Notes under the pieces: model-generated | The model's database searches: none | Told to the model about the DNA's origin: nothing | What the model saw: the letters and a program-made list of their open reading frames with translations, nothing else | Position numbers and translations under genes: made by a program | Source: a virus | Taxonomy: Duplodnaviria > Caudoviricetes | IMG/VR virus record: IMGVR_UViG_3300029288_000079 | Span: 32,001-96,000 of that record | Strand: one strand, 5' to 3' | Length of the DNA: 64,000 bases | Shown: one piece after another, positions 1 through 64,000 of the stretch | Numbering within the stretch: the first letter of the stretch is position 1 | How the letters are laid out: each line of letters opens with the position of its first letter

Positions 1-351
1 ACTAGATATTCCTGCACGAATATTCTCAGCCACATCCACTAACTTTCTTCTGGAGTACATTACAAACATATCTTGCAATTTCACCCGCAATTCAGATAAA
101 TCAGGATCCACATGTTCTATCTCTTTTATAAATAACTTAACCTCAGGATCCTCCGATTTATCTAAAATTATATTGGCAGTTGGATATACTGAATAAGGAG
201 GTTTTAAAAATTCAGAAAACTCTTCATAAGCCTTCCGAGTAATCTCATGGTTAAACCAAGCTGTGGGTATATTACGCCAAAAGTTTGGGCCTTTTAAACA
301 AGCTGCAAGAACATAACATTCTGTTCCATAATCTCTAAATTCTTGATTCAT
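1..351 (-). CDS. Probable replicative DNA helicase (DnaB-like), N-terminal part, runs off the window edge
   Basis: ATG at 351 overlaps the TGA of the loader gene (ATGA). Open frame MNQEFRDYGTECYVLAACL...MYSRRKLVDVAENI resembles a DnaB N-terminal domain and follows a DnaC-like gene. Confidence 0.6.
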   Translation of the reverse strand, partial: MNQEFRDYGTECYVLAACLKGPNFWRNIPTAWFNHEITRKAYEEFSEFLKPPYSVYPTANIILDKSEDPEVKLFIKEIEHVDPDLSELRVKLQDMFVMYSRRKLVDVAENIRAGISS

Positions 352-1115
352 ATATTACCTTTAGACAGCAATAATTTTTTAGCTCTCTTATCTGATCTAT
401 AACTATCACCAACCATAATTACAGGTATAAGCTCATTAAATCTATCTACCACATTAGCCGCTTGAGAAGACCCTAACATTTTCATTGAAATATTAGAAAC
501 AACTATAAGAGAAGTATTTCTATTATATATATTACTAAAAAATTCATTAACCCATGTTCCAGTTATAGAATGCATATCTGAAGCCTTGTTATCTTTTTCA
601 ATTTCATCTATCATCAATAACTCTACTTTATCTTCCATCCACAAAACAAGATCCTCACTATCCTTATTATCAATAGTTCCTCGTAATAAATTTGAAATGG
701 TAGACATACGAGTAGAATAACAAGAAATACCCTGTTTTAAAGCCTGTTTCATAATCCAATATGCTGATGCAGATTTTGCTGTACCCCCCATACCTTCAAT
801 AAATAGACCCACACCCTGTTTTGTAAGCTCCTGAATATCCTTCCCATACTTAGTTATTATTTTTATAGATGTTTCATTTTCTTTTTTAAACTTAGGTGTC
901 AAATCATTTTCAATATCAAAATCCCAATAACGCTTAGGTATACCTGCATTAAGCAGCTGTATAGTCCATTTGAATTTTTCCATACAGCTGCAATCAAGAA
1001 TATTACCATCCTTGAATATACCACCTGACCCATCACATCCACAATCCTGACCAACAATACTTGATCGTAATTCATTAACAATATCTGGTTTTAACCAAAT
1101 TCTTTGTCGTTCCAT
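348..1115 (-). CDS. DnaC/IstB-like AAA+ helicase loader
   Basis: N-terminal CxCxGxG...CxC, Walker A variant GMGGTAKS, Walker B LLMIDE, IVVSN, DRF, GDSYR. Start moved from 1208 to 1115 (MERQRIW) because an upstream ORF ends at 1117. Confidence 0.8.
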   Translation of the reverse strand: MERQRIWLKPDIVNELRSSIVGQDCGCDGSGGIFKDGNILDCSCMEKFKWTIQLLNAGIPKRYWDFDIENDLTPKFKKENETSIKIITKYGKDIQELTKQGVGLFIEGMGGTAKSASAYWIMKQALKQGISCYSTRMSTISNLLRGTIDNKDSEDLVLWMEDKVELLMIDEIEKDNKASDMHSITGTWVNEFFSNIYNRNTSLIVVSNISMKMLGSSQAANVVDRFNELIPVIMVGDSYRSDKRAKKLLLSKGNI

Positions 1116-1116
1116 A

Positions 1117-1269
1117 CTATTTAATTCCAAATCGTTTGTATTTCTTAATAAGCTTTTTTCTACAGATAAAATAATGTCCCCCATTGCCCTTTGAAATTCT
1201 ACCATCACCTAGCTTTTTCTGAACTTTACTTAGCACCCTACTATATTTTCTACGCTGATGTGAGTTCAT
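1117..1269 (-). CDS. Small basic protein (50 aa, MNSHQRRKYSRVLSKVQKK...)
   Basis: Not in the ORF track. ATGA-coupled to the methylase stop; its TAG lies 1 nt before the loader ATG. Confidence 0.5.
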   Translation of the reverse strand: MNSHQRRKYSRVLSKVQKKLGDGRISKGNGGHYFICRKKLIKKYKRFGIK

Positions 1270-1817
1270 ATTACCTTCTCTATTGAAATTGTTTCTGGTA
1301 TAATAACTTTTCCAATTTTAGAAAATACTTGTTTAAACTTTAATATATTTATACCAAAATACACAAAAGTCTGGCCCCTTTTAGCTTGCCCACCAACTTT
1401 ACCATTTATATCTACAAATTTAATACGCTCACGAGCACAACACACCGGAAAAGACTCCCATAACTGCTCGTACCATTTATATCCTTGGGTAGAATTCACT
1501 AATAAAATACCCTCTTTAAAATTACCCTTGTACCACTCTTCAATCATCTTTTTTGACCACGTAGCTTGACCACTTTTACCATCCTCTTTACCATATGGAG
1601 GATTACAAAATACTGTATTGGCTTTCCAATCTTGCTTCAAACCATTCTCTTTTTTACCAAACCAACAATTTGCTTTGATCCATTTCTGACAAAATTTAGC
1701 AGATGCGGGATCCAAATCTATTTTTCCTAATACATTTTTAACTAAATCTATATACACAGGTGGAGTATACCACTCTACCGTATTATGCGAAGTAAGAACA
1801 CTCATTGCTTGATCCAT
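1266..1817 (-). CDS. Phage DNA N6-adenine methyltransferase (Dam-like)
   Basis: EWYTPP, DLDPAS and catalytic NPPY motifs. Confidence 0.88.
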   Translation of the reverse strand: MDQAMSVLTSHNTVEWYTPPVYIDLVKNVLGKIDLDPASAKFCQKWIKANCWFGKKENGLKQDWKANTVFCNPPYGKEDGKSGQATWSKKMIEEWYKGNFKEGILLVNSTQGYKWYEQLWESFPVCCARERIKFVDINGKVGGQAKRGQTFVYFGINILKFKQVFSKIGKVIIPETISIEKVI

Positions 1818-2132
1818 TTATACACCTGTACCCATTATTTTACTCGATATAGACTCTAAAAAATTCTGTTTATTTTCTCTAACTTTTGGATATTTTTTCC
1901 AATGTTGCACCAGTCCATCAAACATCTTCTGTACACCCTCATTTGTATTAATACCTGTAAATGTAGCTACTCGCCCATCCGGAAGTAATGACATAAACAA
2001 AAATTCTTCACATATATTTAAACATTCTTTTATACGTACTTCCTGGATATCTTTATTTTGCTCATCATATATCTCATAAAATGATGGGGAATATTTCATA
2101 TCTGGCAGTTTCACCCCTGGAATTTTTTCCAT
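1818..2132 (-). CDS. Hypothetical protein
   Basis: Tightly packed ORF in the operon. Confidence 0.6.
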   Translation of the reverse strand: MEKIPGVKLPDMKYSPSFYEIYDEQNKDIQEVRIKECLNICEEFLFMSLLPDGRVATFTGINTNEGVQKMFDGLVQHWKKYPKVRENKQNFLESISSKIMGTGV

Positions 2133-2133
2133 A

Positions 2134-2370
2134 TTAAAATTCTCCTGTTAACCAAACCCTTATAATTCTAGAGTCATTTTCATTACTTTTCTTTTTTAAG
2201 GATATAGATTCTCCATAGCATGTTATAGTAACCTCATCATTATAAAAAGTTATACTACAAAATCCTGCTGATTTAATATCAGATCTCATACATGCCTCAG
2301 AATGCTTTTGACATGTATCAAACAATATAAAAGAGTTATCCTCAAATATTATATATTTTAATTCTCTCAT
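2134..2370 (-). CDS. Hypothetical protein
   Basis: Tightly packed ORF; KYIIF...H...SAGFC...YGESISL pattern typical of small phage proteins. Confidence 0.65.
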   Translation of the reverse strand: MRELKYIIFEDNSFILFDTCQKHSEACMRSDIKSAGFCSITFYNDEVTITCYGESISLKKKSNENDSRIIRVWLTGEF

Positions 2371-2744
2371 AGTTTTTTAAAAAAATCCTCTTTATATAAT
2401 TCATTTCGCATAGCTATAAAATAATCATTAGTTAATTTAGGATAATCCTGATATATATGATACACCTTTTCACTTACAATACTTCCAAATACAGGGACAA
2501 ACTTGTTCTTAAGAAAATATTCAGAAAATAGAGTATCAATAAAACACTTATAATCTTGATTTGATAATCTAAGCTTCATCCTAAACCCTTTCATCCTGGA
2601 CAAATAAGCTCTCCAAGCCACTGGAGGAATTACCAATCCACCATTCCCAGCCCTCTTCAAACAATCTGAAAAATATAAAAGAAAATCCCTATTACTCCAT
2701 TGCTCTAAAGGCTTTACTTCAGATTCCTTTAAAAGTAATTTCAC
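2367..2744 (-). CDS. Hypothetical protein (possibly replication-associated)
   Basis: Overlaps neighbours by 4 nt at both ends. Confidence 0.55.
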   Translation of the reverse strand: MKLLLKESEVKPLEQWSNRDFLLYFSDCLKRAGNGGLVIPPVAWRAYLSRMKGFRMKLRLSNQDYKCFIDTLFSEYFLKNKFVPVFGSIVSEKVYHIYQDYPKLTNDYFIAMRNELYKEDFFKKL

Positions 2745-2938
2745 TTGGGCCTTTCTATGTTTGTCATTACAATTTTTTTACAATGATCCAACTTAATATC
2801 TCTAATGCCCCCCTTATCCAAATGAATTTCACCCTCAGCAGTAACTAATAAAGACAGCATATCGTTACCAATGAATTCTCTTACAATGCCATGTAGTACT
2901 GTGCCATTCTTTAAAGTAACTTTTGTTTGCATCAGCAT
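2741..2938 (-). CDS. Small beta-rich (Sm/Hfq-like?) protein
   Basis: KVTLKNGTVLHGIV resembles an Sm1 motif; AAGGA SD upstream. Confidence 0.45.
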   Translation of the reverse strand: MLMQTKVTLKNGTVLHGIVREFIGNDMLSLLVTAEGEIHLDKGGIRDIKLDHCKKIVMTNIERPK

Positions 2939-3094
2939 ATTAAATTCCTTTTCATTATTCTATCTCCAAAATAAAAATAAAAACTGCAAATCGTTACCAT
3001 GTTTTATAGATTCAACCAACTCTGAGTATCCATTATCATTTTCCCTTCTATTTATTACTCAATTCAGCGTTCTATGTACTTACATGTTATGTCG

Positions 3095-3508
3095 TCATTG
3101 CTCATTTTTAGATACGCTTTGTGGCACTTCTTTTTCCGCTAAGAATTTTTGGATTATCTCTTCAACCTTTTCACCTACTGGATCACTCGTGTACCAACGA
3201 ATAAGTTTCCCAATCTTAGAGGCATAGTTCACCTCGTTTGTCGTGCTTTTCCCGATGTAATCATTTCGGTTCACAACAAACACTTCATCACAATCATCAA
3301 TCTTGCGGAAGTGTAATTCATCCATCGCGGTTGCAACGCTTTCGTGTTCGGCGATATGGTCAGGGATTCCCCTTGCATACCATATCGGCAATAAATGAAG
3401 TCCATTTGTTATTTTGTGTTCATCGCGCTCTATGAACCATGCACAAACAGCCATCACATCCACAAATCTTGAAGAACCACACATTACAACTCGTTTTGGT
3501 TTTTCCAT
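3095..3508 (-). CDS. Nucleoside 2-deoxyribosyltransferase-like (DUF4406-type) protein
   Basis: CGSSRF...LHFRKIDDCDEVFVVN...YIGKSTTNEVNYA. Start at 3508 has a GAGGA SD. Confidence 0.65.
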   Translation of the reverse strand: MEKPKRVVMCGSSRFVDVMAVCAWFIERDEHKITNGLHLLPIWYARGIPDHIAEHESVATAMDELHFRKIDDCDEVFVVNRNDYIGKSTTNEVNYASKIGKLIRWYTSDPVGEKVEEIIQKFLAEKEVPQSVSKNEQ

Positions 3509-3552
3509 ATTTTCCTCAGTGCCACAAAGCGTTAAAAGTAGATGCAATGCGA

Positions 3553-3952
3553 ACATAACCATGTGGCCAAGCTGACCGAATCAGCCAAATGCAAAATTCA
3601 TTGAGTTAAACGCCCTTCAAAATCAGTCTGCAAATGTCTTGTACTAATTCCTCTTCTGCCATTCTCAATTCTTTTATTTTTCTTTTATCCATTCTTGTTA
3701 ATGCCCTTAAGGCAGAGTGAAGCAATTCATGTATTAAAAAGTCCTTCGGTTCTTTTGTCTTTGTTCCCCATCCATAAATTATTGATCGTTTATTCCTCGG
3801 ATGAATAGAACATTGCGCTCCATACTTACTTGCACATTGGTATGTTATTTTCCAGTCTTGTAATATTCTCAGTTGGCTCTTTAGGGCGTTTAACTTTTTC
3901 TTACTCATTTTGAACGTTTCTCCTTCGGCAGTTTAGCAACCATCCGTTACGC
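3553..3952 (+). repeat. attC-like site A with a gene-containing loop
   Basis: Left arm ACATAAC-CATGTGGCCAAGCTGACCGAA (from 3553); right arm TTCGGCAGTTTAGCAACCATCC-GTTACGC (to 3952). Confidence 0.6.
3606..3908 (-). CDS. Hypothetical protein with HExxH motif
   Basis: LIHELLH...EE resembles a minimal zincin; GGAG SD; lies inside attC-like site A. Confidence 0.6.
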   Translation of the reverse strand: MSKKKLNALKSQLRILQDWKITYQCASKYGAQCSIHPRNKRSIIYGWGTKTKEPKDFLIHELLHSALRALTRMDKRKIKELRMAEEELVQDICRLILKGV

Positions 3953-4113
3953 GGTCGCGGTAAAGCGTGCAATTGCTTCAATTTTTTTACACACTTTCTT
4001 TTCTCAACTGTCCAGAATTTTATACAACTGTTAGCTAAGGCAATCTCTCTCCGTGCGGTTTTGATAGTTTTTTTTCTCTTTTCTATCTTATTCATCTTAA
4101 ATTCCTTTCGCAA
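3901..4113 (-). CDS. Small basic hypothetical protein
   Basis: Likely start MNKIEK after AAGGA; C-terminus is read through the right arm of site A. Confidence 0.5.
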   Translation of the reverse strand: MRKEFKMNKIEKRKKTIKTARREIALANSCIKFWTVEKRKCVKKLKQLHALPRPRNGWLLNCRRRNVQNE

Positions 4114-4203
4114 TTACATGCTCACTAAAATGTTAATTGATTTATTTGTAAACATTTTCCTGCTTAACGAAAAAGTTCTCGTTTTGTCCATTGTCATAAT
4201 TTC

Positions 4204-4521
4204 CTATAAACTATTTTTATCTTCATCCATTAATGTGCCGGTAGAATCAATACGCTGGATAGGTATTATTGTGCCGAATATTTTGCTAATTTCTTCTTTG
4301 GATGAATAATAGTAATCACTTATTGCCATATTCCCGAATAGACTATTATATACCCAGCGATATTTCATTACTTTCTTTTTAGGCATAGTAAACGTCTCTT
4401 CTTTTTGACCGACGAATTGCCATAAGGAAGGGCCTCCTTCTACATGCGCTCTATCATCTTCTGAATTAGGTGTTACATAATGGTAAAGCCCATTTCTATG
4501 TAAATATGCATTTACTAACAT
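4204..4521 (-). CDS. Hypothetical protein
   Basis: AAGGAG SD; overlaps upstream gene. Confidence 0.6.
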   Translation of the reverse strand: MLVNAYLHRNGLYHYVTPNSEDDRAHVEGGPSLWQFVGQKEETFTMPKKKVMKYRWVYNSLFGNMAISDYYYSSKEEISKIFGTIIPIQRIDSTGTLMDEDKNSL

Positions 4522-4733
4522 GGTATTTCTCCTTTAATTGGTTCATTAATTCTTGCCAAAAGCCATAGCAATCCACTAATTATCAACATTGCTCCACAAC
4601 TCGACCAATGATCTATTTTCATTTCTACACTTATGTTGCCGAAAGACCATATCAGCGTTTCTATGGCTACGGATACACCCATAAATATCATTCCATATAA
4701 GAAAGAAATTATTCTGTGTTCGTTTAGTTCCAT
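4515..4733 (-). CDS. Small two-TM membrane protein
   Basis: Two hydrophobic segments; ATG at 4733 just inside the R'' of site C. Confidence 0.55.
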   Translation of the reverse strand: MELNEHRIISFLYGMIFMGVSVAIETLIWSFGNISVEMKIDHWSSCGAMLIISGLLWLLARINEPIKGEIPC

Positions 4734-4754
4734 AATGTTCTCTGTTCGCAAAAA

Positions 4755-4839
4755 ATATAACCAAAGTTTCAAGTTGACCGAATCAACTTGCGTTTTTTAT
4801 TCTAACCTTTCAGCACGGCAGCTTAACCATCCGTTAGAC
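4755..4839 (+). repeat. attC-like site C (85 bp, canonical size)
   Basis: R'' ATATAAC, L'' region TTTCAAGTTGACCG, L' region CGGCAGCTTAAC, R' GTTAGAC. Extra C and A in the left arm match the extrahelical-base pattern. Confidence 0.78.
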
Positions 4840-4847
4840 ATATGTGC

Positions 4848-5195
4848 TCACAGTCCCGCTATAACGCATTCGTCACACACCCGCGTTTTGCCTGTATCAC
4901 TTCTGTCTTGTTGATTTACTACATATCCATAACTCGATCCACAGACATCACAAGTATGTGCCGGACAAAACGCTATGTGCGGTTGTCCTAATTCGTATTC
5001 CACTCCACAGTCAGGACACTTCGTTAATCGCGCACTGCCTAACACGTTGCTCAAGCTGACTGGCGTCAGCTCGTTTTTGTTAAGTATTTTTTCTATTAGG
5101 TCGGCAGCGTCGTAATATCCATTTCGGTTTGCTAAATCCATTGTGCTTCGTAATTGTTCGGTTAAACTTCTTTGGTCATTCATGTCTTGTCGCAC
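4848..5195 (-). CDS. Zinc-finger-containing hypothetical protein
   Basis: CPDC..H..C..H.CDVC..CDEC; AAGGA SD; N-terminus lies within the loop of site D. Confidence 0.65.
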   Translation of the reverse strand: MRQDMNDQRSLTEQLRSTMDLANRNGYYDAADLIEKILNKNELTPVSLSNVLGSARLTKCPDCGVEYELGQPHIAFCPAHTCDVCGSSYGYVVNQQDRSDTGKTRVCDECVIAGL

Positions 5196-5242
5196 TTTAT
5201 TTCCTTTCTGTTTACGCCAGCAGCTTCGCTTAATCGTTGGGT
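5037..5242 (+). repeat. attC-like site D (206 bp)
   Basis: GCCTAAC-ACGTTGCTCAAGCTGACTGGCG pairs with CGCCAGCAGCTTCGCTTAATC-GTTGGGT, leaving a bulged A. Confidence 0.72.
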
Positions 5243-5250
5243 GGACGCGA

Positions 5251-5409
5251 TCAATAATCTTCTTTTATGCGTTCATATCGTTCATCCAGTTCCAGAAGGA
5301 CTATAAGTTTATCAATTATTTCTTTCCTTCCAGTTCGTTTACCATTTTCAAACATTGAAAGTTCTCGTTTTGTCCATTGTTTTACTTTTATAGGCTTTAA
5401 TTTTCCCAT
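5251..5409 (-). CDS. Small hypothetical protein
   Basis: GGAGG SD (overlapping R'' of site E) precedes ATG at 5409. Confidence 0.55.
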   Translation of the reverse strand: MGKLKPIKVKQWTKRELSMFENGKRTGRKEIIDKLIVLLELDERYERIKEDY

Positions 5410-5415
5410 CTTTTC

Positions 5416-5545
5416 CTCCAACCAGCAACTCAAGCTGACGTGATGAGCGTTTTACGTTCTTCCGTTTCAGTTGTAATTCATTATCATATCGGTATTCATT
5501 CATGCTTCAAGTCTTTTCCATGTGCAGTTTATGTTGCCGTTAGGC
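5416..5545 (+). repeat. attC-like site E (130 bp)
   Basis: CTCCAAC-CAGCAACTCAAGCTGACG ... TGCAGTTTATGTTGCC-GTTAGGC. Confidence 0.7.
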
Positions 5546-5731
5546 TGGTGGCACTTCTCTGTACAAGCTCGCAATCAATAACCTATCCTCGTGTTTCGGG
5601 TTTTCTTTTTCGTCATTAACCACTGCAAACCAAGTGCCTGCAAATTTTTCCAGTCGCACAAATTTAACAGGGCAAGTACCATACCATAGCACTGTACCTT
5701 TTTTCATAAATCTTGCGTCCTTAAATTTCAT
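5540..5731 (-). CDS. Small hypothetical protein
   Basis: AAGGAG SD before ATG at 5731; TAA stop is inside the R' box of site E. Confidence 0.6.
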   Translation of the reverse strand: MKFKDARFMKKGTVLWYGTCPVKFVRLEKFAGTWFAVVNDEKENPKHEDRLLIASLYREVPPA

Positions 5732-5762
5732 CGCTGTTCTCCTTTTTATAAAATGTGCCACC

Positions 5763-5795
5763 GCCTAATACGGCTTCAACTTTGACAGAATTAGC
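5763..5795 (+). repeat. Degenerate attC left arm (site F)
   Basis: GCCTAAT-ACGGCTTCAACTTTGACAGAA; AAC mutated to AAT, no convincing right arm. Confidence 0.45.
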
Positions 5796-5880
5796 TTTGG
5801 TACGTTTGTCCATATCTTTTGATTTTTTCATTGATTCGCTCCCCTCCTGTTAGTAGTTTGCATATTGTATCGGCTTATCA

Positions 5881-7404
5881 TCATCCTAGTTCCTTTGCTA
5901 ATTCTTCTAATGTGCATTTGCTTACGTCACGTTCTATTAACTTAAACTCAGGCTCCGACTTATAAATCTCCAATCTCCTTTTAGAATGCTTTGAAATATA
6001 CCTAACATCATGATAAAAGTCAATAATTCCACAAGATATTTTTCCTTCTGCAGCCGTGATAGATCTCATACGCTGTAATGTAGAAATACTACTCAATCCT
6101 CCGGCAGCATTTATAGTAAAATCTAAACTTAACAAATCTATACCCTCCTCAAACAATGTTGATATACAGCACATAATCTTTTTTTCACGTATTTTTTGAA
6201 TAACATCAACTCTTCTATCAGTCTTATCTTTTCCAGTCAAAACTACAGAATTTTTTATGGCCTTGTGCAAAACATTGGCATGATAAATTGTATCAGTTTG
6301 TATAATCACAGACTTATTATTATTATTCAAAGACATAACCAGTAAATTAATTAAACCTATAAAAAATTTATTTTCAACTACTGCTTGTTTATAAACTGTA
6401 GGATATGCTGCATCAATATCAAATTTTGGTAATTTATAAAAATATATTGTAGGACGTAATAAAAAACCCTCTCTAATAAGCTCTGAATATGTTACAGTAT
6501 GAATTATATCACCAATAGCTTCTTCTACCAACATATCTTCATCTTTATCTGCAAAAGGAGTAGCTGTTAGACCTATCTTTAATTCCGCATTAGTACATTT
6601 ACTCAGTACAAATTTACTCGTATTTGATAAACTATGATGAGCTTCGTCATAAAACACTAATTTAGCTTTTTTAAGTAATATTTGAATTAATATTTTTTGT
6701 TTCTTTTCTATTGAAAGCTCTTTATCTAGATCTTTTTCTTTTATTTCCTTACTATAAGCCGAAAAAGCACTTTGAACAGTAACTATAGTTATATCCTGTA
6801 TATCTACTTTACCATCCCCTACAATGCCTACAGTTATATCAGGAAGAAACTGATGAACTCTATCCAAAGTCTGATAAGCAAGATCTAAACTTCTACAGAA
6901 AAATACCACAGGAAATTTACGTTCCGAGTCCACTATCGCAATAAACATCAAAGTTTTACCTGACCTCATAGGTGCTTTTAAAATTCCAAAACGTTTTTCT
7001 ACACAACTTTGAGCTGCCAATAATTGATATGGTCTCAATTCATAAGTATTAGATTTTTGTACAAACTGCTCGGAACGAGGTTTATCAATAACATTAACCT
7101 CACAGCCATGTTTCTGCAATATATTAATAACTCTATTTAAAAGACCTACACGAAATGTTTTTGTTTTGGCATGATAGAGATGGTACTGACCATCCCATTG
7201 ATGATTTTGAAATTTTGGTGAGAAAAAGTAATTTTCAGCGTAAAAAGAAAGTTCATTATATATTATTGCTTCTAATTCTGTAGGAAGTTCTGTAAGAAAC
7301 CTGCACCACACAGAATAGAATTGTATATCTACTATAATATTAAACTGTTGATCTATGTCTTCAGAAATCTCTTCATGAAATATATCAACATCTATTTTTA
7401 CCAT
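5881..7404 (-). CDS. SF2 DNA helicase (UvsW-like)
   Basis: LRPYQ, APMRSGKT, DEAH, GLTATP, EEGID motifs. Confidence 0.88.
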   Translation of the reverse strand: MVKIDVDIFHEEISEDIDQQFNIIVDIQFYSVWCRFLTELPTELEAIIYNELSFYAENYFFSPKFQNHQWDGQYHLYHAKTKTFRVGLLNRVINILQKHGCEVNVIDKPRSEQFVQKSNTYELRPYQLLAAQSCVEKRFGILKAPMRSGKTLMFIAIVDSERKFPVVFFCRSLDLAYQTLDRVHQFLPDITVGIVGDGKVDIQDITIVTVQSAFSAYSKEIKEKDLDKELSIEKKQKILIQILLKKAKLVFYDEAHHSLSNTSKFVLSKCTNAELKIGLTATPFADKDEDMLVEEAIGDIIHTVTYSELIREGFLLRPTIYFYKLPKFDIDAAYPTVYKQAVVENKFFIGLINLLVMSLNNNNKSVIIQTDTIYHANVLHKAIKNSVVLTGKDKTDRRVDVIQKIREKKIMCCISTLFEEGIDLLSLDFTINAAGGLSSISTLQRMRSITAAEGKISCGIIDFYHDVRYISKHSKRRLEIYKSEPEFKLIERDVSKCTLEELAKELG

Positions 7405-7437
7405 GTAATTAATTTACCCTTAAAATTAAATTAAAAT

Positions 7438-7528
7438 GTATTGAGATCCTCTCAGCCTGGAGCACAGGGACTTAAAGCAGACCCTATAACGATCTACGAC
7501 TTAGCTACATCACTCTGAACCCCAATAC
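7438..7528 (-). ncRNA. Candidate structured leader RNA upstream of the helicase
   Basis: 12-bp closing stem GUAUUGGGGUUC/GGAUCUCAAUAC with an internal hairpin; GC-richer than flanks; directly downstream of a promoter. Confidence 0.35.
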
Positions 7529-7538
7529 CATTATATTT

Positions 7539-7567
7539 AATATAAATAAATTAATCGTAAATGTCAA
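7539..7567 (-). promoter_or_regulatory. Sigma70-type promoter
   Basis: TTGACA-17 bp-TATATT. Confidence 0.7.
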
Positions 7568-7572
7568 ACTGC

Positions 7573-7851
7573 TTACACCTTTAATTTTGGTATTTTAAAT
7601 ATATGAGTTATTTTATGTATAGGATTACCATAAGTATCATAAACCCAACCCGATCTCTGCAATCCTGATTTCTTATTAAGTATTTTATCTATACTAAAAT
7701 TACATGACCAATTATCAGGAGCTAATGATTCTAAACCATCAATAGTATCTCCCTTAAAACTATTACTAACAACTAAAGCTCTAGAACCATCTTTAAGTTG
7801 TACTATATCATTAACTTCAAGATCCTTAGTGTTAAATTTTTTCCAGCCCAT
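7573..7851 (-). CDS. Hypothetical protein
   Basis: GGAG SD before ATG at 7851. Confidence 0.55.
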   Translation of the reverse strand: MGWKKFNTKDLEVNDIVQLKDGSRALVVSNSFKGDTIDGLESLAPDNWSCNFSIDKILNKKSGLQRSGWVYDTYGNPIHKITHIFKIPKLKV

Positions 7852-7859
7852 ATATTCTC

Positions 7860-8180
7860 CTAGATTGCTGGTGGAATAAGAACCCATCCTGCATTACGTA
7901 ATTCAAATAAAATTTGTTGGGTATTAATATCACCAGGAACAACATCTGCTGTGTCGGCTACAGCTGTAACAACGCTATTACGAGCAATAGATTCAGCCAA
8001 TCCGTCTAATGCTGTTGCAGATGGAGATTGCGGCGTGGGTATAATAACAAATCCTAGAGATTCTATAGCACCTAGAACCTCTCTAAGAAAAGATTCACTT
8101 AATGGATTTTTATCCATTGATACTACTGCATTATCCAATCTAAAGGATAATTCTTTCTGTAAATCAATAATTTCTAACAT
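7860..8180 (-). CDS. Hypothetical protein
   Basis: AGGAGG SD; internal repeat SLGFVIIP / NAGWVLIP. Confidence 0.65.
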   Translation of the reverse strand: MLEIIDLQKELSFRLDNAVVSMDKNPLSESFLREVLGAIESLGFVIIPTPQSPSATALDGLAESIARNSVVTAVADTADVVPGDINTQQILFELRNAGWVLIPPAI

Positions 8181-8188
8181 AAAACCTC

Positions 8189-8869
8189 CTAAAAAGTTGT
8201 TCGTATTGATACTGCTCTATTATTTAATGCATCTTGCCCCGTTAATTCAATTATACCATTTACTTTAATTTTGAAGCTTCTTTTATTAAAATAACCCTTA
8301 ATATTATTAAATATATCCTGCAAACTTACTTTATCTATATCTCCATCATTCCAAAATGCTGCTTGAGGAAACATATCAAACTTAGTTAATTTTTGCACTA
8401 TATCCAACATATTTTCAAAAGAATTTAATGTAGCTATATTTAATATAAGTCTTAATTTAGATTGAGTTCCTGGAAGCTCTGAAATCCTTATAGGTATCTC
8501 AACTCCAATAAAAGGATATTTTCCTAATTCCAAATCATATATATATATACAAGACATGGGAAAGAAACTCTTTGTATGTCTTGTAGTAACCCTCTCCATC
8601 ATAAGATAAAATTGAAACTGATATTTTCTTACTGTACAAATATGCTTCATCCTATTTAAAATATCATTGGCACATTCTGTGGAACAAATAGATCCCCCAT
8701 ACTGGTAAAGCTTATCACTTATATCTAAAGCATCGATTACGCTACCCGAAACATTGGGTCTCCTATCAATAGCCTCTAACATAATAGAAACTATCACATC
8801 CGTGTGTCCCTTACCTCTTTTAGAATACACCATTGGTAACTTAACATTATCAACTTTCACGATATCCAT
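8189..8869 (-). CDS. Possible degenerate FolE2 (GTP cyclohydrolase IB, T-fold) homologue
   Basis: Colinear hydrophobic pattern similar to FolE2 by eye, catalytic motifs absent; GGAG SD before 8869. Confidence 0.35.
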   Translation of the reverse strand: MDIVKVDNVKLPMVYSKRGKGHTDVIVSIMLEAIDRRPNVSGSVIDALDISDKLYQYGGSICSTECANDILNRMKHICTVRKYQFQFYLMMERVTTRHTKSFFPMSCIYIYDLELGKYPFIGVEIPIRISELPGTQSKLRLILNIATLNSFENMLDIVQKLTKFDMFPQAAFWNDGDIDKVSLQDIFNNIKGYFNKRSFKIKVNGIIELTGQDALNNRAVSIRTTF

Positions 8870-9058
8870 AGTTACTCCACATTGCACCCAAGTTAATACC
8901 ACATCTATTATAATAACCACCCATTATACTGTGTCAAGTAACTCACACACTTTTTGTAATAACTCTATTTGAGATAAATATAAATCAGCTAATAATTGAT
9001 TCCCAACTTGAGGTGAAATACTGTTCCTGCAAGATGCATCAAATATTTTTTTAGACTC

Positions 9059-11494
9059 CTACATGCAAGTTGAATTCCCGCAAGAATGACAAGTATAACA
9101 CCCACCATTACGCCTTAACTCTCCACCACAATCCTTACAATTTGTGCCTTTGACCACAGTTCCATCTGGAATATATTTCTTTAAAGCTCTAGCTAATGAT
9201 TTAGAAAATGATTGCATATCCCCATTTATTTTTTCACACTGCTGAACAACAAAATCTAAATCAACTCCATGACGTAAACAGGTAGAAACCATTCTAGTTA
9301 AGGCTTCTTCTTCATCTTTCGAATAGTCTACAATATTTTCTAATATAATCTCATCCTGCTCATTCAAAAGTTTGTAATGACCCCGCTTAACTTTAACAAT
9401 TTTTCCTTTATTGGTTTCTTTTACATCAAACTTATTTTTTCCTGAAAATACCTCATATAAGGACCCTTCAAGCATACCTACTGCTACAAAATAAGTATTA
9501 TCTCTTACTTTTATATGATGAATATCTGCCAACAGTTCTTTAGGACGCTTCGTTACTTTCCCATCTGCTGTTTTTTCTAGTTTACTTTTATTATCAGATT
9601 CAATAAGAACTCCGCTACGAGAATTTTTACGATATACAGTAACCCCTTTTAATCCTAACTCCCATGCTCTCATATAAATATTTTTTACAGTATCAATTGT
9701 AACATTTTCCGGCAAATTTAATGTTGACGAGATAGCATGGTCAACATGTTGTTGGGCCCCTGATTGCAATAGCAACCTATCCTCCCAAGCAAGATCCTCT
9801 GCACAACACTTATACCAAGGTGACTTTTTAATATCTTTTTCTCCAGTTACTACCCGCCATTCCAATATTTTAGAATGCATCACTTCAAATTCCCGCCACT
9901 TATCACCACTAGCATCTACAAAATCCACTTTTACATCTTTTTCATTACCTACTATTTTTTTTCTACGTTTATATGATATCTGAAATAAAGGTTCAATACC
10001 AGATGTTGTCTGTGTAAGAATACTCATTGATCCCGCTGGAGCTGTAGTTAATAATGCTATATTCCTACGACCAAACCTAACCATATCATCATATAATTCG
10101 GGATCCTCTTTAGCAATACGTTGTATGAATGGGTTTTCTAATTCTCTAGTCATATCATAGATTGGAAAAGAACTAATCTCTTTAGACATATCTACAGAGG
10201 ATCTATAACAACTAAGTTTGAGAATTTTGTATATTTTTTTAGTTATTCTTATGCTTTCTTCGGATCCATATGCAATACCTTTAGCAGCAAAAACATCTCC
10301 CAAAGCAGTTATACCACATCCTGTACGCCTTCCTATTCTACAAACTGATAATACTTTTTCCCACAAATTCAATTCACGAATTTTTATATCAATACTTTCA
10401 GGATCTTTATGAATCTTTTGTATAATACGCTCTATACATTCTATCTCTAAGTCTATAATATCATCCGCAAGACGTTGCATTATTATAGCGTCATGACTAA
10501 ACTTCTCATAATCAAATTTTGCTTTATCTGTGAATGGATCTATTATATAACTATAAAGATTTATGAGAATAAGACGACAGGAATCCAATTCTGAAAGTGG
10601 AATTTCTGAGCACGGATTTGTACCCTGTGTACGAAAACCAAGACTCGCATAGCAGTCTGCTGGACTTTCTTTAATAATGGTATCCCAAAATAACACTCCA
10701 GGCTCTGCATTATTCCTTGCTTGAGTTATCAAAGCATCCCATAACTCCCTGGCATTAATTTTCTTTCTTATTATAGGTTCATTACTGTCTACAGGCCATT
10801 TAAGTATATAATCTTTGTCTTTCTTAATTGCATTCATTAATTCATCAGATATTTGTACAGAAATATTAGCCCCAGTAACCTTTGTGAGATCCTGTTTTGC
10901 ATTTATAAAGTCCATTATTTGAGGATGCTTGTCAAATAAAGATATCATAAGAGCACCCCTACGTCCACCCTGACCAACTTCTCTAATTGTATTCGAGAAC
11001 CTCCCCATAAATGGAACAATACCCGTAGATGTCTTTGCAGCATTTTTTGTAACAGCACCCTCGGGCCTCAAATTTGATATATTTACACCATTACCACCCC
11101 TACGCTTCGCTATGCTTACAAGCTGTTCATCTGTATATATGATACCAGAATAACTATCTTTCGGCGACTCTACTAAAAAACAATTTGATAAGGAAACATA
11201 TTGATATGGATTGCCAACCCCAAATAAAACACTGCCTTGTGGAACTATGTACTTGAAATGATCTAAATATCCAAAAATCTCATCTTCTGTCAATGGTATT
11301 TTAAACTTTGTTTTTTCAATTCTTACAAACTCTTTTGCTAGTCTTCTAAACATCTGTTCTGGTGTAGATTCTAATAGATTCCCTTCATTATCACGTAAAG
11401 CATATTTATCCAGAAATACAGACGCGGCTAATTCATCTCCTCCAAAATATTCAACTGACTGACGTAAGGCTTCATCCTCATTATAATACTGCAT
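9059..11494 (-). CDS. nrdJ: Class II (adenosylcobalamin-dependent) ribonucleotide reductase
   Basis: SLSNCF, GGRRGA, TNPCSEIPL, TTAPAGS, GVTVYR, C-terminal TSCPD-like domain and CxxC..CxxC; no nrdB nearby. Confidence 0.92.
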   Translation of the reverse strand: MQYYNEDEALRQSVEYFGGDELAASVFLDKYALRDNEGNLLESTPEQMFRRLAKEFVRIEKTKFKIPLTEDEIFGYLDHFKYIVPQGSVLFGVGNPYQYVSLSNCFLVESPKDSYSGIIYTDEQLVSIAKRRGGNGVNISNLRPEGAVTKNAAKTSTGIVPFMGRFSNTIREVGQGGRRGALMISLFDKHPQIMDFINAKQDLTKVTGANISVQISDELMNAIKKDKDYILKWPVDSNEPIIRKKINARELWDALITQARNNAEPGVLFWDTIIKESPADCYASLGFRTQGTNPCSEIPLSELDSCRLILINLYSYIIDPFTDKAKFDYEKFSHDAIIMQRLADDIIDLEIECIERIIQKIHKDPESIDIKIRELNLWEKVLSVCRIGRRTGCGITALGDVFAAKGIAYGSEESIRITKKIYKILKLSCYRSSVDMSKEISSFPIYDMTRELENPFIQRIAKEDPELYDDMVRFGRRNIALLTTAPAGSMSILTQTTSGIEPLFQISYKRRKKIVGNEKDVKVDFVDASGDKWREFEVMHSKILEWRVVTGEKDIKKSPWYKCCAEDLAWEDRLLLQSGAQQHVDHAISSTLNLPENVTIDTVKNIYMRAWELGLKGVTVYRKNSRSGVLIESDNKSKLEKTADGKVTKRPKELLADIHHIKVRDNTYFVAVGMLEGSLYEVFSGKNKFDVKETNKGKIVKVKRGHYKLLNEQDEIILENIVDYSKDEEEALTRMVSTCLRHGVDLDFVVQQCEKINGDMQSFSKSLARALKKYIPDGTVVKGTNCKDCGGELRRNGGCYTCHSCGNSTCM

Positions 11495-11536
11495 ATGTAT
11501 CTCCTTGTCATTCGCATATTATTTGTTTTATTAAAT

Positions 11537-11989
11537 TTAAAATGTAACGCCAATAAATTTCTCAGATGTTAAAACTTTATCCATCAACTCTTTTATAAGA
11601 TCCGGATCCAATCCACCATTCCCGGTCCCTATTAAAGGAATATATACCTTCTCCGGATAATTATCTTTTGTGTCCTGTAACCACCTGAGAGATTTTGCTA
11701 CTGTAGCAATATTAGCCACACCTTGCCAGCTAAGGTGAGGACTTTTTACATTGAGAGGCTTCGAAGGTATTAAAATAAGTCTGTAATCCTTATAGTAAAC
11801 TCTAGTAGTTAATAACTGACAATCCCTGCCATAAATCTTGGGTAATTCTGAAAATATCTGAGCCGCATCCTTGGCCAGTCCTGCACCCATCACATTACTA
11901 CCATCATGCTTCCAACCTTCATTAGTAGGTATTACAATGGTAGAACCTAGCTTATAATAAATCCAAATGTTCCCATTCTTCCAATTCAT
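11537..11989 (-). CDS. Macrodomain (ADP-ribose binding/hydrolase) protein
   Basis: IVIPTN...VMGAGLA...PLIGTGNGGL motifs. Confidence 0.75.
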   Translation of the reverse strand: MNWKNGNIWIYYKLGSTIVIPTNEGWKHDGSNVMGAGLAKDAAQIFSELPKIYGRDCQLLTTRVYYKDYRLILIPSKPLNVKSPHLSWQGVANIATVAKSLRWLQDTKDNYPEKVYIPLIGTGNGGLDPDLIKELMDKVLTSEKFIGVTF

Positions 11990-11997
11990 ATCTGCCT

Positions 11998-12294
11998 CTA
12001 TACAATCTTTAAAGATGGCATCTTTATATCTACCCTAGCCGGAGCACCATTCTGCTCCATAGCACATACCGCCATTGCAGCAACCTTACGCATAATATCC
12101 ATTCCTTCTTGATCTGCTATTTGTTTTGGTTTACGAGAAAGAATATGCTTAGCTTCATTTACATAATCTTCTATGTAAACAAACCATTCTTCTACTGAAT
12201 GGACTCCATCACTTGTAGTAGTCTCAGATGTCCATCTTTTATCTTGATAGTCTCTCTCACCATTAATAAGCTCATATACAGATAATCTATCCAT
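11998..12294 (-). CDS. MazG-like all-alpha NTP pyrophosphatase-fold protein
   Basis: ERDYQDKRW...EEWFVYIEDY...RKVAAMAVCAME; AAGGAG SD. Confidence 0.5.
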   Translation of the reverse strand: MDRLSVYELINGERDYQDKRWTSETTTSDGVHSVEEWFVYIEDYVNEAKHILSRKPKQIADQEGMDIMRKVAAMAVCAMEQNGAPARVDIKMPSLKIV

Positions 12295-12320
12295 TTTATT
12301 CTCCTTGAAATTAGATTTAT

Positions 12321-12875
12321 TTATATAATAGTTAATTTTTTCCATATAGCGCAACAATATTCAATCTGAAACAAACAATCGTCTATAGGTAGATGTGCTG
12401 TTCCAACAATCTGACAGTTTCTTTTTATCTCGGGTGCAAAAGACACTAAAGTTCTTAAATCTCTCTCTAATCTAAAATTCCAAGGTATTTGATGTTTAGT
12501 AGCTGTATAAGCATCCTCTAAAATACCAAGATCAAAGCGAGGACTATTACCCCATATCTGTAAATTTTCTGTCCCCAAGTCTTCTAAAAATAGTCTAAAT
12601 TTATGAAGCACTTCTGATATATTTTTTCCTCCTACAGAAATCTCTTGCCTAGCTTTGTCACCTTGAGATAACCACCACTCAATAGTATCACCACCAACCT
12701 TTAATCCTATGTCCAAGCAAGATTGAATAGAAGCCTTCTCATAGAAACTACGACCTGTCTGACCCGTTGCAATATCAAATTCTATCGCTGCAATAGAACA
12801 TATAACAGATTGACTCTTGTTTCCCATTGTTTCTATATCGATCATTAAATCACCAAGATTACCTGTCTGTCCCAT
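12321..12875 (-). CDS. DEDDh 3'-5' exonuclease (Rv2179c/RNase T-like)
   Basis: MIDIET, WGNSPRFD, RDLRT, HLPIDDC motifs. Confidence 0.85.
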   Translation of the reverse strand: MGQTGNLGDLMIDIETMGNKSQSVICSIAAIEFDIATGQTGRSFYEKASIQSCLDIGLKVGGDTIEWWLSQGDKARQEISVGGKNISEVLHKFRLFLEDLGTENLQIWGNSPRFDLGILEDAYTATKHQIPWNFRLERDLRTLVSFAPEIKRNCQIVGTAHLPIDDCLFQIEYCCAIWKKLTII

Positions 12876-12947
12876 ATTACCTCCAAATTAATTTATTCTT
12901 TAATATGCATATTTAAAAAGACATGTTAGTTACACTTTTCATTACAA

Positions 12948-12976
12948 AGTATAATACAAATTTTCATAAAGGTCAA
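12948..12976 (-). promoter_or_regulatory. Sigma70-type promoter
   Basis: TTGACC-17 bp-TATACT upstream of the exonuclease/RNR operon. Confidence 0.7.
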
Positions 12977-12990
12977 GTTATTCTTAATAA

Positions 12991-13629
12991 TTAAAAATCA
13001 TCTTTATGAATTTTTATCTTATCCAAAATCTTCTCTTTCTGAAGTCTAACACATTCTGATGTAGTATGCATGATTGTTGCTACGTCTCTTAACGTCCTAG
13101 CCTCATAAGGTGGATCTAATCCAAATAGAAGTGATATTATAATACGTTCTTTTTCTGAAATATCACTTAAGTATAATTTTACAATATCCTCTGAAGTATT
13201 CCTTATAAAAGAAGTGTCATTATTAAGGTCCTCTATATCCTGAAAATCTCCCTCAAAGGCAGAATTTATAACATTCTCTCTAATCTCCGCAATCTCTTTC
13301 AAATATTGCCCTATCGCAAATCTTATATGATAAAAGCAATAACTAAATACTCTAACCTTATACTTACTTACATCGTATCTTCTTATGCCCTGTATAAGAC
13401 CTACATTTGCCTCTTGTATAACATCCATAACATCTACATTATTTGGAATTGTAAAGTTCCTTAAAAAATATATTACAAATCTCAGATGAGAATTGACCAC
13501 TCTCTCAAAAGCTTCTGCAGATCCAGAGGCTACCTGAAACATTAACTCCCTCTCCTCGGCTGCTTTTAGAGGGATATACTTAGGATGTGCTAATGTTTTA
13601 GTATATTGCTCAAAAACTAAATTATGCAT
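12991..13629 (-). CDS. Phage-encoded sigma-70 family sigma factor
   Basis: Region 1.2 (PLKAAEE), region 2 (SHLRFV...DVIQEANVGLIQGIRRYD), region 4 (TLRDVA...ECVRLQKEK). Confidence 0.88.
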   Translation of the reverse strand: MHNLVFEQYTKTLAHPKYIPLKAAEERELMFQVASGSAEAFERVVNSHLRFVIYFLRNFTIPNNVDVMDVIQEANVGLIQGIRRYDVSKYKVRVFSYCFYHIRFAIGQYLKEIAEIRENVINSAFEGDFQDIEDLNNDTSFIRNTSEDIVKLYLSDISEKERIIISLLFGLDPPYEARTLRDVATIMHTTSECVRLQKEKILDKIKIHKDDF

Positions 13630-13651
13630 TATTACCTCAAAATAATTTTAT

Positions 13652-14821
13652 TTATAACACTGATTTAACGACTGTGGATATGAAATCTATATCTTTTATA
13701 GATAGCCCTGGATGACATGGTAAAACTAATCCTAAAGTATGTAATTTTGTAAGATTCTTAGTAATAAATTTATTTTTTATAAATGGCTGCTGACCTAAAT
13801 TACCACCAGATATGGGTCTAGTCTCTATATTTTCCCTATTTAAAGCAGTTATAACTCTATGCTTCTGATTGATATCTTTACATATAATAGGATACGTAAT
13901 GCAAGATATTTTACTAAACTCATTACCCTTTTGCATATCTAATGTTGTGTTCATAAAATTATGTCTGTAACGCATAAAATTTCTATGCCTATATCCTGCA
14001 ATTTCATCTAATATTTTTAATTGCTCTAGTCCTAAAACAGCATTAAACTCTGTAGATCTAACATTTAATCCTGGGTAATAAAATGTAAATCTAGACATAA
14101 ATTTAGATATACAATACTCAATCTCCATATCATTTCTAACAGAATCCTCCACATCCACAGACCATCCATGACTTCTTATCATTTTTAATAAAATACTAAG
14201 ATCTTTATTATCTGTAGAAACCATCCCACCTTCAATAGTACTTATTTGATGGCCATAATAAAAAGAAAATGTACCTATATCTCCTAAAGTTCCGACATAT
14301 TTATTTTCTGCTTTAGATCCTACTGCAGGACAAGCATCCTCCATTAATAAAAACTTATATTTATTTCTAAGTTTTATAAGCTTACCCATATTCCCTGGAT
14401 ACCCAAGAGTTGGAACATACACCACTAAGGAAATTTTATGTAATATAAGAATTCTTTCAAGATCCTGTATGTCCATACTAAATGTATTTAAGTCTACATC
14501 TACAAATTTAATGTCAAATCCCAATTGTATTGCTGGAGACACTGTTGTAGACCACCCAGCACCGCAGATAGCCACCGTTAGGGGCTTATTCCTATGTATC
14601 AACAATTCTTTAATAGCAGCATAAGCTAATAAATTAGCTGAAGATCCTGAATTCACAAAAGTAGAGTAGGAAGCTCCTAAATGTTTAGACCATTTAGTTT
14701 CAAACTCTTTCACTTTAACACCTTGAGTAAGTCTGGGATATTTACTCAGCCATTTAATAGCCTTATCTATATGATATTTTGGTATAGTATCTTGTGCTAA
14801 ATAATACTTATACTTGCTCAT
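13652..14821 (-). CDS. PLP-dependent NDP-4-keto-6-deoxysugar 3-dehydratase (ColD-like, DegT family)
   Basis: VNSGSSANLL, EDAC and FSFYYGHQISTIEGG, with His at the position of the usual Schiff-base Lys. Confidence 0.8.
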   Translation of the reverse strand: MSKYKYYLAQDTIPKYHIDKAIKWLSKYPRLTQGVKVKEFETKWSKHLGASYSTFVNSGSSANLLAYAAIKELLIHRNKPLTVAICGAGWSTTVSPAIQLGFDIKFVDVDLNTFSMDIQDLERILILHKISLVVYVPTLGYPGNMGKLIKLRNKYKFLLMEDACPAVGSKAENKYVGTLGDIGTFSFYYGHQISTIEGGMVSTDNKDLSILLKMIRSHGWSVDVEDSVRNDMEIEYCISKFMSRFTFYYPGLNVRSTEFNAVLGLEQLKILDEIAGYRHRNFMRYRHNFMNTTLDMQKGNEFSKISCITYPIICKDINQKHRVITALNRENIETRPISGGNLGQQPFIKNKFITKNLTKLHTLGLVLPCHPGLSIKDIDFISTVVKSVL

Positions 14822-16662
14822 GGATTTATCCCTACAATTATATCAGGTAATATCGGATTCTCAAATCCAGATGCAACATCTATAATCATCTCTTTTTTAA
14901 GCTCCTCTCGGTCAAGATAGGGATACATATCTTCCAATGCCGTACTCCAACCCACTAATCTTGGTATATAAGAATGATACTCATGACAATTTACATCACA
15001 TATTACTGTCTCACTTGAGTTCAAAACATCTAATATTTTAGATACTAATTCAGAATTATTATTTATTGTACAAGTCTTAATACCATAAGCTTCAGCTACT
15101 TTAACAAAATCTGGAGGTTTATATCCTACAGGACCACAAGCCTCCGCCCTGCCACCAAAATTAGTCTCTTGAAAGGCCTTGGTAATTCCATATATGTGGT
15201 TGTTAATGATGAATACCTTTACATCTACTCCATAGTTCTTTATAGTTTGGAGTTCTTGAATATTCATATTCATACCCCCGTCACCTATAACACATATAAC
15301 ATTTTGCTTCTTATTAGATGCACACCATGCCCCAATAGATGCGGCAAAAGAAAATCCCATAGGAGAATTTCCATTATTGGTTAAAAACTTCTGGCCTAAC
15401 ATAGTTTCAAAGGCCTGAGACATAATTACAATATTTCCACCACAGTCAGAAATAATAATACTATCCTTATCCACCATACCTGATAATACTCTAGAAAATA
15501 CATAAGGATGTACTATATCTTTAGTATCATAATAAGATTGTTTAATTACATCATACTTGATCTTCCAACCCATAACCTTTTCAGTCCACTGAGAAAAGTC
15601 AGGCATCTCAACAAATTTAGATTTTTCTATATAATCTAAAAGCATATTTAAAAATATGGTAGAATCACAACGAAGATTATAATCAAATACAACCTGTTGT
15701 AATTTTTTCTGAAGATTTGCAATATCAATATCTACAATATATTTCTTTGCACTACGAGCAAATAACTCAGGAGCTCCCCCAGTTATTCTTCCAGATATCC
15801 TAGACCCTATAGCCAACAATAAATCACAATTCTGAATACCTAAATTACGTCCTGACCCACCATATGTTCCAACTCTCCCACCATAATAAGGAAAATCAGA
15901 TGTTACTATGTCCAAAGCATTCCATGTAGGAAAAATAGGTATTTTTAATATATTAGATAACTGTAATAAAAATTTAATGGCCTTGGGATCATGCACACCC
16001 CCTCCTATAAGAAGAGCGGGTCTTTTAGACATGCTTAAATCACTTATAAATGACTTTATAAATCCAAAAATTTGATCTATATCAAATACACTTTCATCTG
16101 GTGAAGAATCATATCCCACTAAATCATCAGTTTCAATCAATTTCTTCTGTATATCTAAGGGTATGTCAAGATGAACCGGACCTGGCCGACCCTCTTGCAT
16201 AATAAATAAGGCTTTTTCTAACTCAAACTTAACATCTTCGGCCTTTGTTATCATAACTGAATATTTTGTTATGGGTTTCATTATACCCACCATATCTGAT
16301 TCCTGAAAACCTACCTGTCGAATAATAGGATCAGGCCTCAAAAACCTAGAGCTTATCTGCCCCGTAATAAATAAGCATGGTACAGAATCATAAAAACAAT
16401 TTCCTACGGGAGTAGTAAAATTCATCCCTCCAGGTCCACTAGTAGCAATAGCTACTCCAAACTTACCAGAAACTTTTGCATATGTTTCGGCTGAGAATCC
16501 CGCAGCCTGCTCATGCATTGTACATACATATCTGGTCTTATCTGTACGGGTGAAAGCATCAAATAAATCACCTACCGCACTACCATAAACACCAAATATA
16601 TCTTTAATACCTTTTTCTGCTATATAGTTAATAATGTAGTCTGCAACCTTTATTTTGGCCAT
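14818..16662 (-). CDS. TPP-dependent acetolactate-synthase-like enzyme (YerE-like sugar C-branching)
   Basis: HEQAA, TSGPG, GRPGPV, GDGG...NN TPP motif; embedded in NDP-sugar genes. Confidence 0.85.
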   Translation of the reverse strand: MAKIKVADYIINYIAEKGIKDIFGVYGSAVGDLFDAFTRTDKTRYVCTMHEQAAGFSAETYAKVSGKFGVAIATSGPGGMNFTTPVGNCFYDSVPCLFITGQISSRFLRPDPIIRQVGFQESDMVGIMKPITKYSVMITKAEDVKFELEKALFIMQEGRPGPVHLDIPLDIQKKLIETDDLVGYDSSPDESVFDIDQIFGFIKSFISDLSMSKRPALLIGGGVHDPKAIKFLLQLSNILKIPIFPTWNALDIVTSDFPYYGGRVGTYGGSGRNLGIQNCDLLLAIGSRISGRITGGAPELFARSAKKYIVDIDIANLQKKLQQVVFDYNLRCDSTIFLNMLLDYIEKSKFVEMPDFSQWTEKVMGWKIKYDVIKQSYYDTKDIVHPYVFSRVLSGMVDKDSIIISDCGGNIVIMSQAFETMLGQKFLTNNGNSPMGFSFAASIGAWCASNKKQNVICVIGDGGMNMNIQELQTIKNYGVDVKVFIINNHIYGITKAFQETNFGGRAEACGPVGYKPPDFVKVAEAYGIKTCTINNNSELVSKILDVLNSSETVICDVNCHEYHSYIPRLVGWSTALEDMYPYLDREELKKEMIIDVASGFENPILPDIIVGINP

Positions 16663-17585
16663 AAATCACTCGCTTTCAATTCATTTATCTCTTCTTCTTT
16701 TATCGGATAGCAAAACTCTTCAGTAGGAAATTTATGAGTCTTAACTTCATATACATAAATCTTTAAAGCCTCTGTTATAATATAAAGCAATCCATCATCT
16801 CTAGTATCCCTACCCAAAGCATTGATACCTTTAGGTGTTTCTGTAATATGACTAACATACTTTTCAGCAACAAAAGTAACATAACATTTAGAGAAATAAG
16901 GTCTAAATGTAGGATATAATCCTAATAGATCATGCATTATCAATAATTGACCATCTACCTTACTTCCAGCTCCAACACCATATACAGGGACATCACTTAC
17001 ACTAGTTATAACTCCACCAGGCTCTGTAGGAATCGCCTCTAATAGAATGGAAAATACCCCAGCATCCCTTAATTTTTGAGCATCCTTCATAGTCTCTAAT
17101 AAATTTTCCACAGTTTTACACTGAACCCTATAACCCCCAAAGGATTGAGTACTTTGAGGAGTAAGTCCCAAATGTCCCATTACCAATATTCCAGCATTAA
17201 CTATAGCCTCTACTCTGGAACAAACTCTTTCACCACCCTCTAGCTTTATGGCATCACATCCAGCTTCTTTTATAAAACGCAACGCACTTCTAATAGCCTC
17301 TTCGTCAGACACTTCATAGGATCCTTGTGGCATATCCCCTATAATAAATGTATTGGGAGCTCCTCTACGAACAGCTTTAGCCATCATAATCATTTCATCC
17401 ATAGTAACAGGATTGGTGGTAGAATAACCATATTGAACCATACCTCCAGAATCTCCAACTAAAATCATATCCACACCAGCTTTTTCAGCACAATATGCTA
17501 AAGGATAATCATACGCAGTAACCCAAGCTATTGGAATTTTTTCTTTTTTCATTTGCTGCAACTTTAATAATGATACCTTTGGCAT
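16650..17585 (-). CDS. panB: Ketopantoate hydroxymethyltransferase homologue
   Basis: TAYD, LVGDS, GDMP, KLEGG, GHLGLTPQ, HDLLG motifs. Confidence 0.9.
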   Translation of the reverse strand: MPKVSLLKLQQMKKEKIPIAWVTAYDYPLAYCAEKAGVDMILVGDSGGMVQYGYSTTNPVTMDEMIMMAKAVRRGAPNTFIIGDMPQGSYEVSDEEAIRSALRFIKEAGCDAIKLEGGERVCSRVEAIVNAGILVMGHLGLTPQSTQSFGGYRVQCKTVENLLETMKDAQKLRDAGVFSILLEAIPTEPGGVITSVSDVPVYGVGAGSKVDGQLLIMHDLLGLYPTFRPYFSKCYVTFVAEKYVSHITETPKGINALGRDTRDDGLLYIITEALKIYVYEVKTHKFPTEEFCYPIKEEEINELKASDLWPK

Positions 17586-17609
17586 AGTTTACTCCTATTT
17601 TATATTTAT

Positions 17610-18950
17610 TTATACAATATCCTTTTTGGGTATCATACTATAAGCTAAAGACTGTAATAATCTCAGCTCACCTATATTTAATGATTCACTTTCCATAATT
17701 CCCGGATATTGTTTACCATATAAGTCCCAATCATTAGTTAAAATCCTAAGACCATATCTTCCTACTTCTGCAGAACGTCTTAAAGCCGTTCCTGGAAAAG
17801 GTACCGCTATAGGGAATGTACAAGAATAAATATCTAAAAATTTTCCCATCTCTATAGATTTCATTGCAGTTTCTCTTGTCTCTCCAGGAAGACCTAATAT
17901 AAAGCTTGCGGCACATGTAATACCCGTCTCTTTTGCAGCTAAAATGGTTTTTTTTATCTGCTCTGATGTATAGGGCTTACCTGTCCTTCTAAGAACACCC
18001 TCATCGGCACTTTCCGCACCAAAAAAAATATAATAACATCCGGCCTCTCTCATTAATTTAAATAGACTGAGATCACATAAATCTATTCTCATCTCACAAG
18101 ACCACTTCAACTTTTTATTAATACCCTTCTTTATAAATTCATTAAATAAATCTATGCTTACATCTATTTTATTATTCTCTATCAAAGTCTCATCAAAAAA
18201 TACCAAAGCCTCACATCCAAAATCTTTTATATTTCTATCTACCTCTTCTATAACAGAATTTACTGATCTAACTATTCTTTTACGACCAAATGGCCTTACA
18301 CAAAACACGCATGTTCCAGGACATCCTCTACTGGTAGAAATAGGCAACTCAAGTTTGGTTCTATGTGGATCAGCACCTGAATAGGAAGATAACTTAAACA
18401 TATCCCATGCAGGAAATGGAAGCAAGTCCAGATTTGTGATTCTTTTAGATATACAACTATTTTTAGTCTTACTACCTATAGTAAGTATATCACCAACATT
18501 TAAATCATTTTCAAAAAAACTAATTATGGATTCCTCAGCCTCTCCACAAAAAGTATAATCAAAGCAAGAAAACTCATTTAAAGTCTCTAATGGCATTGAG
18601 GTAGCATGTGGTCCACCAATAAATGTTTTTATTGAAGGGAAAAGTTCTTTTATTTTTCCTGCTACTGTAGCTGTCTCTTTAATCTGTGTTGTATATCCGG
18701 TAAACCCAATCGCTAAAGGACGATTCCTATTTATAAATTCTATAATATCAGACACATTAAAATTATCTATAAACATATCAATAAATTTGGATTTAATGCC
18801 CCTTTGTTTGGTAGCAGCCAATAAATATGCCATACCTATGTGAGGAGATATTTGACGAGGTGTATCCTTAGATACTTTAAGAGATTCAAAGTATTTTTTT
18901 CTACCTTCAATATCTAATACAACATTTATTAATAAAAGATCCAGATTCAT
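17610..18950 (-). CDS. B12-binding radical SAM enzyme (class B methyltransferase-like)
   Basis: N-terminal B12 domain (GGPHAT), SRGCPGTCVFC, GLPGET, PFPGT. Confidence 0.88.
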   Translation of the reverse strand: MNLDLLLINVVLDIEGRKKYFESLKVSKDTPRQISPHIGMAYLLAATKQRGIKSKFIDMFIDNFNVSDIIEFINRNRPLAIGFTGYTTQIKETATVAGKIKELFPSIKTFIGGPHATSMPLETLNEFSCFDYTFCGEAEESIISFFENDLNVGDILTIGSKTKNSCISKRITNLDLLPFPAWDMFKLSSYSGADPHRTKLELPISTSRGCPGTCVFCVRPFGRKRIVRSVNSVIEEVDRNIKDFGCEALVFFDETLIENNKIDVSIDLFNEFIKKGINKKLKWSCEMRIDLCDLSLFKLMREAGCYYIFFGAESADEGVLRRTGKPYTSEQIKKTILAAKETGITCAASFILGLPGETRETAMKSIEMGKFLDIYSCTFPIAVPFPGTALRRSAEVGRYGLRILTNDWDLYGKQYPGIMESESLNIGELRLLQSLAYSMIPKKDIV

Positions 18951-18956
18951 TAAACA

Positions 18957-19922
18957 CTATGCCTTTATATAATTATTTCTATACCAATCTATTGTTTTCT
19001 CAATACCCTCTTTAATATTTACTTTAGCCTCCCATTCTAAAATATCTTTTGCTTTCTGCACACTAACAATTCTTCTAGGGATCATCGTAGGCTTTGTAGA
19101 ATCATAATTTATAATTGGACTATACCCCACATGATCACAAGCATATTTTATAACATCTTTTACAGTAGATACTTCACCACTAGTTATATTTACCGGATCT
19201 GCATCTGCCTTAAGTTCTACCATTTTAAGGAATCCATCTACAAAGTCTTCAACATAAACAAAATTTCTCTGCTCTGAACCATCTCCCCAAACTTCTAAGG
19301 GATTTTGTATATTAGCTATTTTGTTAACTAACGCTGGAATAACATGACAAGTCTCTAAATTGAAATCATCATGAGGCCCATATAGTGCTGTAGTTCTAGC
19401 AATAGCAAATTTAGTATCACTCTGTCTATGAAATTGCATACAAACCTTTTCAAGGTACCTCTTCATATTCCCTACACCAGAATAGCCTTCCCAAGGTTCA
19501 CCTGTAAAACCATCACACTCCTTAACAAAATCCCAGTCCGGGTACATAGTGGAACTACCTACAAACCCAAACTTCTTAGCCCCACATTCTACTGCTGCAG
19601 ATATTACATTAACTCCTATCGTAATATTATCCCTAACTAACTGTAACTGACCTGTTTTCTGACCCTTAGCACCTTTAATAACAGCAGCTGCATTTATTAC
19701 TATATCTGGTTTTACCCAATTAAAATACTCTAACGTCTGTACATAATTTCTAAGATCAATCTTACCTATAGTTATGCCATCTCCATTATATTTTAAAATT
19801 CTTCGTTTGAATATTAAGGCATATATATTTGCCCCCTCGTAAGATAGTCTTTTAACAAGGTTTTGGCCTAGTATCCCTGTAGACCCTGTGATAATAATAG
19901 TTTTGTTGGTGTAATAACTCAT
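18957..19922 (-). CDS. GDP-L-fucose synthase-like epimerase/reductase
   Basis: TGSTGILG, SSTMYP, YxxxxxMK variant, LYGPHDDF...HVIPAL, VWGDG..RNFVYVED. Confidence 0.85.
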   Translation of the reverse strand: MSYYTNKTIIITGSTGILGQNLVKRLSYEGANIYALIFKRRILKYNGDGITIGKIDLRNYVQTLEYFNWVKPDIVINAAAVIKGAKGQKTGQLQLVRDNITIGVNVISAAVECGAKKFGFVGSSTMYPDWDFVKECDGFTGEPWEGYSGVGNMKRYLEKVCMQFHRQSDTKFAIARTTALYGPHDDFNLETCHVIPALVNKIANIQNPLEVWGDGSEQRNFVYVEDFVDGFLKMVELKADADPVNITSGEVSTVKDVIKYACDHVGYSPIINYDSTKPTMIPRRIVSVQKAKDILEWEAKVNIKEGIEKTIDWYRNNYIKA

Positions 19923-19932
19923 ATGTAATACC

Positions 19933-20976
19933 TCAATATTTTACTTTTTTAGAGTCCATAATTTCTTCATATGTAAATACATTATATCTATTATGAATTA
20001 CATTCTGATTATCTTTAAACCAAGCTACAGTTTTACTAATCCCGTCTGTAAGACCTGTAGAAGGACTAAAACCTAATATATTCCGTGCTTTATCAATATT
20101 CAACACTCTCGCCCCAAATTTACTAGGAAATATAGGTTTCAAATTATCTAAATATGATTCACCAAAACTTTCCGCTATAACTTCAGCTAAAAATAATATC
20201 TTATACCCAGTTCCACTACTTATATTAAAAGCTTCACAATCACCTGAATTTTCTAAAGCTAACAACATACCATCTGCTACATCCTCAGAAAATGTAAAAT
20301 CACGTATCATATAAGGATTGTGTATATCTACGGATTTGTTCTCACTAATCTTATTTATTAGAGATCCTACTACCATTGTGGTATTTATATCAAAATCATC
20401 CCAAGGTCCATAGCAATTACCAGGTCTAACTATAACTATACCCTTCCACCCATATTCATCCCTATAAGCCTCAGTTTGTAATTCTGCCATTCGCTTTGCC
20501 CATGCAGAATATTTATCCCCTGAATTTGGAAGTCCCTCCCACATTGTACTCTCTATAAATGTAGATCCTGGAGCATATACTCCAACAGTACTTGTAAGAA
20601 GATATTTCTCGACATTTAATTTCTTTGAACATTTTAACATATTCATATTTATACGCATGTGAGAATCAAAGAATGTAGCTCCCCTGGATACTCCAATAGC
20701 GTTAGACCCCTTAGATCCTGCCAACTGAAACACAAAATTTGCTCCTGAGTCTCTAATAGCATTATAACATTCATCATAATTAGTCAGATCACACTTAATA
20801 TATTCTGCGTCTAAAAATTGCCTTACTTTGCATTTTATATGACTAAATCTAGATACTGAATCCGCAGATGCTATTGTCACATATGCTCCCGCATCTAAAA
20901 GTTTAGTTACTAAAGGAACTCCTATTAATCCAGTACCTCCTGTAACTAGTACATTCTTACCTTTGTAGAAATTCAT
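19933..20976 (-). CDS. Extended SDR NDP-sugar epimerase/reductase (Fcl-like)
   Basis: TGGTGLIG, YSAWAK, RPGNCYGPWDDF, RDFTFSED. Confidence 0.85.
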   Translation of the reverse strand: MNFYKGKNVLVTGGTGLIGVPLVTKLLDAGAYVTIASADSVSRFSHIKCKVRQFLDAEYIKCDLTNYDECYNAIRDSGANFVFQLAGSKGSNAIGVSRGATFFDSHMRINMNMLKCSKKLNVEKYLLTSTVGVYAPGSTFIESTMWEGLPNSGDKYSAWAKRMAELQTEAYRDEYGWKGIVIVRPGNCYGPWDDFDINTTMVVGSLINKISENKSVDIHNPYMIRDFTFSEDVADGMLLALENSGDCEAFNISSGTGYKILFLAEVIAESFGESYLDNLKPIFPSKFGARVLNIDKARNILGFSPSTGLTDGISKTVAWFKDNQNVIHNRYNVFTYEEIMDSKKVKY

Positions 20977-21992
20977 ATCATGCTCCTCCAATAATTAAGC
21001 AGGTCAAGATTTATATCATCTAGAGTCTTCTTAGGCTCCCAACCTGTTAGCTCTTTGAATTTTGTACAGTCAGGTATCTGCAGAGTAATATCTGTAGGAC
21101 GTATACGAGCAGGATCTATCTCTTCAAAAATAAGTCCTCTAGGTATTTCACTCTTTTGTAACATATTCTCAAGAGCCTCCCCAACAGTACAGGTATGACT
21201 TCCACCAATATTATATACATCACCTAATATACCATGATTAGCCACAATCCAATAAGCCTCCACAGCATCATCTACATGTGCATATGTTCTTACAGAATTT
21301 AGATTACCTACTCTTATAATATAAATGTCCTCCTGACCATGATTAATATCATCTCTACGCCGAATATATAATCTTTCTTGCTGAACTAATTGATATGCAA
21401 ATGAAGATAATGCAAAATTTCTACCTCTGCGACTTCCCTCATGACTAAATAACCTTGTAGTCATTACTTTAAGTCCATATGCATTATAATAAAATTGCCC
21501 CATCAAATCCTGACCTACTTTGCTTATAGAATAAGGATTGGCAGCTCTTATAGGATTAGTCTCTTTTATGGGTATCTCCTCAGGACTAGGATTTCCGTAC
21601 ACTTCACTCGAACTACAATTAACTACAATTGGGTCTATCCCAAAATTGTCCCTAGCAACTCTTAATTCATCTAATAAATTTGTAGTACCTATCACATTAG
21701 TAGTAAGAGTTGCCACAGGAGTAGAAAAACTAGCCATAGGATAACTTTGAGCAGCAAAATGAAATACAAATTCAGGTTTGGCTTGTTTTATAATATTATT
21801 TAAACTACCTCTATCAAGAAGATCAGATTCAAAGAATTTAACTCTATCATTTCCATAAAGATGAGATATATTTCTATCATCACTTCTCCAACGTCTCGTA
21901 GCATATATATTAACATCAGGTACATTTTTTAAAAGATAGTCACACATATGACTACCAACCATACCTGTAATACCTGTTATAAGAATATTCAT
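20973..21992 (-). CDS. gmd: GDP-mannose 4,6-dehydratase
   Basis: ITGITGMVGS, AAQS, SSSEVYG, PYSISK, RLFSHE, VGNLNSVR; start at 21992 (MNILITG). Confidence 0.8.
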   Translation of the reverse strand: MNILITGITGMVGSHMCDYLLKNVPDVNIYATRRWRSDDRNISHLYGNDRVKFFESDLLDRGSLNNIIKQAKPEFVFHFAAQSYPMASFSTPVATLTTNVIGTTNLLDELRVARDNFGIDPIVVNCSSSEVYGNPSPEEIPIKETNPIRAANPYSISKVGQDLMGQFYYNAYGLKVMTTRLFSHEGSRRGRNFALSSFAYQLVQQERLYIRRRDDINHGQEDIYIIRVGNLNSVRTYAHVDDAVEAYWIVANHGILGDVYNIGGSHTCTVGEALENMLQKSEIPRGLIFEEIDPARIRPTDITLQIPDCTKFKELTGWEPKKTLDDINLDLLNYWRSMI

Positions 21993-21993
21993 A

Positions 21994-22677
21994 TTATAAT
22001 CCAAAATTATTTTTTTCACGCTCTGCGTATACTTTTCTGTTTTTATCAAGCTCTGCAGGATTGTTATTCCTCGCATAGGTTTTATCAAAAGTAGATAATC
22101 CTATACTATAATGTCGATGTTTGAAAAGAATCTCGGGAGCATTTATAAGACAACCTGACCTTCTGGAAAGCTCTGTGAAATCATTGTCAGCACACATAGA
22201 TGTATATTTTGGATAAATAAAATATCCAAATTTCTCAAAAAATGCTCTATTCATTATCGGTTGAGTAAACACAATACCATAATCACGAAGTCCATCATGA
22301 GTTCCAATAGATTTGGGTTGATTAAAATTATCCACATCTTTTAACTTTTCAAAAAGACTCTTATCCCAGTTTGTACAGGGTTCTACATCATCCACTACTT
22401 CTACCAAAATCTGTGTTGTCTTTGATATATACTTAGACAAATTATTCACTGCTGCAACTGGATTCCTAGACTCTCCGATATATACAATTGCTTGTACACC
22501 CTTACAAGGTATTTTAAATATATCTTTATAGGTATCTTGTAAAGGATCATCATTATCAACACCTATAAGATACTCAATACTATCAGGATCCAAAGCTGAT
22601 ACTATCCATTTACAGAAATTATCATATGCTATTTTGGGTCTCTCCCTAGTAGGATGTAATATAGATATATTAATCAT
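21994..22677 (-). CDS. GT-A fold glycosyltransferase (GT2-like)
   Basis: ISILHPTRER, VDNDD, VVDD, ADND, HRH. Confidence 0.75.
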   Translation of the reverse strand: MINISILHPTRERPKIAYDNFCKWIVSALDPDSIEYLIGVDNDDPLQDTYKDIFKIPCKGVQAIVYIGESRNPVAAVNNLSKYISKTTQILVEVVDDVEPCTNWDKSLFEKLKDVDNFNQPKSIGTHDGLRDYGIVFTQPIMNRAFFEKFGYFIYPKYTSMCADNDFTELSRRSGCLINAPEILFKHRHYSIGLSTFDKTYARNNNPAELDKNRKVYAEREKNNFGL

Positions 22678-23930
22678 TTTTTAGTCCACTTCTCGCTGTG
22701 ACTTACTGGTTTATACTTATTTATTAATCTATCTCGTTCTTTTAAAATTTCTTTGGAACTAAGATTATTTGTATGTATTACCGATTCACTATTTCCACCC
22801 CTTTTACCATAAGCACCTAGACCTTCATGCTCAAAGTACAAATCTATATCTTTACCTCTGTCGATATCATCCCTAATCATAGTACCTCGATAAGGGTAAT
22901 ACACAGCTATCTGAGCATCATCTATGCCAGAAGTTTCAATGAACCTTTCTGTCTCCCCTATAGTCTCATAAGTCTCTCCAGGAAGTCCGATCATTAAAAA
23001 TGCCTTGCAAGTAATACCATATTTCTTACATAATTGAACAAATTCATAGTTCTGTTTTACTGTAGTTCTTTTATCTACATTATCTAAGATCTTTTGAGAC
23101 CCTGATTCAGCTCCGAAAGCTATTTCTACACACCCAGTATCTGCAAGCATTTTAGCAAATTCTTCTGAAAAATAATTTGCTTGACCATTACATCTATATA
23201 TCAGATCTCTCTTCTTTAATTCATTACATATGGGCCGAGCTTTTTTAATAGAAATTGCAAATAGATCATCAAATAAATATACTCCACCATATCCTAAGGA
23301 TTTTATATCATCTAACTCCTTACAAATATTTTCATGACTTGACCATCTAGCAAAAGATCCCGCAGACTCACAAAACCTACATTTTTGTGGGCACCCAGTA
23401 GAAGTAAGCATTGTAGCAGATTTTCTACCCATCAAATTATAATTATAATGAGATAGTAATTCTCTTGAAATATCTGAAACTCTATCTGGTCTAGACATCG
23501 ATGCCCAATCCTTCTTAGACATTATATCCTTTTCTATCCGAGACCCGGCACCCTTTAATATTTTTATAAGGGATCTCTGTCCATCATCTGTTACAACATA
23601 ATCCCAATCTGCACTATGTACATCAGAAAAATAATGTTTTGCATGTGGACCCCCTATAATAGTAGGCTTCTTAGGAAATAAAGTTTTCCAATTATTTAAA
23701 AATCTATCAGAATCATTTCGTTGTGGGGTCATTACAGATACACCTACATAATCATATTTTTCATACTTAGCCATATTATCAAAATCAAAATCATCCTCTA
23801 ACCCAACTTCATATCCAAATTGTTCTATATAAGATTTCAAATATAATAGGGCAAGTGGAGGATATACCCGATCAGAATCCAAGTAACCACTACGAAGTGA
23901 TACCAATAAAATTGATATTTTTTCATACAT
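22674..23930 (-). CDS. B12-binding radical SAM enzyme
   Basis: PPLALLYL, GGPHA, TSTGCPQKCRFC, GAESGS, GLPGET. Confidence 0.88.
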   Translation of the reverse strand: MYEKISILLVSLRSGYLDSDRVYPPLALLYLKSYIEQFGYEVGLEDDFDFDNMAKYEKYDYVGVSVMTPQRNDSDRFLNNWKTLFPKKPTIIGGPHAKHYFSDVHSADWDYVVTDDGQRSLIKILKGAGSRIEKDIMSKKDWASMSRPDRVSDISRELLSHYNYNLMGRKSATMLTSTGCPQKCRFCESAGSFARWSSHENICKELDDIKSLGYGGVYLFDDLFAISIKKARPICNELKKRDLIYRCNGQANYFSEEFAKMLADTGCVEIAFGAESGSQKILDNVDKRTTVKQNYEFVQLCKKYGITCKAFLMIGLPGETYETIGETERFIETSGIDDAQIAVYYPYRGTMIRDDIDRGKDIDLYFEHEGLGAYGKRGGNSESVIHTNNLSSKEILKERDRLINKYKPVSHSEKWTKK

Positions 23931-24648
23931 TAGTAGTTTCCAAAATATTTCTTCGTATATGGTCAGGAAATTCTACAATACCACTTACGTCATGTGCAGC
24001 TTTAAAGAATCTATCCGGTGGTCCTGGTGGAGCACCTTCTGCAGCCATATCATCATTACAAATCTGTCTTCTTAACCCTCTATTCATTAAGGCAGCATCA
24101 TTTTTTATCCTACAACTATTTTCAAATATTACAATTTCCGGACATACAGGAACACCACCTTCACGACCTTCTGGAGACCAATGATACTTTCTATCAGTCT
24201 TCATTTTTAAACCACCTTTTATCAGTCTGGTAGTAGGACCTCCATTAGACCAATTAAAATAATGATAAGCATCTTTAGCTGTAAAATATAAAGGAAAATC
24301 CCAGTAACTACTTTTTTTAAATATACCTGTTTTAAATATGCCCCCAAAATTTTTTGTAAAAGTCATGTCAGCGTCTGGTAAGAATGTAAAACCCCCTGTA
24401 CAATGAGATAGACCAAAATTTGTTTGAGCTACTGTAAAATCCCATGGTCTTTCAAATAGTTTAATGGGAACACTATCCTTATAAGAATTTATAATCTCTA
24501 TAGTATTATCTTTAGATCCCCCATCTACCAATACAACTTCATGCAACAGATCTCCTAAATCTTGAGATAAATGCTTACAGCACTCCAAGTACCATAAAAT
24601 TACATGCTCTTCGTCCTGACAAATAGTACATATACTTAAACTATTCAT
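23923..24648 (-). CDS. Glycosyltransferase family 2
   Basis: ICQDEE, VDGGSKDNT, PDAD. Confidence 0.8.
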   Translation of the reverse strand: MNSLSICTICQDEEHVILWYLECCKHLSQDLGDLLHEVVLVDGGSKDNTIEIINSYKDSVPIKLFERPWDFTVAQTNFGLSHCTGGFTFLPDADMTFTKNFGGIFKTGIFKKSSYWDFPLYFTAKDAYHYFNWSNGGPTTRLIKGGLKMKTDRKYHWSPEGREGGVPVCPEIVIFENSCRIKNDAALMNRGLRRQICNDDMAAEGAPPGPPDRFFKAAHDVSGIVEFPDHIRRNILETTNV

Positions 24649-24651
24649 TTT

Positions 24652-25386
24652 TTATCTCTTTTTCAAAATACACCAATAGCGATCTGTCTCAATAGCTTCT
24701 TCTTCATATACAAATAATTGAGTACCCAATATAGCTAAATCAACGAAAGCTGGACTAATTCTTACACCATGCCAAGTATTCCCAGGGTCTGATCCTGTAG
24801 AGGATCCTGAAATATCCCTACCATGCATTATAAAAATCCCATCTTTCTTTAGGACCCTACCCACCTCATGAATATAACTTTTGATAATTGAAGCAAATGG
24901 TATATGTTGAAAACAGATATATTCAAAAGCCACATCTATACTATTGTCTGGGATCTTATTTAAATTATAACCATCACCCTCAATAAAAAGTATGTTACCA
25001 CATAAACCCCCCAATCTTTTTTCTGCTATATTTAATAATTCTCCAGAAATATCTAATGCATAAAGATTATAACAAGTTGAGGCAATAAATTGAGACATTC
25101 TTCCAAATCCACAACCTATCTCCAATACATTTTCTATATGAACACCCGAATATCCAAAATACTTTTTAATTCTAGGTAAATATTCACCCTCAAAATCATG
25201 CTTGCCAGAACCTTGAATAGCCTCCTCAGATGCATGTTGATTTGCACAGACATATGATGCCGCATCTGTTATAGCCCTAATATTCCAATCGTCTTTTAAT
25301 ACTTTAGAATATTCATCAATTGATAATTGTTTTGTAGAACTTAGAATCTCACAATCAATAGCTCTATTTTTTACATTTTCTTCCAT
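24652..25386 (-). CDS. Class I SAM-dependent methyltransferase
   Basis: VLEIGCGFGR, LDIS, CFQHIP, RVLKKDG. Confidence 0.88.
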   Translation of the reverse strand: MEENVKNRAIDCEILSSTKQLSIDEYSKVLKDDWNIRAITDAASYVCANQHASEEAIQGSGKHDFEGEYLPRIKKYFGYSGVHIENVLEIGCGFGRMSQFIASTCYNLYALDISGELLNIAEKRLGGLCGNILFIEGDGYNLNKIPDNSIDVAFEYICFQHIPFASIIKSYIHEVGRVLKKDGIFIMHGRDISGSSTGSDPGNTWHGVRISPAFVDLAILGTQLFVYEEEAIETDRYWCILKKR

Positions 25387-25607
25387 ATTAAGTCTCTTAT
25401 AGGTTCATCAATATTAACTCTTGGAATCTCATCTACATCTATAAAATAAACATTATACCTATCTAAAATTTTGTGTACCTTGGAAATTTCCTCGAGTTCC
25501 AACAACATCTTTCTAAGCATATTAAAATAATGAATCTTATCTTCAGCGTCTTTAGCTGTATCACCATTCCAGTTTATTAAATAATTTGTATTCTTCATTG
25601 TATCCAT
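25371..25607 (-). CDS. Hypothetical protein
   Basis: Packed ORF in the operon. Confidence 0.55.
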   Translation of the reverse strand: MDTMKNTNYLINWNGDTAKDAEDKIHYFNMLRKMLLELEEISKVHKILDRYNVYFIDVDEIPRVNIDEPIRDLIWKKM

Positions 25608-25608
25608 A

Positions 25609-26424
25609 TTACACCTTCAACCCTTCCTTCATCTTACTCATAAATTGCTCCCATCCACCCTCTTTAAAATTAGCTATACGCTCTTTCATAACGGTAGGGT
25701 GTGTTCCGGTAAAATGTCTAACTTTATTACCTGCTTTGATAGTCTCTTCAAAAAGATATAAATAATCACAATATTCTTCACCTAGCTTTTCTTTCATCTC
25801 AAGCATTCTTTTATCAGGAAATCCTAGATCAGTATACATATGCTGGAAATCCCATTCCTTCTTAAACCCAACCTTACCCTCATGAACTTTTCCATAATGA
25901 AATATTTCTATATTACTATCGAATACAGGCCCCTCTCCATTTATTAATTGACAAGCATCACCATCCCAAGTCCAACCTTTGCCCTGCCGAGCAATCCTAG
26001 GTACACGTCTATAACAAAAATCAAATTCAGTCTCATAGTTTGCCATAAAATGCGTATAATGCATGGTTGCCAAATTAAAATCCTTTAACAAAGTAATAGA
26101 CTTAACATCTTCAATACTATCATCATGAAGAACTTCATCAGCGTCTAATTTAAGTGTCCACTCAAAATCAGCTTTCTTCATACAATAATTTGCCAAATTA
26201 GATTGTATAGTATAATGAGTTCCCCAAGGCATGTGAATAAGTTTTATTTTAGAGTACTTATCCGCAAGTTTTTGACACAGTTCTATAGTACCATCATCTG
26301 AATCACACTCACACAATATATGTTGATCCACTGCAGGAAGAATAGATTCCACAGATTCCAAAATTGGATAGTCATAAGTTATAGCATTGTGTATAAATGT
26401 GTAAGAACTTATTCCTGGTTTCAT
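25609..26424 (-). CDS. Glycosyltransferase family 2
   Basis: YDYPILESVESI, SDDGT, LDADE, FHYG. Confidence 0.8.
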   Translation of the reverse strand: MKPGISSYTFIHNAITYDYPILESVESILPAVDQHILCECDSDDGTIELCQKLADKYSKIKLIHMPWGTHYTIQSNLANYCMKKADFEWTLKLDADEVLHDDSIEDVKSITLLKDFNLATMHYTHFMANYETEFDFCYRRVPRIARQGKGWTWDGDACQLINGEGPVFDSNIEIFHYGKVHEGKVGFKKEWDFQHMYTDLGFPDKRMLEMKEKLGEEYCDYLYLFEETIKAGNKVRHFTGTHPTVMKERIANFKEGGWEQFMSKMKEGLKV

Positions 26425-26702
26425 TTTTGTTTTTCCTTTAATTGTCTTTCTATCTTATCCCGCAAAGAACTTGTCTCATGACTATAGCCATCTTCACGTC
26501 TTTTAAGTTGATTATTCTTTTCCCGTGTAACCTTCCCAGGATCCTTTGAGTCTATTGAGGTCCCTATCTTAGAATGTATTCTATTGGGAAATAATCTATT
26601 CATAATTGTACCACATTTAACACAAAGTCTAGGAAGTTCTGGATTAGTAATATCCAACTCTTCAAAATCACACTCAGGACATTTAAAATCAAATAGTGGC
26701 AT
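26421..26702 (-). CDS. FmdB-family zinc-ribbon protein
   Basis: MPLFDFKCPEC...CVKCG...MNRLF. Confidence 0.75.
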   Translation of the reverse strand: MPLFDFKCPECDFEELDITNPELPRLCVKCGTIMNRLFPNRIHSKIGTSIDSKDPGKVTREKNNQLKRREDGYSHETSSLRDKIERQLKEKQK

Positions 26703-27631
26703 TATATTACTCCCAAAGTTTTATCTATGGCTATTTTTAGTTCTCTCATAGTATTCTCTTTGCTATATCGATCCACAGTTTTGGTAGCCCTAAACATAAT
26801 ATCATTAATAAATTTCTTATCAAAATTAAACAATAGTTTAGATATAACTGTGGCTAGGGTCTGGGAATCCCCATCAGCACAGATCATACAATTTATACCA
26901 TTCTGCATATAATCAGTACCACCCCCACCAGTATAACCTACAACAAAAGTATTACTTGCCATCGCCTCTAACCCTGGAAGACCAAGACCTTCAGGATATG
27001 AGTGAGCAAAAAATATGTCGGCCAATCTTAGTTGTTTGGCAAACTCAGATTCAGAGCTGTCCTTTAAAGATGTGACCGACACATAATTTTTAACCTCACT
27101 CGGTAAATAGAATTCAACAGCTTTCCACCGTAATGAACCATCTTTTCTTTCCTGTACCAAAACATTAGTTTTACGTAATTTAAATTTTTCTATGTCTTTA
27201 TCAGGATAAAAAACAAATCTATCAATAAAGGGTGTAACTCTGTACCCAGGCACACCTATCTTGCTCTGGTTCCACTCAGAAGAGACCCAAAGCTTTATAT
27301 CTGTATAATCCGCACTTCTATCGAAGAAAACCTCACCTTGGGCATAACTGACAAGATAACGAGCTTTAAAACGCCTTAGTGACTCTATATCTTCCCAACC
27401 AACTATAATTACGTCCGGATCCTGCTCAAGACTATGCCAAACGTCACCCCAAGTTATTATTTTAACCTTATGATCAAACCAAGTAGGTATCGATTGATAA
27501 TTAGGAACAGCTATGCAACTATCATACCCGAGTTCCGTCTCCAGCTCAGATAATTGAAAATGAACTTTTATCCCACCACTGGGATCCATATTTTTAGGAA
27601 TAATATGAACTATTTTTTTAGTCATACACAA
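26702..27631 (-). CDS. GT-B glycosyltransferase (GT4-like)
   Basis: SGGIKV, EGLGLPGLEAMAS. Confidence 0.82.
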   Translation of the reverse strand: MCMTKKIVHIIPKNMDPSGGIKVHFQLSELETELGYDSCIAVPNYQSIPTWFDHKVKIITWGDVWHSLEQDPDVIIVGWEDIESLRRFKARYLVSYAQGEVFFDRSADYTDIKLWVSSEWNQSKIGVPGYRVTPFIDRFVFYPDKDIEKFKLRKTNVLVQERKDGSLRWKAVEFYLPSEVKNYVSVTSLKDSSESEFAKQLRLADIFFAHSYPEGLGLPGLEAMASNTFVVGYTGGGGTDYMQNGINCMICADGDSQTLATVISKLLFNFDKKFINDIMFRATKTVDRYSKENTMRELKIAIDKTLGVI

Positions 27632-27637
27632 TATTGA

Positions 27638-27865
27638 TTAATAATCAAAATCTAAACTAGGTCTAACTGGCTGCAAAACATTATTAATTGTAAATTGTCT
27701 CCAATAAACTTTAGCTCCAAATAAAATTCTAAATCTCTCTTTCCAAGAAAAACCCCAGCAGCTTGTAACCTGACCATCTTCTGTTTTATGTGCAGGAAGA
27801 GGTATATATGGAGGTTGATCCTTAGCATAAATTATATTGCATTGTATAAAATATATAGGCTTCAT
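27638..27865 (-). CDS. Hypothetical protein
   Basis: AKDQPPYIPLPA...SCW..SWKER...QP pattern typical of small phage proteins. Confidence 0.65.
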   Translation of the reverse strand: MKPIYFIQCNIIYAKDQPPYIPLPAHKTEDGQVTSCWGFSWKERFRILFGAKVYWRQFTINNVLQPVRPSLDFDY

Positions 27866-28245
27866 TTTACATATCCTTCTTCTTGATCATCCTCTTCTTT
27901 TTTACCATCATCTTCTACTTGAACATCATCCTCGCCTTGATTACGATTTATTGCCAAATTTATTTCAACAGAATTAATAATAGGACCTACAAGAGTCTCC
28001 TCTTCAACTTCTTCTCTCGATCTAGCGACTCCCTCAGCTACTGTTTGACCACAGGCTAAACAAACTTTATAACCCTTCATCGTAGCCGTCATATCCTCAG
28101 GATGACTACAAAATTCACCCGGCCTTTTATATAAATTAGAATTGTTAGACACTACTACAGTCCCAGTAATATCCTCTAAAGGCTTGCCCTCAGCAAGCCT
28201 TGCCTTTTCTCTTCGCCATCTCTCTATAGGAGATTCATTTGACAT
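27862..28245 (-). CDS. Hypothetical protein with CSH...CxxC and acidic tail
   Basis: GGAG SD before ATG at 28245. Confidence 0.55.
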   Translation of the reverse strand: MSNESPIERWRREKARLAEGKPLEDITGTVVVSNNSNLYKRPGEFCSHPEDMTATMKGYKVCLACGQTVAEGVARSREEVEEETLVGPIINSVEINLAINRNQGEDDVQVEDDGKKEEDDQEEGYVK

Positions 28246-28249
28246 AAAT

Positions 28250-28513
28250 TTATTTCTCCACAAAGTCAGTTTTTACATCTAGTAATAAACTATCTATGTT
28301 TTCCTTCATATATTTTGTAATGCCTTCAAAACCTGCCTCTTCTGAGTCATAATCAAATCCTCTAAAATCTACACGAGCAGGATATACTTCTAAAATCTCT
28401 CCCGTATTATCATCTTGAATATACACAATAGCCCAACCAAAGGTGTGTAAAATTCTATTTATCCACCAAAGAAGTTTTGTATCCTGAAATTCTTTCCAAG
28501 TTTTCTTTTCCAT
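28250..28513 (-). CDS. Hypothetical protein
   Basis: Packed ORF. Confidence 0.6.
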   Translation of the reverse strand: MEKKTWKEFQDTKLLWWINRILHTFGWAIVYIQDDNTGEILEVYPARVDFRGFDYDSEEAGFEGITKYMKENIDSLLLDVKTDFVEK

Positions 28514-28514
28514 A

Positions 28515-28712
28515 TTAATTTTCCTTTCGAATCATTAAGCCTATGTTCTCGCTCTTACGAGGATCCCCATTTTTATCTATATTATCATACTCTACACTCT
28601 CACATAATCTACCAATTATCCAACCATCACTTTTCCTAATAATTCCATTCTTCTGTATTTCTACACTATGAATAGTTTTTGTTTCTATATAATCACACAT
28701 ACTAACCTCCAA
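28515..28712 (-). CDS. Hypothetical protein
   Basis: Packed ORF; GGAGG SD suggests the internal start MCDY. Confidence 0.5.
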   Translation of the reverse strand: MEVSMCDYIETKTIHSVEIQKNGIIRKSDGWIIGRLCESVEYDNIDKNGDPRKSENIGLMIRKEN

Positions 28713-28715
28713 AAA

Positions 28716-29087
28716 TTATAATTTTAAACCTATATCAAGTGCTGAAATTTCCTCTAGTAAATTTTTAGCTTTAATTTCCCATTCATGAGCATGCTCATCA
28801 AACCCACCAGTAGCCCACGTAAGAGGCATGGCATTACTTATTAAAACGCTACACTTATTTATTACTATACCCACTCTTTTGTAATATGTTAATAAATCTT
28901 CTAAAGAATTAATAAATACACTTGATTGACCATTTAAAGACCTGCATATAAATTCTGCAGACTTTCTCTGATTTTTTGAAAAAATTGCAATTACTTCAGG
29001 ACTATTTCCACCATCTTTCAAACTTAAGACAATATCACTCTCACAATCTGTAATTAAAGAATATTCTTTACCCATTTCAGTCTCCAA
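28716..29087 (-). CDS. Hypothetical protein
   Basis: Packed ORF. Confidence 0.55.
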   Translation of the reverse strand: METEMGKEYSLITDCESDIVLSLKDGGNSPEVIAIFSKNQRKSAEFICRSLNGQSSVFINSLEDLLTYYKRVGIVINKCSVLISNAMPLTWATGGFDEHAHEWEIKAKNLLEEISALDIGLKL

Positions 29088-30960
29088 AAATTACTTGTTT
29101 TGCTAATTTACCTACCACCTCTATTGAATAATTTTGAGCCTTAATAAGTGAGGCTTTGCCTTTATCTTTTACTTTATCTCTATGATTATATGCATAACGT
29201 AAAAGAGATCTGAAATGTTCTATAGATACTTCAGCCCATTGACCACCAATATAATTCTTAAAATAGGGCAATACCTGTAATGGTATATCAACAAGCTTAT
29301 ATTCAGCTGTCCAGCCAACATCTGAAGTGACAAAATCTGTCACGCCACTATATCCCGTAACTATACTGGGTATTCCTAATGCTGCACACTCAATTATGCT
29401 ATTACCAAAACCTTCACCTCTGGTAGTTAATAAATTACAATCAAAATTTCTTAAAAAGAAAGGCATTACACTATCAGATAATAGTGAATTAGTACAATAT
29501 ATTGGGGCATGACTTTTTCCTCCTGAAAGCTCTTGAATATATTGCTTAATATTTTTTCCCTGTTGTTGAAGAACATAATGTAGAGATAAACTATGCACAG
29601 TCAGAGTCACGTCATCTTTAGCATCAAACTCCTCGATAAAGGATCTGAATAAGGCTTCTGGATTTTTTCTCTCCCCAAAATGAAATACCGAGACAAAATT
29701 CATACCTCTTTTATAGCTCAGAGGCATTACATCTGTAGAAGATTTAAATATACTTAAATCCGTAGCATTAGGTACTACAAAAATAGGAGTTGTCACCCCA
29801 TGATTTAAAATAATTTCACGGAAAAAAGTAGAATTGGTTATAACCTTATCTACAGCATTGAGTTGATCTCTCCAAGCTCTATTAATTCTATTGCTTTCAC
29901 CTGTAGTATGTGCTACACGAGACTTACCTGGAGGCATAAGATATAAATGATCCCCCTCACTACTACGCAAGACATGTCTATTCCAGTAATCATGAGGCTT
30001 ATTTATCATCCTTTTAATTTCCCAATCTATAACATTTCCGGGTTGATGATATTCCTCAGGAGCTATTGCAACATCTACACCATTACGACCAAGGCCTTTA
30101 GCTAAATTACGCATCACAATACTAAAGCTCCACTCTCCCATTATTTTGCAGCAGAACATAACTCTATCTTCAGATTCAAATTCATAAGGATCTTCATCAT
30201 GTTTCATATAAAATTTTATCTGATTATTTCTAGAAATATCATTAACTTTTTTTATGTCTCGATATATGTCTATACCTGTTTTGTTTTCATAATGATAGGA
30301 TTTAGCTGTTGGACAATATACTGATTTAAAACCTAGTTTACGGGCCTCATAACACATATCCACTTCTTCAAAATAGGCTGGGGCAAATCTTTCATCAAAG
30401 TGATCTAACTTTTGCAATAATTTATTTTTTATAAGAAAAAGAGCTCCCGTTATATATTCACACTCTTCCTCTATCTGCTGCACCGAAGGATCATTATCTA
30501 CCTCTCCCGCGCCTTTATGTTGACCCCAACCATATATGTTTAAAAATGCCCCAGCATGTTGAATTCTACCATCTGCAAATAATAATCTACCCCCAACAAT
30601 ACCTATATCATCTGGCCTCTCCTGAAGTAAAGCATCTATACATCCTGGCAAAAGCTCCATATCATTATTCATTATTAGAATGTCTATATCAATAAACTCT
30701 AGAAGTAATAACTCAATACCCTGATTTACCGCAGGGCCAAACCCTTTATTTTCTTCATTAGAGAGACATCTAAATTGTATCCTATCAGTATCTTTCAACT
30801 CCTTAAAAAACTTTACAGTATCATCTGTAGATGCATTATCTATAACAAATACAATAATCTCATCACAAAGTTTAAACTCATGTTGCTTAATAGATTCTAT
30901 AAGCTTCTTCGTATAAAATATCTGATTATAAACAGGAATAACTATACCTAATCTTTTCAT
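29077..30960 (-). CDS. Bifunctional GT2 + GT4 glycosyltransferase
   Basis: N-half IVIPVYN, DNASTD, MNND, YFEEVD; C-half RKNP, EGFGNSIIE. Confidence 0.88.
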   Translation of the reverse strand: MKRLGIVIPVYNQIFYTKKLIESIKQHEFKLCDEIIVFVIDNASTDDTVKFFKELKDTDRIQFRCLSNEENKGFGPAVNQGIELLLLEFIDIDILIMNNDMELLPGCIDALLQERPDDIGIVGGRLLFADGRIQHAGAFLNIYGWGQHKGAGEVDNDPSVQQIEEECEYITGALFLIKNKLLQKLDHFDERFAPAYFEEVDMCYEARKLGFKSVYCPTAKSYHYENKTGIDIYRDIKKVNDISRNNQIKFYMKHDEDPYEFESEDRVMFCCKIMGEWSFSIVMRNLAKGLGRNGVDVAIAPEEYHQPGNVIDWEIKRMINKPHDYWNRHVLRSSEGDHLYLMPPGKSRVAHTTGESNRINRAWRDQLNAVDKVITNSTFFREIILNHGVTTPIFVVPNATDLSIFKSSTDVMPLSYKRGMNFVSVFHFGERKNPEALFRSFIEEFDAKDDVTLTVHSLSLHYVLQQQGKNIKQYIQELSGGKSHAPIYCTNSLLSDSVMPFFLRNFDCNLLTTRGEGFGNSIIECAALGIPSIVTGYSGVTDFVTSDVGWTAEYKLVDIPLQVLPYFKNYIGGQWAEVSIEHFRSLLRYAYNHRDKVKDKGKASLIKAQNYSIEVVGKLAKQVIFGD

Positions 30961-32153
30961 TATATAATCTCAATCATACTTTGATTAATATCTAAATTTA
31001 CACTATTAGATAATATTATTTTAGATATAGTTTCTACAAACTTGGTGCCTGTAATTTCCTTAGACCAAATACCTCGAAAACGCTCACCATGTTTTATCGC
31101 TCTCTCCTTTGCAATGGAATAACTATCATAACATCTTCTCAACTTACGTTTTACATCTTGCTCCCGAGGCATAGCCCAACGCATTCCTGGATGATAAATA
31201 CCCTGTCTCAGAACCGAATATGGAACATCAGTTAGATCAAATTCAAATAAAGTAGAAAGTTCTGGGATAACAAAATCCATTTGTCCAGACCACCCTGTTA
31301 CCAATATAGGAACATCACAGGCAATAGCTTCTGCAAGAGGCCTACACCAACCTTCTCCACTTGTAGCCGATACAAAAGCTTTTGATTTTTTATAAAGATG
31401 TGCCATTTCATAATCTGTCATATCCCCATGTATCAAGTATACTTTAGGAAAAGGCTTACCATTCTTTATTGCATCTATACGTTCTCTAGTAAATATTAAA
31501 TCAGGTGAAGAGTTATTTTGAGAAAATGTTTTTACAAATATACCCACATCCTTATTACTTTCAAATGTCTCACAGAACCATTTCAAAAGTAATCCAACTT
31601 GCTTGCGGTCCTCTCCTATAGGATTCACAGCCCACTGACCTGCAGTAATGAAATTAAAAGATGTTGCTAAAGGTAATGCTAAAGTGTCTTCGATAGGATC
31701 ATTATTATATATATCAAGATCCACACCCTCCCCCACTACATACACAGGAACACTCACACCGTGCTGTTGAAAAAGATTTTTTATGAATTGAGAAGGAACT
31801 ATAATAGCATTCATCTGATTACAAGCTTCAGCCCATCCTGCAGGCAATCTATCAGACTCAATACCCGCTGTTATACCTATATTAATTGGACCTACCTTAC
31901 GAAATTCTGTGGGAATTCCAAGATGCATGAATACAAAATCCTTTGTATTAACTTTATTATTCACACAAAACATCAGCATATCTAATAAATCTTCGGGAAT
32001 ATTTTCTGTAGTAGATGTTGCACCCCATCCTGTAGGAATTACTGAGATATTAAATTTATTAGACTGAAATAAATCTCTAACTATATCTCGAGCATGAGAC
32101 CCATATCCAGAGCGCGAAAACACAGAAGCTTGAAATATTATATTTGTTTTCAT
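30960..32153 (-). CDS. GT4-like glycosyltransferase
   Basis: SRSGYGSHAR, DRK, GEGWCRPLAEA, TGWSGQMDF. Confidence 0.85.
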   Translation of the reverse strand: MKTNIIFQASVFSRSGYGSHARDIVRDLFQSNKFNISVIPTGWGATSTTENIPEDLLDMLMFCVNNKVNTKDFVFMHLGIPTEFRKVGPINIGITAGIESDRLPAGWAEACNQMNAIIVPSQFIKNLFQQHGVSVPVYVVGEGVDLDIYNNDPIEDTLALPLATSFNFITAGQWAVNPIGEDRKQVGLLLKWFCETFESNKDVGIFVKTFSQNNSSPDLIFTRERIDAIKNGKPFPKVYLIHGDMTDYEMAHLYKKSKAFVSATSGEGWCRPLAEAIACDVPILVTGWSGQMDFVIPELSTLFEFDLTDVPYSVLRQGIYHPGMRWAMPREQDVKRKLRRCYDSYSIAKERAIKHGERFRGIWSKEITGTKFVETISKIILSNSVNLDINQSMIEII

Positions 32154-32161
32154 ATAATTTC

Positions 32162-33448
32162 CTAGTGAACACTAAAACGCCATGATTTAAATATTTTGGG
32201 AGTATTATGAATATCCTGAAGATATTTATCCCATTTCTCTAGAGTATTTTCAATACTATAATTTTCAACCATAAATTTCTGACCTAAATTTCCCACAGTT
32301 GTCTTCCAATTACCATCTTTAACTCTCATGTAGGCTTCGGAAAGGGAATTTACAATAGTTTTAACAGATACATAATCTCGATGAATATAAGGTGCCTGTG
32401 GAACCCCAAAAAGATCCTTTACTTCAGGTTTCAATAATATACCAAACTCAACATTCTCATCAAAAGCCTTGCAACCTTTACCATCTTCACATTCTACAGC
32501 ATCATGATGAACTATAATTTGCATTTGTTCTGTCATACCTCCTGTAGATGTCACTATACAAGGAGTCCCGGCAAACAAAGATTCAGACACACAAAGACCA
32601 AATCCTTCAGAATGAGCAATATTCAATGTTACATCTGAAATATTATAAAACATATTTAATTGGTTGGTATCAACACGCTGTTGATTCAAAATTATAGGGG
32701 CATTTATAGTATTAAGATCTTTGACTACAGTTGGTATATCAGTTCCTTCGGGATCTACTGCCACTGTATTCATCAATAATATTGAATTAGGGTGTGTTTT
32801 ATAAAATTCAATAAAAGATAAAATTACATCCCCAGGACGTTTCCTAGAAATGTTACGATTGTTCCAAAATATAATAAAGTCTGTATTAGGCTTTCCTATA
32901 CGCTTCACAAATTCAGATCTTATCTTCTTTACTTCGATAGAATCCATATTAAAAAACTCTGTAGAATCCTGCCCATGATGTATATTTACATTATTTATAT
33001 TATTAGATTGAAGTAGATCATGACTAAACTTAGAAATAGTAGTAATATAATCACAAGCACTATAATAAGGTATATTAAATTTTGGGAAGGGGGTATTATC
33101 CCATGTATGATATAAAACTACTTTGGATTTTAACCTAATTTCATTATCCATAGAAAATACATAACTAAAGAATCTAGGGTCTGAAAATAATATAATAATA
33201 TCCGGCTTTTCAATATTCATTACCATTCTAAGAAGATTTGGATTACCATAAGCATCTGAGGTGGGATATAATTTAATATCTTTAAAAACCAATGGTGTAT
33301 TGTTCTGTTTACGTAAGGATCCTGCTATAGATGATACTATATATCTTCCAGACTTCACCAGTCCTTGCATAATCTTCAATGCTTGTATTCCTACACCAGT
33401 GGGCATACGAATATCATCGGTTACGAATAAAACCTTGATTTTATCCAA
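32162..33448 (-). CDS. GT4-like glycosyltransferase
   Basis: TGVG, NRNISRKR, EGFGLCVSES; TTG start with AGGAGG SD. Confidence 0.85.
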   Translation of the reverse strand: MDKIKVLFVTDDIRMPTGVGIQALKIMQGLVKSGRYIVSSIAGSLRKQNNTPLVFKDIKLYPTSDAYGNPNLLRMVMNIEKPDIIILFSDPRFFSYVFSMDNEIRLKSKVVLYHTWDNTPFPKFNIPYYSACDYITTISKFSHDLLQSNNINNVNIHHGQDSTEFFNMDSIEVKKIRSEFVKRIGKPNTDFIIFWNNRNISRKRPGDVILSFIEFYKTHPNSILLMNTVAVDPEGTDIPTVVKDLNTINAPIILNQQRVDTNQLNMFYNISDVTLNIAHSEGFGLCVSESLFAGTPCIVTSTGGMTEQMQIIVHHDAVECEDGKGCKAFDENVEFGILLKPEVKDLFGVPQAPYIHRDYVSVKTIVNSLSEAYMRVKDGNWKTTVGNLGQKFMVENYSIENTLEKWDKYLQDIHNTPKIFKSWRFSVH

Positions 33449-33551
33449 AAATAGCTCCTCCTAAGAATTGATCTCTATTATATATAATGTCCAATAAAAT
33501 GTGATTATTTATCGAAATTATAAATAAATTTAAGATTTTTAAAATATATAT

Positions 33552-34043
33552 TTAAGACTTTGCAGTGGAAAGAAGTTGCTCGAGTGTTTTAGGTGTGTAA
33601 TTATTTTGCTCAACACAAATGTTTATAAATTTATCTTTATGTATTAATCTTTCATGTGTATGTCCATATAGAATATGATCCCTAATCTTGATGATATCCT
33701 CACTAACTTTGCTAGGATCATGAACTACACAAACTGTACCAGAATTATATAGAGATACAACCTCTTTAAATCCCATTTCTCTCATACTTTTAGAAGATCT
33801 ATCATGATTTCCTCTAACAAGTATTTTATCCCCATTTAGACATTCCAATATATGTTTTGCCGTATCAAAATTACACAAGGCAAAGTCTCCACCATGTATT
33901 ACCAAATCCCCCTGCTGCACAACTGAATTCCAATTTCTTATCATAGTTTCATTCATCTCATTTACATCAACAAATGGCCTATCACAATACTTGATGATAT
34001 TTGTGTGAAAAAAATGATTGTCCGATGTATAGAATATATTCAT
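33552..34043 (-). CDS. Calcineurin-like metallophosphoesterase
   Basis: SDNH, GD, GNHD, GHTH motifs. Confidence 0.88.
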   Translation of the reverse strand: MNIFYTSDNHFFHTNIIKYCDRPFVDVNEMNETMIRNWNSVVQQGDLVIHGGDFALCNFDTAKHILECLNGDKILVRGNHDRSSKSMREMGFKEVVSLYNSGTVCVVHDPSKVSEDIIKIRDHILYGHTHERLIHKDKFINICVEQNNYTPKTLEQLLSTAKS

Positions 34044-34047
34044 AATC

Positions 34048-34239
34048 TTATAGATTTTCTTTCCCATCACCTATGACCCTAAAACAATGAAATTCATCAC
34101 AGCCCGAGGACCAATTCACTATTTTCTTCTTTATTTTGCAAAACCCTTCACCACTATTATCAAATGGCTTTTTCTTTGGTGAGAGATATATACAAAAATC
34201 ACATACTATATCACAATTTTCACTGCATTTTGTAGCCAT
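34048..34239 (-). CDS. Small Cys-rich protein
   Basis: Seven Cys in 63 aa; packed ORF. Confidence 0.55.
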   Translation of the reverse strand: MATKCSENCDIVCDFCIYLSPKKKPFDNSGEGFCKIKKKIVNWSSGCDEFHCFRVIGDGKENL

Positions 34240-34240
34240 A

Positions 34241-34648
34241 TTATTTCCAAATTTGATATAAATTAATGCACCATTTTTTAAATGTCCAATTCTTCATAAG
34301 TAGAACATGATATACTAGCGTAAAGCTCGGGACCCAGAAACAAAGCCATCCTAATAATATCACTCTCCACCATTCCCAGCCTTGAAGAACAAAGGGAGCT
34401 ACTATCATGGCTATCACAGCTAATAGATTTCGAATAGTATCAAAAAAATGCCAATAACCTGCACTCCATGGATAACCTTGATTTACCTTTTCTGTAAGCA
34501 AACCTCTTTTTTCATCATACCAATTAACCAAAATCTGCCCAAATTTTTCAAGATAAGGGCGAATAATTTTTTCACCATCTTTATGAGCATCCGTAATAGC
34601 CTTACATATATAGATTAATGTCCATAATACAACTAGTATCCACCACAT
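34241..34648 (-). CDS. Membrane protein
   Basis: Three hydrophobic Trp-rich segments; GAGGTG SD. Confidence 0.65.
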   Translation of the reverse strand: MWWILVVLWTLIYICKAITDAHKDGEKIIRPYLEKFGQILVNWYDEKRGLLTEKVNQGYPWSAGYWHFFDTIRNLLAVIAMIVAPFVLQGWEWWRVILLGWLCFWVPSFTLVYHVLLMKNWTFKKWCINLYQIWK

Positions 34649-34656
34649 AGATCACC

Positions 34657-35382
34657 TCAAAATATTATTGAATTTAATTTACCATTTTCAGTAATTTCCA
34701 TTATCATATGTTTACTCTGTAAACAATCAATACAGTAATTTTCATCTCTTTTTCTAAATTCAGACCCAGGAGTATGTCCAAATATCTGTCGTAAGCCTTC
34801 AATCGAATCAAAATCCCAACAATAATCACACCAGAAAATGCCACCTACATTATTTGCACCTCCCCGAGAAGCTCCTATGTTGTATACCATTCCAAAGTCT
34901 AGGTTTCGAATCTCTTGATCAAGCCACATTGTAAGCATGTTCATATCATCAAGTGTATTACTATCATATGGTATTAGTCTTTTTGTAAGACCTGCATGTG
35001 TTATCAATATTTTATGCTCAACAATTAACTCATATGGCTTCAGTAATTGGTGCATGTCACTAAAATGGCACATTAACTGTGCTGCAAAACTACTAGCATT
35101 GCCACTACACCCCATTCTTTCAGGCATCAAATAACCCAGCTCATGATTCCCTTTTAATGCTATAAATTTTCTACAATCACCTGTTATTTTATCTGTATAA
35201 GAACTTCTTCTTACATCATTCAAAATCTCTTCAATCAATAGTAATTGTTGTTTTCTTGTTTTATTAAAGGAATCAACATAATCACCTACCAAAATAATAT
35301 CATGATCTTTAAATTTATCTTTTATCTCATGATATATGTCTATATCTCCATGAAGATCACCTACAACTATTTTTTTAGTCAT
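34657..35382 (-). CDS. Metallophosphoesterase (Ser/Thr phosphatase-like)
   Basis: GDLHG, GDYVD, GNHE, HAG, GHT motifs. Confidence 0.88.
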   Translation of the reverse strand: MTKKIVVGDLHGDIDIYHEIKDKFKDHDIILVGDYVDSFNKTRKQQLLLIEEILNDVRRSSYTDKITGDCRKFIALKGNHELGYLMPERMGCSGNASSFAAQLMCHFSDMHQLLKPYELIVEHKILITHAGLTKRLIPYDSNTLDDMNMLTMWLDQEIRNLDFGMVYNIGASRGGANNVGGIFWCDYCWDFDSIEGLRQIFGHTPGSEFRKRDENYCIDCLQSKHMIMEITENGKLNSIIF

Positions 35383-35398
35383 GACACTCCTGTTAAAT

Positions 35399-35462
35399 AA
35401 AAATGTCTTAATATAAGATAATTATAAAAAGACATTTTTACAATAGACATTTTTACAATAGA
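35399..35462. repeat. 15-bp tandem direct repeat with an inverted copy
   Basis: AGACATTTTTACAAT x2 (35430-35459); AAAAATGTCT at 35399-35408 is its inverted partner. Confidence 0.6.
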
Positions 35463-35581
35463 AAAAGAAAATATGTTAAAATTAAGTAAATTAGAACCTT
35501 TGATAATTAATACATATAATGTATATATTATACAATAAAAAGTGATTATTTATTTAAATGAAAAACTAATTATTTAATTCA

Positions 35582-37279
35582 TTAATCAAATTTATAAATA
35601 TAACTTATTTCTGCAGATCCATTAATACCACTGTAGCCAGTTGTAAATTTATACCACCATCCTGGAGGTACGAAAAATGACATATTACCAAATGTAAATA
35701 AAACATCAGTGCTGTAATAATTATTGTATTTTTGAGTTCCTACAATACCTACTTGCATAGTACAGGCGGCATTAGTGGGGCCAATATATGCCATACTATA
35801 GCCATAACCTATACCAGAAGCTGTAGCTCCATATCCAGAAACAACTCCTCGAGCGGTTATAAATATTGTATAAGGTTTAGTGTTTTGATAAGCTACGTTA
35901 GCGATTGTAGTACTTGTAATGTCATTTACGCATCCAAATTGATTGGCAAGAGATTTTTGACCACTACCCGACCCACCAATAATTACAGGCATACTTCCAG
36001 GAAAAGCATCTACACTACCTGTTGAAATCAATCCTATAGCCCCTCTAATCATTCTAAGCTCATCCTGCAGAGATCCTGAAGCCACGCTTGTATTAAAAGC
36101 TACGGGAGATCTATTAGATAATGATGCATCACGTATATCTGATGTATCCATTGTATAGAATTGTCTCGAGTCTGTATAAACTATTTGGATTCCCCCATCA
36201 TTAACTACAGCTGAGCCTAGTTTTAAATATTGAGAGTACTTATGTGGATTTTCATCCTCCCATATATAAGATGTCTGACTTATAAATGCAGGAACACAAG
36301 CCGAATTCACAACTACCCAATAATTACCATCAGCCATTAGAGGAGATACTGCATATAAGTTTGGAATAGACCCAGAAACCATATTCCCATTAATTAACAT
36401 ATATGCACTACTTGGAGTTTGAAACTCTATATAGTCAATTCCTAAATCTATTACAGATCCTAAATAACTGGATTTTGCTATATCATTTCTAGAAGTTAAT
36501 ATTATACCATTTACATGACTATAACGTTCATGATCTGCAATATCTTGACCTGTATATCCAAGATCGGATAGGTTCTGACCATGAGGGTTTGTAGTAGATA
36601 TAGCAGCATGACCAATAGCCTTTACATGATCTTCTACACTAGTCCAACCCATAGTTAAAGATGGTTCAATCAAAGGATCTAATATAACAGAATTTGCAGG
36701 AGTAATTGTTCTACAATACTGTCTCATGTCTGTAATAATTCCACTGATATACCCACTACTATTTGCAGTAAATCTACCTAAAGGTATTTCACCTACGGAT
36801 GCTGATGCAGCTTCAATTCTTATTTGATAACTATCATAATAACGAGTATAAAAATTTATACCTATATCATCAGATTGTAAAGATCCCGAAGACTCCTGAT
36901 ATTTTAATTTAATATATTTTGTGCCAGATGTAGTTTCAGTCCAATAAGAAGTTGCTGTATTATCACCTAATGTAATAGTATGACTATTATTTATATTAAT
37001 AAAATTTCCACTAGAATCTAAAGCAGATCCTGAAGCAACTATAATTATAGTAGAACTATTTTGATTACAATAGAAATTACTGGTAGTCTTAGCATAATCC
37101 TGAGGAGAACCATATATACCTCCCTGAGATATATTACCTCCTGTAAGAGAGGATATACCACCAGAATTTCCTAAAGTTGACAAAGATCTTTTGGCAACCT
37201 GGTTAGAAACGGATGATTCAATGTTATTAAGATCATCGGACATTACATCTTGATCATTAAAAAAGTTAGCTCGTTCCAT
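35582..37279 (-). CDS. Baseplate-associated/short tail-fibre protein
   Basis: Follows baseplate genes; NFFNDQ..DDLN N-terminus; NPHG; C-terminal YQNT...SFFVPPGWWY fibre-tip-like domain. Confidence 0.6.
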   Translation of the reverse strand: MERANFFNDQDVMSDDLNNIESSVSNQVAKRSLSTLGNSGGISSLTGGNISQGGIYGSPQDYAKTTSNFYCNQNSSTIIIVASGSALDSSGNFININNSHTITLGDNTATSYWTETTSGTKYIKLKYQESSGSLQSDDIGINFYTRYYDSYQIRIEAASASVGEIPLGRFTANSSGYISGIITDMRQYCRTITPANSVILDPLIEPSLTMGWTSVEDHVKAIGHAAISTTNPHGQNLSDLGYTGQDIADHERYSHVNGIILTSRNDIAKSSYLGSVIDLGIDYIEFQTPSSAYMLINGNMVSGSIPNLYAVSPLMADGNYWVVVNSACVPAFISQTSYIWEDENPHKYSQYLKLGSAVVNDGGIQIVYTDSRQFYTMDTSDIRDASLSNRSPVAFNTSVASGSLQDELRMIRGAIGLISTGSVDAFPGSMPVIIGGSGSGQKSLANQFGCVNDITSTTIANVAYQNTKPYTIFITARGVVSGYGATASGIGYGYSMAYIGPTNAACTMQVGIVGTQKYNNYYSTDVLFTFGNMSFFVPPGWWYKFTTGYSGINGSAEISYIYKFD

Positions 37280-37301
37280 AATTTCACCAATTTAATTTAA
37301 G

Positions 37302-40300
37302 TTATGTTTTCTCTAAGGGTAATTTATACAGGTTATAATAAGATAAATCCTTACTTCTAAAAACTCGTGGTTCAATAGCTTTTAAAGCAAATCCATAATA
37401 TTGAAAGTCTCCGGAACCTGAAGCAAATACAGAAACCTTAGACTGATAATAGTTATCCACTGATCCTGACGCTATAATTATAGGCTCAATATATCTAGGA
37501 GCATACTGAATAAATCTTTCTTTAATAGAATCAGGAGTAGATGCCCATGGAGATATCATTATTTCATCTATAGCTATATTATAAGAAGATGAATTATTAT
37601 TACTTATATATAATTCTGTAGGAGAATTAGATATATTCTGTGGATTTACAGTTATAGATCCAGAAGAAATATATTCTCCATCAACAAAAAACTTTGCTTT
37701 ATTATTTTTACATGTTACTGTAAAATAATGATATCTTCTTGGTTCTTCTAATAAATATGTTGATATAGATGCTGATGCGACACTAGTAGTAGATCCTGAC
37801 TTTGCAGTATAAGAAAAAGTTTCTTCATCAGAATCTATAGATATCAAATATCCATCTCCTACCAATGAAGTACCTGCAGCAGATGTAGTCTCGCGCTTCA
37901 AAATTATAAGTCCCGTACCGTCAGCAAAGGTTTTATCAACTCCATTTATTAAAAATTCTGCAGTCAGACCTGCATATGAGTCTATATCATTTGTAGTATT
38001 GCCCGTATAAATTAAACTACTATTAACACCATGATCAACTAAATTCATAGACAAAGCTAGTCTATCTGAAGATCTGCCTATTTCAAATATAGGGTTATTA
38101 GAAGAGCTAGATTTTTGTAGATTATTCATATTACCTGAAATATCCCAAAGTGAACTGCTGCTAAGCATTACCCAATGAGCCCCACAAGCTCCTTTTATTC
38201 CACTATATATAGAATTAATTCCAGTAATATCTATGATACATCCAGAACCAGAACCACCTGTAGTTATATTTCTTTTATTTACAACATATCCACTAGATCC
38301 ACTTGATAATAGAGTTACCTCTGAAACTATACCCCCAGAAATTGCTTTTACTTCAGTTATATTAACAGTACATCCTGATCCTGAACCACCTGTAGTTACA
38401 TTTCCTGTACTTACAGAATATCCACTAGAACCTTCAGAAATTAACTCTAATAAATTAACTTCTCCACCAGTATTTTTATTAATACCTGTTATATTAACAG
38501 TACATCCTGATCCTGAACCACCTGTAGTTACATTTCCTGTACTTACAGAATATCCACTAGAACCACTTGATAATAATGAAATAGAAGATACAACACCTCC
38601 AAGCAGACCCACATCAGGTGTTACCTCAGTTATATTAACAGTACATCCTGATCCTGAACCACCTGTAGTTACATTTCCCGATCCAACTGTATATTTCGAT
38701 TGCCCCCCATAATATAATGAAACTGATGTAGCAGAACCGCCACCATTAGCTTCAATACCTGTTATATTAACAGTACATCCTGATCCTGAACCACCTGTAG
38801 TTACATTTCCTGTACTTACAGAATATCCACTAGAACCACTTGATAATAAATTAACATCTACAATACTACCACCACCACTAGCTTCAATACCTGTTATTTC
38901 AATAGTACATCCTGATCCTGAACCACCTGTAGTTACATTTCCTGTACTTACAGAATATCCACTAGAACCACTTGATAATAATGAAACTGAACCAACTCCC
39001 CCTCCTGATCCTAAAGTTATAATAGACCCAGACATAGTTTGTGTAGGATCACTATACGAACAAAGTATTCCCGAAGCATAATATCCTGGTAAAATTGATG
39101 TTAGAGTAACTACAGGTAATGAACCTGTACCATTCGTAGCAATATGCTTTGTACCTTCATTTATTTTAGATACAATAGCATTAGCGGTATTTACTGCAGA
39201 AGAACCTGATCCTATAGTTAAACTATATCCCGTGTATCCTAAAAGATAAATAGAAGCTATTGATCCTGAACTACTAGTCCCATTTACTGTTATATTAAAA
39301 GATTCTTGTACACCACCACTACTAACAGTTAAAACCTTAGCTACAGCATCACCAGACCCACCCGTTAAAGTAATTAAATCATCTACAGCATAACCTGATC
39401 CACTAGCAGTTGTAGTAGAGTTTATAGCAGAAATTAAACCTGTTAAAGTACTGGCAGAAGCAACTTGTACAGTAGCATCACCAGAACCACCTGTAAGTGT
39501 AAGTATATCTCCTGTTACATAAAGTAATCCTGAAGCAGTTGGGGCAGAAGCTATAGAAGATACCTTACCTATAAGATTTGTTGCTGCTGACACATTAACT
39601 GTAGCATCTCCCGAGCCTCCTACAACAATAAGTCTATCATTAACTACATATCCTGTACCTGAAGCTGTGGGAGAAGAAGCTACTGATATAATTTTACCAC
39701 CACTAGCTTCAATACCTGTTATTTCAATAGTACATCCTGATCCTGAACCACCTGTAGTTACATTTCCTGTACTTACAGAATATCCACTAGAACCACTTGA
39801 TAATAATGAAACTGAACCAACTCCCCCTCCTGATCCTAAAGTTATAATAGACCCAGACATAGTTTGTGTAGGATCACTATACGAACAAAGTATTCCCGAA
39901 GCATAATATCCTGGTAAAATTGATGTTAGAGTAACTACAGGTAATGAACCTGTACCATTCGTAGCAATATGCTTTGTACCTTCATTTATTTTAGATACAA
40001 TAGCATTAGCGGTATTTACTGCAGAAGAACCTGATCCTATAGTTAAACTATATCCCGTGTATCCTAAAAGATAAATAGAAGCTATTGATCCTGAACTACT
40101 AGTCCCATTTACTGTTATATTAAAAGATTCTTGTACACCACCACTACTAACAGTTAAAACCTTAGCTACAGCATCACCAGACCCACCCGTTAAAGTAATT
40201 AAATCATCTACAGCATAACCTGATCCACTAGCAGTTGTAGTAGAGTTTATAGCAGAAATTAAACCTGTTAAAGTACTGGCAGAAGCAACTTGTACAGTAG

Positions 40301-41762
40301 CATCACCAGAACCACCTGTAAGTGTAAGTATATCTCCTACATTATATTTAGAACCCACAACAGTTGGAGTTGAATTTATAGATAATATCGATCCAGATGC
40401 AGTGCTTACTGTCTTAACCTTAACTGTAGCATCTCCAGAACCACCTGTAAGTGTAAGTATATCATCCACCTCATATAGAGATCCCTTAGCTGTAGGAATT
40501 ACATCTATGTTTGATATATTAAATGTTAAAGTACTGGCAGAAGCAACTTGTACAGTAGCATTTCCAGAACCACCTAAAACTGTAAGTATATTTCCTACAA
40601 CATACAGAGATCCGGCAGAATAAGGTGTTGGATTTATAGATGATATTGTTCCTGCTGAAGATAAATCTCCCTCTCCAGCCATCCATTTTATTGGCTCTGA
40701 AGATACTAATTGATAATAGACAGAATCGGGAATAGAAGATGATGCGTAAGATCTTAAATATCTATCATAGTAAGCATCATTCTTAGCCAAACAAGTCCAA
40801 TCTACTACACTTCCACTAGATTGATATATCAAATTAGATGTGTCTAAAACCTCACTTATAATATTATGATTATTACTATCTATCCCCCAAGTAGTTTCTA
40901 TACTATTGGTAAGAAATGAATTTTTCATTTCAAAATAATTAGAATTATATGTTGAGCCTGTAGCACGACTTAAAATATAATCACTCTTATAAAAAAATCT
41001 TGGAACAATATCTGCACGAATATTTTTTGAAATACTTTTTTCAATAGAGTCTTTAAAAGAAGAATCATTAATCAAGGAATAAATATATATGTCCAACCCA
41101 TTGTAAAATTGCTGTCTACTACGTAATTTTGTATTATGACCTAACTTAGTATATGTTACTTTAAAAGTATCCCCTACAGAAAAAGATATATCTGTAGGAA
41201 GAATAGTTCCTATACGAGATATTGATGTGTCAGATATAATAAATCCTTTTCCAATAGCTATAACAGATCCTGATTGATTCGACAAACACCAACCATCATA
41301 TCCAGACCTTTGACTATCAATGATATAGGGGGCCACTCCTAAGTAAGATTGACTAATTAAATCAATACCCATTTGTGTAGTGGCTACATTAGATGCTTCA
41401 TTTATTAATTTTAAGTTTGTACGGTAATCCTGAAGACCTGAATCATTATTATATGTCTCGTAATCTTGATTGCTTTGCTTTAATAATTGTGCAAGTACAC
41501 CAAAATTTTCATATATTTTAGTATTATCACTAGATCCTACAGGTATAGTCCTAACTTCATCAATATTAAGATCATTATATGTATTATTTATTTCTGTAGA
41601 AGCTGAGGATAACTGATCAGCACTCATATAAAGCATCTTGTAAATAGAAGTTCCAAGAATATTTACGGGATACCAACGAGGTGACAAATAAGAAAACATA
41701 TTTGCAACTATTCTATTAACTGAGCCTGCAGCATGATCAGACCATTTTAAGTATATTGCCAT
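37302..41762 (-). CDS. Large baseplate/fibre protein with Ser/Gly/Thr-rich repeats and a C-terminal LamG-like domain
   Basis: Directly after baseplate J; repeated SSGSSGYSVSTGNVTTGGSGSGCT units; YHYFTVT...FFVDGE...IDEIMIS. Confidence 0.65.
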   Translation of the reverse strand: MAIYLKWSDHAAGSVNRIVANMFSYLSPRWYPVNILGTSIYKMLYMSADQLSSASTEINNTYNDLNIDEVRTIPVGSSDNTKIYENFGVLAQLLKQSNQDYETYNNDSGLQDYRTNLKLINEASNVATTQMGIDLISQSYLGVAPYIIDSQRSGYDGWCLSNQSGSVIAIGKGFIISDTSISRIGTILPTDISFSVGDTFKVTYTKLGHNTKLRSRQQFYNGLDIYIYSLINDSSFKDSIEKSISKNIRADIVPRFFYKSDYILSRATGSTYNSNYFEMKNSFLTNSIETTWGIDSNNHNIISEVLDTSNLIYQSSGSVVDWTCLAKNDAYYDRYLRSYASSSIPDSVYYQLVSSEPIKWMAGEGDLSSAGTISSINPTPYSAGSLYVVGNILTVLGGSGNATVQVASASTLTFNISNIDVIPTAKGSLYEVDDILTLTGGSGDATVKVKTVSTASGSILSINSTPTVVGSKYNVGDILTLTGGSGDATVQVASASTLTGLISAINSTTTASGSGYAVDDLITLTGGSGDAVAKVLTVSSGGVQESFNITVNGTSSSGSIASIYLLGYTGYSLTIGSGSSAVNTANAIVSKINEGTKHIATNGTGSLPVVTLTSILPGYYASGILCSYSDPTQTMSGSIITLGSGGGVGSVSLLSSGSSGYSVSTGNVTTGGSGSGCTIEITGIEASGGKIISVASSPTASGTGYVVNDRLIVVGGSGDATVNVSAATNLIGKVSSIASAPTASGLLYVTGDILTLTGGSGDATVQVASASTLTGLISAINSTTTASGSGYAVDDLITLTGGSGDAVAKVLTVSSGGVQESFNITVNGTSSSGSIASIYLLGYTGYSLTIGSGSSAVNTANAIVSKINEGTKHIATNGTGSLPVVTLTSILPGYYASGILCSYSDPTQTMSGSIITLGSGGGVGSVSLLSSGSSGYSVSTGNVTTGGSGSGCTIEITGIEASGGGSIVDVNLLSSGSSGYSVSTGNVTTGGSGSGCTVNITGIEANGGGSATSVSLYYGGQSKYTVGSGNVTTGGSGSGCTVNITEVTPDVGLLGGVVSSISLLSSGSSGYSVSTGNVTTGGSGSGCTVNITGINKNTGGEVNLLELISEGSSGYSVSTGNVTTGGSGSGCTVNITEVKAISGGIVSEVTLLSSGSSGYVVNKRNITTGGSGSGCIIDITGINSIYSGIKGACGAHWVMLSSSSLWDISGNMNNLQKSSSSNNPIFEIGRSSDRLALSMNLVDHGVNSSLIYTGNTTNDIDSYAGLTAEFLINGVDKTFADGTGLIILKRETTSAAGTSLVGDGYLISIDSDEETFSYTAKSGSTTSVASASISTYLLEEPRRYHYFTVTCKNNKAKFFVDGEYISSGSITVNPQNISNSPTELYISNNNSSSYNIAIDEIMISPWASTPDSIKERFIQYAPRYIEPIIIASGSVDNYYQSKVSVFASGSGDFQYYGFALKAIEPRVFRSKDLSYYNLYKLPLEKT
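38871..40338. repeat. 643-bp direct repeat (38871-39513 = 39696-40338)
   Basis: Copies appear identical by eye; offset 825 bp, in frame. Confidence 0.9.
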
Positions 41763-41763
41763 T

Positions 41764-43170
41764 TTAACTCATCAAATTTATTGTAGTTGTACCTGCTATG
41801 CAATACCCATATGCAGGTAATTGTAAATTACCTAAAGAGTTTTTAACTATAGTACCATCAGAACTTTGAAATGTTGTTAAGGGTAATAATATATCATCAA
41901 CTCCAGGAACATTAAGTATAATCCTAGTCAAATCCGCCTGTTGAATTTCACTACCAATAACTAATCCGGATAAATATGTTGAAAGTTCGGATGTTACTAT
42001 AGCTTCTACATCCGAGAAACTAAATCCACTTATAACTTTCATTGAAAACTCTATATTTATAGGTATTTCCTGAGCCCACTTTACTAAAATATTAGCATTT
42101 AAAGTATCCGTATTAGTTTTATTGAATAAATTTTGAATATCCTCTACAAGACCATTATAATTATAAATAACAGATACTACACCATAACTACTATCTGTTG
42201 ATATAATCCAGTTTAACTTATCTTGAGCTGCAACAGAACCTCTATAGGATCCTGTATCTTTAACAAGACTATAATTTGAGGATGAGATTGATCCAGAAGA
42301 ACTGGACAACACAGATACAATTCCACTAGTTAGTATAGGTTGTTTAGAAAATACTACACTTTCAAAATCAGTTCCTAATGGGATTATAACTTCAGTATTA
42401 GATTTAGTAACTATTCCTTTTACATAAACATCTATGGCTCCCAATTGTTCTCTTTCTGTACCTCCATGAGCTACTATCACAACATCCTCAACAGCTTGCT
42501 GAGATGCTACCAATGATTGTATACCATTCTCTGTACTAACATTAACTCCTAACCATCTTGCAGCTATCCTAGAGCATAATTGATCATTTGATTCTGCATC
42601 AACCCCACCTGTTGTAGCACTAGTATTTGTACATCCGTTTATACCATTTATAGAATTTATTAGAGATACTATAGTTCCTGACCCCACATTACCTACGGTA
42701 CCACCTGTAAGAGCCTCTATAGATGCGGATATTTCATATCGACCTGTTACTGCATTAAAATAATTAGATGAAAAATCTGCATACATAACTACTGTTTGAA
42801 TAGTTGAAAATTGTATATTTGAAGAGGTTGTAGATGATAATGTGGCCACCGTAGTATTAACAGGTATAGTAATGTCTGCTGTTGGTACGCTGTTCACATA
42901 AAATACAACATTTCCTCTGGCAGATCTAGCAGATTTCCTTATAAGACCCATGTTATTCGCAATAACATTCAATCCGGAATCTGAAGCTGTTTCTGTAGAC
43001 TGATCCAATTGTGTTAACTCTACTTCATCATATAAAGATTCTATCTCCTTGGCAGGTGCTGATATTACTACATCAGACAAAAAAGTTCCTTCCGATGTAT
43101 TTGCAGTAGGATAAAGACTCAAAATATATGACTTCATTGAATTAACAATATTTATAAAAGACTTAATCAT
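41764..43170 (-). CDS. Baseplate J-like wedge protein
   Basis: RKSARSARGNV, GGTVGNV, TGGVDAESNDQL..RI, VPGVDD motifs. Confidence 0.88.
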   Translation of the reverse strand: MIKSFINIVNSMKSYILSLYPTANTSEGTFLSDVVISAPAKEIESLYDEVELTQLDQSTETASDSGLNVIANNMGLIRKSARSARGNVVFYVNSVPTADITIPVNTTVATLSSTTSSNIQFSTIQTVVMYADFSSNYFNAVTGRYEISASIEALTGGTVGNVGSGTIVSLINSINGINGCTNTSATTGGVDAESNDQLCSRIAARWLGVNVSTENGIQSLVASQQAVEDVVIVAHGGTEREQLGAIDVYVKGIVTKSNTEVIIPLGTDFESVVFSKQPILTSGIVSVLSSSSGSISSSNYSLVKDTGSYRGSVAAQDKLNWIISTDSSYGVVSVIYNYNGLVEDIQNLFNKTNTDTLNANILVKWAQEIPINIEFSMKVISGFSFSDVEAIVTSELSTYLSGLVIGSEIQQADLTRIILNVPGVDDILLPLTTFQSSDGTIVKNSLGNLQLPAYGYCIAGTTTINLMS

Positions 43171-43174
43171 TTTA

Positions 43175-43660
43175 TTACCTTGATAATATTGTGTTAATTT
43201 CTGGTTTTTGATTAGAAACTGTTCTTAATGTTAGAACTATGTCCAATTTTCTAGGTTCTATTATGTTTTGCATAACATTTAATGATACAATAGATTTTAT
43301 TTCTTCGTTAGTACTTATCTTTACACCTCTAGATTTTTCTTCTTGTTGCATTGTACTCAAATATGAGATACACCTTACTATTTCTCTATATACAGCTAAG
43401 GTTGTTGTAGTATCTATAACACCTTTCATCAAGGAATAGTCAAATCCATATCCCGTAGACCTCTTATTTTCTGTCAATATTTTTAATACCTGTTGATTAA
43501 GACTACTTTGATTATATATTGCTGAAAGATTTCCCAAACTATCAAATTTACACTCTCCAATATATCCCAACCCCAAACATTTTGGACAGTTATTTAATGT
43601 ATATCCAACAGAAGGATCCCCTGCTATATGATCACATGTAACCCTATTTAATATATCCAT
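43175..43660 (-). CDS. Baseplate wedge/sheath initiator (gp25/gpW-like)
   Basis: LNQQVLKILTE...GYG; lies between spike and J; N-terminal CPKCxGxG. Confidence 0.65.
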   Translation of the reverse strand: MDILNRVTCDHIAGDPSVGYTLNNCPKCLGLGYIGECKFDSLGNLSAIYNQSSLNQQVLKILTENKRSTGYGFDYSLMKGVIDTTTTLAVYREIVRCISYLSTMQQEEKSRGVKISTNEEIKSIVSLNVMQNIIEPRKLDIVLTLRTVSNQKPEINTILSR

Positions 43661-44697
43661 TATCCAACCTTTATTGTATCACTAGCTTTTGTAATTTTAC
43701 CTGTAAGTGTTATGGTACTAATATTATTATGAGTATTAGAATCTACAGTAATTTCACCTGGATTTACTGTCACTGTTACCTCATCGTCTAATCTTGCAGC
43801 ACCTTTAGTACCATTATTCAATATAATTTGTTGAGCATTAAGTAATAATTGTTTCATTAAATGCATTACCACATCTTCAGCTAAATTTGCGTATACTTTA
43901 CCATCTTTTGCTATTTTTATGTTCAATAATTCTGTACCACCCCTTTGTATTATTAAATCTAAGCAAAGTGCGTTAACACTGTCAGCTACAACTACCGAGC
44001 CTACATGATTTAAAGCTTCTCCATCATCATTTACAACAGTTCCTGCAGCTATATCTATAATAGGATCTTCAGTACTACCTATAGCATTATCAGCCTTTTC
44101 AGATATTTGTAATTTATATTCAGTTAAATAATCGCCAGATGAATTTTTTATAAATTGTAAAGACTTAGATCCTAAACTAGTAACCATTCTTTTAATAAGA
44201 CCCATAAAAGAAATTCCAGCCTCAGAAATATTTTTTATATTAATTGTATCTGTAAAAAATGTTCCTGTAGAAGCTTCTAATTGTATCTTATTCTGATCAG
44301 GTGTAAGAGCAACTATATCTCCATTAACTCGCATGTGTAAAGTAGTACCGGCAACTTCAAACAAAGACTCACCTGGCTTTAATTTTGGTAAGGAATGTTG
44401 CTTTATTACACGACTAGCATGACCTCTATTTATATAACGTAAAATTCTGGCTTGCTCCATAGAATCGAATCCAATAATAACTATAGAACCAACCTCGGGT
44501 ATAACCCAATCCTTATTATTGGCCTGTGTTAGAATTACATCCTTTCTTACTCCAGGTCTATCAAACCATCGAACATCACAAATTCCTCTCTCAGCATCTA
44601 CAGTTACAATTTGACCAGTCCTTAAATATTGATTAAGATTCCTCTGTATAATAGGACTTTGCAACTGCCTGGGATATAGTTTTTTACGTCGTATCAT
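43660..44697 (-). CDS. Baseplate central spike (gpV/gp5-like)
   Basis: OB-fold GQIVTVD...PEVGSIVIIGF; C-terminal AARLDD...GKIT..SDTIKVG. Confidence 0.7.
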   Translation of the reverse strand: MIRRKKLYPRQLQSPIIQRNLNQYLRTGQIVTVDAERGICDVRWFDRPGVRKDVILTQANNKDWVIPEVGSIVIIGFDSMEQARILRYINRGHASRVIKQHSLPKLKPGESLFEVAGTTLHMRVNGDIVALTPDQNKIQLEASTGTFFTDTINIKNISEAGISFMGLIKRMVTSLGSKSLQFIKNSSGDYLTEYKLQISEKADNAIGSTEDPIIDIAAGTVVNDDGEALNHVGSVVVADSVNALCLDLIIQRGGTELLNIKIAKDGKVYANLAEDVVMHLMKQLLLNAQQIILNNGTKGAARLDDEVTVTVNPGEITVDSNTHNNISTITLTGKITKASDTIKVG

Positions 44698-44772
44698 GAT
44701 TTGTTTTTATCCATACCTTACACTTATATATGTGCCAAAAAATCCAAAATTCAATATATTATAACTATAATA

Positions 44773-46449
44773 TTACGATGGTGTCAATTTGTAATAGCTA
44801 ACCCACAGATGAGATCCCTTGTATATTATCTTCGTTGCCTCATATTCTTCTCCCACACCTACTGGTGGTAATGAGTGAGTGTATTCAGCAGTAACTCCTT
44901 CTGGTGTAATACCTAAAACTTTAAAATTATCGGTATTTAGTGTATACTCTATTGAAAATGCCCCAGTATTATCGCTTGCAACAGCCGCATAAGTTAACTC
45001 CACTGCAAAAGTTGGATAAGATTGTATTGCGAGTGTAGATTTATTAATTCTTATAAAATTATTAGATATAGGTACACTATAATTTGACATAGTTGCCCAA
45101 ATATAGTCACCCCCATCACATACACCCAATATGTATAAAGGTCCTGGTAATGTAATTGTATTGATAACACTACCATCTTTAGAAATACGGTACATATCAG
45201 AGAAATCGCACCACATATGTGTACCATCGTAAACAAAATCATAAAGATTGATAGTTCCTGGAAAATCCAAAAACCACGTAAATACCCCTGAAGGACTTAC
45301 TTTATATATTACACCATAATGCTTAGTTGTATCCCCACCTGCAAACCAGCAATCAGTCCCATCGCACCCTAGAGATCCATACTGAAGATTGTAATTCAAA
45401 TTAGCAGGTATATTAGCTGTATATATTGATGGTACACCTGCTAATGTAATTTTACCAAATGCAAGATCAAAATCTATATCGTTATCATACCCAACAAACC
45501 ATATTTCATTATTTCCTATAGCCATTGATAGAATACTATATATCCCAGTAGCCCATGTCGCTACTATGTTACCATTTACATCTACCTTACGTATGCTACC
45601 GCTGTAACTAAAATATCCGTATGTACCATCTGATACTACGCTTCCACCTAAGCTAACTATAAGTGTGTCCCAAGTTTTTTTAGGATCATAAGGTTCTTCA
45701 GTTACATGTGGTATAGCTGAGAATGAAGCTTTATTATCTGTAGAAATTTTACCTAATATTTTAATTTTAGGCCTTCCAATAGACTTAATATCTATTATTT
45801 TTTTTAATTTAGATATTTTAATAGATTTAATATCTACTATTTTTTTTATCAAAAGTTTTTCTAAACCTATATTAGGATTCTGTACATTATGATATTCAAA
45901 AGGTTTTTCAGGTATTAGCCTTACTGGATCTGTAGGCAAATACTCTTCTCTATATGAATCTGAGGATCCTATAGAATCTTTTTCAAAAAACATTATTCCA
46001 GGACAAGTTGTTGAAGATTCATCGTCGTGGTAAATTATATCAGTTATAGTAAGTATATCTTTTTTCAAGAATGCCAGCACCTGTTGCAAGGAGTTAAGTT
46101 GAAAATTTGATGGTCTTACAATATCAAAGTTACCTACTAAAGCTATATGTACATAATGTAGATTGGAGTAATAGGTGTCTCCTGCATCCGACAAATGATG
46201 TCTCGTAAATCTTTTAGCTAATGTATTTATACTAACATTTTCGGAATAATTATTAGAATTGCTTCCAAACATCCATCGAGCAGTAAGATCGATCTTACCA
46301 TCATAATTTATCAGAATATCATAAGGAGCTCCAAATTGTTGATTCTTTATAAATATATTATTGACCTCTTTACCAACTATACCTGATTGAGTATTAGTGT
46401 GATGTAACATGATCTTAGTAATATCAGTATTTAATCTTATAGAGATCAT
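44773..46449 (-). CDS. Amidase_2 (PGRP/T7-lysozyme-like) domain fused to a beta-propeller-like domain
   Basis: LHHT, PY, IALVGNF, YH, TCPG; C-terminal DGT.xW repeats. Confidence 0.7.
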   Translation of the reverse strand: MISIRLNTDITKIMLHHTNTQSGIVGKEVNNIFIKNQQFGAPYDILINYDGKIDLTARWMFGSNSNNYSENVSINTLAKRFTRHHLSDAGDTYYSNLHYVHIALVGNFDIVRPSNFQLNSLQQVLAFLKKDILTITDIIYHDDESSTTCPGIMFFEKDSIGSSDSYREEYLPTDPVRLIPEKPFEYHNVQNPNIGLEKLLIKKIVDIKSIKISKLKKIIDIKSIGRPKIKILGKISTDNKASFSAIPHVTEEPYDPKKTWDTLIVSLGGSVVSDGTYGYFSYSGSIRKVDVNGNIVATWATGIYSILSMAIGNNEIWFVGYDNDIDFDLAFGKITLAGVPSIYTANIPANLNYNLQYGSLGCDGTDCWFAGGDTTKHYGVIYKVSPSGVFTWFLDFPGTINLYDFVYDGTHMWCDFSDMYRISKDGSVINTITLPGPLYILGVCDGGDYIWATMSNYSVPISNNFIRINKSTLAIQSYPTFAVELTYAAVASDNTGAFSIEYTLNTDNFKVLGITPEGVTAEYTHSLPPVGVGEEYEATKIIYKGSHLWVSYYKLTPS

Positions 46450-46451
46450 TA

Positions 46452-48758
46452 TTATTTCTGCTCAAATTTTGTATGTTTATTACTGCTATCTGAGATATCA
46501 CTTCTATCACTCCCATTGACAGTATTCATACTACTCATAAAATTAGTTTTATCTAAAGTATCTTTTGCAGTGAATGTAGATGATTTGAGTCCAACTTTAG
46601 ACAGTGGATCTGTACTTTTATCACTTTTAGATGAATCATTTAAAGAACTCTTTTTAGATTTTTCTGTATTTTTAGAAGCACTTTTATGGTTTATAGAAGA
46701 TCCCATTAGATCGCTGGCTGAAATATACAAAATCTCAGGAACGGTTTCCCATGGCTTTCTTCCGTAAGACAAATGCAGAGTTGTCTCAAACCTGCTGCCA
46801 AAAGTAAAAGAATGATCCACACTCTCTACATAGTATATCATATTACGTATAGGAACATAGATAGGATATCCTGGAGATATTTCAGGCCTACCAACTATTG
46901 TGAGTTGTCCTGTATTATTTTCTGCTAACATTTTCTTAAATAGATTCTTTGCATACATCTGTAAAACTTGATGATTTTTTGAAAACATATCATTATTTAC
47001 TTTACCACTATTATCTATAAATGTTCCTTTGGTATTAATTAACGGATTACTATATGTAAAAATTCTTTGTCCATATTGAAGTATAATATTTTCATCTCGT
47101 ACTGTTGCAGTATAAGGAACTAATTCATTTATTTCTCCGTCAGAGAATTCCCAATCAGGTTCAGTATTAACAGTAATAGAACTATATATTTTAGAATCAT
47201 CCTCTATAAAGCCATAGCTAACAATATCCTCTGTTCTAACTATATATATTTCCGGATTCTCGGCAGTAATAATATGTGTGTTGTTAAATCTAGGTGGACA
47301 AAACCAAACTTCCCCATTTCTATCGGCATAGAAGGTAAATGCAGAATCTTCAGCAACTTTATAAGCAATATCTCTTTTTACCTGAAAGTCATTCTGAAAA
47401 AGTCTATAGTTACCATCTTTAAAGGCCATTTCATATGATCGAAACCCTTCTATTTTTGAACTATGTATAAAAGGATCAATAATATGAACTTTAGAAGGTG
47501 TAAAAAGATCCCCCAATATACTTTTAAAAGAGGCTAATGAGTAATTTTTATTACTATTCCGCATCTTTTTTAGCCTAGAAGCTTCATCTTTATCATCAAT
47601 TCTTTTAATAATCTTATTACCTTGATTATCTACCGATATTTCAATATCATATTGTGTTTTTTTATTTCCATCTGTATCAGGTGCAATCTCCCAATATCCC
47701 GTACCTTTTATATTTATATTTCTTCCAGCAGATTTAAAATTACCTCCTACTGTAAAATATTTTATAATCTCAGGTGGTGTTAAACTTCTAAGTATGTCTG
47801 TATACAGAGTTATGTCATCTTCAGCAGATCTATCAGGAGCTACATCTTTGTTAGACGACAACGAGGGATTAACATTAACCACAGATAATCGCATCATCTT
47901 AGTTACATCTTCACCCTGTATCTCAATAGTATTATTATTCTCAGAATATCCCTGTTGAACTGTATTAATAAATCCAGTAAAAACTCTCATAAGCTTCCTA
48001 CCATCATTACTATTCGAAGTAGACTCCGACTCTTCATTTTCAAATCTTTTAGATAAAAATATTACAATTCTATCCATTGGAGATATCCGGCATCTACCTC
48101 TTAGAAATAGTTTAGTATCCTCACCCTGTTCCTCTTTGTCTCTATATTTTGTAATAAAATCTTCATTTTTATGTTTAATTACTGTAAACTTTTGCATCTC
48201 CCCAGATGAATTTTTAGTCTTTAAAACTTTGAAAGATATAATATTACCATTACTTACACCTATAAATGGATCTGTAGTACCTGTAGGCATTATCCATATA
48301 ACTCCACCCTCACTATTAAAAGCCCAACGTTCTACTATAGTCTGATTTATATCTCTACGATAATATACAGGATATATGCCATTCTTATCTTTTAAAGAAA
48401 TATGATCAAAACTCAACCAATCATCATAATTTTTAAATTCATAGTAGTTTGCCCCGCTAAAGTTAGCGTTAGCAACACCTTTTAAAACACTTTTTGTTTT
48501 ACCTTCACTGTAACCATATAGATTCTCTATTTCTACTACAGGATCTTCTTGAGCAAGATACTTGTTAGCAGTATCTGAGATAGTTAGACTAAATGTTCCA
48601 GGACTGTTATTTACAGTCAAATTAACTGAAACAGACATTATTTCTGGCTTAGATCCTATATTAGAGAACATCATAGTCTCAGATTCTTTTATCTGATTAT
48701 CTTGAAATCCTGGAACAATTAAAACCATACAGTCAGGATAAAAATGCTTTGTATTCAT
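46452..48758 (-). CDS. Baseplate hub / tail protein
   Basis: VFTGFI, FYADRNG..FCPP, GRPEISPGYPI, YYVESVDHSF. Confidence 0.75.
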   Translation of the reverse strand: MNTKHFYPDCMVLIVPGFQDNQIKESETMMFSNIGSKPEIMSVSVNLTVNNSPGTFSLTISDTANKYLAQEDPVVEIENLYGYSEGKTKSVLKGVANANFSGANYYEFKNYDDWLSFDHISLKDKNGIYPVYYRRDINQTIVERWAFNSEGGVIWIMPTGTTDPFIGVSNGNIISFKVLKTKNSSGEMQKFTVIKHKNEDFITKYRDKEEQGEDTKLFLRGRCRISPMDRIVIFLSKRFENEESESTSNSNDGRKLMRVFTGFINTVQQGYSENNNTIEIQGEDVTKMMRLSVVNVNPSLSSNKDVAPDRSAEDDITLYTDILRSLTPPEIIKYFTVGGNFKSAGRNINIKGTGYWEIAPDTDGNKKTQYDIEISVDNQGNKIIKRIDDKDEASRLKKMRNSNKNYSLASFKSILGDLFTPSKVHIIDPFIHSSKIEGFRSYEMAFKDGNYRLFQNDFQVKRDIAYKVAEDSAFTFYADRNGEVWFCPPRFNNTHIITAENPEIYIVRTEDIVSYGFIEDDSKIYSSITVNTEPDWEFSDGEINELVPYTATVRDENIILQYGQRIFTYSNPLINTKGTFIDNSGKVNNDMFSKNHQVLQMYAKNLFKKMLAENNTGQLTIVGRPEISPGYPIYVPIRNMIYYVESVDHSFTFGSRFETTLHLSYGRKPWETVPEILYISASDLMGSSINHKSASKNTEKSKKSSLNDSSKSDKSTDPLSKVGLKSSTFTAKDTLDKTNFMSSMNTVNGSDRSDISDSSNKHTKFEQK

Positions 48759-49528
48759 ATAATTAAATTATTATTTACTGCTAGAGTTGTAGATAATTCT
48801 TCTTGAACCTTAAATGTAAATGAGAAATCTACTATATAAGGTTTTTCAGAACTGGCTATGGGACCAGTAAAATCGGTAAAGTATCCTATGAAATATTTAT
48901 CATAATAGTTCATCCCTAACAAAATTGTATCTTTCTGATTCTTAACTCTATGATCACTGTCATATAAGGCTTTCAATTGATTTAACCTCTGCCAAGCTAT
49001 AGATGTAGTAACATCATCTTCTTTACCTAGAACAGTACCATGTGTAAACTTATGCAAGCCACCTGACTTTCCTTCAACCCTTACTTCTGTTAAGGCATCT
49101 CCCCAATGTTGTATTTCCCACCCACCTCTAGTTCTTATTTCTGTTTGTAACTTCCTATACGTAGGAGTTATATGCTGAGGATCTAGATAGAATTCAAATA
49201 CATTTGGAACTGTCGCATTATCTTCTTCGTTAGTTTTTTCTTCCGTACCTTTTATATAATATTTTTTACTATCCATTTTTATATAAAGACCATATTTATT
49301 TGGACCATGCACAGTTTTGTCCATATACTGAAATGTGGATCCGCTATATTCAGGTATACTACTTGGATATATTCTGACTTTACCCTCTACCCATGATTTA
49401 TCAGAATAGATAATATCATTTTCTGAGATATCCTCAAGATACCATGAAGAAGCTAATTTCTCAAACCCAACTTTTTCATTGTTCCCACTTCTCTTTAATC
49501 TATATATTCTAAAAGGAATTTTACCCAT
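48755..49528 (-). CDS. Tail tube initiator/baseplate protein
   Basis: RTRGGW..QHWG, YIGYF..F..., FSFTFKV; position after tape measure. Confidence 0.6.
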   Translation of the reverse strand: MGKIPFRIYRLKRSGNNEKVGFEKLASSWYLEDISENDIIYSDKSWVEGKVRIYPSSIPEYSGSTFQYMDKTVHGPNKYGLYIKMDSKKYYIKGTEEKTNEEDNATVPNVFEFYLDPQHITPTYRKLQTEIRTRGGWEIQHWGDALTEVRVEGKSGGLHKFTHGTVLGKEDDVTTSIAWQRLNQLKALYDSDHRVKNQKDTILLGMNYYDKYFIGYFTDFTGPIASSEKPYIVDFSFTFKVQEELSTTLAVNNNLII

Positions 49529-50090
49529 TTAATGCTCCCATTATTCCAAAACTAAGGTTAGAATTTTTTTTAGGTGTTAATAATACACCCCAATTTTGAA
49601 AGGATTGTCTAGGTAAAGTATCTATATCATCTCTTTGCATAACTAATTGTAACTGAGTATCATCATCATCGATAAACAATGTTGTACCCAAAGGCTTACA
49701 ATATTCACTTTTATCTATATTCATTTTTAAAACAATTTCATAATTAAAGTATTGATATATATTAAATTTTTTCAATAGCATAATAGAAGGTTGTGCATCA
49801 AAAGGTCTGTTTAATTTTTCCCCTCTACTCACAATACCCATATTAACATCATTCTGATCCAGTGTCTTTAACACATCTAAAACATTCTCTTGAAGCTCGA
49901 TTATATTTCCTCTAATATCCTGTAAAACTCCTATAGATATAAGCTTATAAGGAGATTCTGTTTCATATGCCCCAATACCATCTCCATTAGGAGAATGACA
50001 ATTCCAGATAGTATTATCTAGATCAAAGATAATAGTATCATAAGGTTCAAGAATAGTATTTTCTAATGTATTATTTGAATATTCTGTCAT
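49521..50090 (-). CDS. HAD-family Mg-dependent phosphatase (MDP-1-like)
   Basis: FDLDNTIW, VSR, K, LFIDD. Confidence 0.8.
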   Translation of the reverse strand: MTEYSNNTLENTILEPYDTIIFDLDNTIWNCHSPNGDGIGAYETESPYKLISIGVLQDIRGNIIELQENVLDVLKTLDQNDVNMGIVSRGEKLNRPFDAQPSIMLLKKFNIYQYFNYEIVLKMNIDKSEYCKPLGTTLFIDDDDTQLQLVMQRDDIDTLPRQSFQNWGVLLTPKKNSNLSFGIMGALNG

Positions 50091-50730
50091 AACCTTTTTG
50101 AGTAAGAACTATATTGTGATCATCATCTACATCTAGATATTTATTTACTAACATAAAGTTATAGGCTCTGACAATCTTCATTCTTACTTCACCCCTATTT
50201 GCTTGCATTTTAGCTACATCATTTCCAAATGTATTTTTTAATGATTTATTTGTAACATAATCTATAAAATCTTTACTATGTTTGAAAACCTTATCATACT
50301 TATAAATAGTTTTAGCTATCATTTCAGGCAAGTCTTCCAACTCAGATAGTTGCTTATACTCTTTATCCTCAGGTGTAGCGTTTTCATCTAAAGTATTTTC
50401 TTCGGGAACTTTTTTTTCTGTATTAGGCTCTGCTATAGACTCATTTTTCATCACATAAAAATATTGTCCCCCACCTAATAAAGATCCTGTAGAAAAAAAG
50501 AACCACCAAGGTCCTACTTCAGTTTGAATAGCAAAACAACCTGCATACTTATTACTAAAATCCACTACTTTATATGGCCTATTAGCTTGTATTCTTAATT
50601 TACCATTCTTGTCACGAAGATCTTCTTTAGTAAAAACGGTATCCCCAACCTTTAACTTACCCCCCTCCACGAAGTCTACAGTTAAATTAATATCTGCCTT
50701 CTTTATAAAGGCTGTTCTCCAATTATTCAT
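50071..50730 (-). CDS. Hypothetical protein
   Basis: Packed ORF in the tail module. Confidence 0.6.
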   Translation of the reverse strand: MNNWRTAFIKKADINLTVDFVEGGKLKVGDTVFTKEDLRDKNGKLRIQANRPYKVVDFSNKYAGCFAIQTEVGPWWFFFSTGSLLGGGQYFYVMKNESIAEPNTEKKVPEENTLDENATPEDKEYKQLSELEDLPEMIAKTIYKYDKVFKHSKDFIDYVTNKSLKNTFGNDVAKMQANRGEVRMKIVRAYNFMLVNKYLDVDDDHNIVLTQKGYDRIFK

Positions 50731-50732
50731 AT

Positions 50733-52841
50733 TTACCTTGTATTATTATAGGTTTGAACAGATGTTGATGAGTTAAATACAAAATCAATCACAGCTCTAT
50801 TATTTTCCACACTCTGTTTTCTTACATTACCATCATCTGTATGTATGTATAAATCTATAGTTGAGCTATTTCCCCCATTTCCAACAACTTCTCCATTGAG
50901 AATTTTCTGTGTAGCAGCTTCTTTTCCTCCAACATCTTTAATAAACTGATTTGCTTTATCAGAAGCCGTATTGATTTGAGATTGCATAAATTTATTATAT
51001 TCCTTAATAGAACCTGCTCCCTGTGAAGCTGCCCTACGTTGCCCAACAGCTTCAGAAGTATTTAACATACTTATCTGTACAAAGTCTTTGGGAGCTACCT
51101 TAGCTAAATTTGTCATCATCTCACCACGTTGTTTAGATTGAATTTCATTGAGTGTTTCAGCCCCTTCTGCAGCCATAAAAGGTATAGATAGATATGGTAA
51201 AAATTTACCAAAAGACTTAGCTTTATTAAAAAGTCCTCCAGTTTTACTAATTTTACCTCCACTATTAAAACCATTCATTGCAAAGGCAAGATCTGCTTCT
51301 TCAGACATAGTTGAGGAAGCAATTGAAGACCCTCCACCCCCTCCGAAAAGACCTGATAAAAATTTTCCACGAGGTGCCCCCTTACCTCGTAATAATTTCC
51401 ACATAGCATAAAATTGAGCTGCATCTGCAGCCATTCCAATACCTGTACCTACAGTTTCAAGTGCAGTGGGAGCTATATCTCTAACTGAATCTGGTAAATT
51501 ATTTTGTAATGTTTGTTTTTTTTGTTCAAACCAATCTTTTAAAGTCCTATTACCCTTTATAACTCCTTTTAAAGATTCTTCATATTCAGTAAATAAAGTA
51601 GGATTTTTTTTAAGAGATTCTTGCCAATCTTTTAGTGATTTATTTACATCCCCTTGTATTTTTCTATAATCCTCTTCTGATACTTTAGACATGGCTAACA
51701 TCTTTTCTCTAGCTTCTTGTCCAGTACCTATGTTCATAAACTTGCCAAAAGTATTTACCAATGCCATACTTCTAGGATCATCCCCCATTCCTGGTAATTT
51801 CCTAGAAACATCAAACATTAACTTTATGATATCTTCAGGTTTTCTAACATCAATTCCTTGAGTACTTACACCCGCCATATGTGCTGCACCTAAAAGTTGT
51901 TCCTTACCTGCAACAGAAGTAGATGTTGAAATGGCCCCACCAATTATACTTCCTGCATTAGTAGCCCCAAATTGAGCTCCTTTCATACCCAAGGCTCCTA
52001 CCATACCCATTGCCTTGGCATAAGCCTGCTCTTCATTAGCAACTCCGGGAGTACCTATTAAGCTACTAGCAATATCATTTATATTGCTAAGACTTTGGCC
52101 CATATTACCTACATTACCAGAAAAACTTAATAAACCTGAATTTTTATGGACAGCATTTGCTAAAGATCTTTGTATAGTAAATTGCTTATTTGTATTACTT
52201 ACACCACCAAATCCACCATGTCTACTTTGAAACCCTAATATAGAAGATGCTAAATCAGTACCTCCACCAACTTGATACATACCTGCAAGAGTGGCCAATG
52301 ACTCCATATTTTTAGTATCCATATTATTTCCAGTCATCTGACCAAATAACTGCTTATAAGCCTGCATAGTCTGTTCTGCAGTAGCTACATTAGTATTACC
52401 TATAACATTTCCTCTGAATACACCCATATATTTTGCACTACCTAAAGCAGTTGTAGCACCCCCAGGTAAATTGCTCAAGTTGCTAAAATGCCCCATCTGT
52501 AAAGCAGTTTCTCTCAGCTGATTATTCAAGTTAGCAACAGATTGAGTAATACCACCAATAAATATACCTACACGAGCAAATTGTGTCGAGGTATTAACTA
52601 CCTTCTCCATATTAGATATTTGTTCTTTAGTTAGATCATTAGCCTCTCGAATAGCTTTTATATAATGATTTCTTATCTGATTAGATAAACCTATAAACAC
52701 TGTACCAGACATTATAGGATTTCTAGATATGCTACTTAAACTATTTCCAAATTCTTGAAGAATTGTAGTGGCACCAAGTAACTTAGTAGAGGCATCTCCA
52801 ACAGTCTGTTCAGCCTGCAATATATTTTTGTCTTCAGCCAT
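50733..52841 (-). CDS. Tape measure protein
   Basis: Ala/Gly/Met-rich helical protein downstream of tube and chaperones. Confidence 0.7.
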   Translation of the reverse strand: MAEDKNILQAEQTVGDASTKLLGATTILQEFGNSLSSISRNPIMSGTVFIGLSNQIRNHYIKAIREANDLTKEQISNMEKVVNTSTQFARVGIFIGGITQSVANLNNQLRETALQMGHFSNLSNLPGGATTALGSAKYMGVFRGNVIGNTNVATAEQTMQAYKQLFGQMTGNNMDTKNMESLATLAGMYQVGGGTDLASSILGFQSRHGGFGGVSNTNKQFTIQRSLANAVHKNSGLLSFSGNVGNMGQSLSNINDIASSLIGTPGVANEEQAYAKAMGMVGALGMKGAQFGATNAGSIIGGAISTSTSVAGKEQLLGAAHMAGVSTQGIDVRKPEDIIKLMFDVSRKLPGMGDDPRSMALVNTFGKFMNIGTGQEAREKMLAMSKVSEEDYRKIQGDVNKSLKDWQESLKKNPTLFTEYEESLKGVIKGNRTLKDWFEQKKQTLQNNLPDSVRDIAPTALETVGTGIGMAADAAQFYAMWKLLRGKGAPRGKFLSGLFGGGGGSSIASSTMSEEADLAFAMNGFNSGGKISKTGGLFNKAKSFGKFLPYLSIPFMAAEGAETLNEIQSKQRGEMMTNLAKVAPKDFVQISMLNTSEAVGQRRAASQGAGSIKEYNKFMQSQINTASDKANQFIKDVGGKEAATQKILNGEVVGNGGNSSTIDLYIHTDDGNVRKQSVENNRAVIDFVFNSSTSVQTYNNTR

Positions 52842-52842
52842 A

Positions 52843-53456
52843 TTATAATATTATATCCAAATCTTTTGGTAGTTCAGAATCTGCTTCTGCCATAGCTTTT
52901 CGTTGCTTATTAAAAGCCACATTATCATGCTTAGCTACCTTATGTTTTTCTACATCAGACCACAATTTAGGGTTTATCCATGGGATGATGCTATCTCTAA
53001 CAGCTTCTATAAGATCTATATTTTCTTCCTTATCTATAATAGTACTATAAAGAATCCACATCTTTTGTTCATCTATCATGTCTTTAATAGGTGTCTTTGA
53101 AGCATGATTATAAATTATCCAATTACTTCTAGATATATTTTTTCTACAAAAATCTTCTACATTTTCTCTTACATATTCAGACCATTCCTCCAAAGCACCC
53201 TTAAAATCACTCCATAATTCTGAAACTAAATAAGTAGATAAATTTTTAATTATATTAGTATTTTCACAGCCAAAACTTTTCTCTAATATATTTATAGGCA
53301 TGGTGTTACATAAACCAATCAATGTAACTGGAAACTGTAATTTATTAAGATTTATATTTGATGAATCTTGAAAAGGACGCAATAATACTTTAGGAGGTAT
53401 CCCGTCTATAAAAGCTTTTTCAAGATCTGGTTGGGTAAACTTAAACCGCTTTGGGG
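52843..53456 (-). CDS. Second tail-assembly chaperone segment (T-like), possibly reached by frameshift
   Basis: Between chaperone and tape measure. The first ~75 aa of the 280-aa track ORF merely overlap the upstream gene. Confidence 0.5.
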
Positions 53457-54196
53457 CAGGACTCTCTATGTTTCTTAAATTCCTCAAGACTATCCAGCTC
53501 CTTCCCACATTTACAATTATAATCGGAGAACTCGAAAGAGCCATCAGGCTCATCGACTTTTGCTTCAGAGTTAGTTTCTGAAGCTTTTGTAGCAAGATTT
53601 GATGATTCTTCCTCTTCATTTTCTTCGAAATTAAAATCTTGCAAGGATATTTTATCTTTACAATTTGGACATATAATTTCTGCAAGACTATATTTTAAAA
53701 CAAAAGAATCTTCTGGAAAGTTTTTTTCTGAAAAAACTTGACCACAATAACCACAAGATAAATTATTATTAAGAACTCTAACTTGTTTTAATTGCAAGCC
53801 TGAATATACAAATTGCAATCTCTCTATAACAATATTTTCTAGATTTTGAATCCAGCCCCTCAGATATTGTAATTCAGAAAGATTTGTTTTATGCTGATCA
53901 TTATATTTTTTAAGTTCTTCAAGAGAAATAAGAGATCTACCATCTATAGACCAAATAGATCTTATTAGTGTTTCTTGAACTGTAGATATATCTCTTGCAT
54001 TTTCTGGAATCTCATCACAATATTTAGCAATATCTAAAACCTCTCCTGCATTACATATACGCATACCAAAAATTTTATTTTTCCATTTAGTTCCAACCCA
54101 ATCATGGAAGGGTTTTATTTCATAAATACTACTATCTTTTGTTATTTGACCCAGCTCCTCCAGCGAAGTCAATATATCATTGACAGGCTCCATCAT
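53441..54196 (-). CDS. Tail assembly chaperone (G-like) with zinc-binding motifs
   Basis: Immediately after tail tube; CGYC, CPNC, CKC..H..C; GGAGG SD. Confidence 0.6.
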   Translation of the reverse strand: MMEPVNDILTSLEELGQITKDSSIYEIKPFHDWVGTKWKNKIFGMRICNAGEVLDIAKYCDEIPENARDISTVQETLIRSIWSIDGRSLISLEELKKYNDQHKTNLSELQYLRGWIQNLENIVIERLQFVYSGLQLKQVRVLNNNLSCGYCGQVFSEKNFPEDSFVLKYSLAEIICPNCKDKISLQDFNFEENEEEESSNLATKASETNSEAKVDEPDGSFEFSDYNCKCGKELDSLEEFKKHRESCPKAV

Positions 54197-54211
54197 ATAA
54201 CCTCCATTATA

Positions 54212-54658
54212 TTATCCAATAACAATGAATTCCACTTGCAGAGAAACATTCTCTGTAACTGTTATCTGACCCTCACGAATATTTTTACCTAGAGAATCTA
54301 TCCAGCAATTGTGATATTCGGTCTTTTTAATTTCACCATTAGGACCTTGAAGAATCTCCGTTATATTAATCGGGTTTGTAGCTTTGGATACTTCATCAGA
54401 ATTGCTAATACCTAGGGCTTCTAATAGACTATTTTCATAAGTTTCTAATCTATCAATAGTTATTCTATATTCACTACGGCCAGGAACTATCTCAAAGGTA
54501 TCTTTGTCACTAGCATTTCTATTTATCTCAAAAATGCGTTCCAAACGTCTACTCATTGTAGCATTAAACCCTTGTAGAGTTCCAATAGCCTTACCATTGT
54601 TATTTTTTACAGTATAGGCGTAAGAAACAACTGTTTTTCTATTTGGAATACTTGCCAT
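54212..54658 (-). CDS. Tail tube protein
   Basis: 148 aa after sheath; IGTLQ, EIVPG, YHNCWI. Confidence 0.8.
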   Translation of the reverse strand: MASIPNRKTVVSYAYTVKNNNGKAIGTLQGFNATMSRRLERIFEINRNASDKDTFEIVPGRSEYRITIDRLETYENSLLEALGISNSDEVSKATNPINITEILQGPNGEIKKTEYHNCWIDSLGKNIREGQITVTENVSLQVEFIVIG

Positions 54659-54720
54659 TTTATTTTTCCTTTATAAGTTTAATTCTATAAATTACAAAAT
54701 CTATATTATCAATCATTGTA

Positions 54721-56190
54721 TTATCCGACATATGTTGATACAGTACAAGAAATAAATTTTAACGGGTATAATGGCATATAACTACATGTAAGATCCACCT
54801 GTCTTGGTTCTATAGAATTCTGAACCGCTGATATAGCAACCTCACCTGTTATAGGATTATCAACTTGGCCATATCTATTTATTTCCCTAGCATTAATTAG
54901 AGATTGTAAAATACTACCACCAGTTGCAATTACATCAAGTATTGTTGTAGATGTTATTACAACGCCTTTACCTTTAAATGCATTATCTAAACCATCTTTT
55001 AAAGTTCGTTTTACTAATCTACGAACTGATTCCACAGACTCTTCCTCAGTATCTGCTGACGTTGAGTCGGTAGTGATACAGTCTCTAATAGTTATGACAC
55101 CTGAACGACTTTCTAATACGAGAGCACCTGCAGCTCCCAATTGATTCATCTCATATTCATTCCACTTTTCATCTTCAATAATTATACCTGTAACAACCAT
55201 TCCAGTTAAAGGTGTTGATCGTAAAGATTGAGATCCTTTAAGACCTGCAACAGCAATAGCTGCATAATTACCATCAAGTTCCATATATGCATTGTTAGCG
55301 TCTTTTCTACGCACACGACTAGGAACAACATATATTCTTCGTCTATCATTTATAGCATTAGCTCGATAACAATATGTTCCAGAAGCTGTAGTATCACCTA
55401 TAGTATCAAACCCATCTGATGCACTATAGGGTGAAGGAGATCCATCCATAAGTCCACGACCTCTATTAGCATTGTCCATAGTTAATACATGCGTATAGGC
55501 ATATGTTATAATAGATTGCTGACTTGCAGCAGTAACACTTCCAGAAGGAAATACACATACAACAGATTCAATATTTTTCTTTTTCTTCAACGTATCAATT
55601 GCAGTCTTATATGCAGCTTCTGAATAAGTAGATCCAGAAGACTGAACCAACATAACTGCAGGACTTCCATTCTCAATTGCAATTGACCCAGCAATTGCAA
55701 GTATACCATTTGTGGTATTTTCAGAACCATACTTTGCTAGAATAGAAGTTTTGTCACTCATAATAGCAGGATCAAATTGAGTTGTAGGAACATCATAATT
55801 ATATGTTACATAGTATGTTGATCCTGTTGCAGGAATATCTGCAGGAACTGTACCTTGTGTCCAGCTCATAATACCTGTAGTTCCTGTAGAACCTGATGCA
55901 GCTACATTATTTGCATATAAAGCACCATTAATTACTATATCAATTGCAGCGGCAGATCCTGAAGCAATTCCTGGAGTATTAGCTATTTGTGTTGTAACAA
56001 CTGATGTAGCAGGATATGCAGATAGATTATCTGTAGCCCCAACACCTCGCGTAATAGCCTCATCAATGACATATCTTTTCATCGGACCTATTCCGACAAT
56101 TGCCGGAATCATATTATCACCAGCAATATTAATTATTCTTGGATTGTCTACTGTGTTTACAGTAGTTCCAGGTTGTCTATAACTAGGCAT
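54721..56190 (-). CDS. Contractile tail sheath protein
   Basis: YRQPGT N-terminus; C-terminal PLYPLKFI; RDCITT. Confidence 0.88.
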   Translation of the reverse strand: MPSYRQPGTTVNTVDNPRIINIAGDNMIPAIVGIGPMKRYVIDEAITRGVGATDNLSAYPATSVVTTQIANTPGIASGSAAAIDIVINGALYANNVAASGSTGTTGIMSWTQGTVPADIPATGSTYYVTYNYDVPTTQFDPAIMSDKTSILAKYGSENTTNGILAIAGSIAIENGSPAVMLVQSSGSTYSEAAYKTAIDTLKKKKNIESVVCVFPSGSVTAASQQSIITYAYTHVLTMDNANRGRGLMDGSPSPYSASDGFDTIGDTTASGTYCYRANAINDRRRIYVVPSRVRRKDANNAYMELDGNYAAIAVAGLKGSQSLRSTPLTGMVVTGIIIEDEKWNEYEMNQLGAAGALVLESRSGVITIRDCITTDSTSADTEEESVESVRRLVKRTLKDGLDNAFKGKGVVITSTTILDVIATGGSILQSLINAREINRYGQVDNPITGEVAISAVQNSIEPRQVDLTCSYMPLYPLKFISCTVSTYVG

Positions 56191-56259
56191 TATGTATCTC
56201 CTTAAATTTAATTTGTCTACTATCTATGATATATATGTGTTTTTTAATAAAAAAATCAA

Positions 56260-57330
56260 CTAGTCAGTATCATAAAATGCTGTTGGTATTGCCGTTGTAT
56301 CCTTCAAATAATTAGCATTAAACTGTTGTGACCATTCTGTCATTACAGTAAGTGATATCGGTACAGTAAAAATAAGGTCTTTTTCACCTCTTCTACGATT
56401 TTCTACAGCTCCTATTCGAATATCCTTAATATTTATACCTGCAACAGATAGTGTTCCTGAAGAGTTTGAATAAGAGATAGTAGGTAACTCCATACCATCA
56501 ATAGCATCAGATTCTCTGCTTATAACAGCATGTTTACCTAAAGATAAATATTGAATTATAAGTTCAGACAAATCATAAGCTTGTGCAGTTTGATTCTTTG
56601 ACATGCATCTAAAGACCATATTACACTCATATAAGCCACCAAATGTTAGACTACTTGGAAATCTTACAAATCCTACAACACTTCCTGTGGATTGGATACT
56701 ACCCGTACCAGAAATATATTTTGTAGTCCTGGTAGTATCTATTCCAATATAATAATCACTACCCGAAGCTACTTGAAGTTCAATCCAATAATCTTGTTGA
56801 TCTAACGTAATTGTTGGAAATAATTCAGTTTCCATATCTTGAAATGTTATTTCAGTTATACCTGATAAAGACCCTGAAGCAACTAATATAGGTGTTGTAA
56901 GATAATCTTTATATAAATTAACTGTAATGTCATCTCCACCCCCACCTGTCTGTGACCAAGCTCCTTTTAAAGATATGTTTCCTAAAGTTTTAGTTAGTAA
57001 ATTATCAGTCAATGAAAATGCTACTGGAGCATTTGATGATAAAATAACCATTGAAAGATTTCTATTACCTATAATCTCCACACTATCAGCTCCTGTAGTT
57101 AAAAAGTCATTAAATCCAAAAGGAGTTATAGATCCTCCATTACTTCCTAACGTTATTACAGGATATTTCTCATTCTCATTATAAAATTGTTCAAATACTA
57201 ATTGCTCACTTCCACTTGAGAATTGTACAATCTCTACTCCCAGATTAACCCATTGAGAGTTATAACGAAAAACTCTGCGGAGATAATTTGTTAAATTACT
57301 TATGAGATATTTGTTTAAATGATAATGCAT
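56260..57330 (-). CDS. Tail completion/terminator-like protein
   Basis: Upstream of sheath; YPVITL motif. Confidence 0.5.
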   Translation of the reverse strand: MHYHLNKYLISNLTNYLRRVFRYNSQWVNLGVEIVQFSSGSEQLVFEQFYNENEKYPVITLGSNGGSITPFGFNDFLTTGADSVEIIGNRNLSMVILSSNAPVAFSLTDNLLTKTLGNISLKGAWSQTGGGGDDITVNLYKDYLTTPILVASGSLSGITEITFQDMETELFPTITLDQQDYWIELQVASGSDYYIGIDTTRTTKYISGTGSIQSTGSVVGFVRFPSSLTFGGLYECNMVFRCMSKNQTAQAYDLSELIIQYLSLGKHAVISRESDAIDGMELPTISYSNSSGTLSVAGINIKDIRIGAVENRRRGEKDLIFTVPISLTVMTEWSQQFNANYLKDTTAIPTAFYDTD

Positions 57331-57571
57331 TTTTTATTGCCTCTATTTCAAATGATTTAAACCACATTAGGTCTTTCATATTTGGAAATTGCACTCCCCA
57401 AGCATCATTACCTTTATCTAATCTCCTGACTATTCCAATTGATCTATTCTGCTGCAATTTTTTTAATACATATTCTAATGAAAACGTAGGTGTTACTTCA
57501 TAGTGAAATTTTGTTATTCCAGGACTCAAAGTAACTCGAGATCCCAATTCAATGTCAGGATTTGGTTTCAT
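57296..57571 (-). CDS. Hypothetical protein (SH3-like)
   Basis: IELGSRV...GIV...WGVQF..WF..EIE. Confidence 0.5.
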   Translation of the reverse strand: MKPNPDIELGSRVTLSPGITKFHYEVTPTFSLEYVLKKLQQNRSIGIVRRLDKGNDAWGVQFPNMKDLMWFKSFEIEAIKNALSFKQISHK

Positions 57572-57710
57572 TAATTTCTATGCCGCAAATTGAATGTAAG
57601 TGTATTTTGTAATTTTTCTACAGTCCATATACCATCTATTACAAGATAGAGAAGATATTTGTAAGGTTTTAAAATATGTACATAATTTTTTATACTACTA
57701 TCTAACTTTT

Positions 57711-58580
57711 TCATACTGTTGTTATAGATATATTATATCTTGGGTCCGTTTTTTCTATATACCTTAATTTAAATCTCTGCGTAATAAGAGACCCCTGGAT
57801 ATATGAATCTCTTTTATCTACAACTTCATAACGTTCTTCTTCACCACTGAAAGTTTGATCACCAAATGCCACAAAAATATCATAATTATAAATTTTAGGC
57901 TCCCAAATTATCCAGCAATCTGCCTGTTCCATCTCAACTCGGCCCTCCTCATTGACTATGAGCTCATTTTGAGATAATGGGTACCTGAGTAATACTTGAT
58001 TAACTCCTCTAAATCCATCAAAGGTAGTGTCAAGATATTGCTTCCACCCATATAAAGAGTCATTAGTACCTTCACCAGACTTCACTCTTTCAACGTTAAT
58101 TCCAGGTTCTAGAGTAGTATAATAATACTGGATAATAGACCCAGAAGCATTGAAGCCTGTATTAAATACTAACTCCACTCTTGCAGGAGACAGATCCACA
58201 CGCTTGACAACTGCAAACTCATTATCATTTACAAGGTCATCAATATCAATAACCCGAGTAGCTTCTACAGAATTTATTAGAACAGATATAGAACCTTTTC
58301 CATCATTAGTATATGGCCTTATATCCGGATGATTGGATCCTGAGGACCAGATAGAAGCTCTATATCTTGGAATTGTCTCAACATAAGATGTCACTGTGTA
58401 TGGACTTGTAGCATTACCTGCAACTGATCCCGATCCCAAAGTTTGTAATAAATATACTTTAAGCGGAGATATCCTAGATTGGATAACCATAGATTCTCTT
58501 ATATAGTTTATAATTTCTGTCTCACAACAACCAAGCATTCCATCATAGTCATTGATACTTGGATAATTAGGATCAGACAT
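57711..58580 (-). CDS. Neck/head-closure-like virion protein
   Basis: Position; C-terminal ERYEV...QRFKL...DPRY. Confidence 0.5.
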   Translation of the reverse strand: MSDPNYPSINDYDGMLGCCETEIINYIRESMVIQSRISPLKVYLLQTLGSGSVAGNATSPYTVTSYVETIPRYRASIWSSGSNHPDIRPYTNDGKGSISVLINSVEATRVIDIDDLVNDNEFAVVKRVDLSPARVELVFNTGFNASGSIIQYYYTTLEPGINVERVKSGEGTNDSLYGWKQYLDTTFDGFRGVNQVLLRYPLSQNELIVNEEGRVEMEQADCWIIWEPKIYNYDIFVAFGDQTFSGEEERYEVVDKRDSYIQGSLITQRFKLRYIEKTDPRYNISITTV

Positions 58581-58610
58581 ATTTTATTTTCCTTGTATTA
58601 TTCCAACTAA

Positions 58611-59207
58611 TTATTTTAAAACTTCATTTTCTGTAAAAAGTGTATAATCAAAAAACTCAGACCATTTGTTATATAAATGATCGTCTATCTGACTCATAAA
58701 AGTATCAAACTCAGAAAGCTTTGCTATCACTTGGCATCCTGCAGACCACTTATCTACTACAGTACTATCAACTCCCGCATGGTGTATATTAATCCCATCA
58801 TGCTCAGAATCTTGTGGTGTGGTTTGATCATATTCGCCATCTTTATCATTATCACGCCACACTCTTAATTTTCCACACTGTACTAATGCACGATATTGAC
58901 CTTTATGTAATCCTATTTTATGGCTGCACAAGTATTGTCCAGGAATCAAAATTGCAGTTCCTTTAATATTTATAGGATTATTTAAATAAAAAAGTCCTGG
59001 ATCAGTTGTTGCATTACACAATAAAGCCTCCCGAACACCTCCATTATTCATTCTGAGTATACCAATTATGTCATCAAACTTATTAATAGCTCCTAAATCA
59101 GCCCTGATACCGAAGATATTTGCCTGGTATATCCCATAGGTAAGTTTATATTTTTTATCATTATAAGCTTTTAATAAATTGTCGGTTGTAATATCTGCCC
59201 AGTTCAA
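58611..59207 (-). CDS. Putative peptidoglycan hydrolase with YkuD-like Cys-His motif (candidate endolysin)
   Basis: TTDPG, PGQY, GINIH-x10-WSAGCQV. Confidence 0.55.
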   Translation of the reverse strand: MNWADITTDNLLKAYNDKKYKLTYGIYQANIFGIRADLGAINKFDDIIGILRMNNGGVREALLCNATTDPGLFYLNNPINIKGTAILIPGQYLCSHKIGLHKGQYRALVQCGKLRVWRDNDKDGEYDQTTPQDSEHDGINIHHAGVDSTVVDKWSAGCQVIAKLSEFDTFMSQIDDHLYNKWSEFFDYTLFTENEVLK

Positions 59208-59208
59208 T

Positions 59209-59700
59209 TTATTTCTCCAATATGGGATCTAAAATATTTAACATGGCGGGTGTTATTCCAGATTCAGGAAGCAAATCTAGTTTAACTTTAGATAAGACAA
59301 TTTCCACGTCTTCCTTTAAAATATCTTCAACCTCTTTCAACTGTAACCTACGCTTCTCTAATGTATCTTTATGAGTTTCACCCAGCTTTTTAAATTCTTC
59401 ATTGAATTTTACCAACCCATCTCCAGATAATTTATAAGAATTATTTTCAATAATGGGTTGATTATCCTTATCTTTTTCAGCATAAGTTTTAGCTAATGTA
59501 GCTCTTTCTTCATCATATTTTTTAAACATATCATCGGGATTCCCAACCTTTTTGATAATTTCTACTAAAGAATCTAGTACAGATAGGTTAGTTAATATTA
59601 TATAACTAAATTTAGTTTTAACTAACATTTTTCCTGTGTTGATCTCATTTTCTAAATACTTAAGAATATTCCAAAGTTCTACAGCCTGGCTCTTAAACAT
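59209..59700 (-). CDS. Hypothetical helical protein after tail fibre (possible fibre chaperone)
   Basis: AAGGAG SD; position. Confidence 0.5.
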   Translation of the reverse strand: MFKSQAVELWNILKYLENEINTGKMLVKTKFSYIILTNLSVLDSLVEIIKKVGNPDDMFKKYDEERATLAKTYAEKDKDNQPIIENNSYKLSGDGLVKFNEEFKKLGETHKDTLEKRRLQLKEVEDILKEDVEIVLSKVKLDLLPESGITPAMLNILDPILEK

Positions 59701-59730
59701 GACTCTCTCCTTTAATTTATAATTAATTAA

Positions 59731-62700
59731 TTATAACTTCACTATACCTACCTTATACAACGTCCCACCAACATCTAGTTGTATATACTGTGTTGTATCT
59801 AATGAAACTGTGGCAGCCACACGAACACCAAATTTCCAAAATGCAGCAGTACCTCCACTGGGAGCCCCTGTCTTCAAACCACCAGTAACCAAGCACTGAG
59901 CTGCGGTTATATAAAATCCATAACCAGCAGCGTTGGTCTGAGTACCAGCATACAAAGCATTGCCATTATTAGCTGCTGCATAAATAACATCACCTGCAGT
60001 AGTACCACCAGGACCAACAGTAAGTGTGCCCACAACTGTCACCTTACCACTAAAGTAGCCAGCATGAACTGCGCCCCCTGTATAAGCAGTACCAGCTATT
60101 GCATATAATGCATAACTTGTTGATCCTGTGTTTGTAGCATTACCCCCTTGTGCATAAATACCGTAAGAAATAGCAGTACCTGCATCTACATTTTGTGCAA
60201 GTCCGCCAAGAAAATATCCAGCATAAGAGTACTGAGTTCCTACGGAGCAGTAATTAACTCCTCCAGTTACTTTCAACGCATAAGAACTTGTGTCTGTTGT
60301 GTTATTAGTATTAGTGATATTAAACACACCAGTTGCCCCATCCACATCTTGCGAGATGGTCATTGTAGCAGCTGTTGAAGTCAAAGGGCTATTTGCCAAT
60401 CCCGTAGCATCAGAAACATGGTAAGGTACATAGCTATTAGTAAGACCACTAAGTTTAGCTGTTACAAATACAGGACTATCAGCTGTAGTTAACCCAGATA
60501 CAACAGACTGATTTAATGTTTGCCAACTTTTATCACCTCTCCAATACTGAGATACAGATCCTGTAGATATTACTGGTTCATACACTCCAGTATGTAAATG
60601 ATCACCATAAGCAGCGGTTGCATGGTCTGTTCCAAATCCTGGAAAAGTAGTTAAACCATTCCAATTAGACTGATCTGTAGTTGTAGGAATATAATATCCA
60701 CTTCCAGAACTTACTGTAATATTTGTAGTTCCAGATCCAGAAATTACTCCTGTTAATGTAATATTTTGATTCTCAGTTAAAAAAGTAGAATTATCATAAG
60801 ATATTAAAGATCCTGAAGCTTTTATAAAACCTAATCCATTTATAATATTTTGTTTATTATAAAATGTATTCCAATCAGTAGATGATAATACACCAGTAGT
60901 AGATATAGATGCTGAAGCAATAGATATCTCTTGAATGTTTAATGATAACCCATTTGAAGGACTTCCTATAGTAACAGGTGGATGTGGAGCATAGGTATTA
61001 TCCCAAGTTAAACTTCCAGAACCATTATTGTATAAATGTCCAATATCATTAGATAAATTTCCTATTGTAGTTAAATTTGCATATGCATTTTGTTTATTAT
61101 AAAATGTATTCCAATCAGTAGAATCCAGATAACCAGATATAGAAGAAGAAGATTTTGTAATTTGCAAAGTAACTCCAGACCCAATAACAGACCCAGAACC
61201 TCCTGTAATTACAATAACAGAGCTTTCAATTTCAGTTAAATTACCCTTTGCAAGAACTGCTTCTCTAGATGTGTCAATAGGATGAACATGATCGGCTCTT
61301 GGAAGATTTTCAAGAAAACCAACTGAAACCTCTCCATTCATCTTTATATTACTTATGGATGTTTCAAAATCTTTATTAAAAGTAGAGCCAGAAGCAATTC
61401 CTATAAGAGATGTTCCATTGTTAAAAATAGCAATTTGCCCAGAGCTTCCAGACCCTATAATAGGATTTGTTAATAAGTCTTGTTTACTATTAAATGTATT
61501 CCAATCTTCTGAAGATAAATAACCATCAGTAGAAGCTGAAGATTTTTGTACAGATATAGAAGTACCTGAACCTATAACAGAATTTGTACCTCCTGTAATT
61601 GTTAAGATAGAAGATCCTGTTTCTGTTAAAGAACCAGATGAAAATGCATTTTGTTTAGAGTTCCATGTAACTGCAGAAGATATATAAGCATCAGCAAGAG
61701 GTGTACCAAGAGTAATTCCACCACTAAAGCCAACACTGCCACTATTCCCAGTTAATACATTTGAATTGGGTAGAGTTAGAGTGCCAAATAATTGTGTTGA
61801 ACCATCCCCAAAAACTGCAAGTCCCGTTTCCCAGCCACTCAACCCCTGTAAGCGCGTTGCAAAACCAGACCAGTTACCACATGTCAATATAATATCGTCA
61901 ACTGAATTTATAAAAAACTGCCCACTCCCGGTGTGTTCAAAAAAAGAACCACCACCAATCGCCGACGCAACAAAGTGCATTTGTGATGTCCCATCAGTTT
62001 TACTGTAAATATTCCCACAAGTCAGCGTACCCGGCCCTATATCTATTGCACCAAAGCCACTTGTAATACTGCCAGAAGCTAATGCACCCACAGTTGTAAT
62101 TGTAGATGAACCAGTATTCGCCAAAGCAGCCATTGTTCCAATGTTGGTAGCAGATAGATCCCCAGTGATAACTGTATTCCCATAAATATTTACAACTCCA
62201 TTTGCACCAGCACCGGCACCATAGCCAACCTGTATAGCAACACTACCACCATCGCCTTCATTCGCTGCACTACCTGCCTGAATACTTATAGAGCCACCAT
62301 CACCAGAGGTTGCTCCACCATTATTTGCATACAGAGCTATAGAACCACCACCTTCAATTTCTCCTGCAGACTCCGAATAACCTAATTCTAAGAGATTACC
62401 CTCAAAGCTAAAATAAGGTTTTTGTTCTTGTCCTACACCAACACCCGTAATATAGCCAGCATCAATTTCTGTTAGCCAATTTCCAGCTTCCCCTAATGTG
62501 ATGGAGCCACTAGCAGTTATATTACCACTACTATTAATATCACCACAATCTAGAGTTCCATTAATAGTTAAAACTCCTACATCGCTACGATATAATGTAA
62601 TATCATTATTCCAACTTAATTTACCCTCAGTAGCGAATCTGATTGCAGCATTCTCAGTTCCTCCTACTGTTTGATCATCAAAATAAGCACCCCAAGCATT

Positions 62701-64000
62701 TGTCATCGTGCCATTTTGAAGTAGATGTGCTACAAATTTAACTCCTATAGCGTTAGTACTTATTGTTGCAGCACCACCACCCATCCAACTATTATGTTGT
62801 ACTTGGGTAGATATACCTATTAAGTCTGTTACGGTGCCCGCAGCTAAATTAATCGAGATAAACTTTCCTGCAATTACTAACGCTGGAGCATAGTTACCAT
62901 TAGTAGCACCACCTGTCCCTATAGATACATTTGATTCTATCCCATACGCTATTGCTGGTTGTACAGAACCTGATGGATCAGTATGTCTTACAAATCTTGC
63001 AGCCCCTGTTTCATCAATAGCATTATATGGAATAGGTCCTACTCTATCTACACATAATAAAGCATGTGGAGTCATATTCAACACACGGTCTGCAATATAC
63101 ATTGAAGCTTTTGTTCTGTCAGTACCAGGATTTATTCTTACATTCCCATTAACCAGTAACTGATTAATATTAGATGTACCACCAATTCCTACCAAACCAA
63201 TACTACTTATACTCATTCTAGCTACACCAGTAGGATAATCACCCCCTGTATAAAATACATAACCTCCGTTACCAGTAATCCAATTTACATTTCCATCATA
63301 ATCAGTCCGCCACTTTGCCGATAAATTCCCATTTACAAACGAACTAATTACATTCTGTCCTGTGGCACTCGGATTCGTCATTATTATATGAGAACCAGCA
63401 CCTCCAACATTAGTATAGTCTATATTGGTTTTATTAATAGTTAAACTATCACCACAACCAATAGAGCCACTTGCACTTAATCCACCACAAGTTTCAACTG
63501 TTCCAAGAGTAGTAATATTTGTACTACCTGCCCAAGTAGATAGTGCTGTATCTTCAACGGATCCTAACCCTACAGCAGACTTATCCAATGTCTGCCAACT
63601 CTTGTCCCCTCTCCAATACTGAGATACAGATCCTGTAGATATTACTGGTTCATACACTCCAGTATGAGTATGATCCCCATATGCTGCATGTGTATGGTCT
63701 GTTCCAAATCCTGGAAAAGTAGTTAAACCATTCCAATTAGACTGATCTGTAGTTGTAGGTATATAATATCCACTTCCAGAACTTACTGTAATATTTGTAG
63801 TTCCAGATCCAGAAATTACTCCTGTTAATGTAATATTTTGATTCTCAGTTAAAAAAGTAGAATTATCATAAGATATTAAAGATCCTGAAGCTTTTATAAA
63901 ACCTAATCCATTTATAATATTTTGTTTATTATAAAATGTATTCCAATCAGTAGATGATAAATAACCATCAGTAGAAGCTGAAGATTTTTGTACAGATATA
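59731..64000 (-). CDS. Long tail fibre protein, 5' end outside the window
   Basis: Frame stays open from 63657 to 64000; DWNTFxxKQ, QYWRGDKSWQTL, DHxH and RADHVHP repeats. Confidence 0.8.
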   Translation of the reverse strand, partial: ISVQKSSASTDGYLSSTDWNTFYNKQNIINGLGFIKASGSLISYDNSTFLTENQNITLTGVISGSGTTNITVSSGSGYYIPTTTDQSNWNGLTTFPGFGTDHTHAAYGDHTHTGVYEPVISTGSVSQYWRGDKSWQTLDKSAVGLGSVEDTALSTWAGSTNITTLGTVETCGGLSASGSIGCGDSLTINKTNIDYTNVGGAGSHIIMTNPSATGQNVISSFVNGNLSAKWRTDYDGNVNWITGNGGYVFYTGGDYPTGVARMSISSIGLVGIGGTSNINQLLVNGNVRINPGTDRTKASMYIADRVLNMTPHALLCVDRVGPIPYNAIDETGAARFVRHTDPSGSVQPAIAYGIESNVSIGTGGATNGNYAPALVIAGKFISINLAAGTVTDLIGISTQVQHNSWMGGGAATISTNAIGVKFVAHLLQNGTMTNAWGAYFDDQTVGGTENAAIRFATEGKLSWNNDITLYRSDVGVLTINGTLDCGDINSSGNITASGSITLGEAGNWLTEIDAGYITGVGVGQEQKPYFSFEGNLLELGYSESAGEIEGGGSIALYANNGGATSGDGGSISIQAGSAANEGDGGSVAIQVGYGAGAGANGVVNIYGNTVITGDLSATNIGTMAALANTGSSTITTVGALASGSITSGFGAIDIGPGTLTCGNIYSKTDGTSQMHFVASAIGGGSFFEHTGSGQFFINSVDDIILTCGNWSGFATRLQGLSGWETGLAVFGDGSTQLFGTLTLPNSNVLTGNSGSVGFSGGITLGTPLADAYISSAVTWNSKQNAFSSGSLTETGSSILTITGGTNSVIGSGTSISVQKSSASTDGYLSSEDWNTFNSKQDLLTNPIIGSGSSGQIAIFNNGTSLIGIASGSTFNKDFETSISNIKMNGEVSVGFLENLPRADHVHPIDTSREAVLAKGNLTEIESSVIVITGGSGSVIGSGVTLQITKSSSSISGYLDSTDWNTFYNKQNAYANLTTIGNLSNDIGHLYNNGSGSLTWDNTYAPHPPVTIGSPSNGLSLNIQEISIASASISTTGVLSSTDWNTFYNKQNIINGLGFIKASGSLISYDNSTFLTENQNITLTGVISGSGTTNITVSSGSGYYIPTTTDQSNWNGLTTFPGFGTDHATAAYGDHLHTGVYEPVISTGSVSQYWRGDKSWQTLNQSVVSGLTTADSPVFVTAKLSGLTNSYVPYHVSDATGLANSPLTSTAATMTISQDVDGATGVFNITNTNNTTDTSSYALKVTGGVNYCSVGTQYSYAGYFLGGLAQNVDAGTAISYGIYAQGGNATNTGSTSYALYAIAGTAYTGGAVHAGYFSGKVTVVGTLTVGPGGTTAGDVIYAAANNGNALYAGTQTNAAGYGFYITAAQCLVTGGLKTGAPSGGTAAFWKFGVRVAATVSLDTTQYIQLDVGGTLYKVGIVKL
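60536..63960. repeat. ~350-bp near-identical direct repeat in tail fibre (60536-60888 and ~63608-63960)
   Basis: Direct comparison; differences cluster in the DH(AT/TH)AAYGDH(L/T)H segment. Confidence 0.85.

What the first reader, a model, noticed from the sequence alone, without database searches (positions are those of the whole stretch)
3086..5860. Integron-like attC cassette array inside a phage, with all genes inverted and no integrase in the window
Seen: the small accessory genes are separated by related imperfect palindromes of the form YAAC-N~8-CAAGYTGAC ... GCAGYTT-N~9-GTTRRRY (sites 3553-3952, 4755-4839, 5037-5242, 5416-5545, and a decayed arm at 5763). The left arms carry the extra C and A. 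Established: this is the R''-L''-L'-R' layout and extrahelical-base signature of integron attC sites, which makes + the top strand; cassette ORFs normally run on that strand. Here every ORF runs on the opposite strand, co-directional with phage transcription. Inference: the phage keeps a shufflable accessory-gene array that uses a host or distant IntI, or its own recombinase, with polarity adapted to phage transcription. The cargo looks phage-like rather than like bacterial cassettes.
Basis: partly seen in the sequence, partly recalled or inferred. Interest (0 to 1): 0.92.

Follow-up and report, generated by a model that had tools for sequence, protein, structure and literature searches.

The report
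Mirror-image integron cassettes in a phage
A strain-variable 2.9-kb island of a large landfill/groundwater phage holds four well-supported integron-type attC hairpin sites but no integrase, and all its genes run backwards compared with bacterial integrons; it is a partly decayed member of a phage-borne cassette family, and attC clusters in phages were already reported in 2023.

Summary
A covariance model that I built from 16 class-1 integron attC sites gives its best full-length hits in the 64-kb window at 5037-5242, 4755-4839 and 5416-5545, all on the + strand. Arm profiles built from other phages recover all four left arms and three right arms as the top hits in the whole 181.7-kb genome. 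The genome has no tyrosine or serine recombinase, so this is a CALIN, an attC cluster lacking an integrase. The same attC family, with stronger scores, forms arrays in at least eight other phage contigs. In 26 of 26 such sites the genes lie opposite the attC top strand. The same motif in bacterial genomes has genes on the same strand in 109 of 130 sites. The closest bacterial attC sites are in Bacteroidota/Ignavibacteriales genomes that encode IntI. In this phage the sites are weaker, and two have gene-bearing loops. Strain differences (whole island absent, gene-level swaps) do not map to G|TT. Active shuffling here is therefore not shown. CALINs in phages are published (Qi et al. 2023); I found no paper on the mirrored polarity. 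This scan has noted it before on other DNA.

The parts
2959..5890 (.). Strain-variable accessory island that holds the whole array
   Evidence: In two metagenome runs from different studies, contigs of a roughly 92%-identical, high-depth strain join 5891 to 2958 with only 6 letters between. Relative L009 has about 150 bp and one small ORF in its place.
3013..3092 (+). Site E: an 80-nt unit bounded by ATTCAAC and GTTATGT. It is a variant or degenerate att-like unit at the top-strand left end of the array.
   Evidence: It is 89% identical to L122 1887-1970, and the similarity starts at AAC and stops just after GTTATGYCG. It has raised depth from other genomes in the same samples. The attC model did not detect it.
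3095..3508 (-). g11, 137 aa, a phage-type hypothetical protein with weak leads to nucleoside deoxyribosyltransferase-like/DUF4406 families
   Evidence: ORF preceded by the ribosome-binding site GAGGAAAA. Its nearest ESM clusters are viral. No Pfam or PHROG hit. A perfect 15-nt inverted repeat flanks it at 3114-3128 / 3518-3532.
3553..3579 (+). Site A left arm (R''-L'')
   Evidence: Left-arm profile from other phages, 13.7 bits, E 0.016 over the whole genome. It is 81% identical, together with the adjacent 5' UTR, to L047 7158-7239.
3606..3908 (-). g10, 100 aa, lying inside the loop of site A
   Evidence: ORF with ribosome-binding site GAAGGAGAAA. A perfect 13-nt inverted repeat at 3604-3616 / 3883-3895 encloses it. 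No family hit.
3926..3952 (+). Site A right arm (L'-R', GTTACGC)
   Evidence: Best right-arm profile hit in the genome, 11.9 bits. The minimum-energy fold of 3553-3952 closes with the R and L stems, but this is not significant against shuffles.
3901..4095 (-). g9, 64 aa; its 3' end reads through the right arm of site A
4119..4171 (-). 53-nt promoter-like element (TTTACA-17-TTTAGT) shared between phages
   Evidence: 98% identical to L047 6846-6898 and L056 583-635 in otherwise unrelated phages. Contigs of other genomes in the same samples carry it. The promoter reading is my inference from the sequence.
4204..4521 (-). g7, 105 aa, a gene-level mobile module
   Evidence: Only 3 homologues were found. 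The segment 4547-4202 alone is 85.5% identical to L193/L194, which have no attC context.
4515..4733 (-). g6, 72 aa, a small membrane protein
   Evidence: weak holin-like hit, E 0.077
4755..4839 (+). Site B, an 85-bp attC-type site with no gene inside
   Evidence: Model R1 gives 18.9 bits, E 0.02, full length. It is 88% identical to the 86-bp site of L047. A local hairpin plus T-run at 4770-4790 competes with the attC fold.
4848..5195 (-). g5, 115 aa, with a zinc-ribbon-like C-terminal half; it starts inside site C and reads out through that site's left arm
5037..5242 (+). Site C, a 206-bp attC-type site
   Evidence: Model R1 gives 20.8 bits, E 0.006, full length. Both arms are top profile hits. 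The minimum-energy fold contains the bulged L stem.
5251..5409 (-). g4, 52 aa; a 31-nt piece of its 5' end is repeated at 4172-4202
   Evidence: (repeat D3, 90% identity)
5416..5545 (+). Site D, a 130-bp attC-type site of the family's typical length
   Evidence: Model R1 gives 9.2 bits, E 5.8, which is weak and within background. Its left arm scores 16.7 bits, E 0.0017. Its right arm is below the profile threshold.
5540..5731 (-). g2, 63 aa; its TAA stop codon lies inside the R' box of site D
5721..5831 (-). g1, 36 aa
5758..5895 (+). Possible decayed site F (138 nt; GCCTAAT ... GTT at 5889-5891, at the island border)
   Evidence: Read by eye only. No profile or model hit. Speculative.

Best explanation
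The island 2959-5890 is a CALIN, a cluster of integron-type attC recombination sites with no integrase, carried by a large tailed phage that has no recombinase of its own. The sites belong to a phage-borne attC family, mostly about 130 bp with some of 86 bp. In this family the recombinogenic bottom strand is the coding strand. In the direction of transcription a cassette therefore reads attC, then ORF. The ribosome-binding site and start codon often lie inside the attC loop, and the stop codon sometimes lies in the next R' box. Inferred: cassettes of this pool were inserted and exchanged by the integron integrase of a host of the Bacteroidota/Ignavibacteriota kind acting in trans, since these phages encode none. 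Inferred: once a pool has one polarity, attC x attC insertion keeps it, because only cassettes of matching polarity are co-transcribed. In this phage the array is old and partly decayed: three of four L boxes carry a wobble, sites A and C have expanded loops that hold genes, and D scores poorly. The turnover visible between strains comes from other recombination, namely loss or gain of the whole island and swaps at gene borders.
For: Shown:
- Model R1, built from 16 real attC sites, hits sites C, B and D full-length on the + strand.
- Arm profiles made only from other phages rank the 4 left arms and 3 right arms first in the 181.7-kb genome.
- The bulged bases are C and A (G and T on the bottom strand) in all four of our sites and in 17 of 17 family sites.
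- The same family forms arrays in phage genomes G001-G004 and in L122, L148, L201 and L208, scoring up to 39.6 bits.
- The L helix is 97.5% paired, 10 of 13 pairs show compensatory changes, and 0 of 500 shuffles reach the observed value.
- Single-strand folds of the sense strand of 130-nt members give the attC shape with two bulges on the 3' arm.
- Top-strand G-T wobbles (12) and bottom-strand ones (11) are balanced, so there is no RNA-type strand bias.
- Polarity: 26 of 26 phage-type sites have ORFs opposite the top strand, against 109 of 130 on the same strand in bacteria.
- The closest bacterial arms are in Bacteroidota/Ignavibacteriales MAGs. Four of five of these encode IntI above the TIGR02249 cut-off, against 0 of 14 controls.
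- None of the five phage genomes has PF00589 or PF00239.
- Cassette content differs between G001 and G002, which are 97-98% identical in their flanks.
- One cassette is shared by G001 and G004 with different neighbours, and the similarity ends at CCCTAACGG, the R' crossover.
- CALINs in virulent phages and their recombination by IntI1 are published (PMC9892861).
Against: - Scores in this phage are modest (9-21 bits, against 30-40 in the family), and D is not separable from background with R1 alone.
- Sites A (400 bp) and C (206 bp) exceed the known attC size range.
- The bottom strands of B and D do not fold into the attC form as minimum-energy structures; B prefers a local hairpin.
- Mapped differences are not at G|TT. 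G001 and G002 diverge just after the L' box. L122 and L068 share only the L''-R'' arm plus the cassette body. The L195 and L193 breakpoints are at 4547, a gene border. The island's left border has no G|TT.
- No excised or reordered form of this array was seen in four metagenome runs.
- My model is a stand-in for IntegronFinder's, and its E-values are rough.
Confidence: 0.7

Rival explanations
1. The arms act mainly as portable short homologies. They may descend from attC sites, but what they do in phages is give relaxed homologous recombination, during co-infection, a place to swap gene modules. This would resemble the boundary sequences of lambdoid phages or the PeSL modules of T4-type phages. 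IntI would play no current part.
For: Breakpoints fall at the inner edges of the arms, not at G|TT: G001 against G002 after the L' box, and L122 against L068 at the L''-R'' arm. Short elements (site B, the 53-nt element, site E) are shared at 88-98% identity between otherwise unrelated phages in the same samples. None of the phage genomes has a site-specific recombinase.
Against: Homology alone needs neither complementarity between the two arms of one site, nor compensatory changes, nor invariant bulged bases at fixed positions, nor a constant length of about 130 nt. One cassette border does fall at the R' crossover.
Confidence: 0.18
2. The hairpins work at the RNA or expression level. In the polycistronic mRNA each site would fold around the ribosome-binding site and start codon of the next gene, giving processing, stability or translational control. 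On the antisense strand some sites would act as terminators. The likeness to attC would be inherited or convergent.
For: Ribosome-binding sites and start codons lie inside the loops (L047). Terminator-like hairpins with T-runs lie on the + strand at 4770-4790 and 5054-5071, 5 found against 1.4 expected. Perfect inverted repeats enclose whole genes g10 and g11.
Against: There is no excess of G-U wobble on the transcribed strand (12 against 11). The box sequences and bulge identities match what IntI recognises and score up to 39.6 bits with a model made only from class-1 attC sites. The same motif in bacteria marks classical integron arrays. No RNA run holds the region, so expression could not be examined.
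Confidence: 0.1
3. The resemblance is chance among phage intergenic palindromes.
For: The individual scores of B, C and D are modest, and CAAGYTGAC with one mismatch is not enriched in the window (18 found, 16.8 expected).
Against: All exact copies cluster within 1.9 kb on one strand with fixed spacing. Profiles from unrelated phages pick these arms out as the top hits of 363 kb searched.
Confidence: 0.02

Closest known systems
CALINs (clusters of attC sites lacking an integron integrase) in bacteriophage genomes: Qi, Rajabal, Ghaly, Tetu and Gillings 2023, PMC9892861
   Same: attC-type sites in series on one strand within a phage, with no IntI. The family's cargo includes DNA methyltransferases, as that paper reports. 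The proposed dependence on a host IntI is the same.
   Different: Here, and in the whole family, genes are antisense to the attC top strand, whereas the paper describes TJE1 and PH101 as having the typical bacterial layout. Start codons lie inside the sites. Family sites score far higher with my model than the published Polaribacter phage P12002L, which gave no hit at E<=1. Nothing was tested experimentally here.
attC sites of sedentary chromosomal integrons, here of Bacteroidota/Ignavibacteriales MAGs (loci L112, L127, L113, L186)
   Same: The R''/L''/L'/R' boxes, the bulges and a size of about 110-130 nt are the same. The phage arm profiles score these bacterial sites highest, and the genomes encode IntI.
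   Different: The bacterial arrays have ORFs on the attC top strand and lie in genomes with an integron integrase. The phage arrays are mirrored and have no integrase.
Class 1 integron attC sites (aadA1, dfrB and others) used to build model R1
   Same: The box sequences are nearly the same: TAAC-N8-CAAGCCGAC...GCGGCTTAAC...GTTAGAT against TAAC-N8-CAAGCTGAC...GCAGCTTAAC...GTTAGAC. The extra C and A sit at the same positions.
   Different: The loops are much longer (85-400 bp against 57-114 bp in my set) and hold coding sequence. There is no attI, Pc or intI.
Modular shuffling elements of phages (T4-type PeSL cassettes, lambdoid boundary sequences, morons); named from my own knowledge, not tested here
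   Same: Short conserved sequences lie between small accessory genes in a hyperplastic region, and there is gene-level mosaicism between strains.
   Different: Those elements are promoter/terminator stems or plain homologies, not bulged R/L-box hairpins that match an attC model.

Membership tests
Integron attC site | R'' (RYYYAAC) and R' (GTTRRRY) boxes at the two ends, complementary to each other | tested here: met
   R' boxes: GTTAGAC (B), GTTGGGT (C) and GTTAGGC (D) fit; GTTACGC (A) departs at one position. R'' boxes: GCCTAAC (C) fits; ACATAAC (A), ATATAAC (B) and CTCCAAC (D) each depart at one position. AAC and GTT are invariant.
Integron attC site | L''/L' boxes that pair, with two extrahelical bases on the L'' side of the top strand (G and T on the bottom strand) | tested here: met
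   The extra C and A align to the model's two bulge positions in all four sites, and in 17 of 17 family sites. Three of our four L boxes contain one G-T wobble (read).
Integron attC site | Recognised by an attC covariance model (the IntegronFinder criterion) | tested here: inconclusive
   My own model, built from 16 class-1 attC sites, gives C 20.8 bits, B 18.9, D 9.2 and does not find A. Family members in other phages reach 39.6 bits. IntegronFinder's own model was not available.
Integron attC site | Length about 57-141 bp | tested here: inconclusive
   B (85 bp) and D (130 bp) fit. C (206 bp) and A (400 bp) do not.
Integron attC site | The bottom strand folds into the R/L-paired hairpin | tested here: inconclusive
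   Met for 130-nt family members in other phages. In this phage, the minimum-energy folds of A and C contain the closing stems but are not significant, and those of B and D do not.
Integron attC site | Recombined by an integron integrase at G|TT | not testable with these tools
   Needs an attC x attI or attC x attC assay. The comparative evidence is mixed.
CALIN (Cury et al. 2016, PMC4889954) | At least two attC sites close together, with no integron integrase nearby | tested here: met
   There are four sites on one strand within 2 kb. The whole genome has no PF00589 match.
Complete integron | intI gene with an adjacent attI and the Pc promoter | tested here: not met
   The 181.7-kb genome has no tyrosine recombinase and no serine recombinase.
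Canonical integron gene cassette | ORF on the attC top strand, with the attC at its 3' end | tested here: not met
   ORFs are on the opposite strand at all 4 sites here and at 26 of 26 family sites. The bacterial control gives 109 of 130 on the same strand.

The most novel reading that the evidence does not exclude
Lytic phages of FCB-group bacteria in landfill and groundwater share their own pool of mirror-image integron cassettes. Each cassette would be an attC that holds the translation start, followed by the ORF, with the recombinogenic bottom strand as the coding (non-template) strand. The phages would exchange these cassettes by hijacking the host's integron integrase during infection. 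This would be a phage counterpart to the bacterial integron banks of anti-phage defence genes, and this island would be one ageing member of it.
Probability: 0.3. Interest if true: 0.85.

Novelty: new variant of a known kind. Interest (0 to 1): 0.62.

Why it matters
Integrons are regarded as bacterial gene-capture devices, and phage-borne attC clusters have been reported only once, from a few weakly scoring sites. This is a strongly scoring attC family that recurs in unrelated phages, is consistently mirrored relative to its genes, and matches the attC type of IntI-bearing candidate hosts. If it is active, phages would use host integrases to trade accessory genes, possibly anti-defence genes. 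It would also give a natural experiment on how bulge polarity sets cassette orientation. For this window the lesson is more modest: it is a decaying array in a hyperplastic island, and its recent changes came from other kinds of recombination.

Tried and rejected
- blastn of the region against INPHARED phages found nothing.
- Rfam at a permissive threshold gave only chance hits.
- blastn of site B against PLSDB plasmids gave only chance hits.
- The scan of viral contigs with the 16-nt left-arm motif returned 55 loci, about the number expected by chance. Only L047 and L056 proved real after model scoring.
- The whole-genome search with R1 through the genome search reported no match at E<=1 in G000, although the direct unfiltered search did. 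I took the unfiltered result and backed it with arm profiles.
- PHROGs and Pfam gave no function for the ten ORFs.
- No RNA holder was listed among the sequencing runs.
- Laid contigs showed no clean single-cassette excision. The joints 3089>5030, 3561>5039 and 4826>4119 have short sides (18-47 nt) and are best read as contigs of other phages that share site E, site B or the 53-nt element.
- I rejected the idea that pairs such as A' with B could be the functional hairpins, because R would then lie inside L, the reverse of an attC.
- I considered a shufflon or invertase reading. I rejected it because there is no invertase, all genes are complete with their own starts, and the arms carry attC-type bulges.
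- The ORF-strand test is unreliable in loci with 60-68% G+C, so I drew no conclusion from those.
Full report
OBSERVATION. The window is bases 32001-96000 of a 181,733-bp IMG/VR virus record. It has about 33% G+C, and essentially all genes are on the - strand. Between 3553 and 5545 there are eight arms that alternate left, right, left, right. The left arms read YAAC-N8-CAAGYTGAC and start at 3553, 4755, 5037 and 5416. The right arms read GCAGYTT-N8-12-GTTRR and end at 3952, 4839, 5242 and 5545. The exact 9-mer occurs four times in the whole genome. All four copies are here and on one strand.

ARE THEY attC SITES? I then took 16 different attC sites from class-1 arrays in six plasmid loci and aligned them (A1). 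From these I built covariance model R1, with the R helix, the L helix and the two bulges specified. Run without filters on both strands of the window, its best hits are:
- 5037-5242, 20.8 bits, E 0.006
- 4755-4839, 18.9 bits, E 0.02
- 5416-5545, 9.2 bits, E 5.8 (fifth; two ~10-11-bit background hits rank above it)

All three are full-length and on the + strand, and background hits score 10-11 bits. Site A spans 400 bp and cannot be found by such a model. Arm-only profiles made from sites of other phages, however, rank the four left arms first in the complete genome (13.7-17.7 bits, next best 8.3). They rank the right arms of A, C and B first as well (10.8-11.9 bits, next best 5.5). The extra C and A of each left arm align to the model's bulge positions. 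On the bottom strand these are the G and T that IntI is known to contact (established knowledge; Bouvier et al. 2009 and Nivina et al. 2016, PMC5027507, not re-read here).

A FAMILY IN OTHER PHAGES. Pattern scans plus R1 found the same kind of site in IMG/VR genomes G001-G004. It also occurs in two contigs binned into MAGs (L122, L148) and in L201 and L208. These sites are mostly 128-135 bp, with some of 86 bp. They score up to 39.6 bits and are spaced about 0.4-1 kb apart. G001-G004 are real tailed phages: they have terminase, a Mu-type portal, thymidylate synthase and dCMP deaminase, and some cassettes are DNA methyltransferases. None of them, nor our genome, has a tyrosine or serine recombinase. 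Across 20 sites the L helix is 97.5% paired, and 10 of 13 pairs show compensatory changes. That alignment was fitted to the model, which favours this result. Sense-strand single-strand folds of 130-nt members give the attC shape with two bulges on the 3' arm. Top-strand and bottom-strand wobbles are equal, 12 against 11. This speaks for a DNA-level structure rather than a single-strand RNA structure.

POLARITY. In 26 of 26 sites of this family the ORFs lie on the strand opposite the attC top strand: 52,305 nt opposite against 8,129 nt on the same strand. As a control, the same asymmetric motif was scanned over one genome per prokaryote species. It gave at least 120 loci, where about 28 were expected by chance on my estimate. 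In these loci the ORFs lie on the same strand at 109 of 130 sites. The inversion is therefore real and specific to the phage family. Read in the direction of transcription, each site starts with RYYYAA|C. The upstream gene's TAA is sometimes the TAA of that box, as for g2 here. The ribosome-binding site and ATG often lie in the loop, and the ORF reads out through L''-R''. Examples are g5 and possibly g3 here, and several genes in L047.

LIKELY SOURCE OF AN INTEGRASE. Among the bacterial loci, the phage arm profiles score highest in Bacteroidota and Ignavibacteriales MAGs. Four of five of those genomes encode an integron integrase above the curated TIGR02249 cut-off (413-459 bits). None of 14 control genomes does.

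THE ISLAND AND ITS VARIATION. The closest IMG/VR relative (L009; helicase 82% identical) has about 150 bp in place of 2964-5877. In landfill and groundwater metagenomes from four studies, a strain about 92% identical and at high depth joins 5891 to 2958 with 6 letters between. The whole array is therefore present or absent as a block. A 97%-identical strain (L195) keeps the stretch from 4547 down to 2748 but has other sequence upstream. g7 alone (4547-4202) occurs at 85.5% identity in contigs without attC sites. These breakpoints lie at a gene border, not at a site. In the stronger family the evidence is mixed:
- G001 and G002 have flanks 97-98% identical but different cassettes.
- One of their breakpoints lies just after an L' box.
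- L122 shares only the L''-R'' arm plus the cassette body with L068.
- A cassette shared by G001 and G004, with different neighbours, ends its similarity exactly at CCCTAACGG, the R' crossover.

ANATOMY OF THIS ARRAY.
- Site B is the 86-bp type, 88% identical to that of L047.
- Site A is the same type with g10 in its loop. Its outer arms and the 5' UTR of g11 match L047 at 81%, and a perfect 13-nt inverted repeat encloses g10.
- A 53-nt promoter-like element (4119-4171) is 98% identical to one in L047 and L056.
- Terminator-like hairpins lie on the antisense strand inside the left arms of B and C.
- Site E (3013-3092) is an 80-nt unit shared at 89% with L122, bounded by AAC and GTTATG.
- A sixth, decayed site may end at the GTT at 5889, on the island border. 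This is by eye only.

MECHANISM. The best reading is a CALIN whose cassettes came from a phage-associated pool exchanged by a host IntI in trans. It is now ageing and is being remodelled mostly by other recombination. The attC identity, the lack of a recombinase, the family, the polarity and the strain variation are shown. The use of IntI, and the idea that polarity is self-reinforcing under attC x attC insertion, are inferred. The rivals are arms acting as portable homology for homologous exchange, and RNA-level roles. Neither explains the compensatory changes, the fixed bulges and the attC-model scores together.

COMPARISON AND NOVELTY. CALINs in phages, and recombination of five of six tested phage attC sites by IntI1, are published (PMC9892861). 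With my model the published Polaribacter phage P12002L gives no hit at E<=1, so this family is a clearer case. Three literature searches found no description of the mirrored polarity. Earlier notes of this scan report the same mirrored layout on other genomes. They are not independent evidence, but my own tests agree with them.

Noticed in passing
window 3114-3128 and 3518-3532: A perfect 15-nt inverted repeat brackets the whole of gene g11, one arm in its 5' UTR and the other in its 3' coding end. By my estimate, about 0.004 such pairs are expected by chance in 3 kb.
   Followed up: no
window 4119-4171; L047 6846-6898; L056 583-635: A 53-nt element reading TTTACA-17-TTTAGT is 98% identical between otherwise unrelated phages. 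In each case it lies about 25 nt upstream of a small gene that precedes an 86-bp attC.
   Followed up: partly
window 4172-4202 and 5358-5388: A 31-nt direct repeat at 90% identity. The copy at 5358-5388 is the 5' coding part of g4. The copy at 4172-4202 is an out-of-frame fragment fused to the 53-nt element, which looks like a recombination scar.
   Followed up: partly
window 6582-6643 (helicase gene 5881-7404): In runs X4 and X5 the abundant island-free strain has 669 other letters in place of 60 bases inside the helicase gene. This may be an inserted element such as an intein or a homing-endonuclease module.
   Followed up: no
L195 1-310: In a 97%-identical strain, the sequence upstream of g7 is replaced by other DNA that ends in a tRNA-like T-arm (GGTTCAATTCC).
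   Followed up: no
L072 13866-13960; L068 6444-6530: The arrays of G001 and G002 end, in the direction of transcription, with an R'-L' half-site and then a terminator-like hairpin with a T-run.
   Followed up: no
L008 4100-5353: A group II intron reverse transcriptase sits inside the aadA2 attC of a Klebsiella plasmid. This is a known kind of insertion into an attC and a useful comparison for the gene-bearing loop of site A.
   Followed up: no
L199, L200, L202, L204-L207, L209, L210: Several IMG/VR 'viral' contigs with 59-68% G+C carry dense classical attC arrays (up to 63 bits, spaced 0.3-0.6 kb apart). They may be chromosomal integron fragments or prophage-borne arrays.
   Followed up: partly

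What the first reader, a model, noticed from the sequence alone, without database searches (positions are those of the whole stretch)
3553..3952. A 400-bp attC whose loop contains an entire gene
Seen: the left arm at 3553 (CAAGCTGACCGAATCAGC) is nearly identical to that of site C (CAAGTTGACCGAATCAAC), and the right arm (CGGCAGTTTAGCAACCATCCGTTA) resembles the right arm of site C (CGGCAGCTTAACCATCCGTTA). They are separated by the full 100-aa HExxH ORF. Site lengths across the array are 85, 130, 206 and 400 bp. Established: typical attC sites are about 55-140 bp. Inference: the variable loop acts as a second cargo slot, and size-limited tools would miss such sites.
Basis: partly seen in the sequence, partly recalled or inferred. 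Interest (0 to 1): 0.72.

Follow-up and report, generated by a model that had tools for sequence, protein, structure and literature searches.

The report
Gene-carrying attC site in phage
A 400-bp stretch of a large phage genome is one integron-type recombination site (attC) whose normally short central loop holds a whole small gene, held shut by a perfect 13-bp stem. The same design recurs in other phages, so attC sites can be far larger than the textbook range and are missed by size-limited search tools.

Summary

**What it is**
- Window 2945-5880 is an integrase-less cluster of attC sites (a CALIN) in a 181.7-kb phage.
- Its sites belong to the attC family of complete integrons of Ignavibacteriota and Bacteroidota.
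- The genes lie antisense to attC polarity.

**Site 3553-3952**
- It has both halves of one attC.
- Both arms find their best bacterial match in the same attC (L041:1983-2180).
- That homology stops exactly where a perfect 13-bp inverted repeat begins (3604-3616 / 3883-3895).
- The repeat encloses a full-length HExxH gene.

**Recurrence**
- Eight further expanded sites in five other phage contigs have a perfect clamp of 9-16 bp at the same offsets, each with a different sequence.
- Their loops are 160-468 nt and hold one or two genes.
- Related frames carry unrelated cargo, and one clamp difference is compensated.
- None of 272 bacterial sites has a clamp.

**Limits**
- A covariance model of genuine attCs finds the 85-bp and 130-bp sites but not the 400-bp one.
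- This site's arms are eroded.
- No phage record encodes an integrase.
- Recombination is untested.

The scan had already noted phage attC arrays with gene starts inside loops on other genomes. The clamp geometry is what this report adds.

The parts
2945..5880 (.). GC-richer accessory island, an integrase-less attC cluster (CALIN), inserted between the helicase gene and conserved ORF 2741-2938
   Evidence: GC is 0.36-0.46 against 0.25-0.33 in the flanks. The relative L003 has one unrelated small ORF in its place. All arm-profile hits of the 181.7-kb genome fall here.
3086..3092 (+). R' box GTTATGT of an eroded upstream site. Cassette 1 would run from 3087 to 3946.
   Evidence: It is 7/7 complementary to R'' ACATAAC at 3553-3559, and the complementarity extends to 13/16 (3086-3101 against 3544-3559, repeat I15).
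3114..3128 (.). Left copy of a perfect 15-bp inverted repeat enclosing the cargo-side gene
   Evidence: repeat I3 (3114-3128 / 3518-3532, 100%)
3095..3508 (-). Cargo-side gene of cassette 1 (137 aa from ATG 3508), with no family match
   Evidence: ORF list. No Pfam or PHROG match.
3518..3532 (.). Right copy of the 15-bp inverted repeat
   Evidence: repeat I3
3553..3559 (+). R'' box ACATAAC (consensus RYYYAAC; one departure)
   Evidence: Sequence. Aligned to model positions 1-9 of the attC covariance model.
3565..3578 (+). L'' arm GGCCAAGCTGACCG, with an extra C and an extra A (G and T on the bottom strand)
   Evidence: Pairs with 3926-3937 in the folds.
3579..3603 (+). Conserved loop-proximal part of the left arm, homologous to bacterial attCs
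   Evidence: 89% identity over 3568-3603 to L041:1997-2032. Homology ends at 3603/3604.
3604..3616 (.). Clamp, left copy (AGTTAAACGCCCT); covers the stop codon of the HExxH gene
   Evidence: Perfect 13-bp inverted repeat (repeat I18). 0 of 300 shuffles reached it. Offset 50 nt from R'', as in the other expanded sites.
3606..3908 (-). HExxH gene (100 aa), probably a minimal zinc-peptidase-like protein, lying inside the attC loop
   Evidence: 238 homologues by HMMER. H60, E61, H64 and E86 are invariant. The AlphaFold2 model has pLDDT 95; fold matches to selecase, jannalysin and IrrE are weak.
3883..3895 (.). Clamp, right copy (AGGGCGTTTAACT); lies within codons 5-9 of the gene
3896..3925 (+). 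Conserved loop-proximal part of the right arm. On the bottom strand it supplies the RBS (3919-3925, AAGGAGA) and the start codon (3906-3908).
   Evidence: Alignment to the bacterial attC L041; sequence.
3926..3937 (+). L' arm CGGCAGTTTAGC
   Evidence: 92% identity over 3926-3949 to L041:2150-2173. The same right-arm sequence type is seen in the short phage sites of L153 and L148.
3946..3952 (+). R' box GTTACGC (consensus GTTRRRY; one departure). The expected crossover lies between G3946 and T3947.
4755..4839 (+). 85-bp attC (site C)
   Evidence: Covariance model R1: 40.1 bits, E 5e-8, matched end to end.
5037..5242 (+). 206-bp attC (site B). Its loop holds the start of ORF 4848-5195, and it has no clamp.
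   Evidence: arm duplex -17.7 / -18.5 kcal/mol
5416..5545 (+). 130-bp attC (site D)
   Evidence: Covariance model R1: 35.2 bits, E 7e-7.

Best explanation
The 400-bp element is one member of the attC family used by chromosomal integrons of Ignavibacteriota and Bacteroidota, carried in an integrase-less attC cluster of a lytic-type phage. The central, truly variable part of its loop has been replaced by a 292-bp block. That block is a complete accessory gene, read on the bottom strand, bracketed by a perfect 13-bp inverted repeat.

**Shown**
- The R''-L'' and L'-R' halves are kept, together with about 25-30 nt of loop-proximal sequence on each side.
- Both extra bases that mark attC polarity are kept.
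- The repeat lies at the position where conservation among bacterial attCs ends.
- The same geometry recurs in eight other expanded phage sites, with different clamp sequences and different cargo.

**Inferred**
- The repeat acts as a clamp. In single-stranded DNA it zips the base of the 266-nt loop, so that L''/L' and R''/R' can still meet.
- The site could then still be read by a host integron integrase, and the loop serves as a second cargo compartment beside the ordinary one (3095-3508).
- Once excised, cassette 3087-3946 would fold as a dumbbell: two gene-bearing loops joined by one rod.

**Open**
- How cargo is exchanged: by the host integrase moving the whole site, or by recombination at the foot of the clamp.
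- Whether this eroded copy is still active.
For: **The family is genuine attC**
- The left-arm motif hits at least 120 bacterial loci, mostly Bacteroidota and Ignavibacteriota.
- Two genomes with a full-length integron integrase (TIGR02249, 453 and 439 bits) carry 9-10 arm pairs in the 20 kb upstream. The arms are divergently oriented and none lie downstream.
- The layout matches a published attC oligonucleotide (PMC2117344).
- The bacterial sites show the published bottom-strand G:T bias: 1.12 against 0.14 (PMC5027507).

**The window belongs to it**
- Arm profiles built from bacterial sites alone hit only this island.
- Covariance model R1 scores sites C and D at E 5e-8 and 7e-7.

**It is one site**
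- Both arms have their best hit in the same bacterial attC, and homology ends at 3603/3604.

**The clamp is real and recurrent**
- The 13-bp perfect repeat was reached by 0 of 300 shuffles.
- Nine expanded sites in six phage contigs have perfect 9-16-bp repeats at offsets of 49-55 nt from R'', followed by about 30 nt and then L'.
- The longest inner perfect repeat in 272 bacterial attCs is 8 nt.

**Arms of expanded sites are cognate**
- Cognate arm pairs average -14.6 kcal/mol against -9.6 for non-cognate pairs; 0 of 5000 permutations did as well.
- Seven of eight expanded sites rank first.

**The loop behaves as a cargo slot**
- Two sites share the same frame and clamp while one loop gene is replaced.
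- Frames 73-79% identical differ in the clamp by a compensated C:G to A:T change and carry unrelated cargo.

**Folding**
- Single-strand DNA folds pair the arms and the full clamp in 9 of 9 sites on the top strand and 8 of 9 on the bottom strand. For this site there are 22 arm pairs and 13/13 clamp pairs on the bottom strand.
Against: - This site's arms are weak: the duplex is -10.5 (top strand) and -12.4 (bottom strand) kcal/mol, against a bacterial mean of -17.4 and -18.7. Its cognate rank is only 8th and 5th of 19.
- R'' and R' each miss the consensus at one position.
- No tyrosine recombinase is encoded in this complete 181.7-kb genome, nor in the five other phage records.
- Nine contigs from several samples carry an identical copy, with 1 SNP in 1.2 kb, so there is no sign of ongoing cassette movement.
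- Published work finds recombination falls as the loop lengthens when the site must extrude from double-stranded DNA (PMC5027507).
- The clamps have sharp edges and no wobble pairs. That could reflect a mechanical origin rather than selection for folding.
- The sample is small: nine sites in six contigs.
Confidence: 0.65

Rival explanations
1. Dead relic. An attC captured from a host integron was disrupted when a phage gene landed in its loop. The site no longer recombines, and the array persists only as ordinary phage accessory genes. The clamp is a by-product of the insertion event.
For: - The arms are weak and the R boxes are off consensus.
- No integrase is present.
- Copies from different samples are identical.
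- The phage sites have lost the bottom-strand G:T bias of working bacterial sites.
- The clamps have sharp edges.
Against: - Clamps recur at the same offset with unrelated sequences.
- One clamp difference is compensated.
- Seven other expanded sites keep strong cognate arms and both extra bases.
- No bacterial expansion looks like this.
Confidence: 0.18
2. RNA-level element. Arms plus clamp form a long-range duplex in the phage mRNA (the bottom-strand transcript) that encloses each gene, for processing, stability or control of translation. The attC ancestry would be incidental.
For: - The genes are on the bottom strand.
- The RBS and start codon sit at or beside the clamp, and stop codons abut its other copy.
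- A 15-bp repeat also encloses the neighbouring gene outside the attC.
Against: - The clamp offsets are tied to the attC boxes rather than to start or stop codons, whose positions relative to the clamp vary.
- The clamps contain no G:U-type pairs.
- In sites A, C and D the arm wobble pairs are G:T on the top strand, which is C.A in the mRNA.
Confidence: 0.1
3. A different, phage-specific recombination system cuts at the foot of the clamp helices, and the attC frame is merely its landing pad. Earlier notes of this scan describe helix-closed cassettes and arrays beside Xer-like recombinases.
For: - Cargo differs from within about 5-10 nt inside the clamps.
- Two clamps contain R-box-like heptamers in cargo-side orientation: GTTAAAC / GTTTAAC here and GTTAGGC / GCCTAAC in L138.
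Against: - No tyrosine recombinase is found in any of the six phage records.
- Only two of nine clamps carry the heptamer.
- One swap boundary lies at a gene overlap rather than at a clamp.
Confidence: 0.08
4. Two halves of two independently decayed attC sites that happen to flank a gene.
For: - The arm duplex of this site is no better than non-cognate pairs.
- Site C in the same array is of the same subfamily, so a hybrid is conceivable.
Against: - Both arms have the same best bacterial attC.
- The nested perfect clamp sits at the family-typical offsets.
- No leftover halves are present.
- This scenario needs two complementary deletions, repeated in nine sites.
Confidence: 0.04

Closest known systems
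attC sites of sedentary chromosomal integrons (here the Ignavibacteriota/Bacteroidota family; by analogy the Vibrio VCRs)
   Same: - The order R''-spacer-L''...L'-spacer-R' is kept.
- Extra bases lie on the L'' side.
- The R-box complementarity extends to the start of the cassette.
- The sequence is homologous to sites lying beside full-length IntI.
   Different: - L'' and L' are 347 nt apart, against published loops of 20-100 nt (PMC4889954) and whole sites of 140-202 nt in this family.
- A gene lies inside the loop.
- A perfect clamp is present.
- Genes lie on the bottom strand, whereas 194 of 238 bacterial cassettes have the longer ORF on the top strand.
CALINs (clusters of attC sites lacking an integrase) in virulent phages, Qi et al. 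2023 (PMC9892861)
   Same: Several attC sites in a phage with no integron integrase. That paper showed that phage attCs can be recombined by IntI1.
   Different: The sites described there were found with standard tools and so fall within the normal size range. It reports no gene inside a site, no clamp, and no uniform antisense polarity.
Foreign DNA inserted into attC sites (IS1111-attC elements and group IIC-attC introns; from my own knowledge, not checked here)
   Same: An attC interrupted by a block of DNA at a defined position.
   Different: Those insertions encode their own transposase or reverse transcriptase. Here the insert is an ordinary small phage gene with a short perfect inverted repeat and no mobility gene.
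Bacterial attCs of the same family expanded to 274-413 nt (L119, L033, L135)
   Same: Same frame, with loops longer than usual.
   Different: They are expanded by GC-rich mini-hairpins. They have no convincing gene and no clamp, and the longest perfect repeat is 5-6 nt.

Membership tests
integron attC site | Inverse core and core boxes RYYYAAC ... GTTRRRY at the two ends | tested here: inconclusive
   ACATAAC and GTTACGC each depart from consensus at one position. The AAC/GTT triplets are intact. Within cassette 3087-3946, R'' is 7/7 complementary to G+TTATGT.
integron attC site | L''/L' pairing with extra-helical bases on the L'' side, which gives strand polarity | tested here: met
   AAGCTG[A]CCG pairs with CGG-CAGTTT, and an extra C precedes AAG. 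Polarity was calibrated on bacterial arrays.
integron attC site | Homology or model match to sites that lie in arrays beside an integron integrase | tested here: met
   Arm profiles. Best hits of both arms fall in one bacterial attC. The left half aligns to covariance model R1 over positions 1-52. Neighbouring sites C and D match the model end to end.
integron attC site | Short variable terminal structure (published 20-100 nt; whole site about 55-200 nt) | tested here: not met
   The site is 400 bp and holds a 303-nt ORF between L'' and L'.
integron attC site | Recombined as folded single-stranded DNA by IntI | not testable with these tools
   Only predicted folds are available.
complete integron | intI gene with adjacent attI and promoter | tested here: not met
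   No PF00589 or TIGR02249 match in the 181.7-kb genome.
CALIN (cluster of attC sites lacking an integrase) | Two or more attC sites close together with no integron integrase | tested here: met
   Four arm pairs plus eroded sites lie within 2.9 kb, and no integrase is present.

The most novel reading that the evidence does not exclude
Phages keep their own pool of integron cassettes in a dumbbell form. The attC's variable loop would be a true second cargo compartment, closed by a co-varying perfect clamp and still readable by host integron integrases. attC sites themselves could then carry genes. The known size range of attC would be an artefact of how sites are searched for. Loading genes into loops could also be a route by which new cassettes arise.
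Probability: 0.3. Interest if true: 0.8.

Novelty: new variant of a known kind. Interest (0 to 1): 0.62.

Why it matters
- attC sites are defined as short hairpins, and detection tools assume this. A gene-sized loop with a dedicated clamp would widen the definition. It would also mean that surveys of integron cassettes undercount such sites, above all in phages.
- It gives a concrete architecture to test for how genes become attached to attC sites, which is an open question in integron biology.
- It bears on how lytic phages of Bacteroidota-type hosts exchange accessory genes by drawing on the host's integron machinery.

Tried and rejected
- Rfam at a permissive threshold found nothing relevant.
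- The INPHARED phage collection had no match to the region.
- A word-based protein search found only the query itself. The exhaustive HMMER search was needed.
- The exact 18-mer of the left arm in viral contigs gave mostly chance hits; 2 of 8 were real.
- Homologues of the HExxH gene lie in tight phage operons without arms, so no empty or flanked version of this site was found.
- The idea that the left arm plus the R'-like heptamer of the clamp forms a complete short attC was rejected, because no L' is present.
- An apparent tenth clamp in L138 (11 nt, GT-rich) was dropped, because its left arm pairs with a right arm 135 nt away. The true partner has a 9-bp clamp.
- Cargo-side perfect repeats are not general: 1 of 7 phage regions and 2 of 229 bacterial regions have one of 11 nt or more.
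- A search for the same frame and clamp in other viral contigs found none.
- The metagenome scan added no new clamped site.
- The fold search of the HExxH model gave only weak zincin-like matches.

Full report
**Setting**

The window is bases 32001-96000 of a 181.7-kb virus record that is rated complete. Between the stop of a UvsW-like helicase gene (5881) and a conserved small ORF (2741-2938) lies a 2.9-kb island. Its GC content is higher, 0.36-0.46 against 0.25-0.33 in the flanks.

A relative whose helicase is 82% identical has a single unrelated small ORF at this spot. All genes of the island lie on the minus strand, and none matches Pfam or PHROGs.

**The observation**

- R'' ACATAAC lies at 3553-3559, followed by a 5-nt spacer and L'' GGCCAAGCTGACCG at 3565-3578.
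- L' CGGCAGTTTAGC lies at 3926-3937, followed by an 8-nt spacer and R' GTTACGC at 3946-3952.
- The 100-aa HExxH ORF (3606-3908), its RBS and its start codon lie wholly in between.
- The four site lengths, 85, 130, 206 and 400 bp, are confirmed.

The repeats are not chance.
- The left-arm 9-mer occurs exactly four times, all in the island and all on the + strand.
- The right-arm 12-mer occurs exactly twice.

**What the repeats are**

A degenerate left-arm pattern hit at least 120 bacterial loci, mostly Bacteroidota and Ignavibacteriota and often several times per contig.
- Three of five genomes tested encode an integron integrase above the curated TIGR02249 cut-off.
- In two of those, the 20 kb upstream of intI holds 9-10 ordered left and right arm pairs, divergently oriented, with none downstream. 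That is the classical integron layout.
- The box order and spacing match a published attC oligonucleotide: GTCTAAC-AATTC-GTTCAAGC ... GCTTAAC-TCAGGC-GTTAGAT (PMC2117344).

Polarity was calibrated on the bacterial arrays.
- The longer ORF lies on the top strand in 194 of 238 cassettes.
- G:T mispairs in the arms number 1.12 on the bottom strand against 0.14 on the top. This reproduces the published bias (PMC5027507).

The window's sites belong to this family.
- Arm profiles built from bacterial sites alone hit the whole phage genome only in this island, always on the + strand.
- A covariance model built from eleven attCs of the two complete integrons matches the 85-bp and 130-bp sites end to end, at E 5e-8 and 7e-7.

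The phage encodes no tyrosine recombinase, so the island is an integrase-less attC cluster (a CALIN). Such clusters are already published for virulent phages (PMC9892861). Unlike bacterial arrays, the genes here lie on the bottom strand; this holds for 8 of 11 phage cassettes.

**Is the 400-bp element one site?**

Four lines say yes.
1. Both arms find their best bacterial match in the same attC, L041:1983-2180. The left arm (3568-3603) is 89% identical and the right arm (3926-3949) is 92% identical. The left homology stops at 3603/3604.
2. Exactly there begins a perfect 13-bp inverted repeat, 3604-3616 / 3883-3895. None of 300 shuffles reached it.
3. No remnant of a complementary half-site lies beside either arm.
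4. Predicted single-strand DNA folds of both strands pair the arms and the whole repeat.

A weakness is that this site's arm duplex is poor, -10.5 to -12.4 kcal/mol. It is no better than non-cognate combinations. The L-box extension looks like a decayed copy of the partner that its right arm requires.

**The clamp is a recurrent design**

Arrays of the same family occur in five other viral contigs: L010/L012, L138, L148, L150 and L153. All have genes on the bottom strand and none has a tyrosine recombinase.

| Set | Site length |
|---|---|
| Bacterial sites | 140-202 nt in 295 of 307 |
| Phage sites | 89 to about 600 nt |

Every phage site longer than about 290 nt has a perfect inverted repeat of 9-16 bp.
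- The left copy starts 49-55 nt after the start of R''.
- The right copy is followed by about 30 nt and then L'.
- The repeat sequences differ from site to site.
- The enclosed loops are 160-468 nt and hold one or two bottom-strand ORFs.

The control set looks different.
- In 272 bacterial sites the longest inner perfect repeat is 8 nt.
- The few long bacterial sites are expanded by GC-rich mini-hairpins, with no clamp and no convincing gene.

The arms of the expanded phage sites are cognate.
- Cognate pairs average -14.6 kcal/mol against -9.6 for non-cognate pairs.
- None of 5000 permutations did as well.
- Seven of eight expanded sites rank first.

**The loop as a cargo slot**
- L138 and L148 share the frame and the clamp AGTAAATGCCGTGC, but one of the two loop genes is replaced precisely.
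- L153 has a frame 73-79% identical. Its clamp differs by one change compensated on the other arm, and its cargo is unrelated.

So the clamp belongs to the site and the cargo changes within it. The replaced segment corresponds to the part of the bacterial loop that is not conserved in alignment A4.

**The cassette as a whole**

R' GTTATGT at 3086 is perfectly complementary to R'' at 3553, extending to 13 of 16 positions. A second perfect repeat, 15 bp at 3114-3128 / 3518-3532, encloses the other gene.

An excised circle of 3087-3946 would therefore fold as a dumbbell with a gene in each loop. This step is inferred.

**The cargo**

The HExxH protein is full length and belongs to an unnamed family of about 100-aa proteins.
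- HMMER finds 238 homologues at E of 0.001 or better.
- H60, E61, H64 and E86 are invariant.
- The structure model is confident, pLDDT 95.
- Fold matches to minimal zinc peptidases and IrrE are weak.
- Its closest homologues sit in tight phage operons without attC arms.

**Tools and size**

With all filters off, the covariance model aligns the left half of the 400-bp site (10.9 bits). It pairs it with spurious sequence and finds the right half separately at 3.2 bits. A size-limited search therefore misses the site.

**What remains open**
- Nothing here shows recombination.
- Nine contigs from several samples carry an identical copy, so there is no sign of recent movement.
- The read-level test could not be run.
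- The sharp-edged, wobble-free clamps might be footprints of an insertion mechanism, or RNA-level stems, rather than aids to DNA folding.

**Earlier notes of this scan**

Notes on other phage genomes had already reported attC-type arrays with antisense genes and gene starts inside loops, and helix-closed cassettes.

Noticed in passing
window 4118-4172; L010 about 6850-6900; L012 about 590-645: A roughly 55-nt intergenic element is nearly identical between this phage and two unrelated viral contigs. On the gene strand it reads TTTACA-N17-TTTAGT. It lies upstream of different genes in each, so it looks like a portable promoter.
   Followed up: no
window 4172-4202 and 5358-5388: A 31-nt direct repeat, 90% identical. 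One copy is the start region of the gene at 5251-5409 and the other is an apparently decayed copy. This hints at past duplication or recombination between cassettes.
   Followed up: no
L010 8473-8717 and 10600-10840: A duplicated cassette holding a 56-aa gene, 91% identical. The shared segment starts at ATCC|GTTGGGC (the R' box) and ends at or within R''/L''. The cargo between two attCs is therefore shared, while the attC loops differ.
   Followed up: partly
window 3604-3616 / 3883-3895; L138 clamp of the 441-nt site: Two of nine clamps contain perfect R-box heptamers: GTTAAAC/GTTTAAC and GTTAGGC/GCCTAAC. They are oriented as if the loop were the cargo side of an R box. This is more than expected by chance, but it is not general.
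   Followed up: partly
L153 1799-1934 (minus strand); L148 1259-1396: Even short (136-138 nt) phage attCs carry an RBS and an ATG on the bottom strand just after L'. Phage loops seem generally adapted to start translation.
   Followed up: partly
L135 3503-3915; L033 5444-5762; L119 1089-1362: Bacterial attCs of the same family are expanded to 274-413 nt by nested GC-rich mini-hairpins that look like small palindromic repeats.
   Followed up: no
protein P0003: A 5140-aa protein matches the N-terminal half of the HExxH family in 19 separate stretches.
   Followed up: no
window 39356-40450: A motif search turned up near-identical short matches spaced 129 and 825 nt apart (39356/40181; 39485/40310/40439). 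This suggests a periodic repeat inside a gene.
   Followed up: no
window about 5770-5855: A fifth, eroded attC: R''-like GCCTAAT, L''-like TTCAACTTTGAC and R'-like GTTAGTA. A 36-aa ORF starts in its loop, just downstream of the helicase gene.
   Followed up: no

What the first reader, a model, noticed from the sequence alone, without database searches (positions are those of the whole stretch)
13652..21992. Phage pathway for a branched 3,6-dideoxy GDP-sugar that recruits PanB
Seen: a contiguous run gmd - SDR - SDR - B12 radical SAM - panB - TPP enzyme - His-type PLP dehydratase, with panB, the TPP gene and the dehydratase overlapping. No panC/panD/panE or ilvC/ilvD/ilvH is present. PanB has GDSGGM rather than the usual GDSLGM and a longer C-terminus. 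Established: Gmd plus ColD give GDP-4-keto-3,6-dideoxymannose; TPP enzymes like YerE add a decarboxylated 2-oxo-acid to C4 of a 4-keto-3,6-dideoxysugar (yersiniose); PanB hydroxymethylates 2-oxo-acids. Inference: PanB builds a hydroxymethylated 2-oxo-acid donor, or modifies the acyl branch, giving a C4-branched sugar that is then reduced and C-methylated. I know of no described GDP-linked version of this route, or of one in a phage.
Basis: partly seen in the sequence, partly recalled or inferred. Interest (0 to 1): 0.85.

Follow-up and report, generated by a model that had tools for sequence, protein, structure and literature searches.

The report
Phage branched-sugar pathway using a PanB paralogue
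A large uncultured phage carries genes that probably build an undescribed carbon-branched deoxysugar, and its "vitamin B5" (PanB) and "acetolactate synthase" genes belong to a conserved gene pair of sugar clusters, so annotating them as vitamin or amino-acid genes would mislead.

Summary
The gene run is real, at the stated coordinates, on the minus strand of a complete 182-kb tailed-phage genome.

- **PanB-like gene.** It belongs to a separate clade (GDSGGM, ~30-residue insertion, support 0.935) and keeps all catalytic residues. It coexists with a canonical PanB in 5 of 7 bacterial genomes checked.
- **Gene pairing.** This clade sits beside a thiamine enzyme in 40 of 59 loci, against 3 of 116 for ordinary PanBs. 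All 17 dereplicated viral loci have the thiamine enzyme within 7 kb.
- **Thiamine enzyme.** The partners form one clade (0.999), apart from true acetolactate synthases. Their nearest solved structures are the YerE-like JanthE and PpYerE.
- **Dehydratases.** 27 of 29 neighbouring DegT-family enzymes carry the ColD/E1-type histidine.
- **Nucleotide.** Three window enzymes point to GDP. The dehydratase is closest to GDP-manno-heptose 4,6-dehydratase, not classic Gmd.

Best reading (about 0.55): PanB makes a 4-hydroxy-2-oxoacid, and the YerE-like enzyme attaches it to C4 of a GDP-4-keto-3,6-dideoxy sugar. This is a variant of the published "unifying scheme", with PanB in place of the aldolase. No biochemistry exists. 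This scan found the same pair before in other phages, giant viruses and an archaeon.

The parts
13652..14821 (-). ColD-like PLP/PMP-dependent sugar 3-dehydratase (His in place of the Schiff-base Lys)
   Evidence: PF01041 at 7e-58. Best solved relatives are ColD 2GMS (182 bits) and E1 3BCX (140 bits). His aligns with ColD His188. Length is 389 aa against 390 for ColD.
14818..16662 (-). YerE-like ThDP carboligase of the PanB-associated clade
   Evidence: Three TPP domains and a GDG...NN motif. Below every AHAS cut-off (388 vs 538 bits). Best PDB hits are JanthE 8RPH (297 bits) and PpYerE 5AHK (276 bits), against AHAS at 240 or less. Lies in a clade of 27 PanB-adjacent enzymes, support 0.999.
16650..17585 (-). 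PanB paralogue (GDSGGM clade), a predicted 2-oxoacid hydroxymethyltransferase
   Evidence: PF02548 at 8e-93. Clade of 59 sequences, support 0.935. Catalytic residues kept; G47, G88, E91, F149 and an insertion differ from canonical PanB. AF2 model has pLDDT 87.6 and TM 0.91-0.93 to PanB structures.
17610..18950 (-). B12-binding radical SAM enzyme 2 (function open; C-methylation is the likeliest guess)
   Evidence: PF02310 plus PF04055. Far below every NCBIfam cut-off. Best PDB hit is AprD4 at 61 bits. 25% identical to the second copy.
18957..19922 (-). Fcl-like extended SDR lacking the canonical catalytic Tyr
   Evidence: GDP-L-fucose synthase is the best hit at 122 bits. Two alignments put Val or Gly at the Tyr column, and Cys109 becomes Thr. 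A 'GVG[WN][MT]K' subclade is shared with L003, L004 and L128.
19933..20976 (-). Second extended SDR (non-canonical 'YSAWAK'); candidate branch ketoreductase or epimerase
   Evidence: PF01370 at 9e-39. PDB hits are weak and mixed. Motif. The ATG at 20976 follows a GGAGG.
20973..21992 (-). GDP-sugar 4,6-dehydratase of the GDP-manno-heptose dehydratase/Rmd type
   Evidence: PF16363 at 6e-68. 7US5 scores 226 bits, 2PK3 165, Gmd about 105, dTDP type 85, CDP type about 52. The Ser/Glu and YxxxK motifs are present.
21994..22677 (-). Small glycosyltransferase-like protein
   Evidence: phrog_14945 glycosyltransferase at 6e-23. ESM Atlas neighbours are viral GT-like clusters. No Pfam hit.
22674..23930 (-). 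B12-binding radical SAM enzyme 1
   Evidence: PF04055 plus PF02310.
23923..33448 (-). Glycosyltransferase and methyltransferase block. It holds GT2 23923-24648, SAM methyltransferase 24652-25386, GT2 25609-26424, Zn-ribbon 26421-26702, GT1 26702-27631, GT2+GT4 fusion 29077-30960, GT1 30960-32153 and GT1 32162-33448.
   Evidence: Pfam and PHROG hits. The block is syntenic in related phages L003, L004 and L088.
12991..13629 (-). Sigma-70 family factor, the conserved downstream boundary of the variable sugar cassette
   Evidence: PF04542 and PF04545. Found at the same position in L003 (69% identity), L004 and L088.

Best explanation
The island encodes a pathway for an acyl-branched deoxysugar, which the upstream glycosyltransferases then use. 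None of the steps below has been shown biochemically; all are inferred from homology and gene context.

1. A host GDP-sugar (GDP-mannose or GDP-D-glycero-D-manno-heptose) is the starting material, because the phage has no nucleotidyltransferase. The 4,6-dehydratase oxidises and dehydrates it.
2. The ColD-like His-type enzyme removes the C3 hydroxyl, giving a GDP-4-keto-3,6-dideoxy sugar.
3. In parallel, the PanB paralogue enolises a free 2-oxoacid on its Mg site and adds a C1 unit from methylene-tetrahydrofolate. The product is a 4-hydroxy-2-oxoacid: 4-hydroxy-2-oxobutanoate if the substrate is pyruvate.
4. The YerE-like ThDP enzyme decarboxylates that acid and adds the acyl-anion equivalent to the C4 ketone. 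This creates a tertiary alcohol bearing a 3-hydroxyacyl branch.
5. The two atypical SDRs, the two B12 radical SAM enzymes and the SAM methyltransferase tailor the product.

PanB thus does the job that the class II aldolases (ErwI, MMAR_2331) do in the erwiniose and caryophyllose clusters.
For: - **PanB clade.** The PanB paralogue forms a clade of 59 sequences (SH support 0.935, stem 0.47). 40 of these lie within 2.5 kb of a ThDP enzyme, against 3 of 116 outside the clade.
- **Adjacency counts.** Of 32 dereplicated loci with both flanks, 19 have the ThDP gene within 300 bp and 24 within 7 kb. All 17 viral loci have it within 7 kb.
- **ThDP clade.** The PanB-adjacent ThDP enzymes form one clade (0.999), separate from true AHAS in the same genomes. 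Their best solved relatives are JanthE and PpYerE.
- **Dehydratases.** 27 of 29 neighbouring DegT proteins carry the dehydratase-type His.
- **Catalytic residues.** PanB residues D45, S46, D84, K114, E116, H138 and E183 are kept.
- **Free substrate.** Eight loci hold the paralogue without any ThDP gene nearby, seven of them also without DegT or SDR sugar genes within 7 kb. Its substrate is therefore probably a free metabolite.
- **Published chemistry.** ErwE rejects pyruvate but accepts 4-hydroxy-2-oxobutanoate, and cluster-encoded aldolases make such donors (PMC9306805). E. coli PanB makes 3-substituted 4-hydroxy-2-oxoacids from many 2-oxoacids (PMC7611260).
- **GDP.** Searches point to GDP-linked substrates.
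- **No vitamin or valine pathway.** The phage has no panC, ilvC or ilvD.
Against: - There is no biochemical datum for any member of either clade. JanthE's physiological substrates are unknown (PMC12188165).
- The pocket changes (Leu to Gly, Met to Gly next to the metal ligands) enlarge the site. That would fit a bulkier substrate than pyruvate, possibly a sugar-bound one.
- Related phages carry the PanB-ThDP pair without any dehydratase (L088, L003), so the acceptor is not always a 3,6-dideoxy sugar.
- Both SDRs are atypical, so the expected YerF-type reduction is not secured.
- The donor 2-oxoacid cannot be named from sequence.
Confidence: 0.55

Rival explanations
1. The PanB paralogue acts on the nucleotide sugar itself. 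It would hydroxymethylate the acetyl branch after a YerE-type addition of pyruvate, or a carbon next to the 4-keto group. The ThDP enzyme would then use an ordinary donor.
For: Leu47 to Gly and Met88 to Gly beside the metal ligands, plus the 30-residue insertion, enlarge or remodel the pocket. An alpha-hydroxyketone can chelate Mg as a 2-oxoacid does (inference). The tight pairing with the ThDP gene fits this reading equally well.
Against: The paralogue also occurs alone in bacterial loci without ThDP genes, which argues for a free substrate. A second, independent PanB lineage with canonical pocket residues (L029, L140) is also paired with the same ThDP clade. All residues that bind the 2-oxoacid carboxylate and metal are kept.
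Confidence: 0.2
2. The sugar genes make an unbranched GDP-3,6-dideoxy sugar of the colitose type. The PanB-ThDP pair makes a separate small acyl or aldehyde unit, used as an O- or N-linked substituent or for another product.
For: Dehydratase plus ColD-like plus Fcl-like is formally the colitose gene set. L088 has the pair without sugar-nucleotide genes. Two loci have Lys-type aminotransferases instead.
Against: The Fcl-like protein lacks the Tyr and Cys used by GDP-fucose and colitose synthases. The ThDP clade's solved relatives are ketone-accepting YerE-like carboligases. His-type dehydratases accompany the pair in 27 of 29 cases.
Confidence: 0.15
3. These are ordinary auxiliary metabolic genes. 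PanB boosts host pantothenate and CoA synthesis, and the ThDP enzyme is an acetolactate synthase for branched-chain amino acids.
For: PanB passes the TIGR00222 and NF001452 cut-offs, and the best NCBIfam hit of the ThDP enzyme is AHAS.
Against: The phage has no panC, ilvC or ilvD. The ThDP enzyme is below all AHAS cut-offs and outside the AHAS clade. PanB lies in a separate clade that coexists with canonical PanB. Both genes overlap inside a sugar operon.
Confidence: 0.03

Closest known systems
Erwiniose, caryophyllose and gastriose clusters of the 'unifying scheme' for acyl-branched sugars (ErwE/ErwI/ErwF, MMAR_2332/2331, MyGE/MygI/MygF; Steitz et al. 2022, PMC9306805)
   Same: Genes for a 4-keto-3,6-dideoxy nucleotide sugar, a YerE-like ThDP carboligase, a cluster-encoded enzyme that can make a gamma-hydroxy-2-oxoacid donor, SDR-type tailoring and glycosyltransferases.
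   Different: The donor-forming enzyme is a PanB paralogue using a C1 unit, not a class II pyruvate aldolase. The sugar enzymes are GDP-type (ColD-like, no E1/E3 pair) rather than CDP-type. The SDRs are non-canonical. Two B12 radical SAM enzymes are added. The carrier is a phage.
Yersiniose A pathway (DdhA-D, YerE, YerF) of Yersinia pseudotuberculosis
   Same: 4,6-dehydratase, then a His-type 3-dehydratase, then a ThDP enzyme acting at C4.
   Different: YerE uses pyruvate directly. It is CDP-linked, E1 needs the reductase E3, and there is no PanB.
Ketopantoate hydroxymethyltransferase PanB (E. coli 1M3U, M. tuberculosis 1OY0; PF02548, TIGR00222)
   Same: Fold (TM 0.91-0.93), all metal-binding and catalytic residues, and HMM scores above the curated cut-offs.
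   Different: A separate clade with GDSGGM, Gly88, Glu91, Phe149 and a 30-residue insertion. It coexists with a canonical PanB in bacteria, is never next to panC or panE, and is nearly always next to a ThDP enzyme.
JanthE (Janthinobacterium sp. HH01, PDB 8RPH) and PpYerE (5AHK)
   Same: Best solved relatives of the window enzyme (297 and 276 bits) and of the commoner PanB-adjacent type (436 bits to JanthE). Both are ketone-accepting carboligases.
   Different: JanthE has a CDG ThDP motif, whereas all 25 PanB-adjacent enzymes aligned here have GDG. JanthE's natural substrates and gene context could not be read here.
GDP-L-colitose pathway (Gmd, ColD, ColC)
   Same: GDP-type dehydratase, ColD-like His enzyme, Fcl-like SDR.
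   Different: The dehydratase is nearer to GDP-heptose dehydratase. The Fcl-like protein lacks the catalytic Tyr and Cys. A ThDP enzyme and PanB are interposed.

Membership tests
PanB, ketopantoate hydroxymethyltransferase (TIGR00222 / PF02548) | Profile score above the curated cut-off | tested here: met
   TIGR00222 scores 258 vs 207.55; NF001452 scores 303.8 vs 272. The Pfam match stops at position 236 of 259.
PanB, ketopantoate hydroxymethyltransferase (TIGR00222 / PF02548) | Metal-binding and catalytic residues and the TIM-barrel fold | tested here: met
   D45, S46, D84, K114, E116, H138 and E183 are conserved. AF2 model has TM 0.91-0.93 to 3VAV, 1M3U and 1O68.
PanB, ketopantoate hydroxymethyltransferase (TIGR00222 / PF02548) | Orthology with housekeeping PanB (same clade, single copy) | tested here: not met
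   Separate clade, support 0.935. A canonical PanB is also present in 5 of 7 bacterial genomes that hold a cluster-type PanB.
PanB, ketopantoate hydroxymethyltransferase (TIGR00222 / PF02548) | Pocket motif GDSLGM and pantothenate gene context (panC, panE) | tested here: not met
   The clade has GDSGGM, G88, E91 and F149 where canonical PanB has L, M, Q and L. There is no panC in the phage.
PanB, ketopantoate hydroxymethyltransferase (TIGR00222 / PF02548) | Activity on 3-methyl-2-oxobutanoate with methylene-THF | not testable with these tools
   Needs an enzyme assay or panB complementation.
YerE-like ThDP carboligases (sugar C-branching) | Three-domain ThDP enzyme with a GDG...NN motif, not an AHAS orthologue | tested here: met
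   Domains, motif. Below all AHAS cut-offs. Outside the AHAS clade.
YerE-like ThDP carboligases (sugar C-branching) | Closest characterised relatives are YerE-like enzymes | tested here: met
   JanthE 297 bits and PpYerE 276 bits, against AHAS at 240 or less. The margin is moderate. Sequences of YerE, ErwE and MMAR_2332 were not available for a tree.
YerE-like ThDP carboligases (sugar C-branching) | Clustered with genes that make a 4-keto-3,6-dideoxy nucleotide sugar | tested here: met
   The dehydratase and the His-type 3-dehydratase are in the same operon. The His type is found in 27 of 29 neighbouring DegT proteins.
YerE-like ThDP carboligases (sugar C-branching) | Accepts a keto sugar as acceptor | not testable with these tools
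   Needs in vitro reconstitution.
ColD (GDP-4-keto-6-deoxymannose 3-dehydratase) | DegT fold with His replacing the internal-aldimine Lys; no E1-type extension | tested here: met
   His lies at the ColD His188 column. Length is 389 vs 390 aa. ColD scores 182 bits against 140 for E1.
ColD (GDP-4-keto-6-deoxymannose 3-dehydratase) | GDP-hexose specificity | tested here: inconclusive
   Only indirect: the neighbours are GDP-type. The RfbH model scores 196 vs a cut-off of 423.
Gmd (GDP-mannose 4,6-dehydratase, TIGR01472) | Score above the equivalog cut-off | tested here: not met
   132 vs 415 bits. The nearest solved enzyme is GDP-D-glycero-D-manno-heptose 4,6-dehydratase at 226 bits.
Biosynthetic acetolactate synthase (TIGR00118) | Score above cut-off, with a regulatory subunit and ilvC/ilvD partners | tested here: not met
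   388 vs 538 bits. No ilvC or ilvD in the genome. The true AHAS of G001 and G007 score 700-765 bits.
Acyl-branched sugar cluster of the unifying scheme (PMC9306805) | Class II pyruvate aldolase that makes the donor | tested here: not met
   No aldolase in the island. A PanB paralogue occupies that place.
Acyl-branched sugar cluster of the unifying scheme (PMC9306805) | YerF-type NAD(P)H reductase for the branch ketone | tested here: inconclusive
   Two SDRs are present, but both depart from YxxxK.
Class B (cobalamin) radical SAM methyltransferases | N-terminal B12-binding domain plus a radical SAM core | tested here: met
   PF02310 and PF04055 in both proteins. No specific family reaches its cut-off, so the reaction type is open.

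The most novel reading that the evidence does not exclude
The PanB paralogue is a new kind of sugar-tailoring enzyme. It would form a C-C bond directly on a nucleotide-sugar intermediate (the 4-C-acyl branch or a carbon next to the 4-keto group), using methylene-tetrahydrofolate as a C1 donor. Folate-dependent C-hydroxymethylation of a sugar nucleotide has, to my knowledge, never been described. The enlarged pocket and the clade-specific insertion would serve to bind the nucleotide sugar.
Probability: 0.18. Interest if true: 0.85.

Novelty: new variant of a known kind. Interest (0 to 1): 0.62.

Why it matters
**New chemistry.** The pathway type, YerE-like branching of a 4-keto-3,6-dideoxy sugar with a cluster-made 2-oxoacid donor, has been published. 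If the reading here is right, a whole clade of "PanB" proteins and a matching clade of "acetolactate synthase-like" proteins form a dedicated two-enzyme module. That module would give branched sugars a hydroxymethyl-derived side chain, which has no described structure.

**Spread.** The module is common in large uncultured phages (24 IMG/VR contigs here) and also occurs in bacteria. This scan's earlier notes also report it in archaea and giant viruses.

**Practical points:**
- Both genes pass or approach standard annotation thresholds, so virome surveys will count them as vitamin B5 or amino-acid auxiliary metabolic genes.
- The pairing suggests what kind of physiological donor JanthE-type carboligases may use. 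These enzymes are being engineered for tertiary-alcohol synthesis while their natural substrates are unknown.
- The cassette between the glycosyltransferase block and the sigma-factor gene differs between related phages. That points to selection on a phage-made glycan whose target (virion, host surface or other) is unknown.

Tried and rejected
- Gene contexts of the 120 closest database proteins could not be read, so I used the search for related loci instead.
- **GenBank phages.** Megablast of the region against 50,697 GenBank phage records gave no match. tblastn of PanB and of the ThDP enzyme gave only hits of 44% identity or less (PanB) or 31% or less (ThDP enzyme). Most were host-like DNA or unannotated fragments deposited as phage records. 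One was 'Microcystis phage MaAM05', whose panB sits with panC and a suf operon.
- **Homoserine idea.** I considered that the paralogue makes 4-hydroxy-2-oxobutanoate for homoserine or methionine, because one Ignavibacteria contig reads metY-metX-PanB paralogue. A sample of 201 genomes of that phylum held the paralogue only in that one genome. The adjacency is a single case and is not used as evidence.
- **Bacterial housekeeping idea.** I considered that the paralogue is simply the housekeeping PanB of some phyla. This is rejected because a canonical copy coexists with it.
- **Start-substrate genes.** A nucleotidyltransferase or heptose-pathway genes in the phage would have fixed the starting sugar. 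None were found.
- **Papers not held.** Krug et al. 2024 (the in silico survey of about 200 YerE-like clusters) and Lanza et al. 2024 (the JanthE discovery) are not in the library. I cannot say whether a PanB neighbour was already noted there. Full-text searches linking PanB or hydroxymethyltransferase with branched sugars, thiamine or auxiliary metabolic genes found nothing relevant.
- One Pfam call failed on a wrong coordinate.

Full report
**Setting.** The window is bases 32001-96000 of an IMG/VR virus record of 181,733 bp, rated 100% complete by CheckV. All long ORFs lie on the minus strand. The surroundings are those of a large tailed phage: ribonucleotide reductase, a UvsW-like helicase, a baseplate wedge protein and a sigma factor. 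No GenBank phage record matches the region at the DNA level.

**Observation.** In transcription order the island reads as follows.

| Coordinates | Gene |
|---|---|
| 33448 down to 26702 | glycosyltransferases |
| 25609-26424 | GT2 |
| 24652-25386 | SAM methyltransferase |
| 23923-24648 | GT2 |
| 22674-23930 | B12 radical SAM 1 |
| 21994-22677 | small GT-like protein |
| 20973-21992 | 4,6-dehydratase |
| 19933-20976 | SDR |
| 18957-19922 | Fcl-like SDR |
| 17610-18950 | B12 radical SAM 2 |
| 16650-17585 | PanB-like |
| 14818-16662 | ThDP enzyme |
| 13652-14821 | DegT-family enzyme |
| 12991-13629 | sigma factor |

The PanB and ThDP genes overlap by 13 nt, and the ThDP and DegT genes by 4 nt. 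The whole phage genome lacks panC, ilvC, ilvD, any NTP_transferase-family sugar nucleotidyltransferase and any GmhA-type isomerase.

**The sugar-nucleotide enzymes point to GDP.**
- The dehydratase scores 226 bits against GDP-D-glycero-D-manno-heptose 4,6-dehydratase (7US5) and 165 bits against the GDP-linked reductase Rmd (2PK3). It scores about 105 against Gmd, 85 against dTDP-type enzymes and about 52 against CDP-type enzymes.
- It fails the Gmd equivalog cut-off (132 vs 415 bits). Calling it 'gmd' is therefore too specific, and a heptose substrate is possible.
- The DegT-family protein is closest to ColD (182 bits) and then to E1 (140 bits). It has ColD's length, and its His falls on ColD His188, the residue changed in the H188N entry 3B8X.
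- The Fcl-like SDR is closest to GDP-L-fucose synthases (122 bits) and GDP-mannose 3,5-epimerases.
- Because the phage has no activating enzyme, it must draw on a host GDP-sugar pool.

**The ThDP enzyme.** It has the three TPP domains and a canonical GDG...NN motif.
- Its best NCBIfam model is AHAS, but at 388 bits against a cut-off of 538. Every other AHAS model is also missed.
- Its two best solved relatives are JanthE (8RPH, 297 bits) and PpYerE (5AHK, 276 bits), ahead of AHAS at 240 bits or less. Both are described as YerE-like, ketone-accepting carboligases (PMC12247030, PMC12188165).
- In a tree, 27 PanB-adjacent ThDP enzymes form one clade with support 0.999. They include the window enzyme, those of phage contigs, one from a Chloroflexi MAG and one from a Bacteriovoracales genome.
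- That clade is separate from the true AHAS of two of those bacterial genomes (700 and 765 bits to TIGR00118) and from other paralogues.
- The commoner subtype in phage contigs scores 436 bits to JanthE.

**The PanB-like protein.**
- It passes the PanB cut-offs. It has the PanB fold (AF2 pLDDT 87.6; TM 0.91-0.93 to 3VAV, 1M3U and 1O68). It keeps D45, S46, D84, K114, E116, H138 and E183.
- Hundreds of database proteins are 60-65% identical to it, whereas solved PanBs are about 35% identical.
- A tree of 175 PanB sequences from the fetched loci places it in a clade of 59, with SH support 0.935 and a stem of 0.47 substitutions per site.
- The clade is marked by Gly47 (canonical Leu), Gly88 (Met), Glu91 (Gln), Phe149 (Leu) and an insertion of about 30 residues. 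In the model the insertion forms extra helices.
- In five of seven bacterial genomes that hold a cluster-type PanB, a canonical full-length PanB is also present.

**Gene-neighbourhood survey.** Scans of IMG/VR, JGI metagenomes and GTDB genomes gave 49 loci with the paralogue at 55% identity or more, which dereplicate to 43 groups.
- Of the 32 groups with at least 2 kb on both sides, 19 have a ThDP gene within 300 bp and 24 within 7 kb. 21 have a DegT-family gene and 23 an SDR within 7 kb.
- All 17 viral groups have the ThDP gene within 7 kb, and 15 have the DegT gene.
- In the tree, 40 of 59 clade members are ThDP-adjacent against 3 of 116 outside (Fisher p = 2e-21; the samples are related, so this is only indicative).
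- The three outside cases form their own small clade (support 0.997). It includes a Chloroflexi cluster reading ThDP - PanB - ColD-like - SDR - NUDIX - B12 radical SAM - methyltransferase. Its ThDP enzyme groups with the window's. A PanB-family enzyme has therefore been paired with this ThDP clade at least twice.
- Of 29 DegT proteins near the paralogue, 27 have His at the ColD His188 column. These are either ColD-like, of about 390 aa, or E1-like, of about 445 aa. Only two have the aminotransferase Lys.

**Mechanism.** Steitz et al. (PMC9306805) showed three things. Longer-branched sugars are made by YerE-like enzymes from a 4-keto-3,6-dideoxy sugar and a functionalised 2-oxoacid. The 2-oxoacid is made by an aldolase encoded in the cluster. 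ErwE rejects pyruvate but accepts 4-hydroxy-2-oxobutanoate, -pentanoate and -hexanoate.

PanB chemistry, the enolisation of a 2-oxoacid and addition of a C1 electrophile, gives exactly this class of 4-hydroxy-2-oxoacids. E. coli PanB does so with many 2-oxoacids and formaldehyde (PMC7611260). I therefore read the PanB paralogue as the donor-forming enzyme, replacing the aldolase, and the ThDP enzyme as the C4-branching enzyme.

The paralogue also occurs alone, without a ThDP gene and mostly without sugar genes, in eight bacterial or metagenomic loci. This favours a free-metabolite substrate. Which 2-oxoacid it uses cannot be told from sequence.

The rival, that PanB works on the sugar-bound branch, is kept at about 0.2. 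Replacing Leu and Met by Gly next to the metal ligands, together with the insertion, would suit a bulkier substrate.

**Tailoring steps are the weakest part.**
- Two independent alignments put Val or Gly, not Tyr, at the catalytic position of the Fcl-like SDR, and Thr at the epimerase Cys.
- The second SDR reads YSAWAK rather than YxxxK. Both motifs define subclades confined to the window-type cassettes (L003, L004, L117, L128). Every other SDR near the paralogue keeps YxxxK.
- The two B12 radical SAM proteins are only 25% identical to each other. They are far below every NCBIfam cut-off, and the one searched against the PDB is nearest to AprD4 at 61 bits. C-methylation is a reasonable guess and no more.

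**Variation among related phages.** L003, L004 and L088 share the glycosyltransferase block and the sigma factor but carry different cassettes between them.
- L004 has the same set as the window in another order.
- L003 has the PanB paralogue with a different ThDP enzyme, a split transketolase, an E1-like pair and an aldo-keto reductase, and no DegT gene.
- L088 has PanB - radical SAM/SPASM - methyltransferase - ThDP - radical SAM, with no dehydratase.
- The PanB-ThDP pair is the constant element. The acceptor sugar is not.

**Novelty.** I found no paper linking PanB to branched sugars or to phage sugar clusters. PHROGs v4 has no family for the paralogue, and it lists the ThDP enzyme as unknown.

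The scan itself has met the same PanB-ThDP pair before on other DNA, in phages, giant viruses and an archaeal glycosylation locus. Those notes agree with this report but are not independent evidence.

I class this as a new variant of a known kind of pathway.

Noticed in passing
window 18957-19922 and 19933-20976; L003:6487-7467, L004:8992-10014, L128:17263-18231, L117:14094-15086: Two subclades of extended SDRs depart from the YxxxK catalytic motif. One is Fcl-like, 'GVG[WN][MT]K', with Val or Gly at the Tyr column. The other is '[YF]-x-x-W-x-K'. They occur only in window-type cassettes; all other SDRs near the PanB paralogue keep YxxxK.
   Followed up: partly
L003:8885-17846: A related phage contig (PanB 75% identical) combines three ThDP systems in one cassette: a YerE-like enzyme, a split transketolase and a shortened E1 alpha/beta-like pair. 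It also has an aldo-keto reductase, and it has no DegT-family gene.
   Followed up: partly
L088:9932-15948: A 194-kb phage contig has PanB paralogue - radical SAM/SPASM - methyltransferase - ThDP enzyme - radical SAM - sigma factor. It has no sugar dehydratase or DegT gene, so the acceptor there must differ or come from the host.
   Followed up: partly
L006:1067-4367: In one Ignavibacteria MAG contig the PanB paralogue follows metY (O-acetylhomoserine sulfhydrylase family) and metX. This would fit a 4-hydroxy-2-oxobutanoate/homoserine link. However, the paralogue was found in only this one of 201 sampled genomes of the phylum.
   Followed up: partly
L008:5153-10924: A Bacteroidetes MAG has the PanB paralogue directly after two HpcH/HpaI-family aldolase genes and a Lys-type DegT aminotransferase. 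The paralogue may there tailor an aldolase-made 2-oxoacid.
   Followed up: no
window 26421-26702: A 93-aa zinc-ribbon protein is embedded between glycosyltransferase genes. It is conserved at 75% identity, at the same place, in the related phage L003.
   Followed up: no
window 33552-34070 and 34657-35382: Two calcineurin-like metallophosphoesterase genes lie just upstream of the glycosyltransferase block.
   Followed up: no
window 37302-41762, 44773-48758, 50733-52841, 59731-63999: Several very long ORFs (558 to more than 1400 aa) near the baseplate gene have no PHROG hit.
   Followed up: no
L087 (G004:C22:41500-44000): The canonical panB-panC region of a Bryobacterales MAG is read in four or more frame pieces each. 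These are either assembly frameshifts or decaying genes. The PanB paralogue in the same genome is intact.
   Followed up: no
L002 (MW495066.1 253372-273876): The record 'Microcystis phage MaAM05' carries panB, panC, guaD and a full suf operon in a row. This looks like cellular DNA rather than phage DNA.
   Followed up: no

What the first reader, a model, noticed from the sequence alone, without database searches (positions are those of the whole stretch)
35582..64000. (A/S)-S-G-S motif studs outer virion proteins: candidate O-glycosylation sequon
Seen (manual counts of SGS): sheath 4 (IASGS, AASGS, SSGS, PSGS), neck 3, tail completion 3 (VASGS twice), the 565-aa fibre 5, and many in the 1486-aa protein (including its non-repeat parts) and the long fibre. 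I found none in tube, tape measure, hub, spike, NrdJ or helicase, and only scattered single copies in other non-structural proteins. The motif occurs in unrelated folds, so shared ancestry does not explain it. Inference: convergent accumulation of an acceptor motif on exposed surfaces for the adjacent glycosyltransferase cluster, giving a sequon-directed glycan coat on the virion.
Basis: partly seen in the sequence, partly recalled or inferred. Interest (0 to 1): 0.82.

Follow-up and report, generated by a model that had tools for sequence, protein, structure and literature searches.

The report
Ser/Thr-Gly-Ser tag on phage tail
The outward-facing tail and fibre proteins of this 182-kb uncultured phage carry the tripeptide Ser-Gly-Ser up to about ten times more often than chance, and the same excess travels with one conserved pair of phage sugar-transferase genes in several unrelated phage lineages, so it is probably where the phage attaches its own sugar coat, although no chemistry shows this yet.

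Summary
SGS is the most over-represented of all 8000 tripeptides in six non-fibre tail proteins (16 vs 1.7, p 5e-11). It is also enriched in three fibre-like proteins and sits at expectation in the other 185 ORFs (11 vs 13). Codons vary, local-composition shuffles do not remove it, and the carriers share no BLAST-detectable homology. The core is ordered: SGS x7.1, TGS x2.9, SGT x1.1, TGT x0.3. In 73 sheath homologues it occurs only in the two outer domains (220 vs 29), never in the inner C-terminal domain.

Only two soluble GT4 genes (32162-33448, 30960-32153) are shared by all motif-rich relatives. Phages carrying this GT4 family show the excess in 5 of 6 lineages, including cultured Flavobacterium phage immuto (SGS top tripeptide), Rhodothermus RM378 and Microcystis Mel-JY01. 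Four GT4-less phages and one apparently GT-less in-clade relative do not.

Best reading (about 0.6): [S/T]-G-S is a cytoplasmic O-glycosylation acceptor tag on exposed tail surfaces. It covers the tail and fibres only, not the head. No chemistry exists, and at least one conserved sheath site may be structural.

This scan has noted the same tag on other DNA (32 notes, at least 30 genomes). I saw those notes only after my own tests.

The parts
54721..56190 (-). Tail sheath, 489 aa, 4 SGS at residues 77, 99, 185, 216 (DNA 55954-55962, 55888-55896, 55630-55638, 55537-55545)
   Evidence: Fold matches solved sheaths (phi812, AFP, pyocin R2). AF2 pLDDT 87.9. 4 vs 0.39 expected. Sites 185 and 216 are conserved in 60 and 62 of 73 homologues; sites 77 and 99 are variable.
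56260..57330 (-). 356-aa beta-sandwich virion protein just upstream of the sheath, 3 SGS (residues 39, 152, 189); function unassigned
   Evidence: 3 vs 0.31. Orthologues carry 0-5 SGS spread over 14 alignment columns; L-A-S-G-S-I at 152 is present in 11 of 16. AF2 pLDDT 72 places site 189 in a beta-hairpin turn. Only weak fold hits to phi812 neck and baseplate chains.
57711..58580 (-). 289-aa tail-module protein, 3 SGS (residues 50, 80, 146); function unassigned
   Evidence: 3 vs 0.17. Orthologues carry 0-5 copies at shifting positions. No Pfam or PHROG hit.
35582..37279 (-). 565-aa fibre-like protein, 5 SGS
   Evidence: 5 vs 0.94, P 0.001; 5 vs 1.2 with local shuffles.
37302..41762 (-). 1486-aa repeat-rich fibre or baseplate-distal protein with a ConA-like lectin domain, 27 SGS (13 distinct contexts)
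59731..64000 (-). Long fibre ORF (full length 1714 aa, runs to 64875 beyond the window), 16 SGS in the window and 21 in all, 18 distinct contexts
32162..33448 (-). GT4-A, 428 aa, soluble GT-B glycosyltransferase with an intact EX7E motif; the candidate initiating protein O-glycosyltransferase
   Evidence: PF00534 35 bits. Shared by all motif-rich genomes at 34-48% identity. Best solved relative is chlorovirus B736L, 3OY2, E 8e-11. EX7E present. No TM-like segment.
30960..32153 (-). GT4-B, 397 aa, second conserved soluble GT4, EX7E intact
   Evidence: It sits next to GT4-A in G002, G003, G004, G018, the jumbo-phage lineage (L086) and phage immuto (gp181/gp180).
21994..30960 (-). Further glycosyltransferases (GT2-GT4 fusion 29077-30960, GT4 26702-27631, GT2 25609-26424, GT2 23923-24648), SAM methyltransferase 24652-25386, B12-radical-SAM enzyme 22674-23930: presumed glycan extension and tailoring
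   Evidence: Shared with G002 and G003 but not G004. None has a TM-like segment.
13652..22088 (-). Nucleotide-sugar pathway (DegT-type PLP enzyme, ThDP enzyme, PanB-like enzyme, B12-radical-SAM enzyme, three SDR dehydratases/epimerases): presumed donor-sugar supply
   Evidence: Variable between relatives.
46452..54658 (-). Motif-poor inner tail parts used as the internal contrast: tube 54212-54658 (0), chaperones (0), tape measure 50733-52841 (0), 768-aa hub-region protein 46452-48758 (0); one single copy in the 257-aa ORF 48755-49528
   Evidence: The same genes have 0 in nearly all related loci.

Best explanation
[S/T]-G-S, with Ser required at the third position, Gly preferred in the middle, and usually a hydrophobic strand before it and V/I/L after it, is an acceptor tag read in the cytoplasm by the phage's own soluble GT4 pair (428 aa and 397 aa). 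One of the two puts the first sugar on a Ser/Thr hydroxyl of folded or folding tail proteins. The other GTs, the methyltransferase and the unusual-sugar pathway then extend and tailor the glycan. Because selection acts on having tags on exposed loops rather than on fixed positions, the tag accumulates convergently on unrelated outer tail proteins (sheath outer domains, two small tail proteins, fibres) and stays off buried parts (tube, tape measure, hub, inner sheath domain) and off the head. The likely result is a glycan coat on the tail and fibres, for masking, stability or adhesion.

Shown: the enrichment, its ordered core, its placement, its turnover, and its co-occurrence with the GT4 pair.
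Inferred: that the tag is glycosylated, which residue is the acceptor, and what the coat does.
For: 1. Enrichment is real and specific. SGS is the top tripeptide in the non-fibre tail set (16 vs 1.7) and at expectation in the rest of the genome.
2. The core is ordered: SGS x7.1, TGS x2.9, SGT x1.1, TGT x0.3 in the enriched proteins of four genomes, and all about x1 in their other proteins. The same asymmetry appears in RM378 (SGS 29/11, TGS 24/8.6, SGT 8/8.6, TGT 8/7.5).
3. The carriers are not homologous by BLAST, and the motif persists from 29% to 55% GC.
4. Placement: in 73 sheaths it occurs only in the two outer domains (220 vs 29) and never in the inner C-terminal domain (0 vs 4.0). Sites sit at strand-to-loop transitions in the AF2 models.
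5. Turnover: beyond a few conserved sites, copies appear and vanish at 16, 14 and 7 alignment columns in the three families.
6. Co-occurrence: only the two GT4s are shared by all motif-rich genomes. SGS or TGS ranks 1-25 of 8000 in G000, G002, G003, G004, G006, G011, G013, immuto, RM378 and Mel-JY01. In G001 SGS is 99 vs 19.
7. GT4-less G005, G007, E3 and Tunturi_5 rank 2151, 541, 420 and 138. Ser/Gly/Thr-rich fibres of G005 are at expectation.
8. In-clade G015 has no GT island in the syntenic place and no excess outside its sheath.
9. All GTs are soluble and there is no flippase or polymerase.
10. In immuto, LC-MS/MS of virion DNA found dA, dC, dT and fdPreQ1 and reported no glycosylated nucleoside, so DNA is not the evident GT target there (PMC10516641).
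11. [quoted passage not shown]
Against: 1. No chemical evidence exists for any of these phages.
2. Co-occurrence rests on few independent contrasts: 5 of 6 GT4-positive lineages against 0 of 4 GT4-negative, Fisher about 0.02, my own hand calculation. I found the positive lineages by searching for the GT4.
3. TJE1 has a distant GT4 homologue (23% identity) and no excess. G013 shows only a weak excess (rank 25).
4. Sheath sites 185 and 216 are strand-to-helix loops of a Rossmann-like domain, and site 216 is kept in the apparently GT-less subclade, so some copies may be structural.
5. In G001 the SGS sits once per 25-residue fibre repeat, where a purely structural hinge role is also plausible.
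Confidence: 0.6

Rival explanations
1. SGS is a lineage-preferred structural element (tight turn, strand-to-helix cap, fibre-repeat hinge) with no modification. The GT4 pair acts on something else, such as host envelope precursors or another acceptor, and merely co-occurs in large phages of this kind.
For: Sites 185 and 216 of the sheath are strand-to-helix loops conserved to 41% identity. Site 216 persists in L002-L004, where no GT was found. There is one SGS per 25-residue fibre repeat in G001. Hairpin-turn placement in the 356-aa model.
Against: A generic turn would accept SGT, TGT, NGS or DGS equally, yet only [S/T]GS is enriched. Ser/Gly/Thr-rich fibres of GT-less G005 show no excess. Beta-rich buried tail proteins of the same phage have none. 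The same tripeptide recurs in non-homologous proteins of lineages from 29% to 55% GC. Many sites turn over rather than being fixed.
Confidence: 0.17
2. [S/T]-G-S is a tag for a different process: another post-translational modification (phosphorylation, acylation, phospho-sugar or polymer attachment), or a docking site for an assembly factor or decoration protein that co-travels with the GT island.
For: An ordered, short, surface-placed, convergently gained motif fits any enzyme-read or partner-read tag. The island also encodes a methyltransferase, two B12-radical-SAM enzymes and several small unknown ORFs.
Against: Only the two GT4s are conserved across all motif-rich genomes; the methyltransferase, the rSAM enzymes and the small ORFs are not found in G004. 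No kinase or acyltransferase was seen in the island. Hydroxyl residues at positions 1 and 3 fit O-glycosylation most simply.
Confidence: 0.15
3. The excess is a statistical or compositional artefact: low-complexity Ser/Gly patches, internal repeats, or post-hoc motif choice.
For: 14 of the 27 copies in the 1486-aa protein are repeat duplicates. The motif and the protein set were chosen after looking.
Against: SGS ranks first among all 8000 tripeptides without being picked in advance. It survives block shuffles and removal of repeat copies.
Confidence: 0.02

Closest known systems
Mycobacteriophage virion glycosylation by phage-encoded glycosyltransferases (Freeman et al. 2023, Cell Host Microbe; known here only through citing papers PMC12619734 and PMC12582341, because the paper itself is not held)
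   Same: Phage-encoded soluble GTs that modify the phage's own virion proteins in the cytoplasm before release, giving a glycan coat on the particle.
   Different: There the glycans are reported at the C-termini of capsid and tail-tube subunits (PMC12619734). Here the head and tube carry no motif excess, and the candidate sites are internal [S/T]-G-S tripeptides on the sheath, small tail proteins and fibres. The phage type, hosts and GT set all differ, and nothing has been shown chemically here.
Aah/TibC autotransporter heptosyltransferases (BAHT family)
   Same: Cytoplasmic O-glycosylation of many sites on beta-rich surface proteins. [quoted passage not shown]
   Different: BAHTs are a separate enzyme family with no sequence consensus at the acceptor. 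Here the enzymes are GT4 and the acceptor has a sharp tripeptide core. This is a resemblance in working principle only.
Chlorovirus GT4 B736L / A546L (PDB 3OY2, 3OY7) and chlorovirus capsid glycosylation
   Same: B736L is the closest solved relative of GT4-A (E 8e-11). It is a virus-encoded soluble GT-B enzyme in a virus that glycosylates its own structural protein at non-canonical sequons using viral cytoplasmic enzymes (PMC9614988).
   Different: The acceptor of B736L is unknown. It binds GDP-mannose, but the NY-2A capsid glycans lack mannose (PMC9614988). Chlorovirus glycans are N-linked at NTXT-type sites on the capsid, not O-linked tail tags. Similarity covers only part of the protein at low identity.
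GtfA/GtfB glycosylation of serine-rich repeat adhesins
   Same: A pair of adjacent GT-B proteins initiates cytoplasmic O-glycosylation of Ser in S-x-S-type repeats, and further soluble GTs extend the glycan (my own knowledge, not from a held paper). In the sheath family SASAS alternates with ASGS at one site.
   Different: GtfB is non-catalytic, whereas both phage GT4s keep EX7E. There is no NCBIfam match to GtfA or GtfB. The acceptors here are isolated tripeptides in folded domains, not long Ser-rich repeats.

Membership tests
GT4 / Pfam Glycos_transf_1 retaining GT-B glycosyltransferases (for the 428-aa and 397-aa proteins) | Match to PF00534 above the gathering score | tested here: met
   428 aa: 35.1 bits; 397 aa: 27.6 bits; cut-off 26.4.
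GT4 / Pfam Glycos_transf_1 retaining GT-B glycosyltransferases (for the 428-aa and 397-aa proteins) | EX7E catalytic signature in the C-terminal Rossmann domain | tested here: met
   EGFGLCVSE at residue 281 of GT4-A and EGWCRPLAE at residue 267 of GT4-B. The signature is conserved in GT4-A orthologues from G002, G003, G004, L086 and immuto. In GT4-B it is present in G003, G004, L086 and immuto and is interrupted by an intein-like insert in G002.
Mycobacteriophage-type virion glycosylation (Freeman et al. 2023) | Phage-encoded glycosyltransferases present in the genome | tested here: met
   Seven GT genes at 21994-33448.
Mycobacteriophage-type virion glycosylation (Freeman et al. 2023) | Glycans on C-terminal segments of capsid and tail-tube subunits | tested here: not met
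   The tube has 0 motif copies and no ORF outside the tail module has more than 1. The candidate sites are internal and lie on the sheath and fibres.
Mycobacteriophage-type virion glycosylation (Freeman et al. 2023) | Glycans demonstrated chemically on virion proteins | not testable with these tools
   Needs purified virions and mass spectrometry.
BAHT (Aah/TibC) protein O-heptosyltransferase systems | Enzyme belongs to the BAHT family | tested here: not met
   The GTs of the window match GT2 and GT4 Pfam families only, and no curated NCBIfam family reaches its cut-off.
BAHT (Aah/TibC) protein O-heptosyltransferase systems | [quoted passage not shown] | tested here: inconclusive
   S185 of the sheath is the first loop residue after strand 179-184, and S189 of the 356-aa protein lies in a 4-residue hairpin loop. 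The residue after the motif is hydrophobic in 60% of sites against 34% background. Other sites lie in longer loops or inside strands, and only two proteins were modelled.
GtfA/GtfB serine-rich-repeat glycosylation | One catalytic GT4 plus one non-catalytic GT-B partner; acceptor is a long Ser-rich repeat region | tested here: not met
   Both phage GT4s keep EX7E. No GtfA or GtfB NCBIfam hit. The motif copies are isolated tripeptides in folded domains.
Sequon-directed protein glycosylation (general concept) | Short ordered motif enriched on acceptor proteins beyond composition, and depleted or absent where the transferase is absent | tested here: met
Sequon-directed protein glycosylation (general concept) | The motif residue is shown to carry a glycan | not testable with these tools
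   No proteomic or glycan data for any of these phages was found in the held literature.

The most novel reading that the evidence does not exclude
A widespread, previously undescribed virion O-glycosylation system of large myoviruses, found in uncultured groundwater/landfill-type and aquatic phages and in cultured phages of Flavobacterium, Rhodothermus and Microcystis. A conserved pair of soluble GT4 enzymes reads a defined tripeptide sequon, [S/T]-G-S, on exposed loops of sheath and fibre proteins. It would be the first sequence-defined O-glycosylation sequon for a phage, and the tail would be clothed in lineage-specific, partly exotic sugars.
Probability: 0.5. Interest if true: 0.85.

Novelty: new variant of a known kind. 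Interest (0 to 1): 0.77.

Why it matters
Glycosylation of phage particles by the phage's own enzymes has been shown chemically in very few systems, and no sequence-defined acceptor motif is known for any of them.

If [S/T]-G-S is such a sequon, glycosylated tail proteins could be predicted from sequence alone across many uncultured and cultured phages. The conserved GT4 pair would become a marker gene for virion glycosylation. The unusual-sugar pathways next to it would gain a defined destination.

A glycan coat on the sheath and fibres could affect adsorption, resistance to proteases and to grazers or antibodies, and particle stickiness. These properties matter for phage ecology and for phage-based applications.

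Three cultured phages carry the pair and the motif, so the idea can be tested directly with standard glycoproteomics.

Tried and rejected
- **DNA-level repeat as the source of the motif.** Rejected: the codons vary.
- **Shared ancestry of the carriers.** No BLAST hit at E<1e-3 among tail-module proteins.
- **Ser/Gly richness or local low complexity.** Rejected by global and block shuffles.
- **A general property of Ser/Gly/Thr-rich fibres.** Rejected: fibres of GT-less G005 are at expectation, and its SGT excess comes from the DPFxGSGT motif of three DNA methyltransferases.
- **G006, L009 and L015 as counter-examples (GTs present, few SGS).** Resolved: they use TGS in the same proteins.
- **The GT pair as a GtfA/GtfB-like catalytic plus non-catalytic couple.** Rejected: both keep EX7E.
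- **DNA as the GT target.** Made unlikely for immuto by published nucleoside analysis (PMC10516641). Not tested for this phage.
- **Naming the 356-aa and 289-aa proteins.** Pfam, PHROGs and Foldseek gave nothing firm.
- **Reading Freeman et al. 2023.** The paper is not held.
- **Solvent accessibility of motif residues.** Model coordinates are not exposed to scripts.
- **Literature searches for an SGS-type sequon or glycosylated phage tails.** Nothing relevant beyond a note that jumbo phage XacN1 has at least two glycoproteins.


Full report
**What the window is.** The window is bases 32001-96000 of a 181,733-bp uncultured phage genome, with all genes on the minus strand. The flagged region holds the tail module:
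- the sheath (54721-56190; fold confirmed against phi812, AFP and pyocin sheaths);
- tube, chaperones, tape measure and baseplate genes (Baseplate_J at 41764-43170);
- three large fibre-like proteins;
- two unassigned proteins of 356 and 289 aa upstream of the sheath.

Immediately downstream lie two metallophosphoesterases, seven glycosyltransferase genes, a methyltransferase, two B12-radical-SAM enzymes and a nucleotide-sugar pathway.

- Each carrier exceeds composition-matched shuffles 5 to 18 fold.
- In a scan of all 8000 tripeptides over six non-fibre tail proteins, SGS ranks first (16 observed, 1.71 expected, p 5e-11). The set comprises the sheath, the 356-aa and 289-aa proteins, and three small proteins just past the window end. 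ASG and GSI, which overlap SGS, rank next.
- In the other 185 ORFs of the genome SGS is 11 against 13 expected.
- Shuffling inside 10- or 20-residue blocks, which keeps local composition, leaves 15 against 2.2 or 1.8.
- After removing internal-repeat copies the 1486-aa and 1714-aa proteins still have 13 and 18 distinct sites.
- Codons at the motif vary freely, so this is not a DNA repeat.
- The carriers show no BLAST similarity to each other.

**Anatomy of the motif.**
- From 134 non-redundant sites in four genomes the logo is Phi-[A/S/P/V]-S-G-S-[V/I/L]. The residue after the motif is hydrophobic in 60% of sites against 34% background, and Ala and Pro are about three-fold enriched just before it.
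- The core is ordered: SGS x7.1, TGS x2.9, SGT x1.1, TGT x0.3, SAS x1.8. All of these are about x1 in the other proteins of the same genomes. The third position therefore needs Ser, while the first accepts Thr.
- In 73 sheath homologues (41-100% identity) the mean is 3.0 copies against 0.39 expected. Sites 185 and 216 are kept in about 60 of 73, and the rest are scattered over 14 further columns.
- By domain, the N-terminal beta domain has 65 against 15.8, the alpha/beta domain 155 against 13.2, and the C-terminal domain 0 against 4.0. From general knowledge of sheath structures, the C-terminal domain forms the inner layer.
- In the AF2 model (pLDDT 87.9) sites 185 and 216 follow strands 179-184 and 207-212 and precede helices. 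Sites 77 and 99 lie in loops of the outer beta domain.
- In the 356-aa model (pLDDT 72) site 189 is a hairpin turn.
- The 356-aa and 289-aa families mix conserved sites with many gains and losses, from 0 to 5 copies per orthologue.

**Relatives.**
- Loci with related sheaths repeat the pattern. The sheath and the 356-aa homologue are motif-rich, and tube, tape measure and hub have 0.
- Whole genomes were then scanned without picking a tripeptide in advance. SGS ranks 3rd in G000, 1st in G002, 4th in G004 and 10th in G003, which has 55% GC. In G001 it is 99 against 19.
- G001 fibres are 25-residue tandem repeats, each with one SGS.
- Three members that looked poor in SGS (G006, L009/G018, L015) use TGS in the same proteins.

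**Link to the glycosyltransferases.**
- Of all genes in the sugar and GT island, only the 428-aa and 397-aa GT4s have orthologues in every motif-rich genome. The sugar pathway differs between them, and complete genome G005 has none of these genes.
- Both GT4s keep the EX7E signature and lack TM-like segments, as do all the other GTs.
- None reaches a curated NCBIfam cut-off.
- The closest solved relative of the 428-aa enzyme is chlorovirus B736L. B736L is a GT-B enzyme that binds GDP-mannose, and its acceptor is unknown (PMC9614988).

**Other lineages found through the GT4 profile.** Searching viral contigs with a profile of the 428-aa enzyme found 45 loci, 31 of which show an SGS excess in their flanks at p<0.05.
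- **Jumbo-phage lineage.** These phages have sheath paralogues of more than 1000 aa, and the GT4 pair lies upstream of the baseplate genes. BLAST shows no tail-protein similarity between the loci checked from this lineage and G000. The two proteins after the gp6-like wedge are motif-rich. SGS is the top tripeptide of G011 (77 against 29) and ranks 25th in G013.
- **Cultured phages with the enzyme.**
  - Flavobacterium phage immuto: SGS ranks first (61 against 22.5). The copies concentrate in the annotated tail sheath, tail spikes and structural proteins, with none in the portal, terminase or baseplate wedge.
  - Rhodothermus phage RM378: SGS ranks 4th and TGS 6th, with SGT and TGT at expectation.
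  - Microcystis phage Mel-JY01: SGS ranks 4th.
  - Tetrasphaera phage TJE1: it has the most distant homologue and shows no excess.

**Controls without the enzyme.**
- G005 ranks 2151, G007 541, Rhodococcus phage E3 420 and Tunturi_5 138.
- The Ser/Gly/Thr-rich fibres of G005 are at expectation for [ST]G[ST].
- Inside the sheath clade, G015 runs from its tail genes straight into replication-type genes. It has no homologues of the two fibres and no GT island, and it shows no excess outside the sheath.
- In that subclade only sheath site 216 is always kept, site 185 decays, and sites 77 and 99 are absent.
- By lineage the tally is 5 of 6 with the enzyme against 0 of 4 without (Fisher about 0.02, my own hand calculation). 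This is suggestive, not conclusive.

**Interpretation.** The points in its favour are the ordered core, the restriction to exposed domains and outer parts, convergent gain in unrelated folds, site turnover, persistence across very different base compositions, and co-occurrence with the pair.
- For immuto, published nucleoside analysis found fdPreQ1 replacing dG and otherwise canonical nucleosides (PMC10516641). DNA is therefore not the evident target of its GTs.
- The working principle resembles Aah/TibC, which modify the first loop residue of a strand-loop-strand motif (PMC3835316).
- Which hydroxyl is the acceptor is open. Position 1 fits the Aah analogy and its tolerance of Thr. Position 3 would fit a Ser-only transferase.
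- I put the glycosylation reading at about 0.6.
- The main rival is a purely structural preference, which may well hold for sheath site 216 and perhaps site 185.
- The head carries no excess, so 'virion coat' should read 'tail and fibre coat'.

**Novelty.** Virion glycosylation by phage enzymes is known for mycobacteriophages, where glycans are reported at the C-termini of capsid and tube subunits (PMC12619734). A tripeptide acceptor motif on sheath and fibres, tied to a specific GT4 pair, was not found in the held literature. The same tag has been noted by this scan on other DNA: 32 notes in at least 30 genomes. I read those notes after my own tests. They agree with my reading but are not independent evidence.

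Noticed in passing
L030:6673-9114 (minus strand; G002 = IMGVR_UViG_3300033233_000004): The orthologue of the 397-aa GT4 is 813 aa long because about 410 residues are inserted exactly inside the EX7E catalytic motif. The insert is bounded GEGY|C...VVHN|C, which looks like an intein sitting in the active site of a glycosyltransferase.
   Followed up: no
G001 (IMGVR_UViG_3300027863_001119) 42220-45927, 131032-133086 and 1-1512: Fibre proteins built from 25-residue tandem repeats (NLQNQITLV-SGS-LTTEIQNRI...), with exactly one SGS per repeat. A single 1235-aa protein has 37 copies.
   Followed up: partly
window 59731-64000, continuing to 64875 beyond the window: The long fibre ORF is 1714 aa in the full genome and contains a large internal duplication: the same three SGS contexts recur about 1024 residues apart.
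   Followed up: no
whole proteomes of G002 and G004 (relatives): Unbiased tripeptide scans show other strongly over-represented tripeptides (G002: ADI, DII, KTA; G004: SDA, DAN, QQI). These may be counterparts of the LSWDI polyprotein linker already noted for this genome, using different letters.
   Followed up: no
window 34241-34648 (minus strand): A 135-aa ORF with an N-terminal TM-like segment (Kyte-Doolittle 1.83) sits between two metallophosphoesterase genes, at the border of the tail module and the GT island.
   Followed up: no
L153 (Microcystis phage Mel-JY01, PP395634.1 83441-84932): The homologue of the 428-aa GT4 is annotated as two adjacent ORFs (198 and 313 aa open frames), so it is split or frameshifted. 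The proteome is still SGS-rich.
   Followed up: no
G015 (L002 plus L201; IMGVR_UViG_3300036761_000812): An in-clade relative whose tail genes are followed directly by replication-type genes. Homologues of the 1486-aa and 565-aa fibres, Baseplate_J and the whole GT and sugar island are missing at the syntenic place.
   Followed up: partly
G005 (IMGVR_UViG_3300028048_000069) 56897-57703, 62798-63589, 66716-67402: Three paralogous DNA methyltransferase-like ORFs, each with DPFxG[ST]GT. They account for this GT-less phage's SGT excess.
   Followed up: no
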